Of a stretch of DNA of 64,000 nt, positions 1-64,000 are shown one piece after another. The DNA is taken from the IMG/VR virus record IMGVR_UViG_3300027749_002876, positions 62,001 through 126,000 of that record; one strand, given 5' to 3'. How positions within the stretch are numbered: the first letter of the stretch is position 1; each line of letters starts with the position of its first letter. Both the position numbers and the translations under genes were made by a program. The notes below the pieces were generated by a model that made no database searches, was not told the origin of the DNA, and worked only from the letters and a program-made list of their open reading frames with translations.

Positions 1-505
1 ACATAAGTTTGGTGTAGATACAAATCGTAATCCTTTTATTGAAATAGGATTTGTATTTCATTGGAATTATAATTATATTGAATCATTAAATGAAGCACTA
101 TCTTTGTTAGAAGATGGTAGTAACGGATTGTTTAAAACAAGCCCGGGCAATGTGATAGTTATGGCCAAAGATCCAAAAGATTATGTCTTTGGAAAAAAGA
201 ATCATTATAAATTTAATGATGTATTGACAATGCATACCATTATTGATAGATTTAACAATCACATGCCTAATATACAATTGGTCATATACAATCAGAATAA
301 TACAGTTTTTTATAAACAATGCTACACACCAGAGTCATTTACAGGTAGAAAGCCTGGATTATATTCTATAGGGGATACCCTTATACTCTATGGTAATCAA
401 ACAGAAAACAATATAATAAGAATTCATCTATCAAACATCGGGGATGCATTGAAATTTATAGAACGAATTGAACTTAGTGTTGCCGGTCACGAAAGTTGTA
501 AGTGA
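1..505 (+). CDS. Hypothetical protein, 5'-truncated (frame open from the window start)
   Basis: Frame 2 has no stop from position 2 to TGA at 503-505. Confidence 0.6.
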   Translation, partial: HKFGVDTNRNPFIEIGFVFHWNYNYIESLNEALSLLEDGSNGLFKTSPGNVIVMAKDPKDYVFGKKNHYKFNDVLTMHTIIDRFNNHMPNIQLVIYNQNNTVFYKQCYTPESFTGRKPGLYSIGDTLILYGNQTENNIIRIHLSNIGDALKFIERIELSVAGHESCK

Positions 506-529
506 ATAATAAAACAGATAAGTAAAACT

Positions 530-1732
530 ATGTCAACAGAAACAAAACTAAACCATTGCACATTTTGTGGTGCCCATAAAGAAAAAGTTAAAAAACTCAT
601 TGTCAGTGAAGAGGTGGCAATTTGCAGTGATTGCGTAGACCTATGCAATAAATTGATGATGGATGATAGCCATGAAAAAATAGAACCAACGGAACACAAT
701 GTATCCTACGATCCAGAGTCTATCAAAGAATTTTTAGACCAACACATCATAGGACAAGATAGTGCTAAGGGTGTGTTAAGTGTAGCAATTGCTAACCACT
801 ATAAACGAATCAACAAGCCACCAAAAGATTTAGAAATCTCTAAGGGTAATGTTTTGTTAGTAGGACCCACTGGATCAGGTAAAACATTGCTTGCTAAAAC
901 AGTAGCAAAATACTTAGAAGTCCCCTTTATTATAGCAGATGCTACAAGTATTACTGAAGCAGGTTATGTAGGTGATGATGTTGAATCAATGATTAGTATG
1001 CTAGTCAATGCCGCCGGCGGCGATCCTAGACTAGCAGAACGCGGTATTGTGTTTGTTGATGAGATTGACAAGATTGCTCGCAGAGGTGAGTCAGCAAGTG
1101 TTACACGTGATGTATCCGGTGAGGGTGTGCAACAAGCATTACTTAAATTAGTTGAAGGTACTATATGTCGTATTCCAGCAAGTGGTGGACGCAAACACCC
1201 CGGTGGTGATATGCTTGAGATTAATACAAAAGACATTCTGTTTATTGCAGGTGGTGCGTTTGTAGGATTAAAAGAAATTATCAACAACCGCGAGAATGGA
1301 ACAAGTATTGGCTTTGGTGCAGAGATTAAAGATAATCGCAAAGAGTCAGAATTGACAAATGTGTCGCCTGATGACTTAGTTAAATTTGGAATGATTCCTG
1401 AGTTTATTGGTCGTTTTACTACTACAGTAAGTGTGAGTGATTTAAATAAAGAAGAATTGATTAAGGTTCTTAAGGAAGTTAAGAACAACTATATCGACCA
1501 ATACAAATATTTGCTCAGTTTAGACAACATTGCAATAGACTTTAATGAAGATGCATTGGATCAACTAGCAGAGAATTGCTTAAAATTAAAGACAGGTGCT
1601 CGTGGATTACATACTGAAATTGAACGCACATTAATGCCACATATGTTTAACACTAAAAAGTACCGTGAAAACAATGTTACCGAGATAAATATAGACAGAG
1701 ATTTAGTTTTGGAGCCAAAATCATTAGCATGA
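530..1732 (+). CDS. clpX: ATP-dependent Clp protease ATP-binding subunit ClpX
   Basis: N-terminal C4 zinc finger (CTFCG...CSDC), Walker A GPTGSGKT, Walker B FVDEIDK, RDVSGEGVQQALLK, RKHP, IGF loop, TGARGL. Confidence 0.97.
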   Translation: MSTETKLNHCTFCGAHKEKVKKLIVSEEVAICSDCVDLCNKLMMDDSHEKIEPTEHNVSYDPESIKEFLDQHIIGQDSAKGVLSVAIANHYKRINKPPKDLEISKGNVLLVGPTGSGKTLLAKTVAKYLEVPFIIADATSITEAGYVGDDVESMISMLVNAAGGDPRLAERGIVFVDEIDKIARRGESASVTRDVSGEGVQQALLKLVEGTICRIPASGGRKHPGGDMLEINTKDILFIAGGAFVGLKEIINNRENGTSIGFGAEIKDNRKESELTNVSPDDLVKFGMIPEFIGRFTTTVSVSDLNKEELIKVLKEVKNNYIDQYKYLLSLDNIAIDFNEDALDQLAENCLKLKTGARGLHTEIERTLMPHMFNTKKYRENNVTEINIDRDLVLEPKSLA

Positions 1733-1944
1733 GTGGAAGAAAAGTATTAGTGCAAGACGGCAACACAGAAAAAGCATTACGGAAATTCAAAAAGAAGATT
1801 ACTGATTCTGGGTTACTGCAGGAAGTTAGGGATAGACAAGAATTTGTCAAGCCCACTATCCGTCGTAAACTTGCAAAAAGTCAGGCAAAAAGACGCTGGC
1901 AGAAATACTTGCGTGACCAAAGTCTTCCTAAGAAAGAATTTTAA
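1729..1944 (+). CDS. rpsU: 30S ribosomal protein bS21
   Basis: EKALRKFKKK...GLLQEVRDRQEFVKPT signature, basic 71 aa. Confidence 0.9.
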   Translation: MSGRKVLVQDGNTEKALRKFKKKITDSGLLQEVRDRQEFVKPTIRRKLAKSQAKRRWQKYLRDQSLPKKEF

Positions 1945-1983
1945 GTTCCAAAATAGTAGATTTTTTACGTGTTTTTAGTTATA

Positions 1984-2055
1984 ATAAATACGTGTGTAGA
2001 TGCTCATGGTGAGGTCTACTTATACAGTCATCTTGCTTAATAGGAGAAAAATATG
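1984..2055 (+). promoter_or_regulatory. Late-type promoter (ATAAATA) plus ROSE-like RNA thermometer 5'UTR of hsp20
   Basis: Hairpin 1995-2018, then UCUUGCU-uaau-AGGAGA pairing over the SD with a bulged G. Confidence 0.65.
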
Positions 2056-2502
2056 ACAAAAACTTTAACCCTTCGTTCCCTCGACATTCCACAACTTCAC
2101 AAATTTGGCATCGGTTTTGATAACATGTTTGATGAAATTTTACGTGTGAATGCACAACAATCCAACAACAACTATCCACCATATAACATCGTTCAAATTA
2201 ATGAAGATGAATATACGATTAGTATTGCTGTTGCAGGCTTCAGCCAAGACGAGCTATCTATTACTAAAGAGAAAAATATCTTAGTAATTGAGGGCAAACA
2301 TGCTGATACTATTGAGGAAGAAGAAATTAACTATCTACATAAAGGTATTAGCGAACGCAATTTCCGTCGTGAGTTTCGACTTGCCGAACATGTGGTGGGA
2401 ATCTATTCTACATTAGAATTGGGTATTCTAAACATTCATTTAAAACGTGAGGTTCCTGAAGAACAAAAACCCATGACTATTGCTATTAATTACATTAAGT
2501 AA
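2053..2502 (+). CDS. Small heat-shock protein Hsp20 (IbpA-like)
   Basis: IGFD, YPPYNI, IAVAGF, YLHKGI..RNF.REF, GILNI.L. Confidence 0.95.
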   Translation: MTKTLTLRSLDIPQLHKFGIGFDNMFDEILRVNAQQSNNNYPPYNIVQINEDEYTISIAVAGFSQDELSITKEKNILVIEGKHADTIEEEEINYLHKGISERNFRREFRLAEHVVGIYSTLELGILNIHLKREVPEEQKPMTIAINYIK

Positions 2503-2567
2503 TATAATAGAAGTTAGTTAAATACAAGTGTGCGGGGTAACTCGCACACATTTAAAAAAGAAAAATT

Positions 2568-2873
2568 ATGTCCAAATCAGATACAAAAGTCAAGATTAAA
2601 CCAATAGTTAACTTGGTAGAACCTCCTCTTTATAAAATCATTTATATCAATGACACGGTTACAAGCATGAACTTTGTGGTTAACAGCCTGATTGGCTATT
2701 TTAATTACAATGAAGATACAGCTACTTCATTGACTCACAATATACATAACGAGGGTAGTGCAGTCGTTGCAGTTCTTCCATATGAAATTGCTGAACAAAA
2801 GGGAATTGAGGTTACACTAGATGCACGAAGCCAAGGATTTCCACTACAAGTCAAAGTAGAAGCAGAGGCTTAA
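2568..2873 (+). CDS. clpS: Clp protease adaptor ClpS
   Basis: EPPLYKIIYIND.T.M.FV...IH.EGSAVV...YEIAEQK...GFPL. Confidence 0.9.
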   Translation: MSKSDTKVKIKPIVNLVEPPLYKIIYINDTVTSMNFVVNSLIGYFNYNEDTATSLTHNIHNEGSAVVAVLPYEIAEQKGIEVTLDARSQGFPLQVKVEAEA

Positions 2874-3571
2874 ACCTCTATATCTATTCGTTTGGGCCAA
2901 TAAGGTTCTTTACCAAAACAAGAATTGTTGACATAATTAATATTATCTATTGTTGTGTCAACACTCTTATCATAACTCCCGTATACCCAATTACTTACTT
3001 TGCTTTCAGTATCGCTAAGTAGTGTATCTTTTAGCGCAAAATATTCTGTTATATTATGCGGTTCTTCTCCAAAAAATAATTCTGGACTTGGGGCTGAATG
3101 TGTTACTACTAAAATCTTTTTCACATCCAAATGTAGTTGAAGTTTTGCTAAACTAAGTCCTAAATACTGAATATCTTCTAGGTGCTGGGCATGTAGATGC
3201 ATTTTTTCTAAGTCTGAAGTTAATTCTATCTTATTTACATACCATCCATTACAACCTAGTATTGCAACACCATTAATGATAACCACATATTTATGCAGGA
3301 AAGAAACTTTAGGGATAGTTTTGCACAATCTAGTTAATTCATCATTTCGGTGTTTTACAAAGTGCATAGATTCGTATTCAGACGATCCTGCAATGTAGAA
3401 CACACCTTGATAGAATCTACTAAGATGAAGTAGCGTTTGATGTATGATCCTCAATTCGTTGCTGATATTGCCGGCTATCACTAGATATAAACTGGTAGCC
3501 TTACCTTCCCAATCAAAGTGGTCCTCAGCGTCCAAATTAAGGTCGCTGATTACATCAAACCCTATATTCAT
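2870..3571 (-). CDS. Calcineurin-like metallophosphoesterase (degenerate metal ligands)
   Basis: ISDL, IAGN, YIAGS.EY, VVTHSAP, WVYG; several canonical His/Asp residues replaced. Confidence 0.7.
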   Translation of the reverse strand: MNIGFDVISDLNLDAEDHFDWEGKATSLYLVIAGNISNELRIIHQTLLHLSRFYQGVFYIAGSSEYESMHFVKHRNDELTRLCKTIPKVSFLHKYVVIINGVAILGCNGWYVNKIELTSDLEKMHLHAQHLEDIQYLGLSLAKLQLHLDVKKILVVTHSAPSPELFFGEEPHNITEYFALKDTLLSDTESKVSNWVYGSYDKSVDTTIDNINYVNNSCFGKEPYWPKRIDIEV

Positions 3572-3885
3572 TAAGCTTGTGGCTTAGCTTTTGGCTTAGC
3601 CGGAGCTTTTGCTTTAGCCGGAGCTTTTGCTTTAGCCGGAGCTTTTGCTTTAGCTGAAGTTTTTGTAGCTATTGTGGCTTCTGTTCCCAATGGGATCACT
3701 TCTACTACAGGAGCAACTTCTTCCACTTTTACAGGCTCAGCGACTACGGGTGTTGTTGAAACAGGTAATTCAACTTTGTACGGAACTTCTTCAATTGTTG
3801 ATTCTGCTTGTTTACGTTTTTGATTAACGCTATAGATCCAATAACCTACTAAACCTAAAATGATTGCTACTAAAATAATTTCCAT
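3571..3885 (-). CDS. Membrane-anchored protein with Lys/Ala/Pro-rich C-terminal repeats
   Basis: N-terminal hydrophobic helix; (AKAKAP)n tail. Confidence 0.7.
   Translation of the reverse strand: MEIILVAIILGLVGYWIYSVNQKRKQAESTIEEVPYKVELPVSTTPVVAEPVKVEEVAPVVEVIPLGTEATIATKTSAKAKAPAKAKAPAKAKAPAKPKAKPQA
3599..3654. repeat. 18-bp tandem repeat x3 (GCCGGAGCTTTTGCTTTA)
   Basis: Seen directly; encodes the KAKAPA repeats. Confidence 0.9.
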
Positions 3886-3966
3886 TTTTATCTCCTAAAC
3901 ATATATTTAATCGGGTAAGATACCTAAAGTTTTTTTCCTGAAAAGTGTGTAGTTTCCATAATAACA

Positions 3967-4476
3967 ATGTATCATAAATACATGATGTTCAGAACCACTA
4001 CTATCGCCAATCTTATGCTTGAGGAATTGCCACCAATTACCTATCAAAAACGGCTTTATTATAGGACCGATCATGGTGAGGTAGTAGTATTATACAAGAT
4101 GTTAAATAAATTAATTTTCAACAATAAATTAATAATGCCCGAGATTGAAGTAATGCCTCGTTGTAGAAAGTATTGGGGAATGTGTTTTGCAACCATAAAC
4201 ATGCCCACCAAGACTGAGAGTTTTTGCAAGATCAGGTTGATGGATAAATGGTATTGCAAACAATGGCTCATCACAGTGTTAGCACATGAAATGTGTCATC
4301 AATATCAATGGGATGTACAAGGGGTGCAAAGACTTAATGAGGGTAAACAACCTATTATGAGTCATGGCCCTAGTTTCTTTGTGTTTAGAGATAAGTTAGC
4401 AAAGCATGGTATTTCACTAAAAAGCGCACATAGTCGTAGACGCTGGTTCAAACATCAAAACTTATTTAAGTGTTAA
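3967..4476 (+). CDS. SprT-like zinc metalloprotease (true start probably 3981/3984)
   Basis: LNKLIFNN.L, LAHEMCHQYQ (HExxH), SHGPSF. Confidence 0.85.
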   Translation: MYHKYMMFRTTTIANLMLEELPPITYQKRLYYRTDHGEVVVLYKMLNKLIFNNKLIMPEIEVMPRCRKYWGMCFATINMPTKTESFCKIRLMDKWYCKQWLITVLAHEMCHQYQWDVQGVQRLNEGKQPIMSHGPSFFVFRDKLAKHGISLKSAHSRRRWFKHQNLFKC

Positions 4477-4505
4477 TTCTGATAAATACTATATAGGTAT
4501 ATATT

Positions 4506-5930
4506 ATGAGAGCACACCAATTTTTAACTGAAGCACCACTTACCCCCGGAAGTTTGTTTGACCCCCGTCACTTAAAGTGGAGACCACAAAACTTTCTTAA
4601 AAAGTTAGAAGCAGGTACGCCATTTGTTGACAAAGATGGTGTTAAGTATTATCCGGACGATGGAGAATTTTCAAGAATTACTCCTATTGTTACTCAAACA
4701 CTAAAACAACTTGCAACACAACCCAACGCACCTTTACCAAGCATTGTAATCAATACTACTGATGCAGGACCGGTGCCAGTAAGTAAATTTCAAAAGGCTG
4801 ACTTAGAAACAGAAAAGGGTAAAAAGTCAAGTGAGGTTAATGTTCAACCATTGGGCATTGGCATTGCGGCTGATCCTATCAACAAACCGGGTACAAAGCC
4901 AAAAGACAAAATAACAATGACAACTGACGAAGAAATTAAAACTGCGTTGGACAAACATCAAGAAATTAAAGCAGGTAACTTGTATGATGTTATCATGTCA
5001 AATAAAACACTTGACTCTGCAGGTTTATTAGGCAAAGCAATTAAACAGGCTGCAACTGAAATGAATAATAGCCAAGTACCTGTTATTAAACAATACGATG
5101 AAGCTATGCAAAGAAAGATTGCTATTGATGCCGGTGAGTATTTAGGTGTGCTGGCAATGGTTAAAGATGTTGCTGAATTCCCTAAGAAGGCCGCCTTCTT
5201 AAATTTTTTGCGCTCACCTGATTTTGGTAATTTATCTCTTATTTTCCCCGGTGAACAGAATTCACCACTAGGCGATAGTTACGGAGTTCAAAATGCAGAA
5301 ACTGGCCACAACATTATTATCAGTAGTAAAGGTGGTAAAGGTAGTACTGCTTCAGGTGCGGCACCTAGTCTAGGTGGATTGCGTACATCTGTTGACAAGC
5401 GTAAAACAAAAATTAAAAAAGGCAATGCACTTGATTTCATAAATCACATTATTCAAGTTAGCCCAACATCGGCACAAGGTTTTGCTGGTATGAATTGGAT
5501 TGCAAATAATTATCCAGAAGCTGTACCAGAAAAGTATAGAAAATTAATTCCCTTTTACAGTGAAGATATTAAGGCAGTTTTGAAAAATATTCGTACTAAG
5601 AATGCAGAACCAATGCCCAAAAAATTCTTACCATTAATACAAGCACCAAGTATCCAAGCAAGTAAAGGTACTGATGGTGGTAAATTGGTATATGTAGTAA
5701 CCAAAGATTTGGTAGACGCTATTAATACCGGTATCATTAAAAACTTTAGAACAACTGTATTAGAATTACTAGATGAAAACTTTGTACAAATATTCTCACG
5801 CATTGTAGGTGGCAAACTAACTACCAAGGTATTGTGGCCTGGTAAAGTAGACGGCAATGTAGTATTACATACAAAAATTGCACCCGGTGAACCCGGTAAA
5901 GCTGGCTTGAGTTTTAAGGTTACCGATTAA
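4506..5930 (+). CDS. Late hypothetical protein, possibly head-packaged
   Basis: 474-aa ORF after GATAAATA; MRAHQFLTE N-terminus. Confidence 0.7.
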   Translation: MRAHQFLTEAPLTPGSLFDPRHLKWRPQNFLKKLEAGTPFVDKDGVKYYPDDGEFSRITPIVTQTLKQLATQPNAPLPSIVINTTDAGPVPVSKFQKADLETEKGKKSSEVNVQPLGIGIAADPINKPGTKPKDKITMTTDEEIKTALDKHQEIKAGNLYDVIMSNKTLDSAGLLGKAIKQAATEMNNSQVPVIKQYDEAMQRKIAIDAGEYLGVLAMVKDVAEFPKKAAFLNFLRSPDFGNLSLIFPGEQNSPLGDSYGVQNAETGHNIIISSKGGKGSTASGAAPSLGGLRTSVDKRKTKIKKGNALDFINHIIQVSPTSAQGFAGMNWIANNYPEAVPEKYRKLIPFYSEDIKAVLKNIRTKNAEPMPKKFLPLIQAPSIQASKGTDGGKLVYVVTKDLVDAINTGIIKNFRTTVLELLDENFVQIFSRIVGGKLTTKVLWPGKVDGNVVLHTKIAPGEPGKAGLSFKVTD

Positions 5931-5942
5931 TACCAAAATCAT

Positions 5943-5971
5943 TTGACTTCAACACAGACTTCTGATATAAT
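5943..5971 (+). promoter_or_regulatory. Sigma70-type promoter for clpP
   Basis: TTGACT-17-TATAAT. Confidence 0.75.
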
Positions 5972-5999
5972 AGTGTAAACATTTTTATAAAGGAAGTTT

Positions 6000-6587
6000 A
6001 TGAGTCTAGTCCCAATGGTAATCGAGCAAACCGCTAAAGGTGAGCGTAGTTACGATATATACAGCCGTCTATTGCGCGACCGTGTTATTTTGCTAGAAGG
6101 CGAAGTACATGATCAAATGGCCAATCTTATTGTTGCCCAACTCTTGTTCTTAGAGTCTGAAGGTGACAAAGATATATCAATGTACATCAATAGTCCCGGT
6201 GGTTCAGTTACAGCAGGTATGGCAATCTATGATTGTATGCAGTTCATTGCTCCCGACATTCACACTATTGTTATGGGTCAAGCATGTTCAATGGGTAGCT
6301 TACTTGCACAAGCAGGTGCTAAAGATAAACGATTTATGTTGCCAAACGCACGACATATGATTCATCAACCTTCTGGTGGCGCCCGTGGTCAAGCAACTGA
6401 TATGTTGATTCAAGTGGAAGAAATGCTGGCAATGAAAAAGAACCTCACACAAATCTATGTTAACCACAACAGTGCAGGCAAGACATTCGAACAACTAACT
6501 GCTGATATGGAACGTGATAACTTTATGTCTGCACAACAAGCATTAGCATATGGTCTAATCGACAAAATCATCGATAAACGCAGTTAA
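6000..6587 (+). CDS. clpP: ATP-dependent Clp protease proteolytic subunit
   Basis: LVPMVIEQ...[18 protein letters not shown], catalytic ACSMG / MIHQP / ERDNF. Confidence 0.98.
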
Positions 6588-6659
6588 ATACGCTTTACCC
6601 ATCTTGTAGTCAGTAATTTACTAATCATAAATACAATATGACTAACAGATGGGTAACCC

Positions 6660-9563
6660 ATGGATGAATTAGATCCGCGTAAATTATACGAACTTTCGGA
6701 ATCTCTCAACGAACTTACCGGTACAGTAAAATATACCGGCACAGCCATGCAGTCCATGTTGGGACCTCAGGCTGAAGCAAACAAGAAATTAAAAAACTCA
6801 GGTAAAAAACGTGCCAAGGTTGAAGAACAGGCGGCTGAACAACAAGCAAAGCAGTTAACCAAACAGGAAGAATCTCAAGCAAAACAGAAAAAAATGCTTG
6901 ATGATGAGTTACGATATCGCGGCTACGCAATAGATGCAACAGGTAACTTAACTAAAACAACCACATCACTAAGTGGTGCTCAAAAGCAAGCACTAGAATC
7001 ATTGGATAAGCGTATTGCCAAAGAGCGTGAACTTGCTGAAGTAATTAAAGATCCAGTCAAATCATTTAGAAGCATATCAAGCAGTATAAACAGCCTCGAC
7101 GGTGTTATGGGCCAGATGCAGGAGAAGATGTTTGAGATGACTGGTAAGAGCGTGCCAATGGCAGCAGGTCTTATCGCAGCCACAGCAGTTGTCGGTGGAG
7201 TAGTTAAAGCCGCAACCGGAATGGCTGACTCACTATATAAAGGTGAACGTGGTGCTAAAGTTGGTGCTAAAGCAGTTAAAGATTTAAATGATTCAGTAAC
7301 TAAAGCCGCATATGGTATCAGTGCGGCACTGATGTTTATGCCCGGATTGGGAATTGTTGCTAAAGTATTAGGAGCCGCAATTGGGCTGTTTTCTTTGGCA
7401 ATGGAGGGTTCCACAAAACTAATAGAAATGGGTGCAGAGTATAACGATAAGGTATACGATTCATTCAATAAATTAAGCGAGACGGGGTTAATAACAGCTA
7501 AGGGCATGAGTGGTGTTAGTAACACCATGGAAAAGCTAGGAGTAACAAGTGCTGAAATAGAGAAGATGAATTCTCTATTAGCAAGCAACTCAAAAGACTT
7601 AGCATTATTTGGTGGGACTGCGGCAGGTGGATTAGAAAAATTCACAGAAGTTGCCGGAACTATTTCACATCCAGCAAGTGAATTAAACAAAAAATTAATG
7701 TTGCTTGGTATATCAAGTGACGAACAAAGAGAACATACATTAAAGTACATGGCTTTGCAAACACGCATGGGCATGACGCAAGGCAAGACACAAGCTGACC
7801 TAGTTAAAGGTTCTGTTGCCTACATGGAAGAACTAGATAGAATTGCTTCTATCACTGGAATAGGTCGTAAAGAACAAGAAGAAGCACAGAAGCAGGTAAT
7901 GGCTATTGAAGAATTACGTGCGGCAATGTTCCAAGCTGAACGTAGTAGTGATACTAAACGACAAAAAGAATTAGAAACAGCATTTAAATACTCTAGCCGA
8001 TTGATGGCTGAGGGTAGAAAGAAAGAAGCGGCCGGTGTTGCTAAGTATTATGCCGCAGGTAAAAATGTTGTTGACAGTGATTCGGCAATGGCAGCACAGA
8101 ATAGTGCAGGTGCTATTAAAGCTATTGGTGAAGGTAAAGAAGGCGAAGATGTTTATCAAGAAGGCATCAAGAGTGCTAAAGAATCTGCTATACGTACAGC
8201 AGGCACTAAGCGAATTGGCGGTGATGTGTCTAATCAAATTGGAGACTTCAATGCTACACTAGATGCTATTAAACGTAGTGAGAAGTCGCAAGAGGAAATG
8301 AAGAAACTGGGTCTAAGTCCAGAAGCATATGCTAAAAAACTTCAAAAAGAAAAAGAAGAAAAGCCTGATCCAAATTTAGCAAAGAATGTTGATGCTATGC
8401 AGATACAGCAGAAGGCTGGTTTGACAATGGATCAAGCGGCAAAGGCAATGGATGGTGCAGGTCTTGCAATGGCATCATCAGTTAAGGCATTTAATGAGGC
8501 AGTGAAATTATTTAATCAAGCTTCTGGTACTGGCCCAGCACAAGGAGCCGCAGTAGAGAAAGCTAAACAAGCAGATACAGCGGCATTGAATAAACAACAA
8601 GCCGCAATGGATGCTAATAAGAAAACGCAAAATGATCCAACTGCAACAAAAGCACAAAAAGAATCTGCACAAAAATCAGAGGATGATGCTAATAAAGAGT
8701 CAATGAAGGCAATGGCGGCTAAGAGAGAAGCCTTCCTAAAAGAACAAAATGAATTACGTGAACTAAACAAAAAACAACGTGGTTCCGGCAAAGAAGTATT
8801 CAAGACCATGGAAGATGCACGAAAGGCTGGAGCCGCACCAAAAGCTGAAACAGCTCCGACGGCGGCTGCACCAAAAGCTGAAACAGCTCCGACGCAGGCT
8901 GCTAAGCCGGCATCATCACCTACGCCATCACCCGGTGCACCTTCAGAAGGTCACAGTGAAGGGGGTACAGAAAAATCAGCACCACCGGCTGCGCCAACAT
9001 CGGCTCCACCAGTTTCATTAAAATCAAGCTCAACCAAAACTGATTTATTAATAGCAAATGAACCAGTCACTGCTGATAAGCCATTAAGTAAAACACAAAT
9101 GTCAATAATTGAGCTTGGTATTAGTCAAGGAAATAAATTCTCTGACATGGTAATGCAAAAGTTCAATTCTCAAATGTTTGGTGCCAAACCAGTAGCTCCA
9201 AATTCTAAACCTGTGGGTGATGTTGAAATTCCAATTGACAAGGCTGCGACCGGGGGAGTATTTGACGGGCCGGGTAAGAATTCAGTAATGCTAAACAATA
9301 GCACTATGGCTGCAAATGATATATTAGCTTCACTCAGAGAATCATTTGGTAGTGTTCAAAAGAAATCAGTTGAGAGTGAATTACCAAAATTAACTAAATT
9401 TAATACAATGACTTCTTCAAGTAGAGGTATTTCAACAAATAGTTCAATGGACATACTAGAAAAATTTACTGACATTATGGAACAGAAACTATCCGACGTT
9501 ATAGATGCTATATCGGATAACAATAACATTAAAGAAGAAATCTTACTTTACAGTAAAGCATAA
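6660..9563 (+). CDS. Long alpha-helical virion protein (tape-measure/baseplate-hub-like)
   Basis: 967 aa, Ala/Lys/Glu-rich coiled coil, hydrophobic Gly/Ala segment, Pro-rich linker, late promoter upstream. Confidence 0.5.
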   Translation: MDELDPRKLYELSESLNELTGTVKYTGTAMQSMLGPQAEANKKLKNSGKKRAKVEEQAAEQQAKQLTKQEESQAKQKKMLDDELRYRGYAIDATGNLTKTTTSLSGAQKQALESLDKRIAKERELAEVIKDPVKSFRSISSSINSLDGVMGQMQEKMFEMTGKSVPMAAGLIAATAVVGGVVKAATGMADSLYKGERGAKVGAKAVKDLNDSVTKAAYGISAALMFMPGLGIVAKVLGAAIGLFSLAMEGSTKLIEMGAEYNDKVYDSFNKLSETGLITAKGMSGVSNTMEKLGVTSAEIEKMNSLLASNSKDLALFGGTAAGGLEKFTEVAGTISHPASELNKKLMLLGISSDEQREHTLKYMALQTRMGMTQGKTQADLVKGSVAYMEELDRIASITGIGRKEQEEAQKQVMAIEELRAAMFQAERSSDTKRQKELETAFKYSSRLMAEGRKKEAAGVAKYYAAGKNVVDSDSAMAAQNSAGAIKAIGEGKEGEDVYQEGIKSAKESAIRTAGTKRIGGDVSNQIGDFNATLDAIKRSEKSQEEMKKLGLSPEAYAKKLQKEKEEKPDPNLAKNVDAMQIQQKAGLTMDQAAKAMDGAGLAMASSVKAFNEAVKLFNQASGTGPAQGAAVEKAKQADTAALNKQQAAMDANKKTQNDPTATKAQKESAQKSEDDANKESMKAMAAKREAFLKEQNELRELNKKQRGSGKEVFKTMEDARKAGAAPKAETAPTAAAPKAETAPTQAAKPASSPTPSPGAPSEGHSEGGTEKSAPPAAPTSAPPVSLKSSSTKTDLLIANEPVTADKPLSKTQMSIIELGISQGNKFSDMVMQKFNSQMFGAKPVAPNSKPVGDVEIPIDKAATGGVFDGPGKNSVMLNNSTMAANDILASLRESFGSVQKKSVESELPKLTKFNTMTSSSRGISTNSSMDILEKFTDIMEQKLSDVIDAISDNNNIKEEILLYSKA

Positions 9564-9581
9564 TTCAAAGGTCGTATCAAA

Positions 9582-10232
9582 ATGGAAAAAACAATAGCAC
9601 TATTCATTAATCATCCCGAATGCTCTCAAGATTGTTGCGACGGTATGATACAGTCACTTGGACAAGACTATAATATCAAACTATTTAGGGTCAATGAATG
9701 TAATAGTGAAACATTATCATCAGTTGATATGGTCGCATTTCCAGGTGGTATTGGTGATGCCAGTTCATATGATAAATTTTTTAGAAGAAAAGCACAAAAT
9801 GCTGTAGCAGATTATGTGCAACAAGGTGGACGATATTTAGGAATATGTATGGGTGCGTATTGGGCTGGAAGTTATTACTTTGACATACTTGATAATGTTG
9901 ATGCTGTGCAGTACATACGACAACCAACTAGTGATATCAAACGATCCTATAGCACTATTGCGTCAATTAACTGGAACAACCAATCTGAAGATATGTTTTT
10001 TTATGACGGGTGTGCATTAGTTGGTGACACTAGTAAATTTAAAACTATTGCAACTTATGCAAACGGTGATGCGATGGCTATCATACAAAACAGAATAGGC
10101 TTGATAGGATGTCATCCTGAAAGCCAAGAGTACTGGTACAAAGAACCCAGGCAATATATTAATCAATACTGGCATCAAGGCAAACATCATTCGTTACTAT
10201 TAGAATTTGTCAATCAGTTGATGACACAATAG
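9582..10232 (+). CDS. Class I glutamine amidotransferase-like (BPL_N-type) protein
   Basis: FPGG, GGRYLGICMGAY nucleophile elbow, GCHPE. Confidence 0.8.
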   Translation: MEKTIALFINHPECSQDCCDGMIQSLGQDYNIKLFRVNECNSETLSSVDMVAFPGGIGDASSYDKFFRRKAQNAVADYVQQGGRYLGICMGAYWAGSYYFDILDNVDAVQYIRQPTSDIKRSYSTIASINWNNQSEDMFFYDGCALVGDTSKFKTIATYANGDAMAIIQNRIGLIGCHPESQEYWYKEPRQYINQYWHQGKHHSLLLEFVNQLMTQ

Positions 10233-10252
10233 TTAGAGTATAGAAATCAATA

Positions 10253-10274
10253 GAGCCCCAAAAGGGGCTTTTTT
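10253..10274 (+). terminator. Rho-independent terminator
   Basis: AGCCCC-AAAA-GGGGCT followed by a T-tract. Confidence 0.85.
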
Positions 10275-10282
10275 AATGGCTA

Positions 10283-10437
10283 AAAATGAGTACTTTTGTA
10301 TCTCAAAAAGGTAAACTTTAGTACTCATTTTCACCTCCCAGGTGCTTCAAAATCGCTAGAGGTTTTAGGGACGCATACTGACACACTTCTATCGGAATTC
10401 GCCAAAACTTGACAATAAATTGTTTTGGGTGTATGAT
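10283..10437 (+). repeat. Non-coding element, copy A (inverted copy at 41916-42060), ending in an early promoter
   Basis: 19-nt exact core GCTTCAAAATCGCTAGAGG; about 78% identity over ~118 nt by manual alignment. Confidence 0.9.
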
Positions 10438-10467
10438 GCAGTTTTACACACACATGGAGTTAGTTAA

Positions 10468-10983
10468 ATGAGCAAAGTACTAATTGGCTTAGCAACTATA
10501 TCAGCGGTTGCAATTCTAGGAGTTCAACAATATCAACTTGCTACCATCTCAGAAGATGTAGCCGAAATCAAACAAGCCTTCATTGCACAAACCACCGAAC
10601 GTGTTTCATATAGTGAAAGTGATGAAGCATGTCTTGCTAAAAATATTTACTACGAAGCCGGTATTGAAAGTGACCATGGTAAGTATGCTGTAGCACAAGT
10701 TACACTAAACCGATTGAAGACAGGTCGTTGGGGTGATACAATTTGTAGCGTGGTCTATTCCAAAGCACAGTTTAGTTGGACATTAAAAAAGAAACTAGAA
10801 AAACCCAATGGTCAAGCATGGGCTGATAGTCAATGGATTGCTCATAGAGTATTGGGAGGTGAGCGTGTGCCTCCTCTCAGTGAAGCCATTTTTTACCATG
10901 CTGATTATGTAAGTCCGTATTGGAAGAGTAGTGTTGTAAAAATACAACAAGTTGGCCAGCATATCTTCTATACCAAAATTTGA
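10468..10983 (+). CDS. Cell-wall hydrolase (SleB/Hydrolase_2 family)
   Basis: CLAKNIYYEA, AVAQVTLNR, TICSVVY..AQFSW, FYHADYVSP.W, GQHIFY; N-terminal anchor. Confidence 0.92.
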   Translation: MSKVLIGLATISAVAILGVQQYQLATISEDVAEIKQAFIAQTTERVSYSESDEACLAKNIYYEAGIESDHGKYAVAQVTLNRLKTGRWGDTICSVVYSKAQFSWTLKKKLEKPNGQAWADSQWIAHRVLGGERVPPLSEAIFYHADYVSPYWKSSVVKIQQVGQHIFYTKI

Positions 10984-11035
10984 CAATAAATCGTTTTGGG
11001 CTTATAATAGAATCTTAAACAGTAAAGAAAAGGAC
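10980..11035 (+). promoter_or_regulatory. Early promoter cassette
   Basis: TTGACAATAAAT...TATAATAGAATCTTAAACAGTAAAGAAAAGGA. Confidence 0.9.
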
Positions 11036-11040
11036 TAGAA

Positions 11041-11313
11041 ATGACACAAGTTTATGATCGTTTGACAGAGCAGGAAAAACGTGAAGTTCGTATGTATGGC
11101 GTTACCGAAGCAGGTATGCGTGAATCTATAGAACAAAGTATTACTTTTAAATTCTCAGGTCCTGCAATGATCGCCGCTAGCCTGATGAGTGACGCCCAGG
11201 AAATGATTAATCCTGAATACGGTGATGTTGACTATATGCGAGCCGAGGATGCCCGTCAATGTCTGAATCGTGCCAAATGGGTTCTCTTTGAATATGTCAT
11301 GTCCAAAACTTGA
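11041..11313 (+). CDS. Early hypothetical protein
   Basis: Promoter and SD upstream; stop codon lies in the next -35. Confidence 0.75.
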   Translation: MTQVYDRLTEQEKREVRMYGVTEAGMRESIEQSITFKFSGPAMIAASLMSDAQEMINPEYGDVDYMRAEDARQCLNRAKWVLFEYVMSKT

Positions 11314-11365
11314 CAATAAATAGGTATTCTGCTATAATAGAATCTTAGACAGTCAAACAAAGGAT
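11310..11365 (+). promoter_or_regulatory. Early promoter cassette
   Basis: TTGACAATAAAT...TATAATAGAATCTTAGACAG...AAGGA. Confidence 0.9.
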
Positions 11366-11370
11366 ACAAA

Positions 11371-11538
11371 ATGCAAATCGCAACAGCAATCAAAGTAATA
11401 CAAAAAGATGCAGAATTCTTGGGTATGGGTTTCTTGGAAATGATGCAGTTTATTCAAAAAGACCCATTAGCACAAACACACAAAACATTAGAAGCATACA
11501 ATGTAATTAAGTTTGCAGGTGCTAAGTTTTTTGCCTAA
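11371..11538 (+). CDS. Early hypothetical protein, 55 aa (MQIATAIKVIQKDAEFLG...), not in the ORF track
   Basis: AAGGA SD; fills the gap between two promoters. Confidence 0.75.
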   Translation: MQIATAIKVIQKDAEFLGMGFLEMMQFIQKDPLAQTHKTLEAYNVIKFAGAKFFA

Positions 11539-11540
11539 AT

Positions 11541-11593
11541 TTGACAATAAATCAAATTGGGTATATAATAGAGTCTTATTCAATCAAAAGGAA
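11541..11593 (+). promoter_or_regulatory. Early promoter cassette
   Basis: TTGACAATAAAT...TATAATAGAGTCTT. Confidence 0.9.
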
Positions 11594-11598
11594 ACAAA

Positions 11599-11946
11599 AT
11601 GTTAGTAGTCCATAAATTTCTCAAAACCGATGGCAAGGGTTACTGGTCACAAGTTGTTAGATCCGTTAAAGTTACAGGTTTTGACCTGGACTACGTGAAT
11701 GAAGAAGGTGACTTTGGTGAGTTGCGTGTATACTTTGATACTAAGTATTGGGACGTTAACAGTATGGGCCTGATCTATACTGACAAACAATTCCTGAAAG
11801 AATTGAAAACACTGTTGGCCGAACAACATCTCGGTACTGACGTTTCATATTCCGAGCAAGGTATGCAAGGTGATACTTTTGTATCACTGGATTGCGGATC
11901 CGAATTCATCAAATCTTTCCAAAATTTGCTTACAGTGGAACTGTGA
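11599..11946 (+). CDS. Early hypothetical protein
   Basis: SD and promoter upstream. Confidence 0.75.
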   Translation: MLVVHKFLKTDGKGYWSQVVRSVKVTGFDLDYVNEEGDFGELRVYFDTKYWDVNSMGLIYTDKQFLKELKTLLAEQHLGTDVSYSEQGMQGDTFVSLDCGSEFIKSFQNLLTVEL

Positions 11947-11959
11947 AAGGTAATACTAA

Positions 11960-12181
11960 ATGACTAAATTTGAAAACCTCCAGGAACTATTGTCTTTGCT
12001 CAACGAAGCGCAGGATTTGATTGAAGAAATTTACGGTGATGCAGACGAGGCTTTTGACATGTCCATCAACCTTAGTAATGTCATCTCCGATGTAGAGGTT
12101 GAGATAGATTTTGAGGACATTAAACTTGACCAAAATTTGACAATAAATGGTGTTCCTGTTATAATAGAATCTAGACAATAA
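11960..12181 (+). CDS. Acidic hypothetical protein whose 3' end reads through the next promoter
   Basis: AAGGT SD; Asp/Glu-rich. Confidence 0.65.
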   Translation: MTKFENLQELLSLLNEAQDLIEEIYGDADEAFDMSINLSNVISDVEVEIDFEDIKLDQNLTINGVPVIIESRQ

Positions 12182-12190
12182 AGAAAAGGA
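12137..12190 (+). promoter_or_regulatory. Early promoter cassette
   Basis: TTGACAATAAAT...TATAATAGAATCT. Confidence 0.88.
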
Positions 12191-12196
12191 CTCAAA

Positions 12197-12469
12197 ATGC
12201 GTACAAAAACTATCATTGACGGCTTCAATAACTCACAAAAATTCCGTGTAATTTTTAAGGGTGACGGAAGCGAAAACGATATCGGTATGTACTTGACTAT
12301 CAAGCAAATGTCCGAGCAATTTGCTACAGTTAACGCCCGCACACTTTGCTGGGATGCTATGCTTAAATTGTCTTATTTGCGTTATGAAGCCAAGCGCAAA
12401 AATGAGACAGTTCCGACAGGTCTCGGTGACACATTTAGGGGCAAACAAGTCCAAGTTGACTTGGTATAA
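12197..12469 (+). CDS. Early hypothetical protein
   Basis: AAGGA SD. Confidence 0.75.
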   Translation: MRTKTIIDGFNNSQKFRVIFKGDGSENDIGMYLTIKQMSEQFATVNARTLCWDAMLKLSYLRYEAKRKNETVPTGLGDTFRGKQVQVDLV

Positions 12470-12528
12470 AAGGTTGACAATAAATCACTTTGGGTATATA
12501 ATAGAATCTTAAACAGTAAAGAAACGGA
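12468..12528 (+). repeat. ~60-bp promoter direct repeat, identical to 12814-12874
   Basis: AAAAGGTTGACAATAAATCACTTTGGGTATATAATAGAATCTTAAACAGTAAAGAAACGGA present twice. Confidence 0.95.
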
Positions 12529-12534
12529 GTTAAT

Positions 12535-12810
12535 ATGAAAAAATCACTAATTGCAACATTGTTATTAGTATCAGGAATTGCTCATGCTGGAATTGAGCAG
12601 CCGCTTCAACAAGCAATTAACCAAGTAGGATCATCATGTGATAAGGTAACTCAAGTTTTTCAGAGTAGCGGGACATATAATATGTACAGTGTTGCATGTT
12701 CCGGTGGACAAACATATATGGTTCTAGTTAAACCTGAAACTAATTCAGCTAAGGTTATGACATGCCGAGAAATGGCAATGATTGGTACAAAGTGTTTTGT
12801 CAAATTGTAA
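12535..12810 (+). CDS. Small secreted protein with four Cys
   Basis: Signal peptide ending in AHA; flanked by the identical repeats. Confidence 0.75.
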   Translation: MKKSLIATLLLVSGIAHAGIEQPLQQAINQVGSSCDKVTQVFQSSGTYNMYSVACSGGQTYMVLVKPETNSAKVMTCREMAMIGTKCFVKL

Positions 12811-12813
12811 TTT

Positions 12814-12874
12814 AAAAGGTTGACAATAAATCACTTTGGGTATATAATAGAATCTTAAACAGTAAAGAAACGGA
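12814..12874 (+). repeat. Second copy of the ~60-bp promoter repeat
   Basis: Identical to 12468-12528. Confidence 0.95.
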
Positions 12875-12881
12875 ACACAAA

Positions 12882-13364
12882 ATGGCAACTCGCTCAACAA
12901 TCGCTCTCGAATTCGCTGATGGTACTATTGGTCAAGTATATTGTCACTGGGATGGTTACTTGGCTCACAACGGTAAAATGTTGCAGGAGTATTATTCTAA
13001 CCCCTTTGTTTTGCGTGACTTGATTGACCTCGGTGGGTTGTCTGGCTTGCGCCCAACAATCGGTACAAAACATCCCTTCAGTATGTACGAAGCAAACATG
13101 ACACAGGATGAATACGCTAACCTGTATCGTGACATGTGTACATTCTATGGCCGTGATCGTGGCGAAGGCGAATCTGATGCAAATTACTTCAAGGACTTTG
13201 CAGACTTCAAAGACAATGGTCAAGCTGAAGAATACGATTACATCCTGCGTAACGTGAATGGCGTTGCTACTTGGTTCGTATCCGATCATGGTGGAGACTA
13301 CATGTTGTTGACTGAGGCATTTGCTAAAGAAGCCGAAGCAGAAAAAGAAGAATTGCCCTTATAA
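12882..13364 (+). CDS. Conserved phage hypothetical protein
   Basis: MATRS.I...VYCHWDGY, YGRDRGE, EEYDY motifs. Confidence 0.8.
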   Translation: MATRSTIALEFADGTIGQVYCHWDGYLAHNGKMLQEYYSNPFVLRDLIDLGGLSGLRPTIGTKHPFSMYEANMTQDEYANLYRDMCTFYGRDRGEGESDANYFKDFADFKDNGQAEEYDYILRNVNGVATWFVSDHGGDYMLLTEAFAKEAEAEKEELPL

Positions 13365-13373
13365 GGAATAATA

Positions 13374-13703
13374 ATGGAAGCAGTAGTAGAAACAACAGTT
13401 TGGAATGATAGCAACCTTGCTAATCATACATACTTATTTGACGGAATGAAAATGGTTGCGTACATCAAGGTTGGTTCTACTACACCATTCTATTTCAAAA
13501 AGCCTATCACAATCGACAAGCGCGGCCGTAAGTTTACACCAGTTAAGCCAAATCCCTTCAAGGAAGTGAAAGAAAAGAGTACAATCATCAAAGTGTCCGG
13601 TAGTAAAGGCAATGTCTATTCTATTGACACTGAAGCTAACACCTGCTCTTGTATGGGGTTTCAGTTTAGGGCAACCTGTAAACACATAATGGAGTTAGTA
13701 TGA
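13374..13703 (+). CDS. SWIM zinc-finger protein
   Basis: GSKGNVY...CSCMGFQFRATCKH. Confidence 0.8.
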   Translation: MEAVVETTVWNDSNLANHTYLFDGMKMVAYIKVGSTTPFYFKKPITIDKRGRKFTPVKPNPFKEVKEKSTIIKVSGSKGNVYSIDTEANTCSCMGFQFRATCKHIMELV

Positions 13704-13861
13704 ATTACAAAACAAATTGGACACAGAATTACAGTACATGGCAAGTGCCATCCAATAGTAAATCTATTGAAGAAACACAGGAACAAATTGTTGAAGCTTT
13801 TGTAGAAGCTAGTGAGCTCCGTGAAGCAAACAGTGTAATTGATTATATTAAGTCACTATGA
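13700..13861 (+). CDS. Hypothetical protein, 53 aa (not in the ORF track)
   Basis: ATGA overlaps on both sides; GGAG SD. Confidence 0.6.
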   Translation: MNYKTNWTQNYSTWQVPSNSKSIEETQEQIVEAFVEASELREANSVIDYIKSL

Positions 13862-14169
13862 TACCCGACAAGTTTAGGCCACAGTCAATCGGTAAACGCT
13901 ACCTCATGCGTGAACGATTGAAGGGGCAAAAAGGTAGTTTTATGTACAATTGGCAAAGCCGTGTTATGTGGAGACCAGTTGTCTACAAACTAAATAAATT
14001 AACACTTAGTAGACAATTTGGTATACTTCATTATCTTGCTTGTCATGCACCAATTCCAATTCAAAAAAAGTGGAAGAATGCATATAGTGTTTTTCACGAT
14101 AAACATTTTGGATCAGTTAAGGCAAGTATGCGTTATTTGAACCAATGGAGTTGTCACAATTGGTTATGA
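13858..14169 (+). CDS. Hypothetical protein
   Basis: Translationally coupled ORF. Confidence 0.6.
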   Translation: MIPDKFRPQSIGKRYLMRERLKGQKGSFMYNWQSRVMWRPVVYKLNKLTLSRQFGILHYLACHAPIPIQKKWKNAYSVFHDKHFGSVKASMRYLNQWSCHNWL

Positions 14170-14351
14170 AAAATTCTTTACCCGTAATTGCACTTGTGTT
14201 AATTGCAGTACTCATTCTGTCTTATACAGGGCTTCCCCGTAATTCAGAAAGGGTGTATAATTGTAGTTTAGTAGAGATAAGCCCTGACTTCCCATTAGAA
14301 GTCAAACAAAAATGTAGAGAATTAAAATATGAAAATCGCACTATGCAGTGA
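14166..14351 (+). CDS. Small membrane protein
   Basis: Hydrophobic N-terminus; YNC...SPDFP..V..KC. Confidence 0.6.
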   Translation: MKNSLPVIALVLIAVLILSYTGLPRNSERVYNCSLVEISPDFPLEVKQKCRELKYENRTMQ

Positions 14352-15177
14352 CCTGCACTTAGAGTTTCAGGACATCAACCTCAAAAACACAGAAAATGCT
14401 GAGGTACTCATCCTATCGGGTGATATTATGGTTGCAGAAGACCTGCACAATCATCCAGAGATGGATTATGGAATGTATAGTAATGTCAATATTGCTGACC
14501 TAGGTCGTAGACAACAAGTAGCATTACGATTCCGTGACTTCCTCAAGCGTTGCAGTTTTCAGTTTCCGCATGTTATCTACATTGCAGGCAATCACGAATT
14601 CTATCATGGAAGATGGAAGGCTAGCTTAGATCACCTTCGTGAAGAATGTGCAAAGTTTCCTAATGTTTACTTTTTGGAAAATGATATTAAGGTTATCAAT
14701 CAAGTGTCCTTTATTGGTGCTACATTGTGGACTGATTGCAACAAGGGTGATCCATTAACATTGCATGCCTTGACTGACATGATGAATGACTTTAGAATCA
14801 TTCGTAATGATGAGCATGGGTACACCAAGTTGCGACCAGCACATATAATGCATCGCCATCAACAAACACTATCATATTTGAAAGCAGTATTGCCTGATAT
14901 GAAGGACAAAAAAGTTGTGTTCGTAGGACATCATGGTCCTTCTGCAATGAGTACACATCCTAGGTATATAAATGAATACTTAATGAATGGTGGTTATCGT
15001 AGTGAATTGAGTGAGATGATTTTGGATAATCCTCAGATTGTTCTTTGGACTCACGGTCACATGCACGACCCATTTGACTACATGATTGGTACTACCAGAG
15101 TGGTATGCAATCCTCGTGGTTATGCGGGCCATGATCCTCAAGCAGATGTGTTTGAGTTAAAGTTTTTGGAAATCTAA
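14329..15177 (+). CDS. Calcineurin-like metallophosphoesterase
   Basis: SDLH, GD, GNHE, GHH.P, HGHMH, NPRGY. Confidence 0.9.
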   Translation: MKIALCSDLHLEFQDINLKNTENAEVLILSGDIMVAEDLHNHPEMDYGMYSNVNIADLGRRQQVALRFRDFLKRCSFQFPHVIYIAGNHEFYHGRWKASLDHLREECAKFPNVYFLENDIKVINQVSFIGATLWTDCNKGDPLTLHALTDMMNDFRIIRNDEHGYTKLRPAHIMHRHQQTLSYLKAVLPDMKDKKVVFVGHHGPSAMSTHPRYINEYLMNGGYRSELSEMILDNPQIVLWTHGHMHDPFDYMIGTTRVVCNPRGYAGHDPQADVFELKFLEI

Positions 15178-15272
15178 TTAAAACAAGGTGTCCAGAATAT
15201 GTTGTATGATATAAGAAAGTATCGTATAATCATAACACGCTGTGAAAATAGCGAATTTTTAAGGAAAACAAA

Positions 15273-15533
15273 ATGAATGTAACTAAGCAAACAGCCTTAC
15301 TCAAGGCACTAAAGAACGGTGAAGAACTCACCGCAAAGCAAATCACCAGCCGTTTTGGTATTGCTAATCCAACAGCAACCGTGAGCGACCTTCGCATCCG
15401 CGGTGGTTTTGCTGTTTACGCTAACAAGCGTACAAACAAGCGTGGTGAGACCTTCACCAAGTATCGTTTGGGTACACCAACTCGTGCAGTTGTAGCCGCA
15501 GGTTACAAGGCTATGAGTATGGGTCTAGTTTAA
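15273..15533 (+). CDS. Winged-HTH DNA-binding protein
   Basis: LL.AL..G..LTAKQI..RFG...PTA.VS.LR. Confidence 0.65.
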   Translation: MNVTKQTALLKALKNGEELTAKQITSRFGIANPTATVSDLRIRGGFAVYANKRTNKRGETFTKYRLGTPTRAVVAAGYKAMSMGLV

Positions 15534-15552
15534 TCTCTTTTTGAGGTAAAAC

Positions 15553-15574
15553 AAAAGGGCATTCGTGCCCTTTT
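15553..15574. terminator. Bidirectional terminator
   Basis: AAAAGGGCA-TTCG-TGCCCTTTT. Confidence 0.85.
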
Positions 15575-15648
15575 CCTGCATGTATTACTTGCAATTAATT
15601 CAAAAGTATGTTATAATAGTGCATACGTAATTTCTACAGGAGCAATCA

Positions 15649-16164
15649 ATGAGTTTCTTTCACAGAGTAATGAATAAATTAGGACGATATCGTTTGATTC
15701 CTGATCGTAGAACAGGTCTTGATTATATGCATCGCTACTATTTGTTTTTGAAAGATCGCAAATGGTTCCCCTTCAATGTTACATTGCACAAAATTGTACG
15801 CAGTGATGATCCTATCATGCATGATCATCCCTGGCCTTATTTGACTATTGTGCTTAAAGGTGGTTACTGGGAACATACCCCTGTTTTTGATAATGACGGC
15901 AAAATGCTCACTGAGTTTCAAACATGGCGTGGTCCTGGTAGTTTTATCAAGCGTGGTGCTGGGGAATTTCATTGGCTTGAACTTGAAGAAGGTGCAACAG
16001 CAACTACTCTTTTCTTTATGGGCTCACAACAGCGAGAATGGGGATTCTTAACTAGTACAAAATCAGGAAAAAATCGCTGGGTAAAACATGATTACTACTT
16101 AACTGATTGGAAACCATATCACGAAAAATATGTAATGTCTAGGGGTAGCAGGAAACAAAAATGA
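15649..16164 (+). CDS. Cupin-fold hypothetical protein
   Basis: HDHPW...GGYWE...FHWLEL; sigma70 promoter at 15589-15617. Confidence 0.7.
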   Translation: MSFFHRVMNKLGRYRLIPDRRTGLDYMHRYYLFLKDRKWFPFNVTLHKIVRSDDPIMHDHPWPYLTIVLKGGYWEHTPVFDNDGKMLTEFQTWRGPGSFIKRGAGEFHWLELEEGATATTLFFMGSQQREWGFLTSTKSGKNRWVKHDYYLTDWKPYHEKYVMSRGSRKQK

Positions 16165-16319
16165 TAGTAAATATTTTGGTCACAGTATTTTTTGGTTATT
16201 TATTAGTGACTAACGATTACACCATTAGACCTAAATGGATATATTACATAGATGGAACTATTTTTGCAATTAACTTTGCAACTGTAGTTAAGTACTTAAC
16301 AGAAATGTTTGGATATTAA
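16161..16319 (+). CDS. Small membrane protein, 52 aa (not in the ORF track)
   Basis: ATGA overlap; hydrophobic. Confidence 0.5.
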   Translation: MIVNILVTVFFGYLLVTNDYTIRPKWIYYIDGTIFAINFATVVKYLTEMFGY

Positions 16320-16320
16320 T

Positions 16321-16602
16321 ATGAATGAAGATACCAGAGAAATTTTAATTATTCTGCAAGAAGAATGTGCTGAAGTTATTGTAGAGGTTAGTAAGTGTTT
16401 TAGATTTGGACCTGACCAAATGATGGAAGGTGTCGATGTTACCAATATACAACGACTACAAAAAGAATTAGGTGACCTCCAAGCAATGATTGAATTATTA
16501 GTTGATAACAAAGTAGGCGTCACTACACAGGGACTCAAAGAAGCTAAGAAAGCTAAATTTGAGAAATTAAAACAATGGTCTAGTATCATTATTAATAAAT
16601 AA
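16321..16602 (+). CDS. MazG-like NTP pyrophosphohydrolase
   Basis: LQEECAEV...LQKELGDL. Confidence 0.75.
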   Translation: MNEDTREILIILQEECAEVIVEVSKCFRFGPDQMMEGVDVTNIQRLQKELGDLQAMIELLVDNKVGVTTQGLKEAKKAKFEKLKQWSSIIINK

Positions 16603-16608
16603 GCTATT

Positions 16609-16974
16609 ATGTTTGAATCTCTTATCCTCGTAATAGTAGCTGTTATTGGTTATAATATTGGACTGTCGGTGACTGCTTATCGTTTACGATATTTAATTCA
16701 CAAAGAAGCCAAACGATTGGGTTTAGATAAAAGTGATGGCATTAATGTGTTTGAAGAAGCAGACCCAGAAGTATCTCAATTGGTTGTTGAAAAAACAAAT
16801 GACACACTATATCTTTACGATATAAATCACTCATTTATTTGTCAAGGTAAAACAATTGGTGAGTTAGCTATACTAGCAAAACAATACAAGAACATTAAAT
16901 ACGCCGCTGTCTTGTACGATGAAAATGCATATGGATTTATTGATGGTGTAGTTAAAACAGAAAAGAAGCAATAA
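16609..16974 (+). CDS. Membrane-anchored hypothetical protein
   Basis: N-terminal TM segment. Confidence 0.65.
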   Translation: MFESLILVIVAVIGYNIGLSVTAYRLRYLIHKEAKRLGLDKSDGINVFEEADPEVSQLVVEKTNDTLYLYDINHSFICQGKTIGELAILAKQYKNIKYAAVLYDENAYGFIDGVVKTEKKQ

Positions 16975-16975
16975 A

Positions 16976-17515
16976 GTGAAAGTTAAAATAGGTCCCTTTC
17001 CTAAAAAGGGCAGTCGCAGAAAAATTAATGTGCAGATAGATGATTTCGATACGTGGAGCTTTGACCACACACTTGCAAACATTATCTATCCTGCATTATT
17101 ACAACTCAAAGCAACCAAGCATGGAGTACCCGGTGGACTAGTAGAAGATGTAGGCGGGGAAGATTGGACCGATCAAACCAGCTTTGACTTCTATAAAGAA
17201 ACACATGATGAATCTTGGGAGATAGCAAGCAAACAATGGGACGAGATACTAGACAAAATGATCTGGTCATTCCATCAACTTGTAGTAGATGATTACAATG
17301 AAAAATACCATCATGGTAGTAGTGAGTATGATTGGGTTAAGAGCGACAAAACATTCCCTAATCCTATTACAGGTAAGATAGAACCAACATATCAAATGGT
17401 AGATAAAAATCCCGGTCAACACTTCTTTGACGCAACCGGATTATTCTTGCATGAAGAACGAATCCAAGAAGGTCTAGAATTGTTTGGTAAATATTATAGA
17501 AGTTTGTGGGATTAA
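16976..17515 (+). CDS. Conserved phage hypothetical protein
   Basis: DTWS.DHTLA.II.P.L..LK, GL.LFGKYY..LWD. Confidence 0.75.
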   Translation: MKVKIGPFPKKGSRRKINVQIDDFDTWSFDHTLANIIYPALLQLKATKHGVPGGLVEDVGGEDWTDQTSFDFYKETHDESWEIASKQWDEILDKMIWSFHQLVVDDYNEKYHHGSSEYDWVKSDKTFPNPITGKIEPTYQMVDKNPGQHFFDATGLFLHEERIQEGLELFGKYYRSLWD

Positions 17516-17516
17516 T

Positions 17517-17756
17517 ATGTTTGATAAAATGACACAGCAATTAAACATACAGACACTGGGTAGGGGTAAAAAGAATTTTACTATCTCTAAACAAGAATTT
17601 GAAGATTTTTGCAAAGAGTTTCTATTTGAACAAATTAAAGGTGACTATAATATAGGTGAAGCCTTTTGTCAAAAGTATGACGAACCAAATTATGTACTAA
17701 GTATATTACCCAATCATAGTGCAAAAGCACACATTAAAAAGTTTTACGTAAAATGA
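17517..17756 (+). CDS. Hypothetical protein
   Basis: In-operon ORF. Confidence 0.6.
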
Positions 17757-18073
17757 CACACTTAGTTACAGAAAATTGCATTAAATGCAAGCACACAGAC
17801 TGTGTGGACGTTTGCCCGGTAGATTGTTTTTATGAGGGGCCTAACTTTCTTGTCATCAATCCCGATGAGTGTATCGATTGTGCAGTATGCATTCCTGAAT
17901 GTCCTGTAGGAGCAATTAGTGCCCAAGAAGATGTGCCCAATGCTACTATTTGGTTTGACATTAATATGAGGTTAAGTAAGAAATGGCCCGTCATCACTAA
18001 GAAAAAATCTGCATTGCCTGATGCGGAAGAGTGGAAAGATAAACCTAACAAAATTAATTTACTAGAAGAATGA
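17753..18073 (+). CDS. fdxA: 7Fe ferredoxin (FdxA-type)
   Basis: [22 protein letters not shown]...[12 protein letters not shown]. Confidence 0.93.
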
Positions 18074-18591
18074 AACAAAAATTTATTGACTACTACATGG
18101 ATGTAGCAGAACGAACAAGCAAACTATCAAGTGCTATTCGTAGACAAGTGGGAGCAGTTATTGTGAAAGATAATCGTATTCTCAGTTATGGTTACAATGG
18201 TATGCCAACTGGATGGGATAACACTTGTGAATACAAAGACTATATGAGCGGTGATGCCGGGGGTTGGCTTGACGCAAACGAGATTGAAGAACGATGGCCC
18301 TTTGAAGAATATAGTGAACAATATGAATCTAATCGCAGATATCGGTTAGTCACTAAGGACGAAGTACTCCACGCTGAAAGTAATTCAATTGCTAAAGTGT
18401 CCGGGTCAAATGAATCTAGCGAAGATGCTACACTATTCGTAACAACTGCACCCTGCATTCATTGTGCTAAGATGATTTTTCAATCTGGTATCAAAACTGT
18501 ATTCTATCGTGATACTTACCGCGATGAAACAGGGATAGAATTTTTAACAAAAGGCGGCGTTAGTGTCACCAGATACCCAGTACAAGACTGA
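18070..18591 (+). CDS. dCMP deaminase
   Basis: GYNG, HAE, PCIHC. Confidence 0.92.
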
Positions 18592-18763
18592 AATCTCAAT
18601 TGGCTATGGTCAATTGAAGCCAGTCATTGACTGGTGTCAGAGAAACAGCGTCTATGATTGGGGATATGATTGTAAATTCCCTGCAGGACGTGATGCAGGA
18701 CTATATGATTTTTACTTTGAAACTGAGTCAGACTATTTAAACTTTATACTGTGGAAAAAATGA
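18563..18763 (+). CDS. Hypothetical protein
   Basis: In-operon ORF. Confidence 0.55.
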   Translation: MSPDTQYKTEISIGYGQLKPVIDWCQRNSVYDWGYDCKFPAGRDAGLYDFYFETESDYLNFILWKK

Positions 18764-19035
18764 AATACTATACCTTTTACCGTGAGAATAATAATTTTGA
18801 TGATATCTTAAACGATGCTATGCTCAAAAAATCTATCGATGAGATCATACGATGGTCTCAATATCTAATTATTGGGTTACATGAAACTACAAAGAATAAT
18901 CAAAATAATAGTTACATCACATTAAAATATGGTGATGAAATGAAAAATAATTTAGTTAAAGATTATAGTCCTATACCCGGGGTCGATTATATCCCTAAGG
19001 AAGATTTATCTAGATATAAACAAGTAGTTGAATAA
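18760..19035 (+). CDS. Hypothetical protein
   Basis: In-operon ORF. Confidence 0.55.
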   Translation: MKYYTFYRENNNFDDILNDAMLKKSIDEIIRWSQYLIIGLHETTKNNQNNSYITLKYGDEMKNNLVKDYSPIPGVDYIPKEDLSRYKQVVE

Positions 19036-19037
19036 AC

Positions 19038-19784
19038 TCAATAAGCTAATGCAATCATTTTAGCTTCAGGAATACGAGTTTTTGTATTCTTGCTACCCAA
19101 TAAGACCACTGTTCGTATACCGCGTTCAGTGGTCAACATCATTACAATACATCCACCACTCTTAGTAATCCATCCGGTCTTACTAACAATAAACTCATAA
19201 CCATGACCGACTAAAGTGTTGGTATTGTTAAAGAATGCAGTTTTCTTTTTATTGATTGCCATTTTCATAGAATCTTTATTACTATCTTCATTGATGGTTT
19301 GATACTTGCTTGCGGCAATAACAAGCTTAACTAAATCTTCTGCGGTACTTACATTGAATACACTTAATCCAGTAGGCTCAAGATATTTTGTGTCATTCAT
19401 TTCTAATGACTTAGCCTTCTCATTCATTGCCTGTATACAGGCAAATGAGCCCATTGGGTATTTTTGACAAAGTAATGTTGCGGCTTGATTGTCTGATTTG
19501 ATGATGGCAAGACTAATTAAGTCACGCCTAGATAGTTTTTTATTATAGAGTTTTGTAGAGATAATCTCATCTAAATCTTGCTGTGCATCTAACACAACCA
19601 TAACAGTCATAAGTTTAGTAATGCTTGCAACACTACGAATATCTTTGGTGTGATTGCCATCTAATATTTTGCCATTACCGTCAGCTACTAGCCAGGACTG
19701 TGCTGTTAATGGTACTACTTGTGCATGTGCTCCAAAATGCAAGAGGCACAACAATATAAAAATTCTAAGCATTCTTTTATCCAA
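19038..19784 (-). CDS. D-Ala-D-Ala endo/carboxypeptidase (peptidase S11, PbpG-like)
   Basis: Signal peptide; ASITK (SxxK), SDN (SxN), KTG. Confidence 0.92.
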   Translation of the reverse strand: MDKRMLRIFILLCLLHFGAHAQVVPLTAQSWLVADGNGKILDGNHTKDIRSVASITKLMTVMVVLDAQQDLDEIISTKLYNKKLSRRDLISLAIIKSDNQAATLLCQKYPMGSFACIQAMNEKAKSLEMNDTKYLEPTGLSVFNVSTAEDLVKLVIAASKYQTINEDSNKDSMKMAINKKKTAFFNNTNTLVGHGYEFIVSKTGWITKSGGCIVMMLTTERGIRTVVLLGSKNTKTRIPEAKMIALAY

Positions 19785-19791
19785 TCATTCA

Positions 19792-20115
19792 TTATAGGCT
19801 CAAAGATTTCTTATTTGGCATAACTTTAAAATGTGTGCCTGTACCAACCACACAACTTAAATCACCCTTAGTAGCAATTATAGTCCAATTACCATCTATA
19901 GGGTTGACCCAAAGAGACATCGTAGATTTGGCAACATCGTCTGCTTTGCCTATTAAAATCGGAGACTCTTTATAATTTTTCTTTAGTGTATTAAATAATA
20001 CAATAGTATTGTAACATGGCAATTCAATATTTACAATCTCTTCGGACACAATAGATTCTTCAGCGTATGCTAATGAAACTAAAAGTGCCATTAGTAGGGT
20101 AATAATTGTTTTCAT
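19792..20115 (-). CDS. Secreted hypothetical protein
   Basis: Signal peptide; WTII...SCVVGTG. Confidence 0.7.
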   Translation of the reverse strand: MKTIITLLMALLVSLAYAEESIVSEEIVNIELPCYNTIVLFNTLKKNYKESPILIGKADDVAKSTMSLWVNPIDGNWTIIATKGDLSCVVGTGTHFKVMPNKKSLSL

Positions 20116-20179
20116 TAGTTATTTATATTATGGAATTTATCTACATAGTTTTACACCCATATTTCTAAATAAATACCAT

Positions 20180-20950
20180 ATGAAAACATATCGTTCTATT
20201 TTTGTGAGTGATGTACATTTGGGTACCAAAGATAGTCAGGCTGATAAGTTAAATAATTTTTTAAAACACAATAGTTGTGACACACTGTATTTGGTAGGTG
20301 ATATTATAGATGCGTGGCGTATACAACAAAACAGGTGGCGATGGAAACAAAGCCATACCAATGTGGTTCGTAGAGTATTAGGTCATGCCAAACGTGGCAC
20401 TAGAGTTGTTTATATAGCAGGTAATCATGATGAGTTTCTTAGGCCAATGATTCCATATGGATTCAGTTTTGGTCTAGTAGAGATTCATAATCAAATAGAA
20501 CACATAGGTGCAGATGGCAAACATTATCTAGTAACCCACGGGGACTTGTTTGATGGTATCACAAGACTAGCACCGTGGATAGCATTTTTAGGAGACAAAG
20601 CATATGATATCATTTTATCGCTCAATAGTAGGTTCAATTGGATACGTCATCGTTTTGGTTTTGGGTACTTTAGTCTTAGTAAATATCTTAAATCAAAAGT
20701 AAAAAAAGCAGTAGATTTTATTTTTCATTTTGAAAAGAACCTAGCTGCCTATTGTAAAAAGCGAGGGTTTGATGGTGTAATATGTGGTCACATACACCAA
20801 GCAGAAATCAAATACATTGATGGGATTCGATATATGAACGACGGTGATTGGGTAGAATCCTGTACGGCACTAGTAGAACATCATGATGGCAAGTGGGAAA
20901 TAATTACATGGACTAAACAAAATGACAAAAACGATATTGATAATCACTGA
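20180..20950 (+). CDS. PlcP-like phospholipase C (LpxH/COG2908 metallophosphoesterase family)
   Basis: YRSIFVSDVHLG, YLVGDIID.W, GNHDEFLR, THGD.FD, ICGHIH, NDGDWVESCTALVE. Confidence 0.85.
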   Translation: MKTYRSIFVSDVHLGTKDSQADKLNNFLKHNSCDTLYLVGDIIDAWRIQQNRWRWKQSHTNVVRRVLGHAKRGTRVVYIAGNHDEFLRPMIPYGFSFGLVEIHNQIEHIGADGKHYLVTHGDLFDGITRLAPWIAFLGDKAYDIILSLNSRFNWIRHRFGFGYFSLSKYLKSKVKKAVDFIFHFEKNLAAYCKKRGFDGVICGHIHQAEIKYIDGIRYMNDGDWVESCTALVEHHDGKWEIITWTKQNDKNDIDNH

Positions 20951-21941
20951 TAACTTACCGGAGCAAATAAATGGCGTGGTCACGACCTACACGAATATTG
21001 AGACATGTGCGGTTTTGGATGGTTATAAGTTTGTGGTGTTGCATCCCGGGTGGTTCAGCTACATTGATTGTCCTAGCTACAACGAAGTCAAGATTGCCTA
21101 TCCAAGGAACTTGGGCCAGAAGGTTAAGGAGATCGATCCGGATTATATCCATATCGCCACAGAAGGTCCTCTTGGTCTGTGGGGTAGAAAGTATCTGTCA
21201 CTATGTAATATTAGGCACAATACCGCTTATCATACTAAATTTCCTGAGGGTTTAAAGAAACTATTTGGCATACCTGAAAGTCTCACTTGGGTATTTGTTC
21301 GTTGGTTTCATAAGCACAGCGGTAAAGTATTGACTACTACAGACTCAATGGTTCAAGAATTACGTAAGCATGGATTCACCGGTGAAGTTGTTTCTTGGAC
21401 TAGAGGTGTTGACAGAACAATATTTGATCCATCTCTTAGAGAAGAATTACCTAGCAAGTATTTGCTATGTGTTAGTCGTGTTAGCAAAGAAAAAAACCTA
21501 GAAGATTTTTTTAAATTAGATTATTTCGGGTATCAAAAGATCATGGTAGGTGATGGCCCCATGTTAGAGACCTACAAAAAGAAATACCCAGATGTACACT
21601 TTACTGGATTTAAAACAGGAGTAGATTTAGCTAGGTATTATGCTAATGCTGATGTGTTTGTGTTTCCTAGTCGTTGGGAAACATTTGGTTTAGTAATGAT
21701 TGAATCAATGGCGTGTGGTACCCCTGTCGCGGCTTATCCTTGTCAAGGCCCCGTAGATGTTATAGATGAAGGTGTTACTGGTTGTATGAACAATAATTTA
21801 AAACAGGCTGTGACTGATGCATTAGCGTTAAAAAGAGAAGTAGTACTGAGTGGGAGCAACAGATGGACTTGGCAAAAGGCATGGGAAATATTTAGAGATA
21901 ATCTAGTCCCTGTCACATCATTGTCACATAATATGCGTTAA
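20922..21941 (+). CDS. GT4 glycosyltransferase (Agt-like diacylglycerol glycosyltransferase)
   Basis: TD..P.Q.NGVV.T, HIATEGPLG, YHTKFPE, RVSKEKN, FPS..ETFGLV..ESMACGTPV. Confidence 0.85.
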   Translation: MTKTILIITDNLPEQINGVVTTYTNIETCAVLDGYKFVVLHPGWFSYIDCPSYNEVKIAYPRNLGQKVKEIDPDYIHIATEGPLGLWGRKYLSLCNIRHNTAYHTKFPEGLKKLFGIPESLTWVFVRWFHKHSGKVLTTTDSMVQELRKHGFTGEVVSWTRGVDRTIFDPSLREELPSKYLLCVSRVSKEKNLEDFFKLDYFGYQKIMVGDGPMLETYKKKYPDVHFTGFKTGVDLARYYANADVFVFPSRWETFGLVMIESMACGTPVAAYPCQGPVDVIDEGVTGCMNNNLKQAVTDALALKREVVLSGSNRWTWQKAWEIFRDNLVPVTSLSHNMR

Positions 21942-21991
21942 ATAATTATGTGCCATGGTGGCACACAATTAACACCCACAAGGAGAAACAC

Positions 21992-22645
21992 ATGAGATTA
22001 GATGACTTAGCCGTAAGATTAGTAGCAGTAGAAGCCAAATTAGCATCACTAACTGGAACATCAGTTAACACAGACAATGCAAAAAACATTGATGAACTAG
22101 ACGCAAGACTATCAGTAGTTGAAGCACAAATCGATCAGTTAGTAGCTGTAAAAACTCAAGAGCATGTTGACGCTATTGTTGCCGCAGCCGCACAAGCAGT
22201 TGAAAGCATACAAGCCGCAGTTGCAGAAGTAGTTGCACTTTCTCCAAGTGCTGACCACGCAGAAGCCGCTGACATCGTTACTGACGTTGTTACAGCACAA
22301 GCAGAAGCAGATGCAGTTGATCACCCAGAAGTTGCTGACATTATTTCAGCCGCAGTTCAAGCAGTTGTTGCCGCAGAGCCAGAAGTTGTTACAGATCCAG
22401 TAGCAATCACAGCCGCTATCATGGAAGCAGTTGCTGAAATGCCAGCTCCGGCCCCAGAAGTTGCAGAAGAAGTTGCAGCCGCAGTTGCTGAAGTTATTGC
22501 AGCCGCAACAGGTGAAGAAGTTGCTCCAGAAATACACGCTGACATCGTTGAAGCAGTTGCAGCTCCTTCAAATCAAGCACTAGATGATATCGAAGCACGT
22601 TTGGAAGTTGCAGAAGCTAAAGTTGATACATTATTAGGAAAATAA
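21992..22645 (+). CDS. Very acidic Ala/Val/Glu-rich protein with three coiled-coil motifs
   Basis: AGGAG SD before ATG at 21992; LD(D/E)(L/I)..RL...EA repeats. Confidence 0.75.
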   Translation: MRLDDLAVRLVAVEAKLASLTGTSVNTDNAKNIDELDARLSVVEAQIDQLVAVKTQEHVDAIVAAAAQAVESIQAAVAEVVALSPSADHAEAADIVTDVVTAQAEADAVDHPEVADIISAAVQAVVAAEPEVVTDPVAITAAIMEAVAEMPAPAPEVAEEVAAAVAEVIAAATGEEVAPEIHADIVEAVAAPSNQALDDIEARLEVAEAKVDTLLGK

Positions 22646-22685
22646 TAGCTAGCATTTGATGTTGGTTTTCAACCTTTTTTAAATC

Positions 22686-22752
22686 GGGCACAAGATAGAG
22701 TGCCGCTGGATTCTCGTAACCAGTACTAAGGGTTCGGTAGGGCTCTTTTTTA
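22686..22752 (+). ncRNA. Candidate structured RNA: two hairpins plus a terminator
   Basis: GGCAC/GTGCC, GCTGG/CCAGT, then AGGGTTC-GGTA-GGGCTCT and a T-tract. Confidence 0.5.
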
Positions 22753-22802
22753 TTGGATAGTAGTAAGACAATTTACCTACTACCTAGCATAAATACAATA
22801 CT

Positions 22803-23621
22803 ATGAAAAAACTACTACTATTATTATTTGTATTTATTAGTTCAGTTGTCAACGCACAATTACCAACTAGTAATGTACCGCTACCCGCTGATATTGCCGC
22901 AATTAAGAAAGCAAACGTTCTTATTGTAGCAATGACCAAAAAAGATAACCCTCCCTTCTTCAGTGGTAGCGAGGATGATATCCATGGTCTTGACGTTGAA
23001 ATTGCACGAAGAATTGGAGTAATGCTTGGAGTTCCTGTACAGTTTAGACGAGATGCAGAAAGTTTTGCAGAAGTTGTAGAACAAGTTCGAGACGGGCGTG
23101 CCGATGTTGCAGTTAGCAAATTATCTGTAACCGGCCCTAGATTGCAAGTAGTTAGATTCAGTGATCCTTACATCAAACTAAGACAAAGTTTAGTTATCAA
23201 TCGATTATGGCTAAGCCAAAATAGTCAAGGTCGTGAAGTATATCAAGTCATTAGAAATTTCAATGGTAAAATAAGTTTCATTCGCAACTCAAGCTATGAC
23301 ACATTTGCACGTACTAATTTCCCTAATGCCACGTTTCTTCCGGAAGATAAATGGGATGTGATTATTGACAAAGTTACACGTGGTGATATTGCAGCCGCTT
23401 ATCGTGATGAATTTGAGATTAAGAAAATTGCTTTTGAAAAACCAGAAGCCGCAATCAGTACAAAGAGTATCACAATCAGTGACAGCGTGGATAACATTGC
23501 TGTTGCGGTAAATCCTAAATCATTACAATTGTTAAGTATTATTAATTATGTTATTAAAAATGAATACAACAATATTGACACTAAGAAGTTGATGGACCGC
23601 TACAAAGCTGAAAAGAAATAA
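22803..23621 (+). CDS. Amino-acid ABC-type periplasmic binding protein (SBP family 3)
   Basis: Signal peptide; PPF, GLDVEIA..I...LGV, D.A.S.LS.T..R...V.FS.PY. Confidence 0.9.
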   Translation: MKKLLLLLFVFISSVVNAQLPTSNVPLPADIAAIKKANVLIVAMTKKDNPPFFSGSEDDIHGLDVEIARRIGVMLGVPVQFRRDAESFAEVVEQVRDGRADVAVSKLSVTGPRLQVVRFSDPYIKLRQSLVINRLWLSQNSQGREVYQVIRNFNGKISFIRNSSYDTFARTNFPNATFLPEDKWDVIIDKVTRGDIAAAYRDEFEIKKIAFEKPEAAISTKSITISDSVDNIAVAVNPKSLQLLSIINYVIKNEYNNIDTKKLMDRYKAEKK

Positions 23622-23630
23622 GGATATAAA

Positions 23631-24905
23631 ATGAAATTTAATTTAAAAAACTTCTTATCTAGTCCGTGGACTATTTTAGGATCAATTATACTTGGAGTAC
23701 TGGCAGGAATATATGCTCCTGCACAAAGTATGAACTTTGAAAGTGTTGGAGGAATTTACATTAGCTTGCTTAAAGTTGTGGTAATACCTTTCTTACTTGC
23801 AACTATTTTGGTTGGTGTTATCAGCCTACTACAAAAAGAAGGCAGTGCCGCAATGATACGCAAAATTATCATTGGCTTTGTTGGCAGTATGTTCTTGGCC
23901 GCAGTTATTGGTGTTGGTACTGTTGCACTGACCGGCAGCGAAATGACTCCTGCAAAACAAGCACAACTTGGTGCTATTGTCAACGATAAAGAATCTGGTA
24001 GTGATCTTAACATAACACTAAAAGAACCAATGCCTGCCGCACCGCACGTTGACCCAATGCAAATGGCACAGAAGTTTATTCCAGAAAATATTTTTAATAC
24101 ACTAGCCGCTGGCGAGAGTTTAAAGATTGTTATCTTTTGTTTAATCTTTGGTATTGCATTAGGTAACTTAAAAACTACTGGTCAAGAAATGCTAGTGGAT
24201 ATATTAAAGAGCGTACAACAGGCCAGTATCAGTATTTTTAAATTCTTAAACTACTTTCTACCGTTTGCACTATTGGCAATGATTAGCAGCCAAGTTGGTA
24301 AGGTTGGAGTTGGTATTTTCTTGACCATGGTTGAGTTTATCATGCAACAGGCCATTGGTGGATTGCTTGTTGTTATTGCTGGTACTATTGTTATTTGGCA
24401 ACGTTCAGGACTAAGCTTAATGACTGTTATTAAAGAAACTAAGGAAACATTAATTGTGGCTGTTAGTTCACGCAGTAGTTTAGCATGTATTCCTTATGCA
24501 CAAGAAGCACTGCACAAATTACATTTTGATAGAACTGGTGTAGAATTAACCGTGCCATTAAGTTTTACAGTTAACCGTATTGGTAGTATTGTTTATTACG
24601 CAATTGCCACAGTATTTATTGCCAACATCTACGGTGCACCTATGGGAGTAACTGGTTTGCTGGTTGTATTGTTTGGTAGTATTTTAGCTGGATTAGCAAG
24701 TGCTGGTACAACAGGTATCTTAACAGTTGCTACAGTAGCAGTCGTTTGTGATTTATTAAAACTACCAAGTGAAGCGGTATTAGTATTATTAATTGCAGTT
24801 GATCCGTTAATGGACATGATTCGCACAGCAAGTCATGTACACGGCAATGTGGCAGTAACAGCATTTGTCTGCGACAAAGAGATAACAGATAATGGACAAA
24901 CTTAA
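23631..24905 (+). CDS. Dicarboxylate/amino-acid:cation symporter (GltP/SDF family)
   Basis: LLK..VIP, IPENIF, SSRSS, PL..TVN, AVDPLMDM.RT..HV.GN. Confidence 0.92.
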   Translation: MKFNLKNFLSSPWTILGSIILGVLAGIYAPAQSMNFESVGGIYISLLKVVVIPFLLATILVGVISLLQKEGSAAMIRKIIIGFVGSMFLAAVIGVGTVALTGSEMTPAKQAQLGAIVNDKESGSDLNITLKEPMPAAPHVDPMQMAQKFIPENIFNTLAAGESLKIVIFCLIFGIALGNLKTTGQEMLVDILKSVQQASISIFKFLNYFLPFALLAMISSQVGKVGVGIFLTMVEFIMQQAIGGLLVVIAGTIVIWQRSGLSLMTVIKETKETLIVAVSSRSSLACIPYAQEALHKLHFDRTGVELTVPLSFTVNRIGSIVYYAIATVFIANIYGAPMGVTGLLVVLFGSILAGLASAGTTGILTVATVAVVCDLLKLPSEAVLVLLIAVDPLMDMIRTASHVHGNVAVTAFVCDKEITDNGQT

Positions 24906-25506
24906 AGATTTTCTTTTAAGTTTATTAACCTATATAGGCGAGAGTCCATTTCGTTTATTCACAGTTGTATTCCTTTGCATAATTGGATTTGGCGGCTGGA
25001 TTGTCTATTCAGAAAAAGATGCCTTTATGGCCAGCTATCGTGCCCAACAAGCACTGCCTCGAATGAATGGTGAGTATGAAAAAGCCACTAACTTTATACT
25101 TAAAAACAGCCAAGCAGAATTAATAGCCATATTTGAAGTCAATACTTTATTAAACACTAGAAAATTGGTATACTTTGCCACACGCAAAGGCGGACAAGAA
25201 AAGGGGATGTATGGCACTGATGTTGGCTTGTTGACCAAAAACTACGACAACAATAACGATGTGATTTCCATGATGTCAGGCAAGATACCTTGCCAAACTT
25301 ACGAGAAACCTCAAAGTATGATGGGATTCATTTATGTTGAAAAAGGCGTCAAGTGGATGTGTCGTATCAGCGTTCCAGCAGAACCTGGCATATTTATTGG
25401 ACAAATATCAGTAGGTTGGACTGAGGTACCTATAGATAAAATGCCCGTCGATACACAACAAACTGTAATGATTGTGGCTAGCGGCTTACTGTATAACAAG
25501 AAATGA
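24892..25506 (+). CDS. Putative T4-t/T5-type holin (one TM plus periplasmic GAF-like domain)
   Basis: Single TM near residues 22-39; C-terminal C...P....IGQISVGW resembles T5 holin C.P....AGYIGIAW. Confidence 0.5.
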   Translation: MDKLKDFLLSLLTYIGESPFRLFTVVFLCIIGFGGWIVYSEKDAFMASYRAQQALPRMNGEYEKATNFILKNSQAELIAIFEVNTLLNTRKLVYFATRKGGQEKGMYGTDVGLLTKNYDNNNDVISMMSGKIPCQTYEKPQSMMGFIYVEKGVKWMCRISVPAEPGIFIGQISVGWTEVPIDKMPVDTQQTVMIVASGLLYNKK

Positions 25507-25564
25507 GACTTCCCTCTGTCATGGCTGGTTTCATTTTTTTAATTATTTTAATAATTATATTTTT

Positions 25565-26290
25565 ATGAAAAAATTAGGTGTATTGGGCGGAATGGGTCCT
25601 GCAGCCAGTGCTGAATTTATAGTTAGACTAATTCAACAAACACCTGCTAGCAAAGACCAAGATCATATTCCGTTTGTTCTTTGGAACAATCCACAAATCC
25701 CCGACCGTAGCACCAGCATGAGAAACGGTGATGACAAACCATTACCTTACTTGATAGAAGGTATACAGGCATTAAAATATTCAGGTTGCGATTTAATTGT
25801 TATACCTTGCAATACAGCACACTTTTGGTATCATGAATTAAGTAGATTGAATGTGAAAATTATTCACATTGTGGATAGTGTTGCTGACGCATTAAGTGAA
25901 ATAGATGTTACTAATACTACTATAGGGGTAATGGGTACACAAGCTACAGTTGAGTTTGGATTATATCAATACATGTTGAACAAGTCAGGATGGAATTGTA
26001 TCACCCCTACAAAAGAGGAAATGGATACATTAGTACAACCAGCTATTGATTTAATTAAAAGTGGCAATATTTCACAAGCACAACTCATGTTAATGACAGT
26101 AATAAACAGTTTGATTGATAGAGGTGCCAAAGCAGTGGTATTGGGTTGTACAGAAATACCATTGGCAATAAAGCAGACTGAAGAAAATGGTATACCTATC
26201 ATCAATAGTATTGATAGTTTGGTTAAGATAGCAATCAGGAATTTTAACCCAATGTATTTGAATAGTCATGTCGATTGTGATATAATCTAG
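25565..26290 (+). CDS. Aspartate/glutamate racemase
   Basis: LGVLGGMGP.AS, PDR, PCNTAH, LGCTEIP (two catalytic Cys). Confidence 0.93.
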   Translation: MKKLGVLGGMGPAASAEFIVRLIQQTPASKDQDHIPFVLWNNPQIPDRSTSMRNGDDKPLPYLIEGIQALKYSGCDLIVIPCNTAHFWYHELSRLNVKIIHIVDSVADALSEIDVTNTTIGVMGTQATVEFGLYQYMLNKSGWNCITPTKEEMDTLVQPAIDLIKSGNISQAQLMLMTVINSLIDRGAKAVVLGCTEIPLAIKQTEENGIPIINSIDSLVKIAIRNFNPMYLNSHVDCDII

Positions 26291-26292
26291 GA

Positions 26293-26838
26293 ATGAAGAT
26301 AAAAGAAATCAAATCAAAAATGCCCCATCTATATCTAGATATGGATGGCGTACAAGCCGACTTCTTTGGAGCTTGGGCCGCAATGCATAATGTTGGTAAT
26401 TACAAAGAAATCCCTGATACTGAAACATCTATTAATCAATTAGCCTCAAGTAGCCCTCTAGAAGTTTATAATTTTTTTAGAGAACTAAAACCTCTAGAAG
26501 GTGGAAATAGAGTGGTACAATGGTTGAATCAGAATAACATTCCATATACTGTGTTAAGTGCTCCTTTACGAGGCCCATATGCTAGTGCTAGCGTAGAGGC
26601 TAAAAAAGATTGGTTAGACGAACATAATCCTAGTGCTACTCAAAACGCTATCTTTACACAACACAAACACAAATATGCACTAAAAAATGGTGAGCCAAAT
26701 GTCTTAGTAGATGATTATGGCAAGTATTTAAATCTTTGGAGTAATGCAGGTGGTATTGCTGTAAAACATGAAGATAGTAATACACAATATACTATCGATG
26801 AGTTAGAAAAGATTTACTCACCTTACATAAACAGATAA
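26293..26838 (+). CDS. HAD-family 5'(3')-deoxyribonucleotidase
   Basis: DMDGVQADF, LSAP, K..W, LVDD. Confidence 0.85.
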   Translation: MKIKEIKSKMPHLYLDMDGVQADFFGAWAAMHNVGNYKEIPDTETSINQLASSSPLEVYNFFRELKPLEGGNRVVQWLNQNNIPYTVLSAPLRGPYASASVEAKKDWLDEHNPSATQNAIFTQHKHKYALKNGEPNVLVDDYGKYLNLWSNAGGIAVKHEDSNTQYTIDELEKIYSPYINR

Positions 26839-26845
26839 GTAATAT

Positions 26846-27031
26846 ATGGCTAAAAAGAATCCAGCACAAGAAAATGTGAGATATGAAGTTATCACCCAAG
26901 AAGATCCTGAAAACGGTGATATGATTATTCCATTACCCCCACAACTCTTACGAGAGTTAGGTTGGAAAGAAGGAGATAATATTGATTTTCAGATTGATGA
27001 CAAGGGCAGAGTAATCATTAAAAAACTATGA
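26846..27031 (+). CDS. AbrB/MazE/SpoVT-like DNA-binding protein
   Basis: IPLP..LLRELGWKEGD. Confidence 0.75.
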   Translation: MAKKNPAQENVRYEVITQEDPENGDMIIPLPPQLLRELGWKEGDNIDFQIDDKGRVIIKKL

Positions 27032-27429
27032 CATATTCAATAAACACTACAATGAATAATACCTATATAGGTGACCCACTAACTACAGGTAGTAACGGAC
27101 AGGTTTATACAACATCTAGTACAGGCAATATTAACTGGGGTAATTTAAATGGTACATCTACCTCTTGGGCTACCCTTAGTCAAGACCCAAACTTGAGTGG
27201 TCATAGTCTTACAGTAAAAGGTACCGCTGACTTTGAAGGTGAAGTAACTATCAAGGGCAAGAGCCTAACTGGTATGATTGAAAAAATTGAAGAAAGATTG
27301 GCAATTCTTCATCCAAATGAAAAGTTAGAAGAAAAATGGGATGAGTTAAAAGAATTGGGCAAACGCTATAAAGAACTTGAAGCCGAAATAATAGAAAAAG
27401 AAAAAGTTTGGGCTATTCTTAAAAAGTAA
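27028..27429 (+). CDS. Hypothetical protein
   Basis: IEERLAIL.PN..LEEKW..LKEL. Confidence 0.7.
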   Translation: MTYSINTTMNNTYIGDPLTTGSNGQVYTTSSTGNINWGNLNGTSTSWATLSQDPNLSGHSLTVKGTADFEGEVTIKGKSLTGMIEKIEERLAILHPNEKLEEKWDELKELGKRYKELEAEIIEKEKVWAILKK

Positions 27430-27443
27430 TACTATAGTAATAC

Positions 27444-27472
27444 TTGACAAATAATCTATACCCTGCTATAAT
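27444..27472 (+). promoter_or_regulatory. Sigma70-type promoter
   Basis: TTGACA-17-TATAAT. Confidence 0.85.
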
Positions 27473-27504
27473 AGAAACTGTTTAACAACTATGACACACA
27501 CAAT

Positions 27505-27903
27505 ATGACCATGCATTTAGAAGGACCCTGGTTAAGTACCGATGGTAAACGTAAGGGCAAAATTAAATTTCGCAATGCTGACGAGGCACGTAAGGCACGT
27601 GAACTCGACCAATCTTGGAAAGACTTGCAAAAAAAGTGGGGAGTTGAAGCTGACGAGAAAAAGCGCAAACGTGCCATGTCTCAACCTACCCTTGACTATA
27701 AACTGTCTGCACCTCCGGGTCGTTCAACTTCTAACCATATTCACAGCCGTAATACAGGCGAAGCAGGGGCGGTCACATACAAAGCAAGTCCTCAATATAC
27801 AGGTACAAAAATTAAGGGCATTGGAACAATGCACAAGAGTAATGCAGTACCAGTGTTCAGTGACGAAGAAGCACACGATATCGCAACCATGCGCCGTGGA
27901 TAA
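27505..27903 (+). CDS. Conserved T4-like phage hypothetical protein
   Basis: YTGT...GI.TMHKSNAVP motif. Confidence 0.75.
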   Translation: MTMHLEGPWLSTDGKRKGKIKFRNADEARKARELDQSWKDLQKKWGVEADEKKRKRAMSQPTLDYKLSAPPGRSTSNHIHSRNTGEAGAVTYKASPQYTGTKIKGIGTMHKSNAVPVFSDEEAHDIATMRRG

Positions 27904-27924
27904 TAGGAGAAAATAGAAACACAT

Positions 27925-28140
27925 ATGGCTAAAGAAGAAGGTATTAAGATGGACGGTAAGGTAATAGATGTATTACCTAATGCTGTTTTTAGGGTAACGT
28001 TACATAGTGGTCAAACTGTCAACGGTTACATCTCGGGTAAAATGCGGCAACATGATATTAAAATTCTATTAGGTGACACAGTAGAAGTTGAATTTAGTCC
28101 ATATGATTTGACAAAAGGTCGTATTGTTAGGAGACGATAA
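27925..28140 (+). CDS. infA: Translation initiation factor IF-1
   Basis: MAKEE.I..DG.V.DVLPNA.FRV.L...ISGKMR...[22 protein letters not shown]. Confidence 0.97.
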
Positions 28141-28907
28141 TGTTATCATTTAATAATGATTTTTTAGGGTATCATCCACTAGCACATAATGTAGATTTTT
28201 CAGGCAATGATAGTGAGGAATTGTACCAAAAAAATTTAAAGATACAATCAAATGACTGGTATTATAGAAATAATAAAGTTTCCTATGTCCGTAATAGTAA
28301 TGGACATAGATGCAAAGACCTAGAAGATATTGACCTAAACAACTACATATTGTTTACGGGGTGTAGTCATACTGAAGGTATCGGGTTAGAATTAGAAAAA
28401 ACTTATCCTTACTTAGTAAGTAAAGAATTAAATTGCGACTATTATAATCTTGCCATTGGTGGTAGTGGTATTGATACATTAAGTTATAATTTAATTACAT
28501 GGTTTTCTACTATAAAGAAAAAACCAAAATTTTTAGTATTACAATGGACTCATCATAATAGATTTATAACAGTCAAAGATAAAAACAAAAATACCTATGA
28601 GGTTTGTGGACCATGGTCAACTGATGATGACAAAAAAAACATGTTAATATACGGTGCCGAAAACGGTTTTTTTGAAACCAAAAGAAATATGACACATACC
28701 TTATTAAAAAATCTTATTGATTGTCCTATAATTGAAATAGCAAATTTAAATGCAAAATTCAATGATGATACAATAATATTAGATCCTATTAAAGAAGATT
28801 ATGCAAGAGATAAACTACATTTTGGAATTCTTTCTAATCTAAAATATGCAAGTATTATAACTGCTAGAATAAAAGATAAATATAATCATGAACTTAACTA
28901 TAACTGA
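28140..28907 (+). CDS. SGNH-like hypothetical protein
   Basis: GCSHTEG, NLA.GGSG, ARD..H.G. Confidence 0.65.
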   Translation: MLSFNNDFLGYHPLAHNVDFSGNDSEELYQKNLKIQSNDWYYRNNKVSYVRNSNGHRCKDLEDIDLNNYILFTGCSHTEGIGLELEKTYPYLVSKELNCDYYNLAIGGSGIDTLSYNLITWFSTIKKKPKFLVLQWTHHNRFITVKDKNKNTYEVCGPWSTDDDKKNMLIYGAENGFFETKRNMTHTLLKNLIDCPIIEIANLNAKFNDDTIILDPIKEDYARDKLHFGILSNLKYASIITARIKDKYNHELNYN

Positions 28908-29220
28908 AAACGCACAGACAAAATTACAAGAAATCCTATCACAAGAAGCACAAGGCTCTAAAACCAAAGTTAGAGTTTTTGTTCAAGGTGGCGGATGCAG
29001 TGGTATGGAGTATGGCTTTACTATGGATGATGAACAAAATGAAGATGACTGGGAAATTCCAGCCGGTTCTCAGAGTGTTTTAGTTGATAGCATGTCTGCA
29101 CAGTACTTGATGAATGCAGAAATTGACTATGTTGATGATTTAAACGGTTCAAGATTTAAAATAAGCAACCCTCAAGCACAAACAACGTGCGGATGCGGTA
29201 GCTCTTTCAACCCATACTGA
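28888..29220 (+). CDS. A-type Fe-S carrier (ErpA/IscA/HesB)
   Basis: GGGCSG..YGF, TCGCGSSF. Confidence 0.95.
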   Translation: MNLTITENAQTKLQEILSQEAQGSKTKVRVFVQGGGCSGMEYGFTMDDEQNEDDWEIPAGSQSVLVDSMSAQYLMNAEIDYVDDLNGSRFKISNPQAQTTCGCGSSFNPY

Positions 29221-29230
29221 CAATATAGCA

Positions 29231-29268
29231 TTTAGTCCTTTTCTGATAAATACAGAATAAGGACTAAA
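29231..29268 (+). promoter_or_regulatory. Late promoter in the loop of an SD-sequestering hairpin
   Basis: TTTAGTCCTTTTCTG-ATAAATA-CAGAA(T)AAGGACTAAA. Confidence 0.8.
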
Positions 29269-29269
29269 A

Positions 29270-30397
29270 ATGACTATAGGAAACTTAGAAGTAATCGATA
29301 TTGGCTTAGCCAACGAGTCTACGGGCAGTGATTCACTTTACTTAGCATTTAACAAAACAAAAAACAACTTTGCAGTATTAGCAAATACCGCCAGTCAGTA
29401 CGTCAATTTTACAGGAAATACTGGTATAGGAGTAAATGCTAACGCCACAACGGGCACAGTTTACATAACAAATACTGGTGTTAACAGTTTAACTGCAGGA
29501 GATAGCAGTATTATTTTAACAGAACCTACCCCGGGTAATATATCAATTGTTGCTTCAGGTGTGGGTAACGGCGGTAGTGGTACAGTAACTAGTGTAGGAG
29601 TTACTTCGTCTACACTGACTATTAGTAATAGCCCTATTGTTAGTTCCGGAAATATTACATTAAATCTAACATCAATAAGTCCCACACTTGCAGGGACATA
29701 TACATACCCAACCGTAACAGTTGATCAATTTGGTAGGGTTACTACAATAGCAAACGCCGCTAGTGTAGGTACTGTAACTAGCGTAGGCATTGCCCCAGGG
29801 GCAGGTATTTCTGTTACAAATAGCCCTATTACTGCATCCGGAGACATTACAGTAATTAATACGGGTGTCACAAGAGTTAGTGCAGGATCAGGAATTCAAG
29901 TAAGTAGTGGTAATGGCAATGTTACTATTTCAACAACCCCGGTGGCGGCTGTTACTTCAGTGTCACTAGCAAGTTCGTCATTAACAGTAACCGGTAGTCC
30001 AATTACAGGATCGGGAACAATCACAGTTGAGTTACCTAGTGCAATAACTATTGCAGGTAATCTAACTGCAGGTAATATTTTATCAAATGGTAGAATGGTA
30101 CTCAATGGTAGTGAAGATTTGGCAGCATCGGCAGCGGCAAATCTATTAGTTACAGCAAGTTATTTCACAACAGTATCCGCTGAGACAGCTACATTGGCAG
30201 CCGGAGTTGACGGTCAAATTAAAACTTTTATGATGGTTGCTGACGGTGGTGATATGGTTATCACTGTCGCTAATGCAGGTTGGAAAAGTTCGGGTACAGG
30301 AACTATAACATTCAATGACATGGGTGATGGTTGCACTCTACAATATATTACAAACAAATGGTTTTGCGTTGGCAACAATGGAGTAACTTTTGCATAA
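29270..30397 (+). CDS. Virion structural/fibre-like protein
   Basis: IDIG.....GSDSL..AF.K.. N-terminus; repeated GTVTSV...SPI..SG.I; TVDQFGRVT. Confidence 0.7.
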   Translation: MTIGNLEVIDIGLANESTGSDSLYLAFNKTKNNFAVLANTASQYVNFTGNTGIGVNANATTGTVYITNTGVNSLTAGDSSIILTEPTPGNISIVASGVGNGGSGTVTSVGVTSSTLTISNSPIVSSGNITLNLTSISPTLAGTYTYPTVTVDQFGRVTTIANAASVGTVTSVGIAPGAGISVTNSPITASGDITVINTGVTRVSAGSGIQVSSGNGNVTISTTPVAAVTSVSLASSSLTVTGSPITGSGTITVELPSAITIAGNLTAGNILSNGRMVLNGSEDLAASAAANLLVTASYFTTVSAETATLAAGVDGQIKTFMMVADGGDMVITVANAGWKSSGTGTITFNDMGDGCTLQYITNKWFCVGNNGVTFA

Positions 30398-30415
30398 AGA
30401 ATTTAGGAAATAGAT

Positions 30416-33400
30416 ATGACAATAACAGTTAAAATTACAGAATTATCAGACATAGGCGCAAACTTAGCAAGTTCTACAGTCGTGCCGGTAGTCAATATGG
30501 CGGGTATACCAATCACACAAAAAACAAATATAGGCAATATTGCTAATATTATATTAGAAGGTGCCGGTGTTGATTATCCAGAAGCTACAGTAGCATTACT
30601 TGCACAAACAGTTAGCAATGCGGCTCAACCAAACATTACAAGTGTTGGTACATTAACTAGTTTAAGTGTCACTGGTAATACTGCATTGGGCGCTGTAGGT
30701 AATGTTAAAATTACCGGTGGTAGTAGTGGACAAATATTATCTACCGACGGCGCGGGTAATTTAAGTTGGACAAACGATACAACAACATACGGTAATAGCA
30801 ATGTTGCAACATTACTAAGTGCATTTGGTTCTAATATAATTAGTACGACAGGTAATATTACCGGTGGCAATTTAGTAACCGGTGGACAAGTCGTAGCAAG
30901 CGGTAACGTATCATCGGGAACTGGACTCAGTACCGGTGGCTTTTTAAGTGTAGATGGCACTGCTGATCTGCATGATACCTCAGTGACTGGTAACTTATCG
31001 GCTACAGGTAATGTCACTGCTAATGCGTTTATCGGTGATGGTAGTCAACTTACCAATATACCATCAGCCGGAACTTCAGGAGAAGTACAAGTAAACTGGC
31101 TGGGTAGTTTTAGTAATCAAGGTGGTACTCCCGGTGATACCTATAGTACACTACAGTTTGACAGCAATGGTATGCCAACATTGAACGGCACTAATGCATA
31201 TCAGCAACGGGTTGATTACTCACCTTATTTACAAGTTCTTGCACCTAGAGTAGAGAGTACTGACTTTGGAATTGTTGCTGGGCCCGCTATTCAAATAACT
31301 GGATATGCAGACAACGTTTTTTATAACACACCCTGTAGTGCTTACTTGTCAGTACAAGATCAGGCCAATGCTACACAGCAATGGGACTTTGGTATCCTGG
31401 GCAATGGCAGCAACAATTTTAGCATACAAGACAGAACTGGCAATCAGGTCTGGAGTTTTGGCACCGACGGCAACATAAACATACCTGGACTGGCATTCAA
31501 CATCAACTATGCCAATAGCGAATCAGCCACACTGAGCCCATCAGTGGGAAACTCAGGCGCAGTACAGTTTAATTGGCAAGGATCGTTAAGCAACCAGGGT
31601 GGTACTCCAGGCGATACCTACAGTACTCTACAGTTTGACAGCAACGGAATGCCCACTCTGGATGGCACCACAGCATATCAACAGCGTATTGACTACTCAC
31701 CCTATCTGCAGGTACTGGCTCCTAGAGTAGAAAGCACAGACTTTGGTATTGTAGCTGGTCCTGGACTAACAGTAGTTGGATATGATGACAACTACAACAT
31801 ACCTCGCAGTGCTTACTTGTCAGTACAAGATCAAGCCAATGCTACACAACAATGGGACTTTGGTATTCTTGGTAACGGTAATAATAATTTTGTTGTTAGT
31901 GATAGAACTAACAGCAATCAATGGACATTTGGTACAGATGGTAACACAACATTTCCCGATGGTACTGTAATACAAGGTGATGGCAGTGGTATATACTACC
32001 CAACAAACGACGGATGGAATTTACATCGCCCTGACAATTTAGTATGGATTGGTTCAGGAACCAATGTTGCCTATATTGATACATATAGTCCTAATGTTAG
32101 TGTTAGAATAAGAACTCTCGGTGATCCAGAAGAGGGCCCAGGATATGATTGGATTTTTGATCCTACTGGTAACTTAACACTACCAACAAATACATTTAGC
32201 ATTAATTATGCTAACGGACAACAAGTTCAGTTAGGTGGTGGCGCCAATTTAGGTAATTTTGTATTCCCTAATCCAACTAGCAACACAAGTACAATAACTG
32301 TTAATGACGGTAGTGATATTGTTATTAATCCAACATACGGTGGTACTAGTCCAGCATACATCAATGTTCCGGGTAATATCAATGGCCCAACTACTGAGCC
32401 ACTACAAATTTATAATGGTTATTTTGCGGGTAATGCTAATGCAGCCGCAGTATCAATAGGTGCTGATGTACTTAAAGGTATTACTATATTTGGTGATGGT
32501 AGTGTTGTAGCATCTAATACTGTAACTGTCCCAGCTAGTGATAGTGGTAGTATCATATTCAGCAGTGACGGTACATCAAATAATGGTAGTCTAAAAGTTG
32601 ATAGTGGTTATAACATGACTGTTAGTGCCAATAGCAACTTCTATGTTAAACAAAATGGTAGTGATAGACTTGGTATAACAAATACTAATACTGATTTGAT
32701 GGCAGCTAGTAATGTTGTTATTCATGCAAACAAAGCAGGCACAGAAAAGAATTGGATATTCAGTAGTGATGGTAATTTAAGCACACCGGGAGAACTTATC
32801 ATATACGGTGGTACTACTATTGATTTCCATCAACAAGTTGGTAATATCACTTGGGGTACAAATTACATGGCATTCAGTCAGTATGGTAGAGTTGAAACCA
32901 ATATTGATTTCTTTGCTAATGCTAATACTATCGGCGCACAATACCTTAAAGGTGATGGTAGTAACATCAGCAATATCAATGCTAGTAATATCACCAATGC
33001 ATATAACGATTCAAATGTAATTAGTTTATTGAGTGATTTAGGTGGTAATGGAATTGGTAATGTAGGTAATATAGATATATCAGGCAACATCAATTTTACT
33101 AACAACTCAGCAGTACAACAAAGTTCAATTGTAGTAAACCCATTCCGTACAATAGAGACTGTAACATTATCTGCAAATTCACAGAACAATGCTACTTTAC
33201 TAACACTAGAAGATACTGGCAATGCAAATTTAAGAGCATGGCAAGATATCAATCTTAATACATATACACAAACAACCAACAACAATTTTAAATTTGATGC
33301 TAGCGGTAACTTAACTATTCCTGGCAATATCAGTGGTAGTGGTGCTAACGGGTTAATGATAAGTTCAAACGGTAATGTAACTCTTAATAGCAAAGGTGCT

Positions 33401-34039
33401 CAGTTTATATTTGATGCCCCGGCAGGTAATTTCTATCTTCCTAACCCAGGTGGTGCAATTGTTTTTGCTGATAGTTCAGTGCAAAATACAGCATACACCG
33501 GTAGTATTGCTGGTGCAAATGTAACTGGTCAAGTAGGTAATGCCTTAGTAGCAGGTACTGTATATACTAATGCACAACCAAACATCACAAGTGTTGGCAC
33601 ACTATCAAGCCTATCAGTTACTGGTAATGTCTCAGCTAACAACTTTACTGGTAACGGTAGCCAACTTACTGGCATTCCCACACAAACAACAGGTAATTGG
33701 GAACTTGTACCCGGAGTTAACACAGTGAATATTAGCGTACCTATAAACGGCACGTACTCTATATGGGTTAAAGGGAATATTCCAAATGGTATTGTTACAT
33801 ATACTGCTACCGCGGTTGTGACTAATACCAATGTACCGGTACTAGGTACTAGTTATGGTTGGTATTATGCAGCCGGCAATGCATTAGTACTTACATCGAT
33901 ACCTACACAATTTGTTGGCACATTAAACAATATCAGTAATGCTGTAGTTGCAACTACAACTGCCAATGTGTTTACATTTGGTATTACTAACAATAGCGGT
34001 GCCAACGCAGTTGTAAATTGGGGTTACACTAAATTATAA
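30416..34039 (+). CDS. Tail fibre/adhesin-like protein
   Basis: 1207 aa, Gly/Asn/Thr-rich; AQPNITSVGTL and W.FG.DGN repeats; internal duplication. Confidence 0.75.
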   Translation: MTITVKITELSDIGANLASSTVVPVVNMAGIPITQKTNIGNIANIILEGAGVDYPEATVALLAQTVSNAAQPNITSVGTLTSLSVTGNTALGAVGNVKITGGSSGQILSTDGAGNLSWTNDTTTYGNSNVATLLSAFGSNIISTTGNITGGNLVTGGQVVASGNVSSGTGLSTGGFLSVDGTADLHDTSVTGNLSATGNVTANAFIGDGSQLTNIPSAGTSGEVQVNWLGSFSNQGGTPGDTYSTLQFDSNGMPTLNGTNAYQQRVDYSPYLQVLAPRVESTDFGIVAGPAIQITGYADNVFYNTPCSAYLSVQDQANATQQWDFGILGNGSNNFSIQDRTGNQVWSFGTDGNINIPGLAFNINYANSESATLSPSVGNSGAVQFNWQGSLSNQGGTPGDTYSTLQFDSNGMPTLDGTTAYQQRIDYSPYLQVLAPRVESTDFGIVAGPGLTVVGYDDNYNIPRSAYLSVQDQANATQQWDFGILGNGNNNFVVSDRTNSNQWTFGTDGNTTFPDGTVIQGDGSGIYYPTNDGWNLHRPDNLVWIGSGTNVAYIDTYSPNVSVRIRTLGDPEEGPGYDWIFDPTGNLTLPTNTFSINYANGQQVQLGGGANLGNFVFPNPTSNTSTITVNDGSDIVINPTYGGTSPAYINVPGNINGPTTEPLQIYNGYFAGNANAAAVSIGADVLKGITIFGDGSVVASNTVTVPASDSGSIIFSSDGTSNNGSLKVDSGYNMTVSANSNFYVKQNGSDRLGITNTNTDLMAASNVVIHANKAGTEKNWIFSSDGNLSTPGELIIYGGTTIDFHQQVGNITWGTNYMAFSQYGRVETNIDFFANANTIGAQYLKGDGSNISNINASNITNAYNDSNVISLLSDLGGNGIGNVGNIDISGNINFTNNSAVQQSSIVVNPFRTIETVTLSANSQNNATLLTLEDTGNANLRAWQDINLNTYTQTTNNNFKFDASGNLTIPGNISGSGANGLMISSNGNVTLNSKGAQFIFDAPAGNFYLPNPGGAIVFADSSVQNTAYTGSIAGANVTGQVGNALVAGTVYTNAQPNITSVGTLSSLSVTGNVSANNFTGNGSQLTGIPTQTTGNWELVPGVNTVNISVPINGTYSIWVKGNIPNGIVTYTATAVVTNTNVPVLGTSYGWYYAAGNALVLTSIPTQFVGTLNNISNAVVATTTANVFTFGITNNSGANAVVNWGYTKL

Positions 34040-34053
34040 ATAAAGGATGACTA

Positions 34054-34899
34054 ATGGCATTGAAACAAGATCCACGAACAATAATAGATACAAGTCAGGA
34101 TCATACCTTCAACCCACCTGTCACCAAAAAAGTAATATCTAGGACACTTGACGACAAATTTAATTTAGTGTGGAAGGCTGATAAACTAGATACTAGAGAT
34201 TACAGATATCAATTAACACAAAAAATTAATCCTGATATAGTTGACCTAAGAAGTTATTGTAGTCCAATTGAAAATCAAGGTAATCTAGGTAGCTGTACCG
34301 GACAATCTATTGCCGGTGCAATAGAACTACTAAACAAACGCAATGGTAAACCAACTGATGTTAGTAGATTGTTTATATACTATTATGAACGAGTATTGCT
34401 AGGAACAGTTAACTATGATAGTGGTGCATACATTCGTGATGGCATTAAAGCAACTAATAAGTATGGGGTAAGTTTAGAATCATACTGGCCATATGATATT
34501 AGAAAATTTAAACAAGAACCAATCAATGAAGCAAAGAGTGACGCATTAAATCGTAAGGTAACACGATACGAAAGAGTGGAAGACTTTAATGGATGTATTG
34601 ACGCATTAAGTAATGGTTATTCAGTTATCATAGGCTTCAGTGTGTATGATAGCTTTATGTCAATGAATGTTGCCAAGACCGGTATGATGCCTTATCCAAA
34701 CACAAAGCGTGAAAAACTATTAGGTGGACATGCAGTGTTACTTGTTGGATACGACAAAAACAAAAAAGTATTCATTGCAAGAAACAGTTGGGGAACAGGT
34801 TGGGGCGACAGAGGTTACTTCTATATGCCGTTTCAAGTTATTCAGAATACAAATATGAGTAGCGACTTCTGGATTATAAAGTCAGTTTCAAACCCATAA
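34054..34899 (+). CDS. Papain-like C1 cysteine peptidase
   Basis: NQG.LGSCT, GGHAVLLVGY, RNSWG..WG..GYF. Confidence 0.92.
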   Translation: MALKQDPRTIIDTSQDHTFNPPVTKKVISRTLDDKFNLVWKADKLDTRDYRYQLTQKINPDIVDLRSYCSPIENQGNLGSCTGQSIAGAIELLNKRNGKPTDVSRLFIYYYERVLLGTVNYDSGAYIRDGIKATNKYGVSLESYWPYDIRKFKQEPINEAKSDALNRKVTRYERVEDFNGCIDALSNGYSVIIGFSVYDSFMSMNVAKTGMMPYPNTKREKLLGGHAVLLVGYDKNKKVFIARNSWGTGWGDRGYFYMPFQVIQNTNMSSDFWIIKSVSNP

Positions 34900-34922
34900 A
34901 AAAGCCCCTTAAGGGGCTTTTT
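34897..34922. terminator. Bidirectional terminator where the + and - gene blocks converge
   Basis: AAAAAAGCCCC-TTAA-GGGGCTTTTT. Confidence 0.9.
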
Positions 34923-35134
34923 TATTTCATCTTCTCTAGCATGTAAGTTGTGAATTTGTTTTCACACATTGCCGGAATCTCAACGAACGGATCCTCTAGA
35001 AAGAATGGACAACCTGTTTTCCATTTACCATTCTTTTTAAAGAATTGTAATTCTAACAAATCTTTTTTATCTGCTGGATTGAATTCTCTACGAGGATTAA
35101 ATGATCGGCGAAAGGTAGATAGATTCATGTTCAT
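34922..35134 (-). CDS. Hypothetical protein
   Basis: FNP....DL...F.....W..GCPF.LE.P. Confidence 0.65.
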   Translation of the reverse strand: MNMNLSTFRRSFNPRREFNPADKKDLLELQFFKKNGKWKTGCPFFLEDPFVEIPAMCENKFTTYMLEKMK

Positions 35135-35159
35135 AGTAAGAGGGCCTAAGCCCTATTAA

Positions 35160-35537
35160 TTATTCAGCAATAGCAGACAATACATCTTCTGCGGACACTT
35201 CTTTGCTTTTTTTGCCACGTGCTTTGATAGCATCAAGACTAGGCTTAGATGCTTTAACTTTAACTGTGCCTTTGTTTGCTTCTTTTGTCTTATCCTCAAG
35301 GGTATCAGCAATAGTTGCTTGGTCACTTGCACTAGCGAACTCAGGAAGTGTAGCGAGATATTTCAATGCATCAACCTTAGTCATCTCACTGGGCAACTCA
35401 ACAAATTCTACACGCGAAGCTCCACCCTTAGTGAATTGCTTGATACGGCGAACCATGTCATCTGTGAAACGAACCTTAGCATTACCATTGTGAATAGTGA
35501 TACCGGCGACTTTGAAAGTTTGATTAGAATTAGCCAT
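35160..35537 (-). CDS. Hypothetical protein
   Basis: AAGGA SD; promoter at 35602-35630. Confidence 0.75.
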   Translation of the reverse strand: MANSNQTFKVAGITIHNGNAKVRFTDDMVRRIKQFTKGGASRVEFVELPSEMTKVDALKYLATLPEFASASDQATIADTLEDKTKEANKGTVKVKASKPSLDAIKARGKKSKEVSAEDVLSAIAE

Positions 35538-35652
35538 TGTGTTTCCTTTAAATAAAAGCTAAGTTTAAAAAATGTGCCGCTAAATTCACAGCACTGTTAT
35601 AATGATAACACAGATTGGCATTATTGTCAATCATTGTGTTACCCATTATTCG

Positions 35653-36090
35653 TTAAACGGTAACTGCTTCCCATGAACCTGTCAGTTCATAGGGCTTGTC
35701 CCATTTGCCAATATTAACGTCTACATAGTAGGCGGTGTTAAAATAATCTGTCATTGCGTCAGATTCATCATACCAATCCGCAGCCTTAAGAGCCTTGAAT
35801 GCTTCGGTCATGAATTCCTTAGCAACGCCATCATAATGATCCTGAAACCAATATGGGTTAACTTGATCGTAGCCATTAGTGTTAGGCTTGAAGCCGCGAG
35901 CCACTTGATAAAAGTCATTGCCGCAAACACGATTGCTATTGCCAATAAAGTCAATAGTGCCAGATTTGAGTGTCAACACGATGGACATGTGATTACGGAC
36001 ACTCAGTGAACCTTTGACCTTGTACTTAGCCAATATTGGCTTTAGTGCTTGGGCAATTTTTTGTTTGCGTTCTTGATTCATGTAAGCCAT
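35653..36090 (-). CDS. Conserved early phage protein
   Basis: SDAMTDYF..AYY....IG.WDKPY. Confidence 0.8.
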   Translation of the reverse strand: MAYMNQERKQKIAQALKPILAKYKVKGSLSVRNHMSIVLTLKSGTIDFIGNSNRVCGNDFYQVARGFKPNTNGYDQVNPYWFQDHYDGVAKEFMTEAFKALKAADWYDESDAMTDYFNTAYYVDVNIGKWDKPYELTGSWEAVTV

Positions 36091-36096
36091 TTTGTT

Positions 36097-36151
36097 TCCT
36101 TTTCTTTACTGTCTAAGATTCTATTATAGCACCAAACCGATTTATTGTCAA
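36097..36151 (-). promoter_or_regulatory. Early promoter cassette
   Basis: Reverse complement TTGACAATAAAT...TATAATAGAATCTTAGACAGTAAAGAAAAGGA. Confidence 0.9.
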
Positions 36152-36156
36152 CCTTT

Positions 36157-36330
36157 TTACGAATTGACTGTCCTAAAAGGGCTCAATTCCTCAGCATCAG
36201 AATGAATACTTTCTACTACATCATAGACAAAGAACACCGGAACATCAAGGACCGCGGAGATAGTTGCCGGATGTGTGCCTTTTTCAAGCATGTCCTCAAT
36301 CTCCATATATAAGTCTGCCATTTTACTCAT
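36157..36330 (-). CDS. Hypothetical protein, 57 aa (MSKMADLYMEIEDML...), not in the ORF track
   Basis: Coupled to the upstream ORF. Confidence 0.65.
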   Translation of the reverse strand: MSKMADLYMEIEDMLEKGTHPATISAVLDVPVFFVYDVVESIHSDAEELSPFRTVNS

Positions 36331-36542
36331 TTTGTATTACTCACATTAGATTTAAACAAAAAACCACACAATACTGTCAAGCCCCAGGCTTGGAGCCAAG
36401 TAACCTGAGAGACACCTTGAACAGCGCCAACCAAACAACCATTCCATAGCATGTAGACAGGCCAACTCAATAGAAAACTGAGGGCTAGAATACCTACAAT
36501 ACTAACAACGATTGTACCAATAGCAAGAGAGATTGCTTTCAT
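36327..36542 (-). CDS. Small membrane protein
   Basis: AAGGA SD; LWN......I.WLQA.GL. Confidence 0.7.
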   Translation of the reverse strand: MKAISLAIGTIVVSIVGILALSFLLSWPVYMLWNGCLVGAVQGVSQVTWLQAWGLTVLCGFLFKSNVSNTK

Positions 36543-36552
36543 AATTGTTCCT

Positions 36553-36768
36553 TTAACTAATAGCATGTTCAACCGGAACCGAAGTGACCTCATGCCAAAA
36601 CTGATCCCAGTAAGTGTTACTGACATTTTCAAAACGAATAAACATAGATTTTTCTGCCATGTTAACTGAAGTTCCCTTCAGCAATTCCCTTAACAATTGA
36701 CGCCTGCATTTACTTACAGTGGGTTCCCAATTGTCTCTGTTCGGACGAACATAGAAATATTGTGCCAT
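36553..36768 (-). CDS. Hypothetical protein
   Basis: AAGGA SD. Confidence 0.6.
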   Translation of the reverse strand: MAQYFYVRPNRDNWEPTVSKCRRQLLRELLKGTSVNMAEKSMFIRFENVSNTYWDQFWHEVTSVPVEHAIS

Positions 36769-36778
36769 TTTAAATTCC

Positions 36779-37066
36779 TTAAATAACAGTTAACATACTA
36801 GCAGGGACGCGCCAGTTTGTAGCAATGAATCCGGGGTTGTTCTCACGTACAATTACGAACTTACGATTTACCTTTTCAACATTACCAATCACAGTCACAC
36901 CTGAGCGTGAATTAGTGAATTTTACTTTGGAACCTTTACCCATGGCCATTTTGTTTTGGGCCGCAAGTTGTGCTCGGGCAAATTTAATCGCATCACCAAT
37001 ACTATTCAATTCTTCACTAGTGAAACGACCGTGAATGATAGCAGTATTAACTTCTTTGATGTTCAT
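36779..37066 (-). CDS. SH3-like hypothetical protein
   Basis: G.KVKF...G.VEKVNRK...WRVPASML; promoter at 37096-37124. Confidence 0.7.
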   Translation of the reverse strand: MNIKEVNTAIIHGRFTSEELNSIGDAIKFARAQLAAQNKMAMGKGSKVKFTNSRSGVTVIGNVEKVNRKFVIVRENNPGFIATNWRVPASMLTVI

Positions 37067-37128
37067 GTGAACTCCTTTTGATTGAATAAGACTCTATTAT
37101 AGACCCAAACTGATTTATTGTCAACCTT

Positions 37129-37302
37129 TTAGTAGGTTTCTTTAATGATTTGGAATTTATCTTCTGGATACTTTTCCACAAACTCCGGTGTTTTGATGTA
37201 GTCATTCAATTCTTTTGCATTGAAAAACATTTTGGTGAAAACACTGGTATGTGATCCTTTTGGACAAACCGTGAGATACATTGATTTTGCTTTACCTGCC
37301 AT
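37129..37302 (-). CDS. Hypothetical protein, 57 aa (MAGKAKSMYLTV...), not in the ORF track
   Basis: Promoter at 37336-37364 and AAGGA SD. Confidence 0.7.
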   Translation of the reverse strand: MAGKAKSMYLTVCPKGSHTSVFTKMFFNAKELNDYIKTPEFVEKYPEDKFQIIKETY

Positions 37303-37360
37303 TTTGTAGTCCTTTAGTTAACTGTCTAAGATTGTATTATATACCCAAATTAATTTATTG

Positions 37361-37516
37361 TCAAATTTCGGTGCGATTTGGATGTTTAGATTTACGTTGA
37401 TAGCCCGTTTTGGGCTTAGCAACCTTAGGTTTAAACGGGGTGTTCTCACAGAAAAGAACACGGTGAGCCCTGTGTTTGGGTTCTTTAACAGTGAAGGATA
37501 GTATTTCTCTTTTCAT
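37361..37516 (-). CDS. Small basic protein, probably leaderless
   Basis: PFKPKV..K..YQRK.KH; ATG 7 nt after TATAAT. Confidence 0.6.
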   Translation of the reverse strand: MKREILSFTVKEPKHRAHRVLFCENTPFKPKVAKPKTGYQRKSKHPNRTEI

Positions 37517-37548
37517 AACCCATATTATAGCATGAGTCTTATTTATTG

Positions 37549-38877
37549 TCAACCTAAATTTTTAAGTTCTGTACTGATGGATTCTAGCACATTGTCCCAT
37601 GTTCCATTTGTCTGACGGAATAGTCTCATGCAATCATAGAATGGGCTATCGTTACGATTCATAAACCAACGCCAATCACACCCGTAATCAGTTAACATCA
37701 CCCAAGTGGGAACTCCCATTGCACCACTCAGGTGAGGGATAACTGTATCAATTGATATCACCAAATCTAGTTGGCTAATTAATCCTGCTGTATTGTAAAA
37801 GCCAGTTAAGTTTTCATGGAATGTTTTGACATTATACTTTGCTAATGTCTCCAATATTTGTTCATCCACTTCATATGATAGACTAATAAATTCATAATCA
37901 TCATTTGTTATTGATAATAATTGTTCTAATTCAATTCTACGGAAGCGTGATATGAATGCAATCTTATTTGGACTAGACAATAATCCAATTCGTTTTTTAG
38001 TCTTGGGGCCTAACAATTGTTTCCACAACTGTTTCATACCTTCATCTACATCTAAATAAGGAGTAGAATAAGGGATCGTATCAATGGTTGTACTAAAACA
38101 TTTTGGTATATCCATCAATGCAACATGATAGTGATATGGTGGTATCTGTGCGTCAGCATTTAGTACAGTCAAGTCAGGCAAGTTATATTTAAACAAATCA
38201 TACAATTGTGGTTTGGTTATAACTGTTACTTCTGCACCCTTGTCTTTTAATTGTTTTGCAAAACGAATAAATTGAACACTATCACCAAATCCCTGTTCAT
38301 AGTATACGAGAACTTTCTTACCTATAATATCTTGTGATCCATCATATTCTGGCCCGGGCAAGTTAGGCTTAAGGCTTATGTCGCTTTGATAATACCAACG
38401 TGCTTCATACTTCTTCCAACCTTCAATCAAATCACCTTTCATTAAATGACTAACTGATTCGTTTAACTCATAGTTAACATTATTAGGAGTGAGACCTTGT
38501 GCTATTTGTAAAAAAGGAATAGCAAGTTCAGGTAATCCAAACTCACGCAAGGTGTTGCCGTAATTACTGTATGCTGTTGAATGTTTGGGGTCGAGAGCAA
38601 AGGTGTGTGCAAATGTAATTAATGCTTCCCTATAATGTCCCAAACTGCGTAATGCTGTTCCTCTACTTAGCCAACTTTCAACATAGTTATGACTGCATGG
38701 TAATTCAAAGCATTCTAATGCTTCTACATCTCTACCTAACTGTGATAGTGTAATGCCAAGATTATGCCACACTATATAATTCTGTGGCTCTTGTTCTAAA
38801 AATCTTCTGTAACATTCACTGGCTTCGTGATACTCTTTAGCCATGTAGTGAATGTTACCTTGTTCAAAGTCGTTCAT
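37549..38877 (-). CDS. TPR-repeat glycosyltransferase (GT9-like C-terminus)
   Basis: TPRs; EGW..YE.RW, EQGFGD..QF.RF, TA.LI..LDLVISIDT...HL.GA.G.PTW, W.W..R.DSP.Y..RLFRQ. Confidence 0.9.
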   Translation of the reverse strand: MNDFEQGNIHYMAKEYHEASECYRRFLEQEPQNYIVWHNLGITLSQLGRDVEALECFELPCSHNYVESWLSRGTALRSLGHYREALITFAHTFALDPKHSTAYSNYGNTLREFGLPELAIPFLQIAQGLTPNNVNYELNESVSHLMKGDLIEGWKKYEARWYYQSDISLKPNLPGPEYDGSQDIIGKKVLVYYEQGFGDSVQFIRFAKQLKDKGAEVTVITKPQLYDLFKYNLPDLTVLNADAQIPPYHYHVALMDIPKCFSTTIDTIPYSTPYLDVDEGMKQLWKQLLGPKTKKRIGLLSSPNKIAFISRFRRIELEQLLSITNDDYEFISLSYEVDEQILETLAKYNVKTFHENLTGFYNTAGLISQLDLVISIDTVIPHLSGAMGVPTWVMLTDYGCDWRWFMNRNDSPFYDCMRLFRQTNGTWDNVLESISTELKNLG

Positions 38878-39164
38878 TCTATCGTAAAATTAACTTGTTT
38901 AACTTTCTTGATAGTGAAGCTACGCCACTCTTTTTTCTCTAAATCAAATACACGCATACTTGTAGCTGATTCTTTGCGTGGTTTTGCATCCTCTTTGATT
39001 TCAACCTTAGGTAATTGGTTTGGCACTAGAGTACATTTCATTACACGCTCAGTACCATCTGATTTGGTGAATGTCACTGTACCTTCACTTACTCGCAACA
39101 TACCACTTAACCATTCAGTAAACTTGTCCCAATCTTTATCGGTCCATTCTGTGGTGATGTTCAT
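38874..39164 (-). CDS. WYL-like SH3-fold phage protein
   Basis: VTFTK.DGTERVMKCTL...VFDL.K.EWRSF. Confidence 0.75.
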   Translation of the reverse strand: MNITTEWTDKDWDKFTEWLSGMLRVSEGTVTFTKSDGTERVMKCTLVPNQLPKVEIKEDAKPRKESATSMRVFDLEKKEWRSFTIKKVKQVNFTIE

Positions 39165-39484
39165 TTTGTCATTCCTAAAATAGTTTTTGCTCTAGCAACG
39201 AGTTCATCATCACTATCATCAAAAGTGTAACCTTCTTCAATTAACTTAAGAGTGTAGTATTTGTTGAAGAACAATCCAAATACTACTGCGGTGATAATCC
39301 AAAAGGGCAAAGTTAACACATGAATGATTAAACATATTAGTGTGATTAGCAATTCACCTCGATATAGAGGAACTAACCATCCCATATTAAAGATACCTAA
39401 TAAAAAGTAGCTGTAACTAAAACCTATGTATCCATCTTTAGTGATACCGGTTTTCTTGTTTATCATTTTAATTGCAGTTGTCAT
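39161..39484 (-). CDS. Membrane protein
   Basis: GFS...F...W.VPL.RG...N..Y...L...GY. Confidence 0.65.
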   Translation of the reverse strand: MTTAIKMINKKTGITKDGYIGFSYSYFLLGIFNMGWLVPLYRGELLITLICLIIHVLTLPFWIITAVVFGLFFNKYYTLKLIEEGYTFDDSDDELVARAKTILGMTK

Positions 39485-39771
39485 TATGTCATCATCCTTA
39501 TTAATCCTATACTATCAATGGACACTAGCAGTAGATAGTTAGCCAGCATGCCAAAAGATTTCCTAGTCCAACTAGCCCAAGCATACAAAGCACAACCAGT
39601 AATCCAAATGGGATAAAGAGCAAGAAGCGGAGGAGTGGGGACTGTAACCGCCATAGTAATACTGCATCCAATACTAATAGCCCATGCAAGAAGCTCAATA
39701 GCAAAGCGAATTCTGTTAGACTTAAAGTCATCTTTTATCCACGAAAAAATACCATAAAAAATATCGTTCAT
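39484..39771 (-). CDS. Membrane protein, probably leaderless
   Basis: Three hydrophobic segments; ATG 6 nt after TATAAT. Confidence 0.7.
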   Translation of the reverse strand: MNDIFYGIFSWIKDDFKSNRIRFAIELLAWAISIGCSITMAVTVPTPPLLALYPIWITGCALYAWASWTRKSFGMLANYLLLVSIDSIGLIRMMT

Positions 39772-39816
39772 ACGTGTATTATAACATAATGAACGATATT
39801 GTACAAGTTACTTTGG

Positions 39817-40134
39817 TCACTGATTACAGGTTCGTGTACGAGTAATAGTGCCATCTGAGTTTTGTGTTTCAGTCCATGGGGTACAGTTTTGATTTTGTTG
39901 AACTATAACAGGCTGTTGTTGCTGTACAACTACTGGAGGTTGCTGAACAACTACTGGTCGATTATAGATATCATAAATTACTGCTCCAGCTAGTGCGCCG
40001 CCGAGTACAGGTCCCCAGCCCCAACCACCGCCACGATAACCACCGTGACCATAATGTCCGTGATGACCATAATGCTGTGCTGATGCTGAACCAGCTAGTA
40101 AAATCAATGATATTGCTAATATAACTTTTTTCAT
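39817..40134 (-). CDS. Secreted Gly/His/Gln-rich protein
   Basis: Signal peptide; AGGAG SD. Confidence 0.7.
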   Translation of the reverse strand: MKKVILAISLILLAGSASAQHYGHHGHYGHGGYRGGGWGWGPVLGGALAGAVIYDIYNRPVVVQQPPVVVQQQQPVIVQQNQNCTPWTETQNSDGTITRTRTCNQ

Positions 40135-40166
40135 AACTATCTCCTGTGTTATACTTATATAACGTG

Positions 40167-40700
40167 TCAGACCAATGATTCGTTGACACGGTGACTGTCG
40201 ATTGCCTCTTGTAAAACAAACTCTATCATCTTATTTAGTGTAATGTCACGCTTGTGCGCTTCCTTGGCTAAATGAAGTATTAGGTCATCATCCAAATCAA
40301 CTTCTATTTGTACACGGGTATCCCAATACTCACCGTTGAACATTGCTTTTGCTTTTTCTAGGAAATCTTCTTCTACATCCAGATCAATCCACTTAACATC
40401 ATCCCATGCCTGATCGGGATCGACATTGCGTTCTGTTGCTTCATTAAGGTAAGCATCTTTAAACAAAGCATTTGTCCAACGATAGGGCTTATCATAGCGT
40501 TCGTCATTGGGCCAAGCATCACGTTTAAGTGAGGCGTCAGCCTGGTATACAGTTTGATCTACAGTACTATACAATACACTAACGTGACCATAGTCACTTT
40601 CATAGTCTAAGAATCGTGCATCAGGAAAGCATTGCCATTGATATTCAGAACCACCGGTGATTTGGTGATTCATTGCTTCGTTAATCTGGTTCAATTTCAT
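40167..40700 (-). CDS. Hypothetical protein with C-terminal ribbon-helix-helix-like segment
   Basis: EAHKRDITLNKMIE..L. Confidence 0.7.
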   Translation of the reverse strand: MKLNQINEAMNHQITGGSEYQWQCFPDARFLDYESDYGHVSVLYSTVDQTVYQADASLKRDAWPNDERYDKPYRWTNALFKDAYLNEATERNVDPDQAWDDVKWIDLDVEEDFLEKAKAMFNGEYWDTRVQIEVDLDDDLILHLAKEAHKRDITLNKMIEFVLQEAIDSHRVNESLV

Positions 40701-40908
40701 GTGTGTCTTTCAAAATTTTAATACATTGTTTTTTGATATGTTCCGGAATAGAATGTAACCGTAATAATATCTCACATTTATAACTAACAGTAATAGTTGG
40801 TTCTTCGATTTCAGGTTCTTCTAAAATCATCCAACCAAAGATCACTATTGCTATGATTATAGCAAGAATTCTCTTAACTGTCAACTCATATTTTTCCCAA
40901 AGACTCAT
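40681..40908 (-). CDS. Small membrane protein
   Basis: TM segment; ATAAATA-5-ATG. Confidence 0.55.
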   Translation of the reverse strand: MSLWEKYELTVKRILAIIIAIVIFGWMILEEPEIEEPTITVSYKCEILLRLHSIPEHIKKQCIKILKDTHEIEPD

Positions 40909-40942
40909 ATCGTTATTTATGAGTCCTCTGAGATATTGCTAA

Positions 40943-41236
40943 TTAATCACCCGAATCAATTTGATATCTGTCACCGCAATGTTTACAAGTGTAGCCGGTC
41001 AAGCATCTGCCGTCTGATTTGGTTGTGTAATGATGGTTGCACGGTGCACCTTCGGCATTCAATCGTACTTCACCCTTAGGGGATCCATACATATACTGTC
41101 CACCGCAGTTATGACAACCACGTTGTGTCTTATCTTTATTCCAAGAATAAGCTTTTTCTTGTTCCGTCAAATTGACATAACAAGTCCCGTTACATACAGG
41201 ACATACTCCATATCCATCTCTCATACTAAAATCCAT
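40943..41236 (-). CDS. Zinc-finger protein
   Basis: CPVCNG, CHNCGG, C.H, CKHCG. Confidence 0.7.
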   Translation of the reverse strand: MDFSMRDGYGVCPVCNGTCYVNLTEQEKAYSWNKDKTQRGCHNCGGQYMYGSPKGEVRLNAEGAPCNHHYTTKSDGRCLTGYTCKHCGDRYQIDSGD

Positions 41237-41308
41237 CCTTTAAAATTATTGCCAGACCCATCACAATGACGGGTAACATTACGATAATCAAGTTAGTAAT
41301 TGCTTGCA

Positions 41309-41647
41309 TTATTTTACTCCAAATGTGTTCAATGCTGGTTGCAATGTGTTAATCAATAGTGTTTCACGCTCATGAGCAGGGCGCTTGCCACGCACAACTT
41401 CCAACTTACCGAACACAAAACGCTCGGCACCACGCTCACGCAAAGCACGAGACAGGCCCCAGTTTTTGTTCTCAGTCATAGCCCGTTGCATATGTTTTTG
41501 CATACGACGGCGTAGTGTCAAAAACACATTGCCTTTGTATGAAAGAGCAGTCAAACCAATGTAGTACTCAAGTGTTACAGTATCTTGGATAAAGTAGATA
41601 ACTTGATTTCTATCAGTTCTACGCTTGCGGACGATTTTCGAGTTCAT
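41309..41647 (-). CDS. GIY-YIG-like nuclease domain protein, probably leaderless
   Basis: VIY.I......YYIG.T...R...H...E...I....P.LN; promoter at 41654-41682. Confidence 0.7.
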   Translation of the reverse strand: MNSKIVRKRRTDRNQVIYFIQDTVTLEYYIGLTALSYKGNVFLTLRRRMQKHMQRAMTENKNWGLSRALRERGAERFVFGKLEVVRGKRPAHERETLLINTLQPALNTFGVK

Positions 41648-41684
41648 AAGTGTATTATATACCCAAATTGATTTATTGTCAACC

Positions 41685-41909
41685 TCAGAATGCTCGGTAC
41701 AATCCAAGCATACAAATAACAACTGATACGATATTCACTACCATTTGTGCATTGTTGCGAACCCGGTAAGCCCATGTAAGAAAGAATACAGTTCCAAAAC
41801 TGAATGCTATAATGTTATATGGATCCATATTGCCCATCGAGTTCAGGATATGACCTGCTATGATGAAAACTACCCCTGTCCACTGAATGATGTCATTTGT
41901 TTTATTCAT
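41685..41909 (-). CDS. Small membrane protein, probably leaderless
   Basis: ATG 6 nt after TATAAT. Confidence 0.65.
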   Translation of the reverse strand: MNKTNDIIQWTGVVFIIAGHILNSMGNMDPYNIIAFSFGTVFFLTWAYRVRNNAQMVVNIVSVVICMLGLYRAF

Positions 41910-41915
41910 AGATGA

Positions 41916-42060
41916 ATTATACACTAAAGCCCATTTATTGTCAACTGTTGGTAAAATCGCTAGAAGTGTATCAGAGTGCGTTCCTGAATCCTCTAGCGAT
42001 TTTGAAGCCCCTGAGGGGGCAAAAGTAGTACTTTTGTTTCTTAAATATGTAGTACTAAAG
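41916..42060 (-). repeat. Non-coding element, copy B (inverted relative to copy A), ending in an early promoter
   Basis: AAAATCGCTAGA...TCTAGCGATTTT 12-bp inverted repeat at 41953-42003; GCCCC-TGA-GGGGGC. Confidence 0.9.
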
Positions 42061-42062
42061 TA

Positions 42063-42341
42063 TTAGTGTACTACTTCACCTACCGAAGTATTCATATAAG
42101 TTCTAATTTCTTTATATAAATCCTTTTGAGTATATCCTAAATCGGCTAATTCTTGTATTAATGCTACAAATAATCCATGAGTAGCAATACCGGGAATATA
42201 TTCAGGATCATCATTATTATTTTCAAATTCTTCTAATAATGGTAATAAATTATCATATATAAAATCACACGCTAATAATGCACTATTTTCTATTTGTTCT
42301 ACTTCTTCACTAGTACTAACCATTTTAACTTCTTTTACCAT
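42063..42341 (-). CDS. Acidic hypothetical protein
   Basis: Coupled ORF, very AT-rich. Confidence 0.6.
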   Translation of the reverse strand: MVKEVKMVSTSEEVEQIENSALLACDFIYDNLLPLLEEFENNNDDPEYIPGIATHGLFVALIQELADLGYTQKDLYKEIRTYMNTSVGEVVH

Positions 42342-42345
42342 AATA

Positions 42346-42795
42346 TTACTCACTAATTGTTTTAGTATATTCATAGTTAATGGTTTCTATATTCTCACGG
42401 AATATAATAGCACCATTTTTTAAATGAAATCTTCTAGCCATTTCTGTTTTAGGACTTAATGTCACAAATCTATTTACACTAGGATATTGTTCCTGAATAC
42501 CTTTTACCGCTTGTATTAATAAATCACGACCTTTACCGGCTTTATAACTCCATATGGTATAGAATACTGCTGTAGTTGGGACCTCAGATACATGTGATAA
42601 ATCATCTACACCGGCTGGAACAAAATCATGAAAACTAACACATACCATTGCATCCGGATCATCATCATTACTAGATAATGCCGCAACCATTCTTCCATTA
42701 GTTACTCTGAAATCAGTAGATATTTCTGGTCGTACAGGATCGTCTTTAATAAATGATAATAGTTTGTGTGTTAGGTCTGTGATAAAATGTAGCAT
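42346..42795 (-). CDS. GNAT-fold protein resembling the malonyl-CoA decarboxylase catalytic core
   Basis: TAVFYTIWS...G.G..L....V......P...RFVTLSP. Confidence 0.55.
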   Translation of the reverse strand: MLHFITDLTHKLLSFIKDDPVRPEISTDFRVTNGRMVAALSSNDDDPDAMVCVSFHDFVPAGVDDLSHVSEVPTTAVFYTIWSYKAGKGRDLLIQAVKGIQEQYPSVNRFVTLSPKTEMARRFHLKNGAIIFRENIETINYEYTKTISE

Positions 42796-42860
42796 GGTGT
42801 TCTCTTTTGTGTATTTATACTATATCGTAAATATACGAGTATTTAGTTTACCCACTAAAT

Positions 42861-43754
42861 ATGAGTATGTCAGAAATATTGCAATGGTCTACTGGATTAA
42901 ATGGGTACAAAAAACATACCCTGCATGATAATCATTTTACTACAGAATTAACAGAATGTCAATTTGAACCGGGTAGAAGTGTGGATGATATATTCTATGA
43001 CCATTTAGTAGATTGCCCAAATAGTCCAATTGAGTTACTCTATAGCGGCGGATTGGATAGTGAACTGGTTCTTATGTCTTTATTAAAAAATAAGATACCA
43101 GTAGAAGCAATGACTATGGTTATTACTATTAAAGGTGCAATATTGAATGTAGTGGATCTGTATTACTCAGAAAAGTTTTGTAGGGAAAATAATGTCAAAC
43201 AGAATTTATTCTACTTTGATGCTATTGACTTTTATGAGAGCGGTAAGTATTTAGAGTATGCTCTGCCATTTAAAATAACAGAACCGCATGTTCCTAGTCA
43301 TTTTTGGTTAATAGAACAATGTCATAACTACCCAATCGTTGGTGGTGATTGGCCCTGGCTACAAGCAGAGAAAAATGTGTTGAGTCCATTTAAATTGGCA
43401 TTCAGTAGTTATGAACGATTCATGCAATCAAAGAGTATACCCGGTATAGGCAACATGATAAGTCACAGCTTTGAATCTAGTTATCATTTCATTGAACAGC
43501 ATTTAAAAGAACATAAGAGGGGTAATGATAAATTTCATACAGTGCCTTTCTTAAAGTACAAGATGTATGGTACAAAGGAACCTAGAATAAAAAGTTATGG
43601 TTGGGAACAATGTCCTAGAGAACTTTTTAACATTACTAAATATCAAATTGAATTATTAAAAAAACTTGGTGTCCCAAAGTCTAATATAGTTTGGGGCAAT
43701 CAAGTTGCAACTTTAATTAACTCAACTGTAACATCTAATAATCTTTTTATATGA
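42861..43754 (+). CDS. PP-loop (adenine nucleotide alpha-hydrolase-like) protein
   Basis: LLYSGGLDSE. Confidence 0.7.
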   Translation: MSMSEILQWSTGLNGYKKHTLHDNHFTTELTECQFEPGRSVDDIFYDHLVDCPNSPIELLYSGGLDSELVLMSLLKNKIPVEAMTMVITIKGAILNVVDLYYSEKFCRENNVKQNLFYFDAIDFYESGKYLEYALPFKITEPHVPSHFWLIEQCHNYPIVGGDWPWLQAEKNVLSPFKLAFSSYERFMQSKSIPGIGNMISHSFESSYHFIEQHLKEHKRGNDKFHTVPFLKYKMYGTKEPRIKSYGWEQCPRELFNITKYQIELLKKLGVPKSNIVWGNQVATLINSTVTSNNLFI

Positions 43755-44326
43755 ATATCCACGAATCATTCTCACATAGTTTAGTACAAAGCAAGTTATG
43801 GTTATGTGAAAGAATAGAACAGGTTATTGATAATGAAGGTATCAAGAATCCTGCAGTCAACATATTAGCCAGTTGGGATAGCTTATTAGCTTTTATGATG
43901 CTAACAAGACGCCCTAGATTTTATGGTATTGTTAATGCGTATGACATTGATCCAATTGCAACAGAAAATGCAAACAAGTTATGCGACCATTGGCAATTTG
44001 AATATCCTAAGGTTTACAACCACACAAGAGACATAAACACCCTTGACTTTAGTAACACCGGAAGTGAATCTATCTTTATCAATTGTAGTGTTGACCAATT
44101 AGATAACACAAGTTGGTATGATGTTATACCTGACAACAGATTGGTATGTTTTCAAAGCACAAACTTACCTATTAATACAATTGATTGGGATATAAAGCAA
44201 AGTTATGCTGATATGTCATTGTTCACTGAAACATATAAAGTTCAAAAACTAATTTACTGTGACTCAATTAACATCAACTATGAGCATTTAAGATTCAAAC
44301 GCCACATGATGATTGGTGTCAAGTAA
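43751..44326 (+). CDS. SAM-dependent methyltransferase-like protein
   Basis: SK.WL, AYDIDP, INCS, RHM.IG.K. Confidence 0.6.
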   Translation: MNIHESFSHSLVQSKLWLCERIEQVIDNEGIKNPAVNILASWDSLLAFMMLTRRPRFYGIVNAYDIDPIATENANKLCDHWQFEYPKVYNHTRDINTLDFSNTGSESIFINCSVDQLDNTSWYDVIPDNRLVCFQSTNLPINTIDWDIKQSYADMSLFTETYKVQKLIYCDSININYEHLRFKRHMMIGVK

Positions 44327-45509
44327 CATCTTTCATGTAGTACATTTTAGAATAGCATCCTAACGTGCCTTGATACGGATCTTCTTTGTTAAAGATATTA
44401 GCATAGTGTGTTTTCAAATAAGTCATAGCGTCACTAAAGTTGTGTGCTGACTTCCATTTATCATCTGTGGCATTTTTTAGTAGTCGCTGAAATACTTGTT
44501 CACGACCCTCAGTCTTATACTTACTCTTACCATTCTGAATACTTAGATTAATATTCCATGCCGCGCCCCTACCAGATGCAATACAAAAATCATCATAGTA
44601 TTCACTGTGACTGTTGCCGCAATAATCTTTTAAAAATTCACTTGTAATTTTATTTGATTTAATTACTTTTTCAGGTCTAGTGATAGAAAAACTCGTAGGA
44701 GCGGAGCCTAATTTAGTATTAATTAATGGATCAATTTGCTCTGGTTTGTATATTACAGTAGTACCATACATTCTCTCAATATGATTTAATGTCATCCATG
44801 ATTGTTTCAGATGAAGTTTAGGCATGTCCGGAGCATAATAAAACAACTCAATGTTTAGAATGTCAGTCATATACGTTTCCATAGTCTTATCAATGACTGT
44901 AGAATAATACTTACCATCTTCTAATACAATACGTGGTTTATCAACACCTAAGATAACACCGTGATTAGGTTCATCGGCATGCATGATGCTTTTAACATAG
45001 AAGCTAAAATTAGTTGGTTGAAAGTAACCATGTGTCAATGCACTAGCCGGTTTCTCTAGCCAATCATCTAAGAAATAATTATCAAAATCTTCTGGACCTA
45101 CATCAACTGTGGTAATCTTTGTATTTGGGTATGCTTTCAAAAACTCTTGTACTTGCGGATATATTAAACGAATCAATTCATCTTGTCGTACAGGGTTTGT
45201 TCGTAGGTTTAACAATACAATTTCATCTAATGGTATATTAAAATGATAAAAACATCTTAGAATGTGATGACTATCACGGCCTGCGCTATAGAACAAACTT
45301 AGCTTGTTATAACGCTGACGCAATTGTGTACATCTATCATAACACAATTGATCCCATGTTTCTGTTGGTTCAACTGTCCAGTCTAATGTGTCATATGCTT
45401 CTTCATAAAAGTAGAAGTGTGGTTTAGTTTTTAATTTGTATGCGGCTCTCCACGCATCAATTTGACTTGATGTTCTGTTTCCGTCTACGATCCAATGTGG
45501 TAAATACAT
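44319..45509 (-). CDS. PP-loop protein
   Basis: LFYSAGRDSH.IL..F, G.DKP. Confidence 0.65.
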   Translation of the reverse strand: MYLPHWIVDGNRTSSQIDAWRAAYKLKTKPHFYFYEEAYDTLDWTVEPTETWDQLCYDRCTQLRQRYNKLSLFYSAGRDSHHILRCFYHFNIPLDEIVLLNLRTNPVRQDELIRLIYPQVQEFLKAYPNTKITTVDVGPEDFDNYFLDDWLEKPASALTHGYFQPTNFSFYVKSIMHADEPNHGVILGVDKPRIVLEDGKYYSTVIDKTMETYMTDILNIELFYYAPDMPKLHLKQSWMTLNHIERMYGTTVIYKPEQIDPLINTKLGSAPTSFSITRPEKVIKSNKITSEFLKDYCGNSHSEYYDDFCIASGRGAAWNINLSIQNGKSKYKTEGREQVFQRLLKNATDDKWKSAHNFSDAMTYLKTHYANIFNKEDPYQGTLGCYSKMYYMKDVT

Positions 45510-45510
45510 A

Positions 45511-46392
45511 TTATTTCTTCGCTACTGATTTTACAATGTTTCTAATTTCTTCTGTTGTATAAAACATAGGGCCCGATGACATTGATTCTAATCTGTTCAA
45601 TACATCAATATCCTTGTTGCATTCGTATATTGAATTTACTAACATACTTCTTGCTTCTTTACTAGCAGAAGGGTTTACACTTAACAGAATACCCAAAGGC
45701 ATTTTACTCAATTTTTTACTAAAAGTTTGTACGCTTTCGTGATTGTACTTGTTTGCTGTTCGTTTGTCAAACGTACTGGCAATGATTTTGACCTTTCCTG
45801 ATTCAATCATTGGCTTCGCTCCAATGTATGTGTCTAGTAGGATATCCAAACTACCATTCACTGTATCAGTTAACATGTTGACATTGTTTTTATAAGGTAT
45901 AACTTGATACGGGATGTTCAACTCAGTAAACAATGTCTCAATCATAAAGTTACCTAACACTGTGCTTGAACCTGCATTGATTGGTCTAGTCTTTGATAGT
46001 GTTCTCAACTCATCAATTGTATCAGTCTTGCCTGTCTTACCTACAAACACCATTGCAATTTGATTCATGTATACAGTTGGATTAATATCTTCTAGTAAGT
46101 CAATATTAGGAAAGCTACCCAACATGTTCAGCCCAAAATTTCCCACTAACAAGTTAGTAACCTTGTCAGTATCTTTTGCTTGCTGTAATGTGTTGATTGC
46201 TATTAAACCATTTGCACCCGGTTTGAATTCTTTTAATACATTAATCTTTTGACGTTCTAAACAACCAGTATAGGTATCCACAACTATATCAGATCCTGAT
46301 CCGGGTCCAGAACTTAGTATGAATTTATACGTGTGTATTTGAGCGTGTGCAATACCAAATAATAGTAAAAATAATGCTAATAGTTTTTTCAT
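45511..46392 (-). CDS. Bug/TctC-family periplasmic binding protein
   Basis: Signal peptide; PGSGSD, KPGANG.IA, IPYK, G.VK.IA. Confidence 0.75.
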   Translation of the reverse strand: MKKLLALFLLLFGIAHAQIHTYKFILSSGPGSGSDIVVDTYTGCLERQKINVLKEFKPGANGLIAINTLQQAKDTDKVTNLLVGNFGLNMLGSFPNIDLLEDINPTVYMNQIAMVFVGKTGKTDTIDELRTLSKTRPINAGSSTVLGNFMIETLFTELNIPYQVIPYKNNVNMLTDTVNGSLDILLDTYIGAKPMIESGKVKIIASTFDKRTANKYNHESVQTFSKKLSKMPLGILLSVNPSASKEARSMLVNSIYECNKDIDVLNRLESMSSGPMFYTTEEIRNIVKSVAKK

Positions 46393-46406
46393 TCAACTAT
46401 TTATAT

Positions 46407-46505
46407 AGAGATAAAGCTCACTTTAGATTTCCTAGTAGCGAATTAGTACGTCAAGCCAGCAGCCGGCTACACCACGGTAACGAGTACCGGTCCTAAGGTG
46501 ATTTC
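46407..46505 (-). ncRNA. Candidate multi-stem structured RNA
   Basis: GC-rich intergenic island; stems UCACCUUAG/CUAAAGUGA, CGGUA/UACCG, AGCCG/UGGCU. Confidence 0.5.
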
Positions 46506-47307
46506 ATTTTAAACCTAAGCTTTTACGTATATTTGTAGCACTGATATTATGTATTGCTTCGTCAAAGGTTTCTTGTTCTATTTTATAACCAACATCACGG
46601 CCATATGTAATATTCACAATGTTTGGTACTACTTGAATTTCATATTGACCTTGATAAAGCATGTCCAAATCACGCTTGATGAATGATTTTACTTTGTCAA
46701 TTTCAAAAGGATTAGAACCCTGCCAACCTTGACAATCTCTAATCTGTATAACAACTTGCCCGGTTTTTGCAATAGCACGTTCGAATAATGCACGATGTCC
46801 AGCATGCCAGGGTTGCCAACGACCCAACATCTGAACTGTAGGTTTTTGCCAATCAAACACAAGGCGCAATCTATTGTCTAGTATATGTGCGGCAATAAAC
46901 TCGCCCCACTTAACAGCATTCTGTTCAGTAATTCTAAAATCATATTGTTCGGGTGGAATAAAGGCTTTGTTGGTATCTTCGTATCTTCCTTTGTCAATTG
47001 TGTCGACCCATACAGTCCAATCTGCTTTAAAGTTGTTACGCATTTCAACTAGTGGTGCAACAAAATCACAAATAACATAATCTACATCTGTCATGCTATC
47101 AGCCAGTTCTCGCATACGTAGACTTTGACGAACTCGACCTTCTGTACTAAAGTCCCAGTCATTGTATTTTTTACGCACATCATCGGCGTTTAACCAACCT
47201 ACACGTTTTTTATCTGCTTGTAAGTGGTCTACTATATATTGTGCTAAGTAAGTTTTACCCGCTCCAGGTAGACCCATTACTAATATTCTTTTAGAACCAT
47301 GATTCAT
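46504..47307 (-). CDS. APS-kinase-like domain fused to an HxGH nucleotidyltransferase domain
   Basis: GLPGAGKT, NAD.VR...DWDFS.EGR, DFVAP; then GRWQPWHAGH. Confidence 0.85.
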   Translation of the reverse strand: MNHGSKRILVMGLPGAGKTYLAQYIVDHLQADKKRVGWLNADDVRKKYNDWDFSTEGRVRQSLRMRELADSMTDVDYVICDFVAPLVEMRNNFKADWTVWVDTIDKGRYEDTNKAFIPPEQYDFRITEQNAVKWGEFIAAHILDNRLRLVFDWQKPTVQMLGRWQPWHAGHRALFERAIAKTGQVVIQIRDCQGWQGSNPFEIDKVKSFIKRDLDMLYQGQYEIQVVPNIVNITYGRDVGYKIEQETFDEAIHNISATNIRKSLGLK

Positions 47308-47983
47308 TTTTTAACTCCAATTGGTGACTGTCAAATCTCTTTAGTCTGTTTATAAATGCAGTAGTTTTCTCTGTCATAACACCTGTCAATTGAAATGTTA
47401 GTCTAGGATTATGTCCTGCATTTGCTGTACAATGAGGTATATTTTGCCAGTCAAATGTTGTTACATCGCCGGCACGCCATTGTTGATATTGATAATTACC
47501 ATATGACCAAAAGTGACCAGGCTCCCAATCATTCAATGCAATCATAACACGCATTATTTTCCATGGTTCTTCTGGTGCCCATTTTTGTAACTTATCAATA
47601 TGTAAGTTCCATACTTCGCCGGGCATTTGTACATGTATACGTTCCATACAATCATCCAATGCAAACAGTTCGCTGACTTTTTGCAATGCAGGGGTCAATT
47701 TCCAATTCAAATGAGTAATAACTATTTTTGGATCTACCCCTGCACGTGTCAGATCATATTCTTCTGCTAGCAAATCTTCTTTAGGTGGTAGTACACCTTC
47801 ACCTTTATAACCGCGTGTTTCCCATGTTGCCGGTTTTACATCTTTGATGATTTCGGCTACATCATTTTTCCAGTCGTGTGTGATTCTACCTAACTTAGTT
47901 ACTTTATCAACTTGTGAATCGTTCTTAAAATTATCAAAGTGATAATTACTTTTTGCTTTTGTTGTGTCCCAACTACTAATCAT
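47291..47983 (-). CDS. Fe(II)/2OG-dependent oxygenase-like protein
   Basis: PG....LHID...W..G...W.AGD......PH.TANAG..PR. Confidence 0.75.
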   Translation of the reverse strand: MISSWDTTKAKSNYHFDNFKNDSQVDKVTKLGRITHDWKNDVAEIIKDVKPATWETRGYKGEGVLPPKEDLLAEEYDLTRAGVDPKIVITHLNWKLTPALQKVSELFALDDCMERIHVQMPGEVWNLHIDKLQKWAPEEPWKIMRVMIALNDWEPGHFWSYGNYQYQQWRAGDVTTFDWQNIPHCTANAGHNPRLTFQLTGVMTEKTTAFINRLKRFDSHQLELKNESWF

Positions 47984-48612
47984 AGTGTGTCCTTTATTCC
48001 ACTTACTTTTCTTACAAGACTATCTAACTCTTGTCTTTCGATACTTTTAAAATATTTGCTATTTGCATCTTCTTCTAATATGATATTTATTCTAGGATCG
48101 TCATACGCTATAGGAAAGTCTAACTGCTTAGATAAGCTTTGTAGATATTTACCCTTATACAAATACAGTAGTTCTTGGCTTATGAATACTGAATCTAATG
48201 TCATTAGATACTCAAGTGGTTCATCAAAGTCAGATAGACTAACTCTATCTCTTACTCTATGTTGTTGATGCTTTAAAATATTTTGGTCTCTGCCAATGAT
48301 TGCTATTTTAACTTTGATACCAAATTTCTCTAGTGTCTCAACAAACAGTTTGTATTTGGGTATAGTAACAACCCCGTTATTTGCATAAGGGCAACTGATG
48401 CTGGTTACATAATTATCACATTTTGACCAGTCAATACTATGAACAAGACTAGGTGTATTCCAGCATTCACTAAAAGGTTCATGGTCATGTGCTATCCAAT
48501 AATCAATAAGCAATTCTTTCCAACCAGATACATCTTGGTGTAGTGCTAATACTTTACTGAACACATGATTACCGGATCCTTGTGGTCCGGTAATAATTAA
48601 CAGTTGTTTCAT
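47980..48612 (-). CDS. Sulfotransferase-like P-loop protein
   Basis: IITGPQGSGN, I.RD. Confidence 0.5.
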   Translation of the reverse strand: MKQLLIITGPQGSGNHVFSKVLALHQDVSGWKELLIDYWIAHDHEPFSECWNTPSLVHSIDWSKCDNYVTSISCPYANNGVVTIPKYKLFVETLEKFGIKVKIAIIGRDQNILKHQQHRVRDRVSLSDFDEPLEYLMTLDSVFISQELLYLYKGKYLQSLSKQLDFPIAYDDPRINIILEEDANSKYFKSIERQELDSLVRKVSGIKDTL

Positions 48613-49229
48613 ATCACTGTAACTCTTACATCTGATGCACCGTAGTCTTGATAATAATCATTAGGAGGCAATTGTATTTTTAACATCTTGCAGAGCATGT
48701 GATTAGTTAATGGAACTTTACCGGGATATTTGTAGTTTGCTTTAACTATGCCCTGATTCTGTTGTTTAATCTTCTCTGCCATGACTTTCAAGTTCTGATA
48801 GTATTCACTGTAGTCAGGGTATGTAATGTCAAAGTGACCGCACTTGACCCACCACCCTAAACACGCATCATCAGGACGATGTACTAACACGATAGGACAA
48901 TCAGGCCATGTTTCTTTGATGTAATCAATATGATTGCTGAACACATGACTTTTAATGATACGTACACCTTCACCGGTAAATGCTTCATCAAAGTCACGCT
49001 CTAATGTTTCTCTATCATACATTGGTAATCGATGAAATAGTTTACCAAACTCCATGCCAGGGTCGTAGTATGCACCTAAATGCATCAATTCCATTTTGCC
49101 ACTGGCGTCATGGTAATATGTTCTAGTATCACTGTAATCTGATTGGTCAACGCTAGGACTATAGTAGATGTTCTTTACAACACTAGACCATTTACTGCCC
49201 GGTGCTCCTGCGACAAATATGTATTTCAT
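48609..49229 (-). CDS. Sulfotransferase-like protein
   Basis: IFVAGAPGSKWS, IIKSH, WP...IVLVHR. Confidence 0.6.
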   Translation of the reverse strand: MKYIFVAGAPGSKWSSVVKNIYYSPSVDQSDYSDTRTYYHDASGKMELMHLGAYYDPGMEFGKLFHRLPMYDRETLERDFDEAFTGEGVRIIKSHVFSNHIDYIKETWPDCPIVLVHRPDDACLGWWVKCGHFDITYPDYSEYYQNLKVMAEKIKQQNQGIVKANYKYPGKVPLTNHMLCKMLKIQLPPNDYYQDYGASDVRVTVI

Positions 49230-50207
49230 TTAATCCTTAGATAGGTCAATCTTACTTAGCACAGGCAAGAATGCCGCGCGTAAATCGTCCATATGTTTTT
49301 TCAATCCTGCAGGCGTAAGTTCATCTTCTGCATAGAATATAACATTAGCATCAATGTATTCCTTGTATTCAGTGCTACGGACTGCTTTACTAAACTGTTG
49401 TTGATACCATGCAACAATATCTTTATCTGTGCCAGGTGGTAATTCAATACTCCATGCGGCATACACGTTAATGCCCGGGGCTACTGTGTTTAGTAAGGGA
49501 ACATCAGGAAACTGAGGCATCTTACGTGTGCCAGTAAACCCAATTGGTTTAACTTTGCCACCTTCAATCAATGGTTTAGCAACTGCAATTGGCATGATAC
49601 CAAACTCTGTGCCAGTTTTACCATCATAACTTGCTACGCTAGTAACTGCCGGTAACGGTCCGTTGAATTTAATACTTTTGACAGCATCTTTGTTTCCATT
49701 ACCCTTGTCTAGTAGATATTCAAATGCTGTTCTATGTGCTCCGCCACCAATAGCAACGTTAATGTTTCTACCTGATTGAATGTATTTGATAAACTCTTGC
49801 GGGGTGTTGATGCCACTCTTTACACTAGCAACTAATACTAGAGGGCTCTTTCCCATTGTCAATACGTCAATGAAGCTGTCGTAGTTATACTTCTTAATAT
49901 TCTTTTCCCAGATATCATTCGTTACATATGAACTCATGTGACTTGGTAAGTTGATAGTGTGTCCATCATTAGGAGCTTCTAAAAACTTGTTGTTGGCAAT
50001 GACTGAATCAGCACCAGGAATATTCTGAACTACATATGTGAACTTTGGATTAGATTTCTGTACAATCTCTGCTAGTTTACGAAATGCCATTTCGTTACCA
50101 GCACCGGGAGTGTTACCAATATAAACTTGTACTGGTTTGGTTGGTTCCCATGCAAATGATAACATAGGTAATACTGCTAATGTAAGTGTTGCTAAAATTT
50201 TTTTCAT
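49230..50207 (-). CDS. Bug/TctC-family periplasmic binding protein
   Basis: W.P.KPV......PG.G.E...R.LA, V.NIPGA...IA, DGHT, GKVKPI..TG..R...PDVP, PPGT. Confidence 0.88.
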   Translation of the reverse strand: MKKILATLTLAVLPMLSFAWEPTKPVQVYIGNTPGAGNEMAFRKLAEIVQKSNPKFTYVVQNIPGADSVIANNKFLEAPNDGHTINLPSHMSSYVTNDIWEKNIKKYNYDSFIDVLTMGKSPLVLVASVKSGINTPQEFIKYIQSGRNINVAIGGGAHRTAFEYLLDKGNGNKDAVKSIKFNGPLPAVTSVASYDGKTGTEFGIMPIAVAKPLIEGGKVKPIGFTGTRKMPQFPDVPLLNTVAPGINVYAAWSIELPPGTDKDIVAWYQQQFSKAVRSTEYKEYIDANVIFYAEDELTPAGLKKHMDDLRAAFLPVLSKIDLSKD

Positions 50208-50286
50208 CGTTCCTCCTAATATAAATATGATGACAATATATTTATGCCATTCAGCATAAAAATTTACTAAATATAGAAAAAATCAG

Positions 50287-51015
50287 ATGAATACTAAAAT
50301 TTTTAAGCTATTACAAGAAAATTTACAGCTTGCGTTCAATTTACCCAAGTACAGTAAAATTTCTATAGACGAACAAACTATTGTGCAAGACTTACCTTGG
50401 ACGCCCGCACGATATAGCAAATTCAAAGATAGTGTAGAAGCTGAATTGCATTTGCCCTGCGATTATGTAGGGACACTAGGTGCTATTACTAATGACTTGT
50501 CAGAACGCTATATCCTAAGATTCTTTAGTGAGATATGGAAGCCTAGAACAGGTGACTATGAGCATACTGGATGGGAACTTGCTGATGAAATCAACAAACT
50601 AAACCCGGAGAAAGTACTTGATGTTGGTTGTGGGTATCACCCATTTAAGGGTCGTATTCAGAATATTATTGGCATTGATCCATATAACAATCAAGCTGAC
50701 TATGAGGTTGACATCTTAGAATATAAAGTAAAGCCAGAAAGTCACGATGTTATAATGGCTCTTGGATCTATTAATTTTAATTCACGTGATGAGATTGAAT
50801 CACGGTTCAGTCATTGCATCAATCTATTGAAGAAGGGTGGAAAATTCTATCTACGTGCTAACCCAGGGATCACTCACAAGACAGGGCCGTATGTTGAAAT
50901 ATTTCCTTGGACATTTGAAGTTGTAAATGAATTTGCTGAAAAATATAATCTCAAGTTAGATACTTTTAAGAAAGATAATAATGATAGATTATATTTTGTT
51001 TATACTAAATTATAG
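50287..51015 (+). CDS. Class I SAM methyltransferase with ACP-like N-terminal domain
   Basis: VLDVGCG, GIDPY, ALGSINF, LKKGG. Confidence 0.8.
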   Translation: MNTKIFKLLQENLQLAFNLPKYSKISIDEQTIVQDLPWTPARYSKFKDSVEAELHLPCDYVGTLGAITNDLSERYILRFFSEIWKPRTGDYEHTGWELADEINKLNPEKVLDVGCGYHPFKGRIQNIIGIDPYNNQADYEVDILEYKVKPESHDVIMALGSINFNSRDEIESRFSHCINLLKKGGKFYLRANPGITHKTGPYVEIFPWTFEVVNEFAEKYNLKLDTFKKDNNDRLYFVYTKL

Positions 51016-51021
51016 CCAAAA

Positions 51022-51046
51022 AAATAGACCCCGAAAGGTCTATTTT
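51022..51046. terminator. Bidirectional terminator
   Basis: AAAATAGACC-CCGAAA-GGTCTATTTT. Confidence 0.8.
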
Positions 51047-51647
51047 ACATTGTGGGGCCGTTCCCACTTTTGAATCCAACTGAACCGCCTTCTGCCTCGA
51101 TACGTTTGATAACGTCTTCAAACAGGATAGGTGTAAAATCTGTTTGTTCAACACATACACAATGATAACGAACATCGTTTTCATCACTGTATAATGTTAC
51201 ACCTGTCTTAGCGTCAATACCTCTAGCTTTTTTCACTCTATTAGAATGTAAGTGGCCATGAATGTTGACACCAAAACGTCCTAATGATGCCTCATGTAAC
51301 GGGATGTGACTTAAAATCATACCGTTCATTACATGATACGCACGTAATTCACGGAAGTATAATCTATACTCATCATCACGAAAGATATCGTGGTTACCAC
51401 GAATCAATACCTTGTCACCGTTTAAGCGACTCAACGTAATTAATGACTTGCGGTTAATAACTACGTCACCTAAGTGATATACTTTGTCATTTGGACGAAC
51501 TCGGTCGTTCCAACGCTTAATCATTTCCTCATCCATCTCATGTGGATCAGTCCATGGACGAATCTTTGTAACACCGTCTGCTTCGGTGAATCTGCACACG
51601 CCGGCATGACCAAAGTGGGTGTCACTCGTTAAAAATACTGCTGGCAT
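51045..51647 (-). CDS. Calcineurin-like phosphoesterase
   Basis: SDTHFGH, HLGD, GNHD, SH.P, HGHLH. Confidence 0.9.
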   Translation of the reverse strand: MPAVFLTSDTHFGHAGVCRFTEADGVTKIRPWTDPHEMDEEMIKRWNDRVRPNDKVYHLGDVVINRKSLITLSRLNGDKVLIRGNHDIFRDDEYRLYFRELRAYHVMNGMILSHIPLHEASLGRFGVNIHGHLHSNRVKKARGIDAKTGVTLYSDENDVRYHCVCVEQTDFTPILFEDVIKRIEAEGGSVGFKSGNGPTM

Positions 51648-51862
51648 TATACCCTCTCTTTCTTTACTCGTCCGATGCGTGACGTTTTGTTCCAATCATA
51701 AGCGATGCCATCCGGACACTTACCATCACGCACACTGTCTACACCAAACATACCGCATACTTCGAATCCGTCTCCTATGATAGAAATGAATTCGTTTAAT
51801 GACTTAGCATAATCCATTGCTGAATTTAAGTCTACAAATTCTAATTCTTTTACTTTAAACAT
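51647..51862 (-). CDS. Hypothetical protein
   Basis: AAGGA SD. Confidence 0.65.
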   Translation of the reverse strand: MFKVKELEFVDLNSAMDYAKSLNEFISIIGDGFEVCGMFGVDSVRDGKCPDGIAYDWNKTSRIGRVKKERV

Positions 51863-51871
51863 TTTATTCCT

Positions 51872-52180
51872 TTACGCAACCATCCAGTGGTCGCTTTCTT
51901 TGTATTCGATGGATTCGGCACCATCATATTCATTTATTTTGAATTCTGTTCCTACCGGCATCCATTCTACTTCTAAATCTTTCATACCACCGGTGTAGAT
52001 ATCTGGATACTTCAATGCTACATATGTTGCCAATTCATCCCATTTTTCCTTTTCAACAAACTTTACGATTGCTGGATCAAAAAGAATTTCAGGACATTCA
52101 TAGTTCCATGTGTACCATCCTGCACCGAAGCCAGGACTATACAACACTGCCACCTTACCATCTTCATTTAACTTGTTCAT
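51872..52180 (-). CDS. Conserved phage hypothetical protein
   Basis: VAVLYSPGFGAGW.TWN, F.I.EYDG.E. Confidence 0.75.
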   Translation of the reverse strand: MNKLNEDGKVAVLYSPGFGAGWYTWNYECPEILFDPAIVKFVEKEKWDELATYVALKYPDIYTGGMKDLEVEWMPVGTEFKINEYDGAESIEYKESDHWMVA

Positions 52181-52641
52181 TCTATTCTCTTAAAAGATCG
52201 CCAATCATCAATGTTTGGCTTTTCATCTTCATCATATGTCCAACCTAATGCCTTCATCATACGATGTTTGACAAGTAAGTTAGGGCTACGCCATCTTCCT
52301 ACGTCTTCAAACCCCATCATAACACCAACTTCGCATACTGCACCACTACGGCATACACCTGCAAAACAATGAACAACCACGTTCATTCTATTTTCTTTGG
52401 CATGTTGCAATAGTCTAACCAATTCGTTTGCTTGTTCTTGACTGCAACGCATTGCTTCATCTAAAGCAAAATCATTCTTCTCAATGTCCAAGAATTCAAA
52501 ATTGTGAATCTCTTTGAATTTGTGAGCAGGTGTTGGTCTCCAACTCGCAGGGTCTGTGATGCTAATCAGCATACTATTCTCTCCGGCTTCATGATGAAAT
52601 CTAGTAGGTATATCAGCGGCTGCTACATTTTCAATCCACAT
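52177..52641 (-). CDS. Protein-tyrosine/dual-specificity phosphatase-like protein
   Basis: VVHCFAGVCRS (CX5R). Confidence 0.85.
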   Translation of the reverse strand: MWIENVAAADIPTRFHHEAGENSMLISITDPASWRPTPAHKFKEIHNFEFLDIEKNDFALDEAMRCSQEQANELVRLLQHAKENRMNVVVHCFAGVCRSGAVCEVGVMMGFEDVGRWRSPNLLVKHRMMKALGWTYDEDEKPNIDDWRSFKRIE

Positions 52642-52682
52642 ATCTAACTCCTTAATAATGTATTATACTACACCTTGGATTA

Positions 52683-53249
52683 TTAGTCAACCTTGGGCAA
52701 GGGTGCTATAATTTTATGTAACCAGTGATTGTATATATTGACGTTTAATGGAGTGTCTATCCATTGCTGTAATTTTTCTATTAGATTACCTTCTAATATA
52801 TCTTTAAAGAGTATGACTTTACGAATATGGCCATATTTTTTAGCAAATTTAACTCTTTGAATTCGTCTAGCGAGTTCTGTTTCATTAAATGGAGGATGAG
52901 ATTTAGGAAGAATTATATGACTCCGTTCCATACACCATTTGGCATATTTATAATCAGAGTCATCAATTAAAATAGTATCTATTATATGTTGTAATCCAAA
53001 ATCAAAATAATGACTACAGGTAATTGCTGTGTATTTTTTTTCTATTTCTTCTAAATATGGAGTTTTTCTAGAACCAGAATATAATACATTTTCTGCACCA
53101 TTATTTTTAATAATAGCCAACTTAAAGTGTAATCTTAATGTATTAGGCCTAGCCCGCACATCAATATTGGTTAAATCATAATCTTTACTATCTATTACTG
53201 CGGCTAACATATCTCCTGCCGCACCAGGATTATATAATACTTGATACAT
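52683..53249 (-). CDS. Hypothetical protein (P-loop/sulfotransferase-like N-terminus)
   Basis: VLYNPGAAGD; ATAAATA-4-ATG. Confidence 0.6.
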   Translation of the reverse strand: MYQVLYNPGAAGDMLAAVIDSKDYDLTNIDVRARPNTLRLHFKLAIIKNNGAENVLYSGSRKTPYLEEIEKKYTAITCSHYFDFGLQHIIDTILIDDSDYKYAKWCMERSHIILPKSHPPFNETELARRIQRVKFAKKYGHIRKVILFKDILEGNLIEKLQQWIDTPLNVNIYNHWLHKIIAPLPKVD

Positions 53250-53265
53250 AATGTATTTATCTAGG

Positions 53266-53287
53266 AAAAGGTCGTTAACGACCTTTT
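53266..53287. terminator. Terminator at the distal end of the tRNA array
   Basis: AAAAGGTCG-TTAA-CGACCTTTT. Confidence 0.8.
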
Positions 53288-53292
53288 GTTTT

Positions 53293-53368
53293 TGGCATCC
53301 CGGGTAAGCCTCGAACTTACAACCCCTGGTTTTGGAGACCAGTGCTCTGCCAATTGAGCTACCGAGAT
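53293..53368 (-). tRNA. tRNA-Trp(CCA)
   Basis: Cloverleaf, encoded CCA end. Confidence 0.93.
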
Positions 53369-53375
53369 ATATTCT

Positions 53376-53597
53376 TTATGCGTTTTTTCTAATACGCTTG
53401 AGGTATTCTCTACCCACAAGTCCTGCTTCAATTTCTTGAAGTGCAGTCACAATAGGACCTGCTTTAGAGACTAGTGTAGAACGATGTCCACGCTTTAACT
53501 CTCTTACTCTATGTGAAGCGATAAGAACTAAATCAAATCGATTACCAACCATATTAACGGCGTCTTCACTTGTATATCTTGCTCTGCTTTCAGTCAT
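53376..53597 (-). CDS. rpoZ: RNA polymerase omega subunit
   Basis: AR.T.EDA...VGNRFDLVLIAS.R.REL...TAL.EI..G. Confidence 0.9.
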   Translation of the reverse strand: MTESRARYTSEDAVNMVGNRFDLVLIASHRVRELKRGHRSTLVSKAGPIVTALQEIEAGLVGREYLKRIRKNA

Positions 53598-53608
53598 TTT
53601 CTTCCTTT

Positions 53609-54208
53609 TTAAAATTCAAACATTAATCTTTTCATTGTCTCAAAATAAATTTTAGGTCTTAATGCTAATGCAGGCCTTAATGTTAATACAACTCTTTCAT
53701 TATCTGATTGTGAATTATCCCAATCGTGAAATATTTCGGTATTAAACAATATTGCTTCATTGGGCTGAGCCACCATTGATTTAACCGGGGAGTGTTTAGT
53801 TTTATCAAATCCAACACATTCCCTTGATCCATTATGTTTAGGATCGATTTCATACATAGATAAATCTTCATCACTATACCAGCTGGTCACACACTTATCA
53901 TCTAATATTTTAGAAGTATAATTTATACTAACATGGTCAAATGATCCGTCTTTATGAGCCCTATATGTCATATGCGGCTTTGATATGAATAACGATACCC
54001 GATCAATTTCTAATGGTGGAAATTTTAAGGGAATCATACTCAGCATTTTTTTAGATTCATCTGGCTGTAATTTATAATGAGTAAAATCTTCATTTATCTT
54101 ATAAATATCCGGGGTGATTACATTGCAATAATCTATTATAGACTGTATACCGGCGTGAGTATATCTAATATAATAAGGACTACAATCTTCAATGATTTCG
54201 TATTTCAT
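53609..54208 (-). CDS. Fe(II)/2OG oxygenase- or cupin-like protein
   Basis: AHKD...LFNT...H...N...R..L..R. Confidence 0.6.
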   Translation of the reverse strand: MKYEIIEDCSPYYIRYTHAGIQSIIDYCNVITPDIYKINEDFTHYKLQPDESKKMLSMIPLKFPPLEIDRVSLFISKPHMTYRAHKDGSFDHVSINYTSKILDDKCVTSWYSDEDLSMYEIDPKHNGSRECVGFDKTKHSPVKSMVAQPNEAILFNTEIFHDWDNSQSDNERVVLTLRPALALRPKIYFETMKRLMFEF

Positions 54209-54210
54209 GC

Positions 54211-54864
54211 TTACTCTAAAAATAATAGGTTGTTATTTTTAAATACATCTCTCCAGTATCCTGTGTTAGGTATCAGAGCCCATAATTTAGTATTTTCAAA
54301 AACTATCAATGTTCTATTTTTTTTTGTTTGATTTAATGCGACCGCAACCCCATTAAACCAGGGATGAAAATCATCTCCTAGTAATAATCCGGTATCGGAT
54401 TCATACTTTTCAATATCATGTTTAACATCCAATAATGTATGTGAAGCATCAATAAAGGTAAGATCGTAATGTTTTACTTTCTCAAAATCTTTGCTAGAAG
54501 TAGGGTGTACATTTATATTAGCATACATTTCTTCACCTATACAAAATCTAAATGCATCATGCCATCCTGTAGCTTTTGCAATTTCTCTTGCATCAGCATA
54601 CATAATAGGATCGCCTAGTGCAAATTGCAAATTTTCAAACTCAATATTTAATAATGATTGGCTAGAAACAATTCTAAAATTATCAACTATATCCATGCTT
54701 ACAGAAGAATTTTTACCTCTATAGAGGGCAGTAGTAGAACTACCCAAAAAACAACCTATTTCTAAAATAGAACCATTATCAGGAACATAACCAGCCAATG
54801 TTGAAAGAATTATTAATTCTTTTTCGAGCATCCAACCCGGAATGTTTACATTGTATTTTTGCAT
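54211..54864 (-). CDS. Class I SAM methyltransferase
   Basis: PGWM, LEIGC..GSST, FIDASH, GDD. Confidence 0.85.
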   Translation of the reverse strand: MQKYNVNIPGWMLEKELIILSTLAGYVPDNGSILEIGCFLGSSTTALYRGKNSSVSMDIVDNFRIVSSQSLLNIEFENLQFALGDPIMYADAREIAKATGWHDAFRFCIGEEMYANINVHPTSSKDFEKVKHYDLTFIDASHTLLDVKHDIEKYESDTGLLLGDDFHPWFNGVAVALNQTKKNRTLIVFENTKLWALIPNTGYWRDVFKNNNLLFLE

Positions 54865-54884
54865 ATTGTATTTATGTTTATATT

Positions 54885-54960
54885 TGGAGCGGGAAATCGG
54901 GTTCGAACCGACGACATTCACGTTGGCAACGTGATGCTCTACCAACTGAGCTATTCCCGC
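54885..54960 (-). tRNA. tRNA-Gly(GCC)
   Basis: Cloverleaf. Confidence 0.95.
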
Positions 54961-54967
54961 ATATTCT

Positions 54968-55042
54968 TGGTACATCGACACGGTTTCGAACCGCGGACCC
55001 TCTCCGTGTAAAGGAGACGCTCTACCCCTGAGCTATCGATGC
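54968..55042 (-). tRNA. tRNA-Val(TAC)
   Basis: Cloverleaf. Confidence 0.95.
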
Positions 55043-55052
55043 ATATTTTTAT

Positions 55053-55232
55053 TTAACCCCCTTGAGAGCTGTCTTTAACTTCTGTTTCTCTAGCAATTTT
55101 TTCAAACGCTTCATCTTCATTCTTTTGATCCTCAATCATTCTTGGATCAGGCTTACGAAAGATTTTGTCATAGTTGTTTGCATATTCTTGTTGACTGACA
55201 CTGTATGGTCTTGGACTAGAACCTTTGCTCAC
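55053..55232 (-). CDS. Small protein, 59 aa (MSKGSSPRPYSVSQQEY...DKIF), GTG start, not in the ORF track
   Basis: GTGA overlap with the upstream ORF. Confidence 0.6.
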   Translation of the reverse strand: MSKGSSPRPYSVSQQEYANNYDKIFRKPDPRMIEDQKNEDEAFEKIARETEVKDSSQGG

Positions 55233-55399
55233 TTCTTGTCCCCTTTACCCCCACTGTATGATCGCAAACCTTCTTGTGCAATCTTAGCATAGCTACGCAA
55301 AAATGAACCACGTACATGTGGATCAAGAATTTGAGCGGCTGCAATCTTTACTAGCTTACCGATTTTAACGGCTTTTGGGTCATAACCTCTGCATGTCAT
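55229..55399 (-). CDS. Small hypothetical protein
   Basis: AGGA SD before MTCRGYD. Confidence 0.6.
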   Translation of the reverse strand: MTCRGYDPKAVKIGKLVKIAAAQILDPHVRGSFLRSYAKIAQEGLRSYSGGKGDKK

Positions 55400-55422
55400 A
55401 CTATCTTCCTTTGTTAAAAACT

Positions 55423-55499
55423 TGGTCGGAATAGTAGGATTCGAACCTACGACCTCTTGCTCCCAAAGCAAGCGCACTACCAGGCTGTGCTACACTCCG
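55423..55499 (-). tRNA. tRNA-Pro(TGG)
   Basis: Cloverleaf. Confidence 0.95.
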
Positions 55500-55503
55500 T
55501 AAT

Positions 55504-55577
55504 TGGATGCGGGTGACAGATTCGAACTGCCGATGCACCTGGCTTATGAGACCGGTGTGGTGACCACCCAACCCGCG
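55504..55577 (-). tRNA. Atypical initiator-like tRNA(CAT)
   Basis: CGCGGG 5' end, C1:A72 mismatch, truncated D-arm. Confidence 0.7.
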
Positions 55578-55581
55578 TATT

Positions 55582-56268
55582 TCACAATTCTGCATAATTA
55601 GTAATACTTGGTGGTTTAGCAAACGCATCCACATACATAATCTTACTGTTATCTTTTATTGTTAATTTATTAATGTAATTATACACTACTTCAAAAGTTT
55701 GTTTGTATATTTCGGGATTATCGTATGTAAAATGCGGAGCTATAGCTGTTGCTATTGCACCTTTGTCATTGTGTTCGGCAAATGCCCTCATCATGTGAGC
55801 TTGCATTGCTTTGCTTCCTGCATACCCCGCATAACTTGTCCATTCATTACGATTGAACTTTACTGCCATATATGATATAATAAAAATAATTTTACTATTT
55901 TCATTCATTCGTTTTAATGCTTCTACACCCAAAACATGAGGTATATGGCATGCAAGTCTTATATTCTCTTCCCATCTTTTTAAGTCAACTACACTAGTAG
56001 AAGTAAAGCAATTTTCATCATTTGGATAAGAACCTGAATTGGAATTAAAAAGAATCATATCAACAGTATCAACATCTTTGGTCACTTCATTAAATGCTTC
56101 TACTACACATTGAACACTATCAAAGTTTGCTTTGATATCATGTGGATGTCCTGTATTGTAATTCTTGTGAGATACAATATAAACGTTATGACCATCAGTA
56201 CGCATACGCAATACTAGGTCATTACCAAACTTACCGGGTTCACCTCCCCCTATTATCACTATGTTCAT
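55582..56268 (-). CDS. Short-chain dehydrogenase/reductase-like protein
   Basis: IGG...G.FG, YAGSK (YxxxK). Confidence 0.75.
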   Translation of the reverse strand: MNIVIIGGGEPGKFGNDLVLRMRTDGHNVYIVSHKNYNTGHPHDIKANFDSVQCVVEAFNEVTKDVDTVDMILFNSNSGSYPNDENCFTSTSVVDLKRWEENIRLACHIPHVLGVEALKRMNENSKIIFIISYMAVKFNRNEWTSYAGYAGSKAMQAHMMRAFAEHNDKGAIATAIAPHFTYDNPEIYKQTFEVVYNYINKLTIKDNSKIMYVDAFAKPPSITNYAEL

Positions 56269-56288
56269 ATTATGAGTCCTCAAGTATT

Positions 56289-56364
56289 TGGTGGAGGATA
56301 CCAGGATCGAACTGGTCACCTACTGCTTGCAAAGCAGCCGCTCTCCCAAATGAGCTAATCCCCC
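56289..56364 (-). tRNA. tRNA-Ala(TGC)
   Basis: Cloverleaf with G3:U70. Confidence 0.95.
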
Positions 56365-56438
56365 ATGTAGAAACACACTTGATATAGTAGCAAAAGCTAT
56401 CACGGATGAACCCGAGTTTAGTCAAATATGTTTTTATA
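56365..56438 (-). ncRNA. Candidate small RNA with a long closing stem
   Basis: AUAUAAAAACAUAUUUGA/UCAAGUGUGUUUCUACAU. Confidence 0.5.
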
Positions 56439-56515
56439 TGGTGCCCCAGAGGAGACTCGAACTCCTAAAATTTGGCTTCTAAGACCAACACGTATACCAA
56501 TTCCGTCACCAGGGC
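56439..56515 (-). tRNA. tRNA-Leu(TAG) with short variable region
   Basis: Leu-type D-arm, 77 nt. Confidence 0.88.
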
Positions 56516-56516
56516 A

Positions 56517-56605
56517 GTTATAATATAACACACTACGAATCTCCTTCTAAGTTATGGACCTAGCGAGTACTCCAGTTGTGTTCATGTAATGTGTTATATT
56601 ATAAC
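56517..56605 (-). ncRNA. Candidate small RNA / 16-bp inverted repeat overlapping a promoter -10
   Basis: GTTATAATATAACACA/TGTGTTATATTATAAC; TTGACA-17-TATAAT at 56598-56626. Confidence 0.5.
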
Positions 56606-56690
56606 ATATATCTATTTATATGTCAACTATCTTTGGATAAGAAGAACTCAGACGTATGATAACCATTTACCGGTTAGTTATTACAGAGGT

Positions 56691-57227
56691 CTAAGCCGTG
56701 TTATATATTGCTAGATCACCATAGCGTTTTAAACTACACTCTATCAATTGTTTATGTTTTTCTACATCCAAGAAACCTTTAATATAAAGTGTTTCTCTCA
56801 TAAAATCTTCCTTTACTCTATGCAAACATGCGGTAAGATTAAGCAGGTATGCTATGGGCACTTGAGGCAATATAGGAGTTATCCATTCTTTGCCATTAAA
56901 TATTTCAAGCGAGTCGCATTTACCTTTTAATACTACATGATACCCAGCCGGTTCAGCTTGTGCAATGTGTTTATATTCATTAGATAAATTATCACCGGGA
57001 TAATAATCATGGTGAGGATTAACTACTATTTGTTGAAACTTATGCGTAAATGTTGTGATATCTATTATTGGTATTTGATCTAATAAACTTCTATATTGTT
57101 GATAGTTATTTTCTTTACCAAGAACTTCTTTTGTTTCCCAAAAATTTTGATGATAGGTATGTTGATCACCTAACTCAAAACTAGTTTCAGTAACGTCTAT
57201 ATCTAGTGGAACAAATAATAATTTCAT
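56691..57227 (-). CDS. Oxygenase/cupin-like hypothetical protein
   Basis: PHHD, EP.GY, H.V...R; TTAAATA-4-ATG. Confidence 0.6.
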   Translation of the reverse strand: MKLLFVPLDIDVTETSFELGDQHTYHQNFWETKEVLGKENNYQQYRSLLDQIPIIDITTFTHKFQQIVVNPHHDYYPGDNLSNEYKHIAQAEPAGYHVVLKGKCDSLEIFNGKEWITPILPQVPIAYLLNLTACLHRVKEDFMRETLYIKGFLDVEKHKQLIECSLKRYGDLAIYNTA

Positions 57228-57244
57228 CTAGTATTTAATAACAT

Positions 57245-57318
57245 TGGAGCGGGGTAACAGAATCGAACTGTCAGCATTAGCTTGGAAGGCTAAGGTATTA
57301 CCACTATACGAACCCCGC
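57245..57318 (-). tRNA. tRNA-Gly(TCC)
   Basis: Cloverleaf. Confidence 0.95.
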
Positions 57319-57330
57319 ATAAATATATTT

Positions 57331-57495
57331 ATGTACATATATGACGCTATCACAAAAACAGGACTTGTTATACACTTATCAATGAGTGCTGAACATACAT
57401 TTTACATTATGGTATTTGATATTGACAACTTCACATTGACCATGAAATTCTTCAACAACATCGAAACAGCACTTGCTTTTATACAAGCACTTTAG
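57331..57495 (+). CDS. Small protein antisense to the tRNA array
   Basis: CATAAATA just upstream of ATG. Confidence 0.5.
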   Translation: MYIYDAITKTGLVIHLSMSAEHTFYIMVFDIDNFTLTMKFFNNIETALAFIQAL

Positions 57496-57500
57496 TTAAC

Positions 57501-57578
57501 TGGAGCAACGGGTCAGATTTGAACTGACGGTTTTACGGATTTGCAATCCGTTGCATTGGGCCGCTCTGCCACCGTTGC
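57501..57578 (-). tRNA. tRNA-Cys(GCA)
   Basis: Cloverleaf, U73. Confidence 0.92.
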
Positions 57579-57582
57579 ATAT

Positions 57583-57792
57583 TGCTCCTGCATCCCCCGG
57601 CGGTAATTATACTGCATCAATCATCGGACTAGACGAATAATCCACGACAACATCACACACAGCTTCCACCCGCTTCCCGACAGGGACCGCTCTCGTGTTG
57701 CTAACGGCCTTTCGGTTCGAAGACTACCACCCGTAGTTGTCACACTACTTCTCATCCTGTGGGTCACAGTATCCGGAGACACCCGGAACGTT
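57583..57792 (-). ncRNA. Candidate ~210-nt structured RNA
   Basis: GC-rich; several hairpins; long-range GGUGGUAGU/AUUACCGCC pairing. Confidence 0.65.
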
Positions 57793-57793
57793 C

Positions 57794-57881
57794 TGGCGGA
57801 GTATGTAGGAATCGAACCTACCCACCGGTTGCCCAGTGACAGATTAGCAATCTGTTGCCTTAACCGCTCGGCCAATACTCC
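57794..57881 (-). tRNA. tRNA-Ser(GCT)
   Basis: Long variable arm. Confidence 0.95.
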
Positions 57882-57888
57882 TGATACT

Positions 57889-57965
57889 TGGTGCCTCGAA
57901 CTGGACTCGAACCAGTAACCTAACGATTATGAGTCGTGTGCTCTAACCAATTGAGCTATCAAGGC
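57889..57965 (-). tRNA. tRNA-Ile2(CAT), lysidine-type
   Basis: CGACUCAUAAUCG anticodon arm as in ileX. Confidence 0.8.
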
Positions 57966-57971
57966 ATTGTT

Positions 57972-58056
57972 TGGTACGACTGGCCGGAATCGAACCGGCA
58001 CGCTGTTGGGCGAGAGATTTTAAGTCTCTTGTGTCTACCTATTTCACCACAGTCGC
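57972..58056 (-). tRNA. tRNA-Leu(TAA)
   Basis: Long variable arm. Confidence 0.95.
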
Positions 58057-58102
58057 AAATCTTGTTACTATTATATATCATAATAGATTTGTTGTCAATG
58101 AA

Positions 58103-58319
58103 TTTGTAAGTAGTATCACCATCGTTATTGATACCATTCACCCGTGTAATAAAGTCGACCGGGACTCGGTACGCTACTTGGGATTCATCCAGCTGATACG
58201 CCATCATGTATGCCGATCCCACTCAAGCGATCAGCCGGGCATCGAACCCGCAACCTTCTACTAACTCAGTCCTTCGAAGAAACCTCATTAGCGTGACTTC
58301 ACTTGCTAACACTTACAAA
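58103..58319 (-). ncRNA. Candidate ~215-nt structured RNA
   Basis: 9-bp closing stem TTTGTAAGT/ACTTACAAA; internal T-arm-like CGGG-UUCGAUG-CCCG. Confidence 0.6.
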
Positions 58320-58320
58320 A

Positions 58321-58860
58321 CTATTTTTTCCACCACCAAACCAATCGTTCAACTGTTGGAAAATTTTTATTGATATCTAAAACAATTGGTTTACAAACTG
58401 ATAAGTTCAACTTATTAGTCCATTCATAAAATGTTTTATAACTTAATCTATGTTTAGTACCAAAATTAGATATATGATCTTCATTATGACCTATATAATC
58501 TAAAAATGGTTGCATTCTTACTACAATATATCCACCGGGCTTGATCCAACTTACAATTTTTTCTACATCATAGAATTGATTTTCTACGGGTTTATATTGT
58601 ATGGAACCTAAACAAAGTGCGATATCTATTGATTCTTTTTCAAAGACGACATCATTTACTGAAGCCTGCATATCACTATTTGGATATGGATCAGCGTCAA
58701 AGCCAATCAAATTATGTATTTTGTCCTTGAAAAGATTTTCCCCACATCCCACATCAATTACTTTTTGCGGAAATAAGGAATTTACCTCTTCAATTAAATT
58801 GTAACCTGAATATGTGAATCCACGCATTCTAGTATCATTGTAAATATAAGCTTCATTCAT
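58321..58860 (-). CDS. Class I SAM methyltransferase (paralogue of the C-terminal part of 50287-51015)
   Basis: SG..L.EEVN...P.KVIDVGCG.N.FK..I.NLIG.D, CLGSI. Confidence 0.8.
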   Translation of the reverse strand: MNEAYIYNDTRMRGFTYSGYNLIEEVNSLFPQKVIDVGCGENLFKDKIHNLIGFDADPYPNSDMQASVNDVVFEKESIDIALCLGSIQYKPVENQFYDVEKIVSWIKPGGYIVVRMQPFLDYIGHNEDHISNFGTKHRLSYKTFYEWTNKLNLSVCKPIVLDINKNFPTVERLVWWWKK

Positions 58861-58875
58861 GAAGATATTTATCGA

Positions 58876-58950
58876 TGGCGACTCGTGGGAGAATCGAACT
58901 CCCGTAATCGGATAGACAATCCGAAGTAATGACCATTATACGAACGAGCC
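58876..58950 (-). tRNA. tRNA-Asp(GTC)
   Basis: Cloverleaf. Confidence 0.93.
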
Positions 58951-59034
58951 TAAATTAGTAGTAGTTTCTATATCACCCATTGAAACTAATAAACATTGAG
59001 AAAGAGCTTGCGTAGCAAGATTTCTATTTGTTCT

Positions 59035-59118
59035 TGGTGGAGACGGTTGGAGTTGAACCAACAGTGCCGAAGCGGAAGATTTACAGTCTCCTGGGGTTAC
59101 CAATTTTCCTACATCTCC
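59035..59118 (-). tRNA. tRNA-Tyr(GTA)
   Basis: Cloverleaf with variable arm. Confidence 0.93.
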
Positions 59119-59119
59119 A

Positions 59120-59325
59120 AATTAGGATAAGCTACTTGTTTCCACACAAGCCCTTAATTGAGCGGTTACTCTGTCCATCTCTTTTATTCTATATGTCTGT
59201 GTGCAGAGAGATACTGCCTATCAGAGTCTGCCGGGGTAGTTTCCATCCCTGCTTTTACGGTTTTCTGCCACCGGATCTCTATCGCTAATCAAACGCTACT
59301 TTGACGAAAGTAGTAACGGGATTCT
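59120..59325 (-). ncRNA. Candidate ~200-nt structured RNA between tRNA-Glu and tRNA-Tyr
   Basis: Hairpins CUACUUU-CGUC-AAAGUAG and CUUGU-GUGGAA-ACAAG; no credible ORF. Confidence 0.55.
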
Positions 59326-59326
59326 T

Positions 59327-59401
59327 TGGAAGAGCTACGGGGAATCGAACCCCGCTTGCCTGGATGAAAACCAGATGTCCTAACCGATAGACGATAGCTC
59401 C
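59327..59401 (-). tRNA. tRNA-Glu(TTC)
   Basis: Cloverleaf. Confidence 0.93.
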
Positions 59402-59402
59402 A

Positions 59403-59530
59403 TGTTATTAGTTTTGCTGACGCACTGTTTGCTATGCTCAACGGAATTGCCAGCTGGACGTACCGTTTATATACATAGTTACTCAGGGTTGACGTTTCCC
59501 CCATGGCTTACATCAGCAAAACTAATAACA
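59403..59530 (-). ncRNA. Candidate ~128-nt RNA closed by a perfect 18-bp stem
   Basis: TGTTATTAGTTTTGCTGA/TCAGCAAAACTAATAACA. Confidence 0.65.
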
Positions 59531-59767
59531 CTCTATATGAAAACACATTATGGGAACTACATTCGTCTGTCCAGGACCGTCTCCTGTACCCCGGCTTGTA
59601 CACCGGGAACTCTGAACTTCGTCATTACTGCCTAACTGCCCGTCACGTTCATAACTTTCGTTATCATACGCTTCATGATGTATGTCTTGGCGTGTATCCG
59701 TCGATACCCTTATAACCTTCGTACACCCTAACGGATCAGGTAACCCTTAATATGTTTACATATAGAG
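59531..59767 (-). ncRNA. Candidate ~237-nt RNA with a ~20-bp closing stem
   Basis: CUCUAUAUGUAAACAUAUUA/UAAUGUGUUUUCAUAUAGAG; internal CCCGG..CCGGG. Confidence 0.6.
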
Positions 59768-59800
59768 CCCTGAACTTAACAGGGATATATGAATTCTAAA

Positions 59801-59957
59801 TTTTAAAGAACTCTTGCAACTACTCTATCGTTTGTTGCTATGTGTCTATTATAACACCTTTACCATTTATTGTCAAATTCTTTTTTGTGTCTCTGTGTCC
59901 GAGAACTTGTTCAATCAATCTAAGTATCTATTATAGCACCAACTTGATTTATTGTCA
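59801..59957 (-). promoter_or_regulatory. Tandem sigma70 promoters plus boxA-like antitermination site
   Basis: Two TTGACAATAAAT..TATAAT promoters ~80 bp apart; AGTTCTTTAAAA at 59812-59801. Confidence 0.7.
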
Positions 59958-59993
59958 AACTTTGTGTTGTTGTATTTTTACAACACCTGTTAT

Positions 59994-60068
59994 TGGTCCG
60001 GCGTAAGGGAATCGAACCCCTATAAACACTTTAGAAGAATGTTGTCCTATCCGTTGAACGAACGCCAG
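59994..60068 (-). tRNA. tRNA-Arg(TCT)
   Basis: Cloverleaf. Confidence 0.92.
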
Positions 60069-60139
60069 ATATATTTCTTACTTGTCTCTATTATAGAGGA
60101 TTGTTGATTTGTTGTCAAGTTTGACAACAACTATTTGAA

Positions 60140-60215
60140 TGGCTCCTCAAGATGGGATCGAACCACCGACATTCTGATTAACAGTCAGACGCAACTACCG
60201 CTGTGCTATTGAGGA
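60140..60215 (-). tRNA. tRNA-Asn(GTT)
   Basis: Cloverleaf. Confidence 0.95.
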
Positions 60216-60222
60216 ATATTTT

Positions 60223-60298
60223 TGGTGCCCACACCATGATTCGAACACGGCACCTACGCATTACAAGTGCGTTGCTCTACCAAATGAGCTATGTGGGC
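60223..60298 (-). tRNA. tRNA-Thr(TGT)
   Basis: Cloverleaf. Confidence 0.95.
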
Positions 60299-60359
60299 TT
60301 GTGTCTTACGACATGTTTATTTAACAGCTATTGTATCATAGGAAAACTTTTATGTCAAC

Positions 60360-60920
60360 CTATGATAGCAATATTCTGCTGTGTTTGGGAACACCTGCAA
60401 GCAAGTATTCCATTTGGTCAGCAAGAATTGTTCTATGTTGTAGAATCATATTTTCGTAGTGGTTTGGGATATACGGAGTGTATAATAATTCCATACGGGA
60501 ATCTTTCAATGTCTTATGACCTTTTTTGCTGTTACAATCTTTACATGCCGTAACAACGTTCATCCAGGTGTTTTCGCCACCTTTACTTTTTGGATGAATA
60601 TGGTCTCTACTTAACGCATGGTAGTTAGCAAAGTATTCTCCGCAATATGCACAAACGTGTCTGTCACGACCAAACAATGTTTTATTAGTTAGTGCCACAC
60701 ATGAATGTTTATATGGATTGAATCCATGACCTTTGATAGCAATAATGCTATTAGCTTCCAAGTAACTTAATGTACCGTCATTTTGCATACCACCACGATA
60801 TTTAGCCACAATATTGCCCATACTCCATGCAATGGCATCTTTTGCTTTATAGGTAATTGCGTCATCATTTGATATCCATTGCCGGGGAACTCCCGAGATA
60901 TCTAGTGCTAGAACAGCCAT
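60360..60920 (-). CDS. HNH endonuclease
   Basis: LFGRDRHVCAYCG...SRDHIHP.SKGG...W.NVVTAC..CN..KG. Confidence 0.92.
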   Translation of the reverse strand: MAVLALDISGVPRQWISNDDAITYKAKDAIAWSMGNIVAKYRGGMQNDGTLSYLEANSIIAIKGHGFNPYKHSCVALTNKTLFGRDRHVCAYCGEYFANYHALSRDHIHPKSKGGENTWMNVVTACKDCNSKKGHKTLKDSRMELLYTPYIPNHYENMILQHRTILADQMEYLLAGVPKHSRILLS

Positions 60921-60968
60921 GTAGTACTCCTTTTCTGTTATTATCACTATATGTATTTAATATTATAT

Positions 60969-61043
60969 TGGCGGGTCCTGCAGGAATCGAACCCACATCT
61001 CCAAGTTCGAAGCATGGCATTCTATCCATTGAACTAAGGACCC
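60969..61043 (-). tRNA. tRNA-Arg(TCG)
   Basis: Cloverleaf with one anticodon-stem mismatch. Confidence 0.88.
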
Positions 61044-62030
61044 TTATTGAGATTGTACTCCCTTTACGATTTCTTGTAAAGATTGATCTAACCAATCTGT
61101 GTTAGTTAGTTTTGGGAGTAATTCCATTACTACATATGCTTGTATTAATGGATCTGAACACAAATAATCTGTTAGTTGTTTGGTTCTATTAAATTCCGTT
61201 ATCTCATTTAAAAAATTTAAATGAGGTTGTGCTTTTATATATGTTGGGTGATAATTTTTTGCATAAGAAAAATCAAATATTCCTGCATCTGATTCACTAC
61301 ATATAGATTCTAATAAATCTATAAAGTTTGATTCATATATTTTCAATAAATTAATTGAATAATAATTTTTTGGTATGTGATATGGTTCTACATACATATC
61401 ACTATTGACCTCATGAGGATTATTTGCATGTCTAATGTCATACCAATGTTTATATAAATCTAGATGATGTCTATAATCGTATTGTTTCATACTAGGACTA
61501 ATATAATCCAAAGGATAAGATGATGAAAATATATCATCATATGATACAACAAATTTATTACGATTTTCTATTGTGTTTTCGCAAGGAAAAGTTAAATTAT
61601 ATTTTGTAGTTGTTCCAACAAAATCAAAGTATAATGGCCATTTGGTAATACAATTTAAATTTCCTACTGCTTGTGAATTTAAATCAGTTGCTGTTATTTG
61701 AATAATTATTGGATCTCGGTCAAACGTAAGTATCCATGCAACCGTCTCTTGGAATTTTAAATCATTTCTAGCATTTAATAAAAATATTTTGTTTTCTGTT
61801 GGTTTGTTTAATATTAACCACATTATCAATTCTTTGATTCCACAATGTGTTGGAATTCTATGGTGCAAATGACTGGTACCGATACCACCGTATTTAAGAC
61901 TAGCTGATGTATTAAGAGGGTCATCTATTGTTAGATGTGATAAATCTATTTCACTCTTACTAATACACCAATTTATATAACTTCCAGAGTAACCCGGTGG
62001 ATATAAAATATAAATGTTTTTACGGAGCAT
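61044..62030 (-). CDS. Hypothetical protein (P-loop/sulfotransferase-like N-terminus)
   Basis: IYILYPPGYSGSYI; very AT-rich. Confidence 0.6.
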   Translation of the reverse strand: MLRKNIYILYPPGYSGSYINWCISKSEIDLSHLTIDDPLNTSASLKYGGIGTSHLHHRIPTHCGIKELIMWLILNKPTENKIFLLNARNDLKFQETVAWILTFDRDPIIIQITATDLNSQAVGNLNCITKWPLYFDFVGTTTKYNLTFPCENTIENRNKFVVSYDDIFSSSYPLDYISPSMKQYDYRHHLDLYKHWYDIRHANNPHEVNSDMYVEPYHIPKNYYSINLLKIYESNFIDLLESICSESDAGIFDFSYAKNYHPTYIKAQPHLNFLNEITEFNRTKQLTDYLCSDPLIQAYVVMELLPKLTNTDWLDQSLQEIVKGVQSQ

Positions 62031-62289
62031 CTAGTATTTGAGTACTAACAATATTACAATTATATTGAGTTGCTTTCTGCATAATAAAATCAATATATTC
62101 TTGTGCAGCCGATTGATCTATCCAATATCTATCACAGGTAACATCATCAACCATTATTCCAATTCCGTCTGTTTTGTTTGCCGCAGTCATTTCTTGAATT
62201 TTAATTTCTCTATCACTATCAAGTGCCTCATGTCCTGCCCAATCTGCAACCGTTAGCCATTTAATTTTAGTAATTTTAGTTAGTGCCAT
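62020..62289 (-). CDS. Hypothetical protein
   Basis: AGGAG SD; late promoter upstream. Confidence 0.7.
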   Translation of the reverse strand: MALTKITKIKWLTVADWAGHEALDSDREIKIQEMTAANKTDGIGIMVDDVTCDRYWIDQSAAQEYIDFIMQKATQYNCNIVSTQILDAP

Positions 62290-62352
62290 TTATGTTCTCC
62301 TGTATACTCTATTTATCTAAAAATAACATTAATTATTACAAATGTACTTATT

Positions 62353-62428
62353 TGGTGCCAACAGCTGGACTTGAACCAGCAACACAAGAATTTTCAATCC
62401 TCTGCTCTACCATTGGAGCTATGTCGGC
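62353..62428 (-). tRNA. tRNA-Phe(GAA)
   Basis: Cloverleaf. Confidence 0.95.
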
Positions 62429-62433
62429 TTGTT

Positions 62434-62508
62434 TGGTGGATGATAGTGGGGTCGAACCACTGACCTCTTTCTTGTCACGAAAGTATTCTACCGCTGAAAT
62501 AATCATCC
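62434..62508 (-). tRNA. tRNA-Val(GAC)
   Basis: Cloverleaf; unusual G32. Confidence 0.85.
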
Positions 62509-62584
62509 TGGTGCTCCTAGATGGATTCGAACCATCGACTTCTCCATACCAAAGAGATATTTTACCATTGCAAACTATGGGAGC
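62509..62584 (-). tRNA. tRNA-Thr(GGT)
   Basis: Cloverleaf. Confidence 0.88.
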
Positions 62585-62745
62585 ATATAAAAGTGGGAGC
62601 CTAGCTATCTTATTGTTAATAAACCTCACTAGATTGTCTCGTATAGGCAAGTTTATACACCCATCAATCATACTATAGTGTCATCACAGTTAACCCCACC
62701 GTGACTAGATTGACAGGGACTCAAACCTATCGTCTATCCCTAAAC

Positions 62746-62819
62746 TGGCACCCGGGGTAGGAATCGAACCTACAATAGCAGAGTCAAAGTCTGTTGTGTT
62801 ACCACTACACTACCCGGGA
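62746..62819 (-). tRNA. tRNA-Gln(TTG)
   Basis: Cloverleaf; U1:U72 mismatch. Confidence 0.92.
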
Positions 62820-62826
62820 ATAAATT

Positions 62827-62903
62827 TGGTAGCCTCACCCTGACTCGAACAGGGGACCTTCCGCTTATCAAGCGGATGCTCTAACCAACTGAGCTATGAG
62901 GCT
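62827..62903 (-). tRNA. tRNA-Ile(GAT)
   Basis: Cloverleaf. Confidence 0.95.
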
Positions 62904-62911
62904 AAACTGTT

Positions 62912-62986
62912 TGGTGGATGTAAGTAGATTTGAACTACTGACCTATTCCGTATGAAGGAATTGCACTACCGCTGTGCTATACATCC
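62912..62986 (-). tRNA. tRNA(CAT), probably elongator Met
   Basis: Cloverleaf; loop UUCAUAC. Confidence 0.85.
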
Positions 62987-62988
62987 AT

Positions 62989-63064
62989 TGGGGTGAAGGA
63001 CGAGACTTGAACTCGCAACAACTGGAATCACAATCCAGGGCTCTACCATTGAGCTACCGACACC
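62989..63064 (-). tRNA. tRNA-His(GTG)
   Basis: G-1:C73; two acceptor-stem mismatches. Confidence 0.85.
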
Positions 63065-63070
63065 ATATGT

Positions 63071-63157
63071 TGGAGGAAGATAACAGAATCGAACTGTCAC
63101 CGTGTAAACAGTGGGACGGTTTTCAAGACCGTGTCCGCGCCATGCAGCCTATCTTCC
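63071..63157 (-). tRNA. Atypical tRNA-Ser(TGA), possible 8/4 fold
   Basis: GGAAGAUA/UAUCUUCC acceptor, long variable arm, no U8. Confidence 0.8.
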
Positions 63158-63159
63158 TA

Positions 63160-63345
63160 TTATGCTTTTTTATCTACTTGATGATTACTATGTGTAGGTT
63201 CTAATTTACCTACTTTATCATATAGATACTGTACAACTTCTAAGTATTGTTTATTAGTTGCAGGATCTTGTAATGTTTTATAAACTGTTGTACGATATTG
63301 ATGATTGGTAATATCGTTTACCGCTGATATAGTTTGAATTATCAT
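63160..63345 (-). CDS. Small hypothetical protein
   Basis: ATAAATA upstream. Confidence 0.55.
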   Translation of the reverse strand: MIIQTISAVNDITNHQYRTTVYKTLQDPATNKQYLEVVQYLYDKVGKLEPTHSNHQVDKKA

Positions 63346-63373
63346 AATGTATGTATTTATTAATAAATACAGT

Positions 63374-63925
63374 ATGATACTCACAACAACTCCAATTAAG
63401 CAACATACTCAGTTAGTACATTTAGATATGCCATACACATATGAAGAAGTTTTAAATGAGCTAAACACATATGAGTTTAATGAAATTCATCCTTATCGTT
63501 ATAATTCTGCAATAACCACCAAAATTCTTAGTGAAATAAGACAACTAATAGTTGACTACTCTTTTATAGATAAATTTTATGAAATAAAAGATTTTCAAAA
63601 GTTGTGGAATAATGTATCTAAGGAAGAACTTAAAAAAAAATGTAAGTTCGATTGTTCTTTACATCTTGATAAACCTAAATTTTCTCTTACACCCCACCTT
63701 GATAGTAGACAAATTGTAATAGTTGGGATGATTTTCTTGAACCCAGTGAATGATATTAAACAAAACTCTGTACTATATGATACAGAAAATATGCTGAATC
63801 CACAATATGTACCTTCATCATTTGGAGAAGGATGGGTTATGGCTAATGCACATAACACATGGCACTCAGGTGGAAACTCATCTGACTATGATAGATATAG
63901 TATATTGTTCACCTATACCATATAG
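63374..63925 (+). CDS. Fe(II)/2OG oxygenase-like protein
   Basis: PHLD...WHSG...R; ATAAATA-4-ATG. Confidence 0.7.
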   Translation: MILTTTPIKQHTQLVHLDMPYTYEEVLNELNTYEFNEIHPYRYNSAITTKILSEIRQLIVDYSFIDKFYEIKDFQKLWNNVSKEELKKKCKFDCSLHLDKPKFSLTPHLDSRQIVIVGMIFLNPVNDIKQNSVLYDTENMLNPQYVPSSFGEGWVMANAHNTWHSGGNSSDYDRYSILFTYTI

Positions 63926-64000
63926 ATATTTATACTATCATGATTACAATGTAAATTGGATTTGAACCAACATTTCCAGGACAAGACGCCGGGTTTCCTA

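What the first reader, a model, noticed from the sequence alone, without database searches (positions are those of the whole stretch)
10980..12880. Promoter-bounded gene cassettes, with the -35 box doubling as the upstream stop codon
Seen: six promoters in 1.9 kb share TTGACAATAAAT-N11-TATAATAGA(A/G)TCT...AAGGA/ACGGA, usually one gene per promoter. Two are identical over ~60 bp and flank one secreted-protein gene (12535-12810). The genes ending at 10983 and 11313 use the TGA of TTGACA as their stop, and 11960-12181 reads through a whole promoter. Established: repeated early-promoter modules (PeSL-type) mediate gene shuffling in T4-type phages. Inference: a recombination-driven, integrase-free cassette array of host-takeover or anti-defence genes, with 12535-12810 the most recent arrival.
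Basis: partly seen in the sequence, partly recalled or inferred. Interest (0 to 1): 0.6.

Follow-up and report, generated by a model that had tools for sequence, protein, structure and literature searches.

The report
Repeated early-promoter modules bounding swappable phage genes
A run of near-identical host-type promoters in an uncultured freshwater T4-type jumbo phage marks a gene-swapping hot spot. At least one small exported-protein gene was gained by an exact promoter-to-promoter insertion, as already described for T4-like phages, so this is a good new example and not a new principle.

Summary
Seven co-directional sigma70-type modules lie at window 10404-12889. Each has an A-tract, TTGACAATAAAT, an 11-nt spacer, TATAAT, a conserved leader and an RBS. 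There are 23 such sites in the window against 0.55 expected, and about 50 in the 524-kb record. The two modules flanking 12535-12810 are identical over 62 nt. Two genes stop on the TGA of TTGACA, and one gene reads through a promoter.

The phage is T4-type: gp23 and the gp20 portal are present. It has no tyrosine or serine recombinase and carries a RecA/UvsX-like gene.

Among 65 related IMG/VR loci, the region between ClpP and the 160-aa anchor gene is hypervariable. The slot between the 90-aa gene and the anchor has at least 9 states. The closest A-like relative, L072 (86-88% nt), lacks exactly one 346-nt promoter-to-promoter unit there. Five independent assemblies reproduce the cassette.

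This is PeSL-like modular shuffling, but without the stem-loop/terminator. The promoters are not the main driver of plasticity. Rare genes carry their own promoter less often than common ones, and genome-wide differences are not enriched at promoters. The proposed host-takeover or anti-defence function is untested.

The parts
10404..10478 (+). Promoter module 0: TTGACAATAAAT-N11-TATGAT, one mismatch in the -10, with a different leader. It lies ahead of the cell-wall hydrolase gene.
10468..10983 (+). 171-aa Hydrolase_2 (SleB-type) cell-wall hydrolase with a hydrophobic N-terminus. Its stop codon is the TGA of the next -35 box. It is absent from part B and from most relatives, and is bounded by promoters on both sides.
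10975..11049 (+). Promoter module 1 (perfect -35, 17-nt spacing, perfect -10, leader, AAGGA RBS).
11041..11313 (+). 90-aa ORFan (family 3, 27 ORFs across the 67 loci compared). Its stop is the TGA of the next -35. Its C-terminus differs from the part-B homologue right at the module edge.
11305..11379 (+). Promoter module 2 (with extended -10 TG).
11371..11538 (+). 55-aa ORFan (family 29). Relatives encode 86 aa. About 95 nt of the 3' end are missing here, directly upstream of module 3.
11536..11610 (+). Promoter module 3 (leader variant AGAGTCTTATTCA).
11599..11946 (+). 115-aa ORFan (family 40). Part B, L009 and L012 carry an unrelated 73-aa gene at this position (71 aa in L014). In other lineages family 40 sits directly upstream of the anchor, flanked by that lineage's own sigma70 promoters.
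11960..12181 (+). 73-aa ORFan (family 54) with no promoter of its own. Its last 15 codons are the translation of promoter module 4.
12132..12206 (+). Promoter module 4, embedded in the 3' end of the 73-aa gene.
12197..12469 (+). 90-aa ORFan (family 12; 20 ORFs in the 67 loci compared; mean column identity 83% over 16 distinct sequences). It forms the left border of the variable slot.
12467..12528 (+). Promoter module 5 (P_up), 62/62 identical to module 6.
12535..12810 (+). 91-aa exported protein with a Sec signal peptide and four invariant Cys. The model is one helix on a 4-stranded sheet, and function is unknown. This is the cassette gene: it is absent from all 65 related loci and from part B.
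12813..12874 (+). Promoter module 6 (P_down), the duplicate of module 5. It drives the anchor gene and the promoter-less genes after it.
12882..13364 (+). 160-aa conserved anchor gene (phrog_1987, unknown function), the right border of the variable slot. It was used to fetch the 65 related loci.

Best explanation
The region is part of an early-gene hyperplastic region of an uncultured freshwater T4-type jumbo phage.

Each module is a near-consensus host sigma70 promoter: an A-tract, TTGACA, a 17-nt spacer and TATAAT. It is fused to a conserved 25-30-nt leader and a Shine-Dalgarno site. No terminators lie between the genes, so transcription from successive promoters adds up.

The 60-75-nt modules recur in direct orientation every 230-600 bp, and they are shared by co-infecting relatives. 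The phage's general homologous-recombination machinery (a UvsX/RecA-type recombinase) can therefore cross over inside them. The outcomes are exact deletion, duplication, insertion or replacement of single genes that arrive already equipped with a promoter, an RBS and a nearby stop codon.

The 346-nt unit holding 12535-12810 was gained this way in the lineage of this genome part, and recently.

Shown: the modules, the hypervariability, the exact module-to-module indel, the lack of integrases, and the reproducibility of the array in independent assemblies. Inferred: promoter activity, early timing, the recombination pathway, and insertion rather than loss. Promoter-mediated exchange is one contributor. 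Other indels in the same region have junctions outside the modules.
For: - Modules. A consensus over 154 distinct instances in this record and its relatives extends through the leader and RBS.
- T4-type identity.
- No Phage_integrase or Resolvase family in the 524 kb, and one RecA-family gene.
- In 65 related loci, the shared genes keep their order while the occupants change. The slot between family 12 and the anchor is empty in L015, L016, L020, L023 and L072. Elsewhere it holds one of at least 8 unrelated genes.
- In the empty loci a single 66-nt module joins the two borders.
- L072 is colinear with the window at 86-88% identity, and its one module aligns to both P_up and P_down. The difference is therefore exactly one 346-nt repeat unit.
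- L020 and L015 carry the spacer of the L026 upstream module joined to a downstream-type leader, as expected for crossovers inside the module.
- The flanking modules are 62/62 identical here, against 34-48/62 in the other promoter-gene-promoter cases.
- A second case: in L052 the family-40 gene is flanked by two promoters with identical -35 to -10 stretches of a different module type.
- Assemblies from other samples give the same array at 99.97-100% identity (L082-L084). Gene tables of two more place the 91-aa gene in the same neighbourhood.
- The mechanism is established for T4-type phages (PMC2839356 and PMC4122927).
Against: - No near-isogenic pair was available. The nearest relative lacking the cassette is only 86-88% identical, so crossover points are inferred and not mapped.
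- Rare gene families have their own promoter less often than common ones (26/115 vs 62/117, Fisher p = 2e-6).
- Six of the slot's occupants lack a promoter on the left and one lacks it on the right.
- Differences between the two genome parts of the record are not enriched at promoters.
- Homologues of the cassette gene in distant lineages carry a different promoter module. Transfer between lineages therefore cannot have used full-module homology.
- Identical flanking modules could also come from recent gene conversion.
- There are no expression data and no evidence for circles. Only contigs could be laid, and they break at every promoter.
Confidence: 0.7

Rival explanations
1. The promoters are bystanders. 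They are simply strong early promoters kept alike by selection for RNA polymerase binding, and perhaps for a phage regulator. Gene turnover in the region comes from ordinary illegitimate recombination and deletion, and junctions fall next to promoters only because promoters fill most intergenic space.
For: - Rare genes carry a promoter less often than common genes.
- Inserts of families 116, 179, 50 and 136 start directly after the stop of the 90-aa gene, with no repeat on the left.
- The neighbouring stretch between the 109-aa and 282-aa genes is also variable and has almost no promoters.
- There is no genome-wide enrichment of differences at promoters.
- The module consensus is kept in relatives whose proteins are only about 66% identical, which argues for functional constraint.
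Against: - The focal indel is exactly one repeat unit, with both ends inside the module.
- Empty-slot promoters are composites of upstream-type and downstream-type halves.
- Perfectly duplicated flanking modules are seen here and in L052.
- Recombination between such elements has been shown by experiment in T4-type phages.
Confidence: 0.22
2. Assembly artefact. The 344-nt piece between two identical 62-nt repeats was misplaced by the assembler and belongs elsewhere, or to another phage in the sample.
For: - Logan contigs break at every promoter, and the piece 12499-12842 is a separate contig.
- The 524-kb record itself looks like a chimeric join of two genomes.
Against: - Assemblies from other JGI samples place the 91-aa gene in the same neighbourhood: L082, L083 and L084 at 99.97-100% identity, L085 at 99.8% over its right-hand 1,021 nt, and one more by its gene table only.
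- The depth of the piece tracks its flanks in two runs: 6.6/9.5/11.4 and 28.9/24.2/23.1.
- This spacer variant of the module occurs only at these two places in the record.
Confidence: 0.03
3. Site-specific or nuclease-driven mobility, either integron-like or by a homing endonuclease, with the module acting as a recognition site.
For: Only the regular one-gene cassette layout and the strict conservation of ATAAAT after the -35 box.
Against: - No tyrosine or serine recombinase in the record.
- No nuclease or recombinase domain among the ten ORFs scanned, the eight array genes from the hydrolase to the anchor plus one neighbour on each side.
- No conserved inverted repeat or stem. Pairing between the upstream tract and the spacer is no better than with swapped spacers: 5.14 vs 5.10 +/- 0.08.
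- Crossover positions differ between loci.
Confidence: 0.03

Closest known systems
PeSL (promoter-early stem-loop) cassettes of T4-type phages: RB49/phi1, PST/T4 and nt-1/KVP40 (Arbiol et al. 2010, PMC2839356; Comeau et al. 2014, PMC4122927)
   Same: - The phage is T4-type.
- Repeated near-consensus sigma70 early promoters with an AT-rich upstream tract are clustered in a hyperplastic region of small ORFans.
- Indels and replacements between relatives have junctions inside the repeated element.
- No integrase is present.
- The consensus extended beyond the hexamers is lineage-specific.
   Different: - There is no stem-loop or terminator in or beside the module, so the units are not transcriptionally insulated.
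- The conserved unit extends through the 5' leader and RBS.
- The upstream gene's stop codon commonly lies in the A-tract or in the -35 box itself.
- The genome is about 347 kb and from an uncultured freshwater lineage.
- Mini-circles and promoter activity were not tested here.
Morons of lambdoid and other phages (single genes with their own promoter and terminator, added between existing genes)
   Same: Single accessory genes carry their own promoter and are inserted between conserved neighbours. Their origin is foreign: the homologue in a distant lineage is 66% identical, against 31-38% for other shared proteins.
   Different: The flanking regulatory sequence is a conserved repeat that can itself serve as the recombination substrate. 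There is no terminator, and the genes sit in a dense tandem array.
Integron gene cassettes
   Same: There is a tandem array of mostly single-gene units, with a hot-spot slot that has many alternative occupants.
   Different: There is no integrase and no attC-type imperfect inverted repeat. Each unit has its own promoter instead of a shared Pc, and exchange is by homologous recombination.
Intergenic promoter-bearing repeats of halovirus HF2 (PMC8707807)
   Same: Repeated intergenic sequences of tens of nucleotides carry the promoters of a viral genome.
   Different: HF2 is an archaeal virus with a different promoter type. I did not read that paper beyond the abstract listed, so its bearing on gene shuffling is not assessed.

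Membership tests
PeSL cassettes of T4-type phages | Host genome is a T4-type phage | tested here: met
   Pfam Gp23 major capsid E 4.4e-99 and Portal_T4 E 6.1e-103 in the record. They lie in part B. The window lies in the colinear part A.
PeSL cassettes of T4-type phages | Repeated strong sigma70-like early promoter with an AT-rich tract upstream of the -35 | tested here: met
   12/12 hexamer matches with a 17-nt spacer at six sites and 11/12 at a seventh. The A-tract consensus 'aaaat' precedes TTGACA in 154 instances. Promoter activity itself was not measured.
PeSL cassettes of T4-type phages | Stem-loop able to act as terminator or attenuator within or next to the promoter | tested here: not met
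   - No terminator-like site on the + strand inside the array.
- Folding z-scores of the six modules range from -1.7 to +1.9.
- Upstream/spacer pairing is no better than with swapped spacers.
- The TTTGGG spacer goes with the AAAAGG upstream variant, not with the complementary CCAAAA variant.
PeSL cassettes of T4-type phages | Located in hyperplastic regions, flanking ORFans that differ between relatives | tested here: met
   Gene maps of 67 loci. No Pfam or PHROG function for the small ORFs.
PeSL cassettes of T4-type phages | Indels between relatives whose junctions lie inside the repeated elements | tested here: met
   L072 against the window differs by one 346-nt module-to-module unit. L020 and L015 carry composite promoters relative to L026. 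This is not true of all indels.
PeSL cassettes of T4-type phages | Excised mini-circles formed by recombination between neighbouring elements | tested here: inconclusive
   Only Logan contigs were available. They break at each promoter, and joints between promoters cannot be told apart from other promoter-bearing loci.
Integron | Tyrosine-recombinase integrase (IntI) next to the array | tested here: not met
   No PF00589 match anywhere in the 524,565-bp record. The control genomes all match.
Integron | attC-type imperfect inverted repeats at cassette ends | tested here: not met
   No conserved stem at module ends.
Moron | Own promoter and own terminator around a single accessory gene | tested here: not met
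   The promoter is present. There is no terminator after 12535-12810 or after any other array gene on the + strand.

The most novel reading that the evidence does not exclude
The module (A-tract with a built-in stop, promoter, leader and RBS) is a lineage-specific, concertedly evolving expression-and-recombination adaptor in an open gene-exchange network among freshwater T4-type phages.

The same ORFans (the 115-aa family 40 and the exported 91-aa protein) turn up in distantly related lineages. In most of the loci examined (L037, L046, L049, L052 and L074-L078) they are flanked on both sides by the resident lineage's own module. In two cases the flanks are a perfect duplicate.

This would mean the module is regenerated at each insertion, for example by copy-choice or join-copy recombination. 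Terminator-less modules would then suffice for PeSL-type shuffling.
Probability: 0.3. Interest if true: 0.55.

Novelty: new member of a known kind. Interest (0 to 1): 0.4.

Why it matters
It extends promoter-mediated modular shuffling beyond the cultured T4-like phages where it was described (168-248-kb genomes in the pairs compared by Comeau et al.). The new setting is an uncultured lineage of about 340-kb freshwater jumbo phages. It also shows that the stem-loop half of the PeSL element is dispensable for the pattern.

The work gives a concrete and well-replicated test case: a 346-nt cassette with perfect 62-nt flanks, a relative with the slot empty, and at least 9 alternative occupants of that slot. 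This can be used to measure such recombination in natural populations.

It also sets limits on the idea, since most accessory genes in the region are not promoter-bounded.

As a by-product, the 524-kb '100% complete' record is probably two related genomes joined. That matters for anyone counting it as a megaphage.

Tried and rejected
- Cultured relatives: no DNA match for the array and no match for the 967-aa neighbour in the INPHARED phage set. The 282-aa phosphoesterase finds only hits at 37% identity or less, so there is no close cultured relative.
- IMG/VR scan with the 91-aa protein: nothing. The word search found three homologue clusters.
- Reads: only contigs could be laid (5,501 letters, within the operators' limit). 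They break at every promoter. The many 'skips' and 'goes back' joints link promoter copies, have short sides (20-53 nt) at 88% likeness, and cannot be told from other promoter-bearing loci. They give no evidence for or against circles or cassette-less variants.
- Stem-loop or terminator: rejected.
- Known RNA family in the array: none.
- Function of the cassette proteins: Pfam and PHROGs gave nothing beyond Hydrolase_2 and phrog_1987. PDB profile searches of four families gave nothing. The model of the 91-aa protein (pLDDT 66.5) gave no Foldseek hit at E <= 0.001 and only cystatin-like or DsbG-N-terminal-like arrangements at Z 5-6, below the level that means more than a common fold. The Atlas 'PepSY' lead scored 0.84, below the tool's 0.9 line.
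- Genome-wide association of A-versus-B differences with promoters: not significant.
- The idea that the -35 TGA stop is pure chance: 2 of 7 locally is what frame alone would give, but genome-wide it is used more often than frame alone predicts.
- The costly representative-protein search, complex prediction and alternative genetic codes were not used, because nothing called for them.
Full report
WHAT IS THERE

The window is bases 62,001-126,000 of a 524,565-bp IMG/VR virus record. On the + strand between 10404 and 12889 lie seven copies of a roughly 75-nt module. Each has an A-rich tract, TTGACAATAAAT, an 11-nt spacer, TATAAT, a leader (mostly AGAATCTTA.ACAGT.AA) and an AAGGA or ACGGA Shine-Dalgarno site 7-9 nt before an ATG. 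Six have perfect hexamers at 17-nt spacing, and the seventh (10409) has TATGAT. The window holds 23 matches against 0.55 expected. The record holds 49 at up to one mismatch and none for the reversed control. In nearly all copies an RBS and ATG, an ATG directly after the -10, or a tRNA gene follows on the same strand.

The genes served are, in order:
- a Hydrolase_2 (SleB-type) wall hydrolase;
- ORFans of 90, 55, 115+73 and 90 aa;
- a 91-aa exported protein;
- a conserved 160-aa gene (phrog_1987), followed by promoter-less genes.

No + strand terminator-like site lies inside the array, and there is no Rfam match.

All the details hold.
- The modules around 12535-12810 are identical over 62 nt. 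Other adjacent pairs share 38-49 of 62 positions.
- The ORFs ending at 10983 and 11313 stop on the TGA of TTGACA.
- In the whole record, 34 promoters are reached by an upstream ORF. Of these, 19 stop in the A-tract 4-13 nt earlier (typically the TAA of TAAAAGG), 10 use the -35 TGA and 5 read through.
- Ten of 15 that reach the -35 is more than the one third that frame alone gives (p = 0.0085). The two homologous genome parts make the sites partly non-independent.
- The 73-aa gene reads through promoter 12137. The same form is kept in relatives, so the tail is the translated promoter.

WHAT PHAGE

The record encodes a T4 gp23-type capsid protein and a gp20-type portal, a RecA/UvsX-family protein, and no tyrosine or serine recombinase. 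No close cultured relative exists in the phage collection. The runs that hold this DNA are freshwater and lake metagenomes.

COMPARATIVE TEST

The 160-aa gene fetched 65 related IMG/VR loci, with full contigs of up to 335-349 kb. I clustered all ORFs of these loci and of the record's two genome parts, then drew maps. The shared genes keep their order: ClpP, family 3, family 29, family 25 or 40, family 54, family 12, then a slot, then the anchor. Nearly every locus differs in content.

The slot between the 90-aa family-12 gene and the anchor is empty in L015, L016, L020, L023 and L072. Elsewhere it holds one of at least eight unrelated genes. In the empty loci, exactly one 66-nt module joins the borders.

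Three occupants, including ours, are flanked by a module on both sides. Six follow the stop codon of family 12 directly and have a module only on the right. One, in part B, has a module only on the left.

L072 is the closest A-like locus. It has the same gene order, including family 40, and is 86-88% identical. Its single module aligns to both P_up and P_down of the window. The difference is therefore one exact 346-nt repeat unit.

L020 and L015 carry the spacer of the upstream module of L026 joined to a downstream-type leader. This is the composite expected from a crossover inside the module.

The cassette gene is a singleton among all these loci. Its outside homologues (66% and 47% aa) lie in GC-richer phage-like contigs whose other shared proteins are only 31-38% identical to ours. 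There too the gene is flanked on both sides by sigma70 promoters, but of another module family. Family 40 behaves the same way. In L052 its two flanking promoters are identical from -35 to -10.

IS THE CASSETTE REAL?

Yes. L082, L083 and L084, assembled from other samples, give the same array at 99.97-100% identity. L085 matches at 99.8% over its right-hand 1,021 nt, and the gene table of a further contig (no DNA available) shows the same neighbours. In two runs the depth of the contig 12499-12842 tracks its flanks.

LIMITS OF THE PROMOTER-DRIVEN VIEW

- Rare families in the region have their own promoter less often (26/115) than common ones (62/117).
- The promoter-poor stretch after the anchor is also variable.
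- The 55-aa gene has lost about 95 nt next to, not within, a module.
- Between the two genome parts of the record, only 10 of 133 part-specific segments abut a promoter, against 7.9 +/- 2.7 at random.
- No near-isogenic pair was found, so the crossover points are inferences.
- The reads tool could offer only contigs, which break at each promoter. The joints it lists are uninformative.

MECHANISM

The most likely mechanism is that these are host-RNA-polymerase early promoters. Because they are 60-75-nt direct repeats shared among co-infecting relatives, they also act as substrates for the phage's homologous recombination. This gives exact gain, loss or replacement of ready-to-express single genes. 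That is the PeSL model shown by experiment in RB49/phi1 and inferred for T4/PST and KVP40/nt-1.

The stem-loop half of PeSL is absent. I therefore file this as working like PeSL, but not as a PeSL in the strict sense.

Illegitimate events also contribute. Transfer between lineages with different modules cannot rely on module homology.

FUNCTION

Function remains unknown. The 91-aa protein has a Sec signal peptide (read from the sequence) and four invariant cysteines. Its model is one helix on a four-stranded sheet (pLDDT 66.5), with only generic cystatin-like similarity at Z 5-6 and a sub-threshold PepSY lead.

Two of the three array genes that part B lacks encode exported proteins (the hydrolase and this one). 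That suggests envelope-directed roles such as superinfection exclusion. This is inference only. Nothing supports an anti-defence role.

VERDICT

This is a new member of a known kind, with moderate interest.

Noticed in passing
whole record G000 (window = 62,001-126,000); junction near genome 172.9 kb: The 524,565-bp '100% complete' record looks like one and a half genomes.
- Part A (1-172,923, which holds the window) is reverse-colinear at 65-91% nt identity with part B.
- Part B closes on itself: 172,924-177,012 equals 520,477-524,565 (4,089 nt, 99.6%). That gives about 347.5 kb, the size of the relatives' contigs (335-349 kb).
- gp23 and the gp20 portal occur once, only in part B.
- Two mirrored colinear tRNA arrays exist, with 31 and 25 genes.
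A chimeric join of two co-occurring related phages is likely, but a real giant inverted duplication is not excluded.
   Followed up: partly
genome 52190, 99552, 103682, 103944, 430326, 483259 (window 37524-37552, 41654-41682 and 41916-41944 on the - strand): Several promoters of the same family are followed by an ATG only 7-8 nt after the -10 box, with no leader or RBS. These are candidates for leaderless early mRNAs.
   Followed up: no
window 53293-63157 (- strand): There is an array of 27 tRNA genes in the window and 31 in this genome part. The same promoter type precedes tRNA genes at window 58070-60118.
   Followed up: partly
L085 (jgi 3300010334, 1,699 nt) against window 11833-12853: The right part is 99.8% identical to the window. 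The left part holds a family-12-like 3' end, an 88-aa family-43 gene and a diverged 5' half of the 115-aa gene, with no promoters between them. It is either a natural mosaic with a breakpoint inside a coding sequence or a chimeric short contig.
   Followed up: partly
window 6660-10983: A 967-aa protein with no match in the phage set, a BPL_N/GATase-like 216-aa protein and the SleB-type hydrolase sit between ClpP and the array. They are present here but not in part B. The 216-aa gene has a paralogue-like match at genome 182.7-183.3 kb.
   Followed up: partly
window 11919-11946: The 115-aa gene ends with CCAAAATTTG, the usual 5' edge of a module, and then diverges (direct repeat D2). In L037 the homologue stops on the TGA of a real -35 box. 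This may be the scar of a lost promoter. L072 shares it.
   Followed up: partly
genome 218-220, 269-272, 276-278, 287-288, 357-362, 452-454, 512-513 and 518-519 kb: A large dispersed family of internally repetitive sequences, 65-75% identical to one another, is scattered over the record. One member lies next to the suspected chimeric join.
   Followed up: no
related loci L038-L064, L069-L071, L074-L078: Each related lineage has dense consensus sigma70 promoters with its own extended consensus, for example GGTTGACA...TATAATA.ACAC.TACAC. This suggests concerted evolution of promoter modules within lineages.
   Followed up: partly

What the first reader, a model, noticed from the sequence alone, without database searches (positions are those of the whole stretch)
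20110..63376. Widespread leaderless-looking genes from both promoter classes
Seen: TATAAT followed 6-7 nt later by ATG with no SD at 26293, 37516, 39771, 41647 and 41909. TAAATA followed 4-7 nt later by ATG at 20115, 20180, 22803, 28888, 40908, 46392, 53249, 54864, 57227, 58860 and 63374. Inference: many mRNAs start at or next to the AUG, while the cassette genes have strong SDs. With phage-encoded IF-1, bS21 and an odd initiator-like tRNA, this suggests the phage manipulates the balance between leadered and leaderless initiation.
Basis: partly seen in the sequence, partly recalled or inferred. Interest (0 to 1): 0.6.

Follow-up and report, generated by a model that had tools for sequence, protein, structure and literature searches.

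The report
Promoters fused directly to start codons
In this 525-kb freshwater T4-like giant phage, about one gene in ten has a promoter box placed so that transcription should begin exactly at the ATG, which would give mRNAs with no ribosome-binding leader; T4 itself does not show this layout, and no transcript start has been mapped here.

Summary
All 16 listed sites exist. Genome-wide, TAAATA lies 4-5 nt before the ATG of 51 gene starts (8.5% of genes, against 0.11% of internal ATGs). The TAAATA-to-start distance is bimodal. One peak is at N4-5. N9-15 is almost empty. A second peak at N16-27 consists almost entirely of genes with a Shine-Dalgarno (SD) site.

TAAATA is the core of the T4 late promoter TATAAATA. 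The phage encodes a gp55-type late sigma factor and a gp23 capsid protein.

Consensus host-type promoters (TTGACA-N17-TATAAT) show the same split. One mode has the ATG 6 nt after the -10 box. The other has a stereotyped 27-34 nt leader with an SD.

In both classes the A of ATG sits at the canonical +1. Paralogs and IMG/VR orthologs keep the spacing while the spacer sequence drifts. One gene even switches promoter class and stays leaderless-spaced. T4 and four cultured jumbo relatives show no such excess.

No transcription start sites (TSS) could be mapped, so "leaderless" remains a strong inference.

The phage-encoded IF-1, bS21 and odd tRNA-Met genes all exist, but nothing here shows that they tune leaderless versus leadered initiation.

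This is a new variant of known kinds: T4 late promoters, lambda cI, and the leaderless transcripts of Thermus phages.

The parts
20113..20125 (-). Late box TAAATA-N4-ATG. Starts gene 19792-20115 (107 aa). It is divergent from the next entry across a 64-bp gap.
20170..20182 (+). Late box TAAATA-N4-ATG. Starts gene 20180-20950 (256 aa, metallophosphoesterase-like).
   Evidence: The paralog at genome 184973 keeps the same layout.
22790..22805 (+). Late box ATAAATA-N7-ATG. Starts gene 22803-23621 (272 aa). A 1-2 nt leader is expected.
   Evidence: The paralog at genome 282759 is identical in layout.
26258..26295 (+). Host-type promoter TTGAAT-N17-(TG)aTATAAT-N6-ATG. Starts gene 26293-26838 (181 aa, NT5C 5'-nucleotidase).
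   Evidence: Orthologs carry either this layout or ATAAATA-N5-ATG.
28877..28890 (+). Late box ATAAATA-N5-ATG. Starts gene 28888-29220 (110 aa, phrog_17776).
   Evidence: About 12 of 32 orthologs keep a box at N4-7; the rest have no box.
37514..37552 (-). Host-type promoter TTGACA-N17-TATAAT-N7-ATG. Starts a 51-aa ORF (37364-37516).
   Evidence: The paralog at genome 435461 has TTGACA-N18-TATAAT-N7-ATG.
39769..39806 (-). Host-type promoter (TTGTAC or TGTACA as -35) with TATAAT-N6-ATG. Starts gene 39484-39771 (95 aa).
   Evidence: The paralog at genome 432859 has N5. One 151-nt piece from an RNA library lies inside the gene.
40906..40919 (-). Late box ATAAATA-N5-ATG. Starts gene 40681-40908 (75 aa).
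   Evidence: A gene start at genome 431741, also 75 aa, has ATAAATA-N5-ATG; the paralog screen did not pair the two.
41645..41682 (-). Host-type promoter TTGACA-N17-TATAAT-N6-ATG. Starts gene 41309-41647 (112 aa, GIY-YIG).
   Evidence: The paralog at genome 430361 is 90% identical with a different spacer.
41907..41944 (-). Host-type promoter TTGACA-N17-(TG)TATAAT-N6-ATG. Starts a 74-aa ORF (41685-41909).
42856..42869 (+). Late box TAAATA-N5-ATG. Starts gene 42867-43754 (295 aa).
   Evidence: The paralog at genome 429405 keeps N5 at 48% identity.
46390..46403 (-). Late box TATAAATA-N5-ATG. Starts gene 45511-46392 (293 aa).
53247..53259 (-). Late box ATAAATA-N4-ATG. Starts gene 52683-53249 (188 aa).
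54862..54874 (-). Late box ATAAATA-N4-ATG. Starts gene 54211-54864 (217 aa), just downstream of tRNA-Gly.
57225..57237 (-). Late box TTAAATA-N4-ATG. Starts gene 56691-57227 (178 aa).
58858..58871 (-). Late box ATAAATA-N5-ATG. Starts gene 58321-58860 (179 aa).
63364..63376 (+). Late box ATAAATA-N4-ATG. Starts gene 63374-63925 (183 aa).
29231..29272 (+). Leadered counterpart. The late box ATAAATA sits in the loop of a hairpin whose 3' arm holds the SD (AAGGA) of gene 29270-30397, at N18-19 from the ATG.
   Evidence: The SD is at least 4/5 paired in 26 of 29 orthologs, and an RNA starting 5 nt after the box is unfolded.
27925..28140 (+). Phage IF-1 gene (71 aa), with an SD-like AGGAG 15 nt upstream.
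1729..1944 (+). Phage bS21 gene (71 aa), with a late box ATAAATA 37 nt upstream.
55504..55577 (-). Odd tRNA-Met(CAU) with a C1xA72 mismatch, a 3-bp D stem and a C.A mismatch in the anticodon stem.

Best explanation
Proposed mechanism: the phage runs a T4-style temporal programme with two promoter types.
- Early genes use near-consensus host sigma70 promoters (TTGACA-N17-TATAAT).
- Late genes use the box (A)TAAATA with no -35 element. It is read by host RNA polymerase carrying the phage's gp55-type sigma factor.

Each promoter type comes in two designs.
- In the leadered design, a short leader carries an SD. For late genes the box lies 16-27 nt before the start. For early genes there is a stereotyped 27-34 nt leader.
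- In the leaderless design, the box lies 4-5 nt (late) or 6 nt (early) before an ATG. This puts the A of ATG at the canonical +1, so the mRNA should begin with 5'-AUG and be translated by the SD-independent leaderless route.

Likely benefit (inferred): an ATG without an SD is read only when it is the 5' end of the RNA. Such genes would therefore be translated only from their own promoter and not from read-through transcripts. The SD-sequestering hairpin around the leadered late promoter of gene 29270 would achieve the same gating.

What is shown and what is inferred:
- Shown: the motifs, their spacing, their conservation, and the sigma factor gene.
- Inferred: the start sites, the timing, and the mode of translation.
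For: 1. Spacing. The TAAATA-to-start distance is bimodal: N4 = 22, N5 = 29, almost nothing at N9-15, then about 70 at N16-27, nearly all with an SD. Distance from full sigma70 promoters to ATG peaks at N6 and at N31-34.
2. Enrichment. The motif is about 80-fold enriched at gene starts over internal ATGs. It is the top hexamer at that position, 51 against 2.3 expected. Shuffles and the reversed-pattern control agree.
3. Identity of the box. Only ATAAATA is conserved and there is no -35 element. The genome encodes a gp55-type sigma (phrog_12791 E 1e-72; match to T4 gp55). It lies next to a gp47-like gene. The genome also encodes a gp23 capsid protein.
4. Independent support for a TSS about 5-6 nt after the box. 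The conserved hairpin at gene 29270 has its SD-bearing 3' arm beginning there. Two tRNA genes begin 7 nt after TAAATA, and two begin 8 nt after a sigma70 -10 box.
5. Conservation. In 9 of 10 paralog pairs with a late leaderless-spaced member, both members keep the layout at 48-96% identity, with different spacers. IMG/VR relatives show the same bimodal histogram. Orthologs of gene 26293 carry either TATAAT-N6-ATG or ATAAATA-N5-ATG.
6. No hidden SD starts. Only 6 of 51 genes have a downstream in-frame start with an SD, which is the background rate. Ortholog alignments begin at residue 1.
7. Position. Only 4 of 51 use the TAA of the box as the upstream stop codon, and 34 of 51 lie more than 30 nt from an upstream same-strand gene.
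8. The genes are real. They include a 5'-3' exonuclease, a PP-loop ATPase, an NT5C nucleotidase, a GIY-YIG protein and a protein with an M48 peptidase domain.
Against: - No TSS or ribosome data exist. The only RNA library holding this phage gives six read-length pieces with no information on ends.
- gp33 and the gp45 clamp were not found by sequence.
- With N4 spacing, RNA polymerase must start one base earlier than the T4 rule, or the AUG is lost.
- The major capsid and other core structural genes are SD-led, so leaderless genes are not the bulk of late expression.
- 17 of 51 lie close behind another gene and could also be translated from read-through RNA by coupling.
- The host is unknown, so its capacity for leaderless translation is unknown.
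- My gene calls are home-made, and a few 'early leaderless' calls are false; for example genome 277341 is an SD misread as a -10 box.
Confidence: 0.72

Rival explanations
1. TAAATA next to the ATG is not a promoter. It is an A/U-rich, SD-independent translation signal, such as an S1-binding or Kozak-like context, acting on internal start codons of longer transcripts.
For: The box is A/U-rich and sits where a ribosome contacts mRNA. 17 of 51 such genes lie within about 40 nt of an upstream same-strand gene. 144 further genes have no SD at all, so SD-independent initiation must exist in this system.
Against: - The same heptamer occurs 16-27 nt upstream of SD-led genes, with an empty zone between the two modes.
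- It occurs in the loop of a conserved SD-sequestering hairpin.
- It occurs 7 nt before tRNA genes.
- It equals the T4 late-promoter core, and a gp55 sigma is encoded.
- Orthologs of gene 26293 replace it with a full sigma70 promoter at the equivalent +1 spacing.
Confidence: 0.08
2. The boxes are promoters, but transcripts start a few bases away from the A, or the real start codons lie elsewhere. The mRNAs would then have very short leaders or different N-termini rather than a true 5'-AUG.
For: Spacings of N4, N6 and N7 occur beside N5. TSS choice by RNA polymerase varies by +/-1-2 nt. 15 of 51 genes have an upstream in-frame start codon.
Against: - Leaders of 0-3 nt behave as leaderless in practice; a published dRNA-seq study defines leaderless as a leader under 10 nt (PMC8244752).
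- There is no excess of downstream SD-led starts.
- Ortholog and paralog alignments begin at this ATG.
- The peak is sharp at the canonical +1 in both classes.
Confidence: 0.12
3. One reading: the phage-encoded IF-1, bS21 and initiator-like tRNA actively shift host ribosomes between leadered and leaderless initiation during infection.
For: All three kinds of gene are present. IF-1 and bS21 are each present in two copies. Both bS21 copies carry a late box. Both initiation modes coexist in one genome.
Against: - There is no functional evidence here.
- In E. coli it is ribosomes lacking bS21 and uS2 that favour leaderless lambda cI mRNA (PMC10491246), so extra bS21 would be expected to help SD-led genes.
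- Leaderless genes occur in both the early and the late class, so a one-way temporal switch is not obvious.
Confidence: 0.12
4. The pattern is a chance by-product of an A+T-rich genome.
For: G+C content is 37%, and TATAAT-N6-ATG alone is not significant within the window.
Against: Shuffles, the reversed-pattern control, spacing histograms, the internal-ATG control and conservation in relatives all reject chance.
Confidence: 0.01

Closest known systems
T4 late promoters (TATAAATA, gp55 with gp33 and the gp45 clamp)
   Same: The box is the same (ATAAATA) and there is no -35 element. A gp55-type sigma is encoded next to a gp47-like gene. Some late promoters sit inside hairpins that hide the SD in read-through RNA, as known for T4 lysozyme (the T4 case is from my own knowledge)..
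   Different: In T4 the box lies 21-29 nt before the ATG, and there is no N4-5 class (150 kb scanned). Here about 45% of start-proximal late boxes are at N4-7, and the leadered ones are shorter (N16-27). gp33 and gp45 were not detected. The sigma is 301 aa against 185 aa in T4.
Lambda cI mRNA from pRM, the classical leaderless phage mRNA
   Same: A sigma70 promoter whose +1 is the A of the AUG, with no SD (PMC10491246). The early class here has the same geometry, TATAAT-N6-ATG.
   Different: Lambda has one regulatory gene of this kind. Here roughly a dozen or more early genes, including enzymes, and about 50-60 late genes use the layout, and a second, phage-specific promoter type does so too.
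Thermus phages phiYS40 and Lalka27a
   Same: These are phages whose transcripts start with the A or G of the initiator codon, including late promoters with a phage-specific -10 element (bioRxiv 10.64898/2026.04.20.719267).
   Different: There, most transcripts are leaderless, and the host phylum itself uses -10 boxes next to ORFs widely (PMC12340547). Here the share is about 10-12% of genes, alongside a strong SD-using majority. The promoter type is T4-like. The carried bS21 argues, indirectly, against a host from the phyla whose control genomes lack it (Thermus, Deinococcus and Corynebacterium).
Cultured jumbo relatives by capsid protein (PA5oct, Phosso, Vibrio phage 2.275.O, slurp01/PBECO4 group)
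   Same: The gp23-type capsid protein is 62-67% identical, and these are jumbo myoviruses.
   Different: None has an excess of ATAAATA-N4-5-ATG: 9, 0, 0 and 1 matches against 6, 0, 0 and 2 for the reversed pattern. Their late boxes may differ, so this is only a partial control.

Membership tests
T4-type (gp55-dependent) late promoter | Conserved TATAAATA-like box | tested here: met
   ATAAATA is the only conserved block in 52 aligned sites.
T4-type (gp55-dependent) late promoter | No -35 element | tested here: met
   Information content is about 0 from -40 to -3 relative to the box.
T4-type (gp55-dependent) late promoter | Phage encodes a gp55-family sigma factor | tested here: met
   Genome 341198-342103 matches phrog_12791 at E 1e-72 and phrog_234 at 2e-20. 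T4 gp55 matches at 4e-5.
T4-type (gp55-dependent) late promoter | gp33 co-activator and gp45 sliding clamp | tested here: inconclusive
   There is no match to PF02916 or to T4 gp33. Both proteins are small and diverge fast.
T4-type (gp55-dependent) late promoter | Transcription starts about 6 nt after the box, late in infection | not testable with these tools
   Only assembled contigs of RNA libraries were available. Indirect support comes from the hairpin and from tRNA positions.
Sigma70 promoter | -35 TTGACA, 17 +/- 1 bp spacer, -10 TATAAT | tested here: met
   Many sites are perfect or near-perfect, and many have an extended-10 TG.
Leaderless mRNA | [quoted passage not shown] | not testable with these tools
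   No TSS data. The geometry puts the A of ATG at the canonical +1 in both classes.
Leaderless mRNA | No SD upstream | tested here: met
   The promoter box fills the positions where an SD would lie. There is no excess of alternative SD-led starts.
Leaderless mRNA | AUG start codon | tested here: inconclusive
   The classifier admitted only ATG into the leaderless classes, so their all-ATG count is by construction. Independently, TAAATA-N4/5 precedes ATG at 52 candidate gene starts against 5 for GTG and 5 for TTG. SD-led genes are also 94% ATG, so the feature discriminates weakly.
Leaderless mRNA | That ATG is the true start of the protein | tested here: inconclusive
   Ortholog and paralog alignments start at residue 1. 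No peptide data.
Thermus-phage-type 'mostly leaderless' strategy | The majority of phage transcripts are leaderless | tested here: not met
   About 78 of 597 genes (13%) are leaderless-spaced, 280 have clear SDs, and capsid genes are SD-led.

The most novel reading that the evidence does not exclude
Leaderless layout as a programmed translational gate in a large clade of freshwater giant T4-like phages. Genes would be translated only when their own early or late promoter fires, because the SD-less AUG is read only at a 5' end. The phage's own late-expressed bS21, its IF-1 and its C1xA72 tRNA-Met would retune host ribosomes so that both SD-led and 5'-AUG mRNAs are served at the right time.
Probability: 0.12. 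Interest if true: 0.8.

Novelty: new variant of a known kind. Interest (0 to 1): 0.58.

Why it matters
- Gene finders and annotators that expect an SD will misplace these starts.
- The layout gives a clean, testable case of leaderless initiation used at scale in a phage whose many SD-led genes point to an SD-using host. It involves two different sigma factors.
- It suggests a simple way to tie translation to promoter firing in densely packed genomes.
- The clade is common in lakes: 451 IMG/VR contigs encode a relative of the sigma factor (tblastn E <= 1e-3), and the best 80 are 85-100% identical.
- The phage also carries ribosomal and initiation-factor genes, so it is a natural system for asking whether phages retune initiation.

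Tried and rejected
- RNA evidence. One metatranscriptome (X17) holds six 151-nt pieces that are 100% identical to the window, but they are contigs without end or strand information. They show no TSS.
- DNA and protein searches with the 1207-aa ORF against cultured phages found nothing. PHROGs and Pfam were blank for most large proteins.
- RNAalifold gave no consensus fold for the promoter hairpin, because the register differs between variants. Single-sequence folds did show it.
- Host assignment through bS21 failed. The best matches (55-59% identity) are short contigs binned to Chitinophagales and Polynucleobacter MAGs and may themselves be phage. The rest scatter over many phyla.
- gp33 and the gp45 clamp were not found.
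- A at +4, proposed as a recognition cue for leaderless mRNA, shows only a weak trend: 63% in the late class and 78% in the early class, against 51% in SD-led genes.
- Start-codon usage does not discriminate.
- The idea that the TAA of the box is the stop codon of an upstream gene (reinitiation) fits only 4 of 51 cases.
- Literature searches for leaderless together with T4-like late promoters, TATAAATA or gp55 found no prior description. The phiYS40 paper itself is not held.
- Complex prediction, structure prediction and the large protein searches were not used. No claim here rests on them.

Full report
**What the sequence is.**
The window is bases 62001-126000 of a single 524,565-bp viral contig with 36.7% G+C. 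The contig encodes:
- a gp23-type major capsid protein (PF07068, E 4e-99);
- a tail sheath and a family-B DNA polymerase;
- 56 tRNAs in two inverted arrays;
- two copies each of IF-1 and bS21.

By capsid protein its nearest cultured relatives are jumbo myoviruses, at 62-67% identity: Vibrio phage 2.275.O, Sinorhizobium phage Phosso, Pseudomonas phage PA5oct and the PBECO4/slurp01 group. It occurs in freshwater and lake metagenomes from 13 studies. In IMG/VR, 451 contigs encode a relative of its late sigma factor (tblastn E <= 1e-3), and the best 80 are 85-100% identical.

**Checking the observation.**
All 16 sites are as described. In the window, TAAATA-N4-5-ATG occurs 19 times against 5.4 +/- 2.3 in dinucleotide shuffles, and no shuffle in 100 reaches 19. 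Across the genome:
- ATAAATA is followed by ATG after 4 nt 24 times and after 5 nt 31 times, against about 4 at other spacings.
- The reversed-pattern control gives 8 against 55.
- With a home-made gene set of 597 ORFs, 51 gene starts carry TAAATA at N4-5, against 9 of 8439 internal ATGs.
- TAAATA is the most enriched hexamer at that position, 51 against 2.3 expected.

TATAAT-N6-ATG alone is weak in the window (5 against 2.2). Genome-wide, however, 17 gene starts have it at N6, against 0-5 at neighbouring spacings. Many of these have a perfect TTGACA at 17 bp and an extended-10 TG.

**What the TAAATA box is.**
Aligning 52 sites shows conservation only of (A)TAAATA, with nothing at -35. This is the core of the T4 late promoter TATAAATA. 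The genome encodes a gp55-family late sigma factor at 341198-342103 (phrog_12791 E 1e-72; match to T4 gp55). It sits beside a gp47/SbcD-like nuclease, near where the two genes lie in T4. gp33 and the gp45 clamp were not detected.

**The key result: two designs per promoter class.**
The distance from TAAATA to the start codon is bimodal:
- N4 = 22 and N5 = 29, with N6-7 adding 10;
- almost nothing at N9-15;
- about 70 at N16-27, nearly all with an SD.

A leader too short to hold an SD is avoided, so genes have either no leader or a minimal SD-bearing one.

Full sigma70-type promoters show the same split. There is a peak at N6 (23 sites, 15 of them gene starts). A second peak at N31-34 comes from at least 22 stereotyped cassettes with the leader AGAATCTTAAACAGTAAAGAAAAGGA.

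From established knowledge, T4 late transcripts start about 6 nt after the box and sigma70 transcripts about 7 nt after the -10 hexamer. In both classes the short spacing therefore puts the A of ATG at +1.

**Independent support for the start position.**
- In front of gene 29270, the late box lies in the loop of a hairpin whose 3' arm contains the SD. In 26 of 29 orthologs the SD is at least 4/5 paired in a read-through RNA. An RNA starting 5 nt after the box is unstructured.
- The stem sequence differs between lineages (AGTCC/GGACT against GATCC/GGATC) yet still pairs.
- This is the T4 lysozyme-type device, and it only makes sense if transcription starts just after the box.
- Two tRNA genes begin 7 nt after TAAATA, and two begin 8 nt after a sigma70 -10 box. 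The spacing rule therefore does not depend on translation.

**Conservation.**
- In 9 of 10 paralog pairs with a late leaderless-spaced member, both members keep the layout at 48-96% identity, with different spacer sequences. Four early pairs do the same.
- IMG/VR loci homologous to the window (45-80% protein identity) repeat the bimodal histogram.
- Loci around the sigma gene, a different part of the genome, show only the leadered late mode plus a TATAAT-N6 peak.
- About 12 of 32 orthologs of gene 28888 keep a late box (mostly ATAAATA) at N4-7 before the ATG; the others have no box.
- Orthologs of gene 26293 carry either TTGGCT-N17-TATAAT-N6-ATG or ATAAATA-N5-ATG. The promoter class was exchanged, but the leaderless spacing was kept.

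**Controls.**
- T4 (150 kb scanned) has its TATAAATA-to-ATG peak at N21-29 and nothing at N4-5.
- PA5oct, Phosso, Vibrio phage 2.275.O and slurp01 have no excess of the pattern.
- Only 6 of 51 late leaderless-spaced genes have a downstream in-frame start with an SD, which is the background rate.
- Only 4 of 51 use the TAA of the box as an upstream stop codon.

**What the genes are.**
- Early class: a 5'-3' exonuclease, a PP-loop ATPase, an NT5C nucleotidase and a GIY-YIG protein.
- Late class: mostly unknown proteins, a protein with an M48 peptidase domain, and, at N6, a gp5-like baseplate hub.
- The capsid and its neighbours are SD-led.

Leaderless genes are therefore a sizeable minority: about 13% of genes, and about 45% of genes that have a late box within 30 nt.

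**Limits.**
- No TSS could be mapped. The one true RNA library that holds this phage gives six read-length fragments inside genes.
- The gene set is my own, and a few early calls are false.
- The host is unknown. A carried bS21 argues against hosts of phyla that lack it, but that is indirect.

IF-1, bS21 and a tRNA-Met with the initiator-like C1xA72 mismatch exist, and bS21 has a late box. Nothing connects them with leaderless initiation. Published cryo-EM work indicates that ribosomes lacking bS21 and uS2 favour leaderless lambda cI mRNA (PMC10491246). The expected direction of any effect is therefore unclear.

**Comparison with what is known.**
Leaderless phage mRNAs are known in three settings:
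- lambda cI;
- Thermus phages phiYS40 and Lalka27a, where most transcripts start at the initiator codon;
- the Deinococcus-Thermus phylum itself, which uses -10 boxes next to ORFs (PMC12340547).

Searches for leaderless together with T4-like late promoters, TATAAATA or gp55 found no earlier description. I rate this a new variant of known kinds.

Noticed in passing
Genome about 40-127 kb against about 410-492 kb (the window covers most of the left arm): There are two diverged, inverted paralogous arms with 137 paralog pairs whose N-termini align. Each arm carries a tRNA array (31 and 25 genes), an IF-1 gene and a bS21 gene. It could be a true inverted duplication or, less likely, a chimeric assembly of two strains.
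   Followed up: partly
Window 29231-29272 (+): The late box ATAAATA lies in the loop of a hairpin that pairs with the SD of gene 29270. It is conserved with compensatory changes in 26 of 29 orthologs. It resembles the T4 lysozyme/soc device, in which only late transcripts expose the ribosome-binding site.
   Followed up: yes
Window 10.4-12.9 kb (+) and 36.1-37.3 kb (-); at least 22 copies in the genome: These are stereotyped early cassettes. Each has TTGACAATAAAT..N..TATAAT followed by a conserved 27-34 nt leader, AGAATCTTA(A/G)ACAGTAAAGAAAAGGA, before a short gene. The role of the conserved leader is unknown.
   Followed up: partly
Window 54968-55055 and 57245-57331 (-); genome 425268 and 122969-123043: These tRNA genes begin 7 nt after a TAAATA box or 8 nt after a sigma70 -10 box, so the tRNAs would have almost no 5' leader.
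   Followed up: partly
Window 27900-27927 and 1680-1731; genome 448514 and 472110: The IF-1 and bS21 genes have a GGAG 14-16 nt before the ATG, an unusually long spacing for an SD. It is kept in the IF-1 genes of relatives. Both bS21 copies have ATAAATA 37 nt upstream.
   Followed up: partly
Window 55504-55577 (-): This tRNA-Met(CAU) has a C1xA72 mismatch (initiator-like), a 3-bp D stem and a C.A mismatch in the anticodon stem. It lacks the three G-C pairs of bacterial initiators. A second tRNA-Met that also begins CGCGGGG lies at genome 425501-425575; its fold was not examined.
   Followed up: partly
Window 26258-26295 and loci L115-L176: Orthologs of one nucleotidase gene alternate between a sigma70-type and a T4-late-type promoter. 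This implies that its expression time was switched during evolution.
   Followed up: yes
Genome 511508-512101 (-) and window 57889-57965 (-): An early, leaderless-spaced PP-loop ATPase gene (PF01171, the family that includes lysidine synthetase) occurs alongside a phage tRNA with anticodon CAU that looks like tRNA-Ile2.
   Followed up: no
Genome 341198-342103 (+) = L029:937-1839: The gp55 homolog is 301 aa against 185 aa in T4. It has an insertion of about 120 aa between the conserved N-terminal and C-terminal blocks.
   Followed up: no
For example genome 62530, 88846, 345272, 449631 and 473309: The variant box ATAAGTA lies 4-5 nt before the ATG at 7 gene starts (0.43 expected). It may be a weaker or differently timed form of the late box.
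   Followed up: partly

Follow-up and report, generated by a model that had tools for sequence, protein, structure and literature searches.

A putative virus-borne copy of the bacterial PlcP-Agt lipid renovation cassette in a freshwater T4-like jumbo phage record

The window analysed here, a stretch of 64,000 nucleotides, is part of the 524-kb record of a freshwater T4-like jumbo phage. It includes a pair of overlapping genes that, with the elements around them, make up the following features (window coordinates).

20150..20179, + strand: cassette promoter region, with ATAAATA at 20169-20175 and a sigma70-like TTTACA-N18-TACCAT at 20150-20179
20180..20950, + strand: plcP-like gene, metallophosphoesterase of 256 aa, predicted phospholipase C releasing diacylglycerol
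20922..21941, + strand: agt-like gene, GT4 glycosyltransferase of 339 aa, predicted diacylglycerol glycosyltransferase
21910..21927, + strand: tandem repeat resembling a Pho box, CTGTCAC-ATCA-TTGTCAC, within the 3' end of the agt-like gene
21950..22645, + strand: third gene, open reading frame for an acidic Ala/Val/Glu-rich protein with coiled-coil-like ends, function unknown
22728..22757, + strand: terminator-like hairpin and T-run, consensus match only

The original prediction, made without database searches, had described overlapping COG2908-type metallophosphoesterase and GT4 genes with full motifs, and this held: the open reading frames are exactly as it described them and the catalytic motifs are kept. 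Because the two reading frames overlap by 29 nt, the agt-like gene is probably co-transcribed and translationally coupled with the plcP-like gene.

The phosphoesterase matches the Pfam family Metallophos (PF00149, E 2e-12) and contains the complete set of calcineurin-like metallophosphoesterase motifs, namely DxH, GD, GNH[D/E], H, GH and GHxH. In an alignment of 28 family sequences, of which the window protein is the first row, the metal ligands D11, H13, D41, N82, H83, H120, H204 and H206 are invariant. The protein shares 54.4 % identity with PA3219 of P. aeruginosa and 49.6 % with the S. meliloti PlcP orthologue. The named PlcP and Agt anchors were taken from mislabelled chromosomal records in a plasmid collection, and the S. 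meliloti anchor was chosen on two grounds: no other homologue is present in its record, and it is 46.6 % identical to PA3219, in agreement with the published value of 46 % (PMC8528852). An order-level search of 201 genomes made for the anchors gave a prevalence of 141/201. In a tree rooted on LpxH, the phage phosphoesterases form a clade (support 99) nested between the gamma- and alphaproteobacterial PlcPs, and LpxH is set apart from the PlcP-type proteins by a long, fully supported branch. Among the LpxH-fold metallophosphoesterases, gene 1 falls in the PlcP clade, and all of its metal ligands are intact. The identification of the pair as PlcP-Agt in the original prediction is also supported, by identity, tree and LpxH cutoffs for the phosphoesterase and by identity and tree for the GT4; the phylogeny of PlcP versus LpxH that it had proposed as a check groups the enzyme with PA3219 and the S. 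meliloti PlcP, not with LpxH. A median dN/dS of approximately 0.05 indicates purifying selection on the phosphoesterase, and for both it and the GT4 there are thousands of relatives of 80–98 % identity on phage contigs. Very probably the product is a phospholipase C that removes the phosphate head-group from membrane lipids, a prediction from sequence, as activity data are lacking for every phage copy.

An alternative is that gene 1 encodes a true LpxH (UDP-2,3-diacylglucosamine diphosphatase) that, with an LPS glycosyltransferase, alters lipid A or LPS synthesis. Homologues are annotated as LpxH by JGI and in GenBank, KEGG-based virome surveys place viral lpxH in LPS biosynthesis (PMC9611531, PMC10653327), and the closest solved fold is that of LpxH. 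The predicted fold (pLDDT 88.9) is LpxH-like with a helical cap, and the best 25 structural matches are LpxH structures that align over the full length, cap included. However, identity to LpxH is 20–22 %, over 120 residues, and the window protein scores far under the cutoffs of both LpxH equivalog models, with 45.7 bits for NF003743 (cutoff 134) and 33.5 bits for TIGR01854 (cutoff 190). Both plcP copies of the record score approximately 43 bits with the LpxH HMM (cutoff 134). With this HMM, one Pseudomonas genome was found to contain a true LpxH (332 bits) and, as a separate paralogue, a PlcP-like gene (55 bits), and the Bradyrhizobium, Azospirillum and Caulobacter genomes contain only the PlcP-like gene and no true LpxH. 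The tree also speaks against this alternative, as does the partner GT4, which is orthologous to Agt1, a proven diacylglycerol glucosyltransferase; the linkage to a consumer of diacylglycerol that marks PlcP genes (agt, pgt or btaAB) is present as the overlapping Agt-type gene. A true LpxH is largely refuted by the sequence evidence and all but excluded. The PlcP reading would offer a concrete and easily tested role for a gene that annotations of phage genomes and viromes now wrongly call LpxH.

The product of gene 2 matches the Pfam families Glyco_trans_1_4, Glycos_transf_1 and Glyco_transf_4 (E 3e-23 to 2e-12). It shares 37.6 % identity over its full length with Agt1/PA3218 and 37–44 % with plcP-linked GT4s, the range being 37–43 % for those directly downstream of plcP in bacterial loci; members of the Agt clade are GT-B GT4 enzymes of approximately 330–350 aa with <25 % identity to other GT4s (10.1101/2021.03.25.437072). 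In the tree it falls inside the plcP-linked GT4 clade, but on a long branch. The protein has a Gly-rich N-terminal motif, H104 at a position identical to that of the reference His104, and the motifs SRVSKEKN and FPSRWETFG...E (E-x7-E), for which the Agt references have GRVAxEKN and FPSxTDTFG with a His104-Asp256 dyad. The acidic catalytic residue is Glu253 (Trp-Glu), whereas Agt1 and GTcp have Asp (Thr-Asp). Glu253 is kept in 4/4 aligned phage GT4s and is the residue found in classical GT4 E-x7-E enzymes. No assay is available, and sequence considerations indicate that an enzyme with Glu253 is likely to be functional; its donor or acceptor specificity may possibly differ. The median dN/dS of 0.16 again points to purifying selection. 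Gene 2 is a member of the plcP-linked, Agt-type GT4 clade, and it very probably makes a phosphorus-free glycolipid from the PlcP product, though no lipid product has been shown and the transfer from a UDP-sugar to diacylglycerol is inferred.

A UDP-glucose dehydrogenase gene was considered as general support for the synthesis of a glucuronosyl lipid and was rejected. No such gene was found in the record or in 80 IMG/VR loci, and a gene of this family adjoins the GT4 gene in only one group of related contigs, where it lacks the C-terminal domain.

The arrangement of the two genes was compared across bacterial and viral loci. Of the 80 nearest loci in bacteria, approximately 60 have a GT4 homologue directly downstream of plcP, and PA3219 and PA3218, which overlap by 4 nt, adjoin cyaB. 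Among the related viral loci with enough flank to be informative, a glycosyltransferase gene follows the phosphoesterase gene in 78/78, GT4 in 23 (directly downstream) and GT2 in 55 (directly downstream in 54 and slightly further on in one); none of these 78 loci has both types and none lacks a glycosyltransferase. Loci of the Mosig type are of the GT4 type in 44 cases and of the GT2 type in 14, with neither in 13. The GT2 partner, though commoner than GT4 in the lineage, is small and not homologous to it, and no recognisable link to diacylglycerol glycosylation was found for it apart from a weak GT21 match (26.9 bits). The pair in the window reproduces the conserved bacterial plcP-agt cassette. 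No report of a phage PlcP was found in the literature searched.

This arrangement bears on a second alternative, in which the phosphoesterase is a phospholipase that attacks the membrane for lysis or host shut-off and the glycosyltransferase is unrelated to it, serving, for example, DNA or protein glycosylation. In its favour, a late-type element precedes the plcP-like gene and glycosyltransferases with other purposes are common in phages (PHROG matches). Against it, the glycosyltransferase gene follows in every informative viral locus, the same GT4 partner occurs in bacteria and glycosylates diacylglycerol there, the two genes overlap, and the phosphoesterase has neither a signal peptide nor a lysis-cassette context. 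We consider this alternative very unlikely.

The original prediction assigned control of the cassette to a phage late-type motif and saw no Pho box. The first part held. ATAAATA, which resembles the core of the T4 late promoter, ends 4 nt 5' of the plcP ATG; across the whole record, 8-mers of this type are enriched 15–21-fold upstream of genes, and the motif lies ≤100 nt upstream of 114 of 537 crude gene calls, mostly 0–29 nt from the start. The second part held only for the 64 nt before the window's plcP, where a search with the Pho consensus found no Pho box. The repeat at 21910-21927 is 22 nt upstream of GTG 21950 and 64 nt upstream of ATG 21992; its second half can also be read as a -35-like TTGTCA, followed after 17 nt by AATTAT. 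Both strands of the 524 kb hold just three strict matches, this one included (null expectation 0.7). In 586 kb of related loci, 36 strict matches were observed and approximately one was expected; 18 of them lie 21–33 nt before plcP, including the record's second plcP copy, and a further 10 precede homologues of the third gene. The half-site CTGTCAC and the 11-bp spacing of the repeats match the PA3219 promoter. The strict pattern is conservative and not a general detector, as it matched only 1–2 of 82 bacterial plcP promoters. The reason was seen in the PA3219 promoter, where every box combines a strong with a weak half-site.

By their similarity to the consensus, the Pho-box-like repeats at the -35 position in many relatives suggest activation by host PhoB under phosphate starvation; there are no binding or expression data. 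The window's own cassette is inferred to be driven by the phage ATAAATA-type element or by the sigma70-like promoter. Since only these elements and no Pho box precede it, expression of this plcP could perhaps be independent of phosphate status. If the ATAAATA element is truly late, it is also possible that expression comes too late to feed DNA synthesis.

The start of the third gene is likely to be ATG 21992 rather than GTG 21950. Its protein has no Pfam, NCBIfam or PHROG family match, and its sole matches are virus clusters of hypothetical proteins. Homologues lie close to the cassette in 12/80 viral loci, and in an unrelated phage, G211, the gene has been inherited together with the phosphoesterase-GT4 pair. 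The hairpin at 22728..22757 could conceivably mark the end of the transcription unit; terminator-like consensus matches are no commoner here than in shuffled sequences.

All 24 runs that hold the sequence are from freshwater or lake water. A read test of a suspected assembly junction gave mixed results, and the 524-kb record may be one genome or two. It carries the second plcP copy, with its Pho-box-like repeat before the gene, in part B, where a GT2 gene lies at C1:183.3–184.1 kb, and encodes PhoH; pstS was not found in the record. The accessory island around the cassette includes genes for a PbpG-like endopeptidase with a signal peptide, a small secreted protein, a solute-binding protein and a symporter, and the islands of relatives also hold OMP beta-barrel and LysM proteins. 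A megablast search of the region against deposited phages gave no match. The possibility that part A of the record is the 162-kb phage G211 was rejected, as only approximately 4 % of G211 matches the record at the nucleotide level. A 348-kb contig assigned to a metagenome-assembled genome was also examined as a possible mis-binned phage; this too was rejected, the contig being in a 3.9-Mb genome with its GT4 homologue on another contig.

Our main reading, to which we assign a probability of about 0.6, is that a virus here carries its own copy of the bacterial PlcP-Agt module for membrane lipid renovation. It is based on sequence; the chemistry, the benefit and the control are inferred. During infection, cytoplasmic PlcP would cleave host phosphatidylethanolamine or phosphatidylglycerol to diacylglycerol and a phospho-head-group, and the GT4 would use a UDP-sugar to convert the diacylglycerol to glycosyl-diacylglycerol, keeping the bilayer intact and avoiding a build-up of diacylglycerol. 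Host phosphatases would free phosphate from the head-groups and this would help to cover the cost of replicating a genome of approximately 350 kb in phosphorus-poor lake water. The bacterial PlcP and Agt functions and the precedent for Pho boxes in phages have been described (PMC4796936, PMC8528852, PMC13691135, 10.1101/2021.03.25.437072, PMC10976474). That the virus remodels the host membrane is likely, though inferred. The claim of the original prediction that genome synthesis is fed by phosphorus mined from the host membrane is still only inferred; phosphorus scavenging is plausible, with indirect support from the Pho-box-like repeats and the freshwater origin.

A third alternative retains the biochemistry and places the benefit in envelope remodelling rather than phosphorus supply, with superinfection exclusion, resistance to grazers or membrane-active compounds, or an envelope prepared for assembly or lysis as possible gains. 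The cassette sits in an accessory island of envelope-directed genes, which fits equally well, the window copy has a phage-type element and no Pho box, and lipid renovation is known to alter susceptibility to phages, predators and polymyxin (PMC9804370, PMC9938194, PMC9457565, PMC8528852). Against it stand the Pho-box-like repeats before plcP in many relatives, the freshwater habitat, and the Mosig plcP homologue, which adjoins a phosphate ABC transporter gene. Envelope remodelling as the benefit seems unlikely, though both benefits could apply together.

Production in lakes and oceans is often limited by phosphorus, an element of which phage replication needs a great deal. Each copy of a 350-kb genome contains approximately 0.7 million phosphorus atoms and, by our own rough estimate, the phosphorus in the membrane phospholipids of one cell equals several to tens of such genomes. 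A bolder version of the phosphorus reading, which we advance tentatively and do not favour on balance, is that phages abundant in freshwater, and some from the sea, possess a lipid renovation module whose Pho boxes connect it to the host regulator of phosphate starvation, and that infection of a phosphorus-starved cell would convert host phospholipids to glycolipids, with the freed phosphorus spent on a very large viral genome. If this were true, the module would add a new functional class to the auxiliary metabolic genes, the 'lpxH / LPS biosynthesis' genes of virome surveys would largely be misread PlcP genes, and the acidic protein whose gene is preceded by a Pho box would be a further component of unknown role. 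With its Pho-type boxes and with GT4 and GT2 as interchangeable partners, the cassette provides a natural experiment on the viral rewiring of a host stress module.

In enzyme families and gene order, the cassette resembles the bacterial PlcP-Agt operons (PA3219-PA3218, plcP-agt of SAR11 HTCC7211, plcP-agt-dagK of Burkholderia, and SMc00171 of S. meliloti), and the junctions are tight or overlapping in both, by 4 nt in P. aeruginosa and 29 nt in the phage. It differs in that it is found in phage genomes, in that the window copy has an ATAAATA element and no Pho box before plcP, and in that the phage GT4 has Trp-Glu for Thr-Asp and is replaced by GT2 in most members of the lineage. The phage unit also includes an extra conserved gene with a Pho-like box before it and has no dagK. 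LpxH belongs to the same superfamily as the product of gene 1 and has the same fold, in which a helical cap that binds lipid is joined to a metallophosphoesterase core, but the predicted substrate of the phage enzyme is a glycerophospholipid and not a UDP-linked lipid A precursor.

Homologues in the PlcP clade are also present in cultured phages, namely Mosig_00120 of Pelagibacter phage Mosig EXVC030M (47.5 % identity), which the tree places as the sister of the phage clade described here, and a gene of Synechococcus phage S-SRM01 (37 %). Both were deposited as LpxH-type ('UDP-2,3-diacylglucosamine diphosphatase'), no functional comment on them was found in the announcement paper and, unlike the window cassette, neither has an adjacent glycosyltransferase gene. 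Uptake is the step served by the phage phosphorus genes known so far (pstS, phoA, phoH). The cyanophage pstS and phoA genes, which have Pho boxes and are controlled by host PhoB (PMC10976474), are, like the cassette, viral genes of host origin that are linked to phosphorus and have Pho-box-like sites upstream. However, their products import or release external phosphate, whereas the phage cassette would reuse phosphorus from the membrane of the cell itself and restore that membrane with glycolipid, a virus-encoded strategy different from uptake that would alter what infected cells contribute to lipid and phosphorus pools.

The original prediction described overlapping metallophosphoesterase and GT4 genes with full motifs, and ORF calls and Pfam searches confirmed this exactly. 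The plcP-like and agt-like ORFs share 29 nt, every metal-binding residue of the phosphoesterase is invariant in the family alignment, and the GT4 includes H104, the Gly-rich N-terminal motif and the E-x7-E motif. Since the proteins belong to known Pfam families, retain intact motifs, have thousands of metagenome relatives at 80-98% identity and show a low median dN/dS across related viral loci (~0.05 for the phosphoesterase and ~0.16 for the GT4, both approximate with dS near saturation), both genes are real and maintained.

Features of the window and, where marked C1, of the whole record
17,753-25,506: accessory island of envelope/transport genes of cellular type
17753-18073: ferredoxin
18070-18591: dCMP deaminase
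19038-19784, minus strand: PbpG-like D-Ala-D-Ala endopeptidase with signal peptide
19792-20115, minus strand: small secreted protein
20180-20950, plus strand: plcP-like ORF, 256 aa, Pfam calcineurin-like metallophosphoesterase
20922-21941, plus strand: agt-like ORF, 339 aa, Pfam GT4 (Glyco_transf_4 and Glycos_transf_1)
21910-21927: Pho-box-like repeat, 22 nt upstream of the third ORF (21950)
21950-22645 (likely start 21992): third gene, acidic Ala/Val/Glu-rich protein with coiled-coil-like ends
22803-23621: family-3 solute-binding protein
23631-24905: sodium:dicarboxylate-family symporter
53,293-63,157, minus strand: tRNA array, 27 genes covering most amino acids
C1:172,924 and C1:177,012: record junctions, both outside the window
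C1:184,212-184,973: second phosphoesterase copy (locus L002), 90% amino acid identity to the window copy

The phosphoesterase is named LpxH in databases, which would imply a role in LPS synthesis. Its structure, predicted with pLDDT 88.9, is built like that of LpxH from a metallophosphoesterase core and a helical cap, and the top 25 Foldseek matches are LpxH structures, at 17-20% identity. However, the sequence evidence contradicts this function. The LpxH equivalog models gave 45.7 and 33.5 bits against cutoffs of 134 and 190, the sequences of solved LpxH match weakly (E about 3e-4) and only within the N-terminal half, and the LpxH proteins of E. coli and Pseudomonas share 20-22% identity with the window protein over ~120 residues. 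The 80 nearest bacterial relatives, from Alpha-, Beta- and Gammaproteobacteria, are 50-57% identical. Named PlcP anchors were drawn from chromosomal records mislabelled as plasmids. The P. aeruginosa anchor adjoins cyaB, and the next gene, labelled 'glycosyltransferase family 1', overlaps the anchor by 4 nt; the pair is PA3219-PA3218, the characterised plcP-agt1 operon (PMC8528852). The S. meliloti record includes one homologue only, and this anchor was considered valid because its 46.6% identity to PA3219 agrees with the published figure for SMc00171. The window phosphoesterase shares 54.4% identity with PA3219 and 49.6% with the S. meliloti protein. With the LpxH model, two distinct genes emerged in one Pseudomonas genome, a true LpxH at 332 bits and a PlcP-like one at 55 bits, the genomes of Bradyrhizobium, Azospirillum and Caulobacter yielded the PlcP-like gene alone (46-54 bits), and that of Roseibium gave no match; the phage copies score 43 bits.

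A maximum-likelihood tree with LpxH as its root was used to examine whether the enzyme groups with LpxH. In it, the phage phosphoesterases form one clade (support 99), sister to the homologue from Pelagibacter phage Mosig and one MAG sequence (support 96), and this group nests between the PlcPs of Gammaproteobacteria (PA3219) and those of Alphaproteobacteria (S. meliloti), not with LpxH. The predicted PlcP assignment thus held; on every sequence measure the enzyme is a PlcP family member, its activity being inferred from sequence alone, and a true LpxH function is all but excluded.

The GT4 is 37.6% identical to Agt1 (PA3218) over its full length. A GT4 homologue, 37-43% identical to the phage protein, lies directly downstream of the plcP homologue on the same strand in ~60 of 80 bacterial loci, in line with the frequent adjacency of plcP and agt that the original prediction cited as established; this order corresponds to the 'type 2' neighbourhood of PMC4796936. 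Hence, the phage pair copies a conserved bacterial cassette. In the phage enzyme H104 occupies the identical place, and the UDP-sugar motifs read SRVSKEKN and FPSRWETFG, the latter having Glu instead of the Asp of Agt1 and GTcp. In the GT4 tree, the phage clade is fully supported, has a long stem and falls inside the plcP-linked GT4s, weakly (SH-aLRT 80) beside those of Gammaproteobacteria, Agt1 included. We read the protein as an Agt-type enzyme, though activity is inferred and it may have come to prefer a different donor or acceptor.

Close relatives of the phosphoesterase were found in >590 IMG/VR contigs, and 80 loci were fetched. Directly downstream was a small GT2 in 54 and a GT4 in 23; one further locus has a GT2 ~0.7 kb further on and two were cut off too early to judge. 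None of the 80 (the two uninformative ones aside) had both types or lacked a glycosyltransferase altogether. This obligatory pairing contradicts the alternative that a lysis phospholipase happens to lie beside an unrelated glycosyltransferase, which is very unlikely. The GT2 is generic, matching PF00535, passing the GT21 model weakly (26.9 bits) and reaching at best 61 bits against an NCBIfam cutoff of 182. With the Mosig protein as seed, a scan recovered 109 further viral contigs, 71 with enough flank, and the downstream gene was GT4-type in 44, GT2-type in 14 and neither in 13. In Mosig itself (locus L004, 2903-4738) the plcP homologue bears an LpxH-type hydrolase annotation, has no glycosyltransferase neighbour and lies next to, and divergent from, a phosphate ABC transporter (PstS-type) gene. 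The two look like a pair of phosphate-stress genes in this cultured pelagiphage; the Mosig genome announcement does not discuss them. In a group of related ENA scaffolds (L013-L015) the GT4 is followed, at ~6054-6845 of each locus, by a 263-aa UDP-glucose/GDP-mannose dehydrogenase-family gene without the C-terminal UDP-binding domain, and no gene of this family was found in the record or the 80 IMG/VR loci.

G211 is an unrelated phage of 162 kb that has terminal repeats. It matches the record in only two blocks: the plcP, GT4 and third genes, at 77% nucleotide identity, and next to them the genes for the solute-binding protein and the symporter. Hence, the cassette moves between lineages of phages. 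Homologues of the third gene were found only in viruses, often near the cassette, and their function is unassigned. The cassette was present in 24 public runs, all of them metagenomes from freshwater or lake water.

The window covers bases 62,001-126,000 of a 524,565 bp record. The record has a single T4-type major capsid gene, and by its protein the closest cultured relatives are jumbo myophages (Sinorhizobium phage Phosso, 71% identity; a 348.9-kb Vibrio phage, 70%; PA5oct, 66.5%; GAP32, 65%). How the second phosphoesterase copy should be read, as a paralogue or as an orthologue carried by another phage, depends on the record's structure. Two related genomes may have been joined during assembly, because bases 1-172,923 (~173 kb, part A, which includes the window) are collinear with an arc of the remainder but inverted, at ~78% nucleotide identity, a 4,089-bp direct repeat (99.6% identical) makes the remainder self-closing at ~347.5 kb, near-complete relatives are 349-360 kb, and capsid gene and phoH are present once each, neither in part A. 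Against this, contigs of three runs cleanly bridge the junction at C1:172,924; in a fourth run, a contig begins exactly there and the preceding letters mismatch the record's left flank. The evidence is mixed and the question unresolved. Locus L002 (C1:183,300-185,000) has a 307-aa uncharacterised protein, the second phosphoesterase and then a small GT2, without a GT4. A related genome, G209 (IMGVR_UViG_3300023174_000039, 331.6 kb), carries a partial second phosphoesterase at its extreme contig end (331,143-331,652), 94% similar to the window copy versus 87% for G209's internal copy, a tentative hint that the cassette is a place where assembly of co-occurring strains is prone to breaks or joins.

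Control by a phage late-type motif, with no Pho box, had also been predicted. In an unbiased k-mer count, N-ATAAATA-N was 15-21-fold enriched upstream of genes in the record, with GATAAATA occurring 52 times against 2.5 expected. ATAAATA forms the T4 late-promoter core. It lies mostly 0-9 or 15-29 nt upstream of start codons, and is found 4 nt from the plcP ATG (20169-20175), before the divergent neighbour of plcP (20120-20126, gap 4) and before the solute-binding-protein gene (gap 7). The late-type motif is therefore supported; its timing rests only on analogy with T4. The same plcP upstream region also fits a sigma70-like TTTACA-N18-TACCAT. Upstream of crude gene calls, 37 occurrences lie 0-9 nt before starts, and such proximity suggests either that transcripts have no leader or a very short one, or that the element acts in the initiation of translation and not in transcription.

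A Pho consensus search before the window plcP found no match, as predicted, with TTTACAC at the position of the second half-site, but Pho-box-like repeats are present in relatives and before the third gene. Many relatives have the tandem repeat YTGTMAY-N4-YTGTMAY (e.g. TTGTCAC-ATAT-TTGTCAC) upstream of the TAAATA element at a fixed distance from the plcP ATG, mostly 21-24 nt and in some 30-33 nt, and in L002 a perfect repeat lies 21 nt from it. The strict pattern occurs three times on both strands of the 524 kb (0.7 expected), two of these within the two cassettes, one ahead of the second plcP copy and the other at 21910-21927 in the window. Related phage loci totalling 586 kb gave 36 strict matches, of which 18 are just before plcP and 10 precede third-ORF homologues, in two loci (L118/L119) as a triple repeat. 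The documented Pho-regulated PA3219 promoter has four 7-mers at 11-bp spacing with the same CTGTCAC half-site. Given their rarity, placement and shared half-site, we infer Pho-box-like sites from sequence alone, without evidence of binding. A precedent for phage Pho boxes is cyanophage pstS (PMC10976474).

The selected benefit of the same chemistry could instead be a remodelled envelope or the exclusion of superinfecting phages, a reading favoured by the position of the cassette within an island of envelope genes and by the lack of a Pho box at the window plcP promoter. We consider this unlikely, and lipid renovation with recovery of head-group phosphate remains the best-supported reading (probability about 0.6). 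PlcP would convert host phospholipids to diacylglycerol, the GT4 (GT2 in most relatives) would convert this to a glycolipid, and the head-group phosphate would be recovered. The steps are inferred from orthology and the benefit, mining of membrane phosphorus as originally proposed, from context alone.

The bacterial PlcP-Agt system is already well known. No report of a phage-encoded PlcP or a phage PlcP-glycosyltransferase cassette was found in the literature searched, though papers beyond it cannot be excluded, and virome surveys file viral 'lpxH' under LPS biosynthesis. Compared to its bacterial counterpart, the phage cassette adds viral carriage and a viral promoter, its partners are interchangeable (GT4 or GT2), the catalytic motif of its GT4 is changed, and it has an additional gene with a Pho-like box ahead of it.
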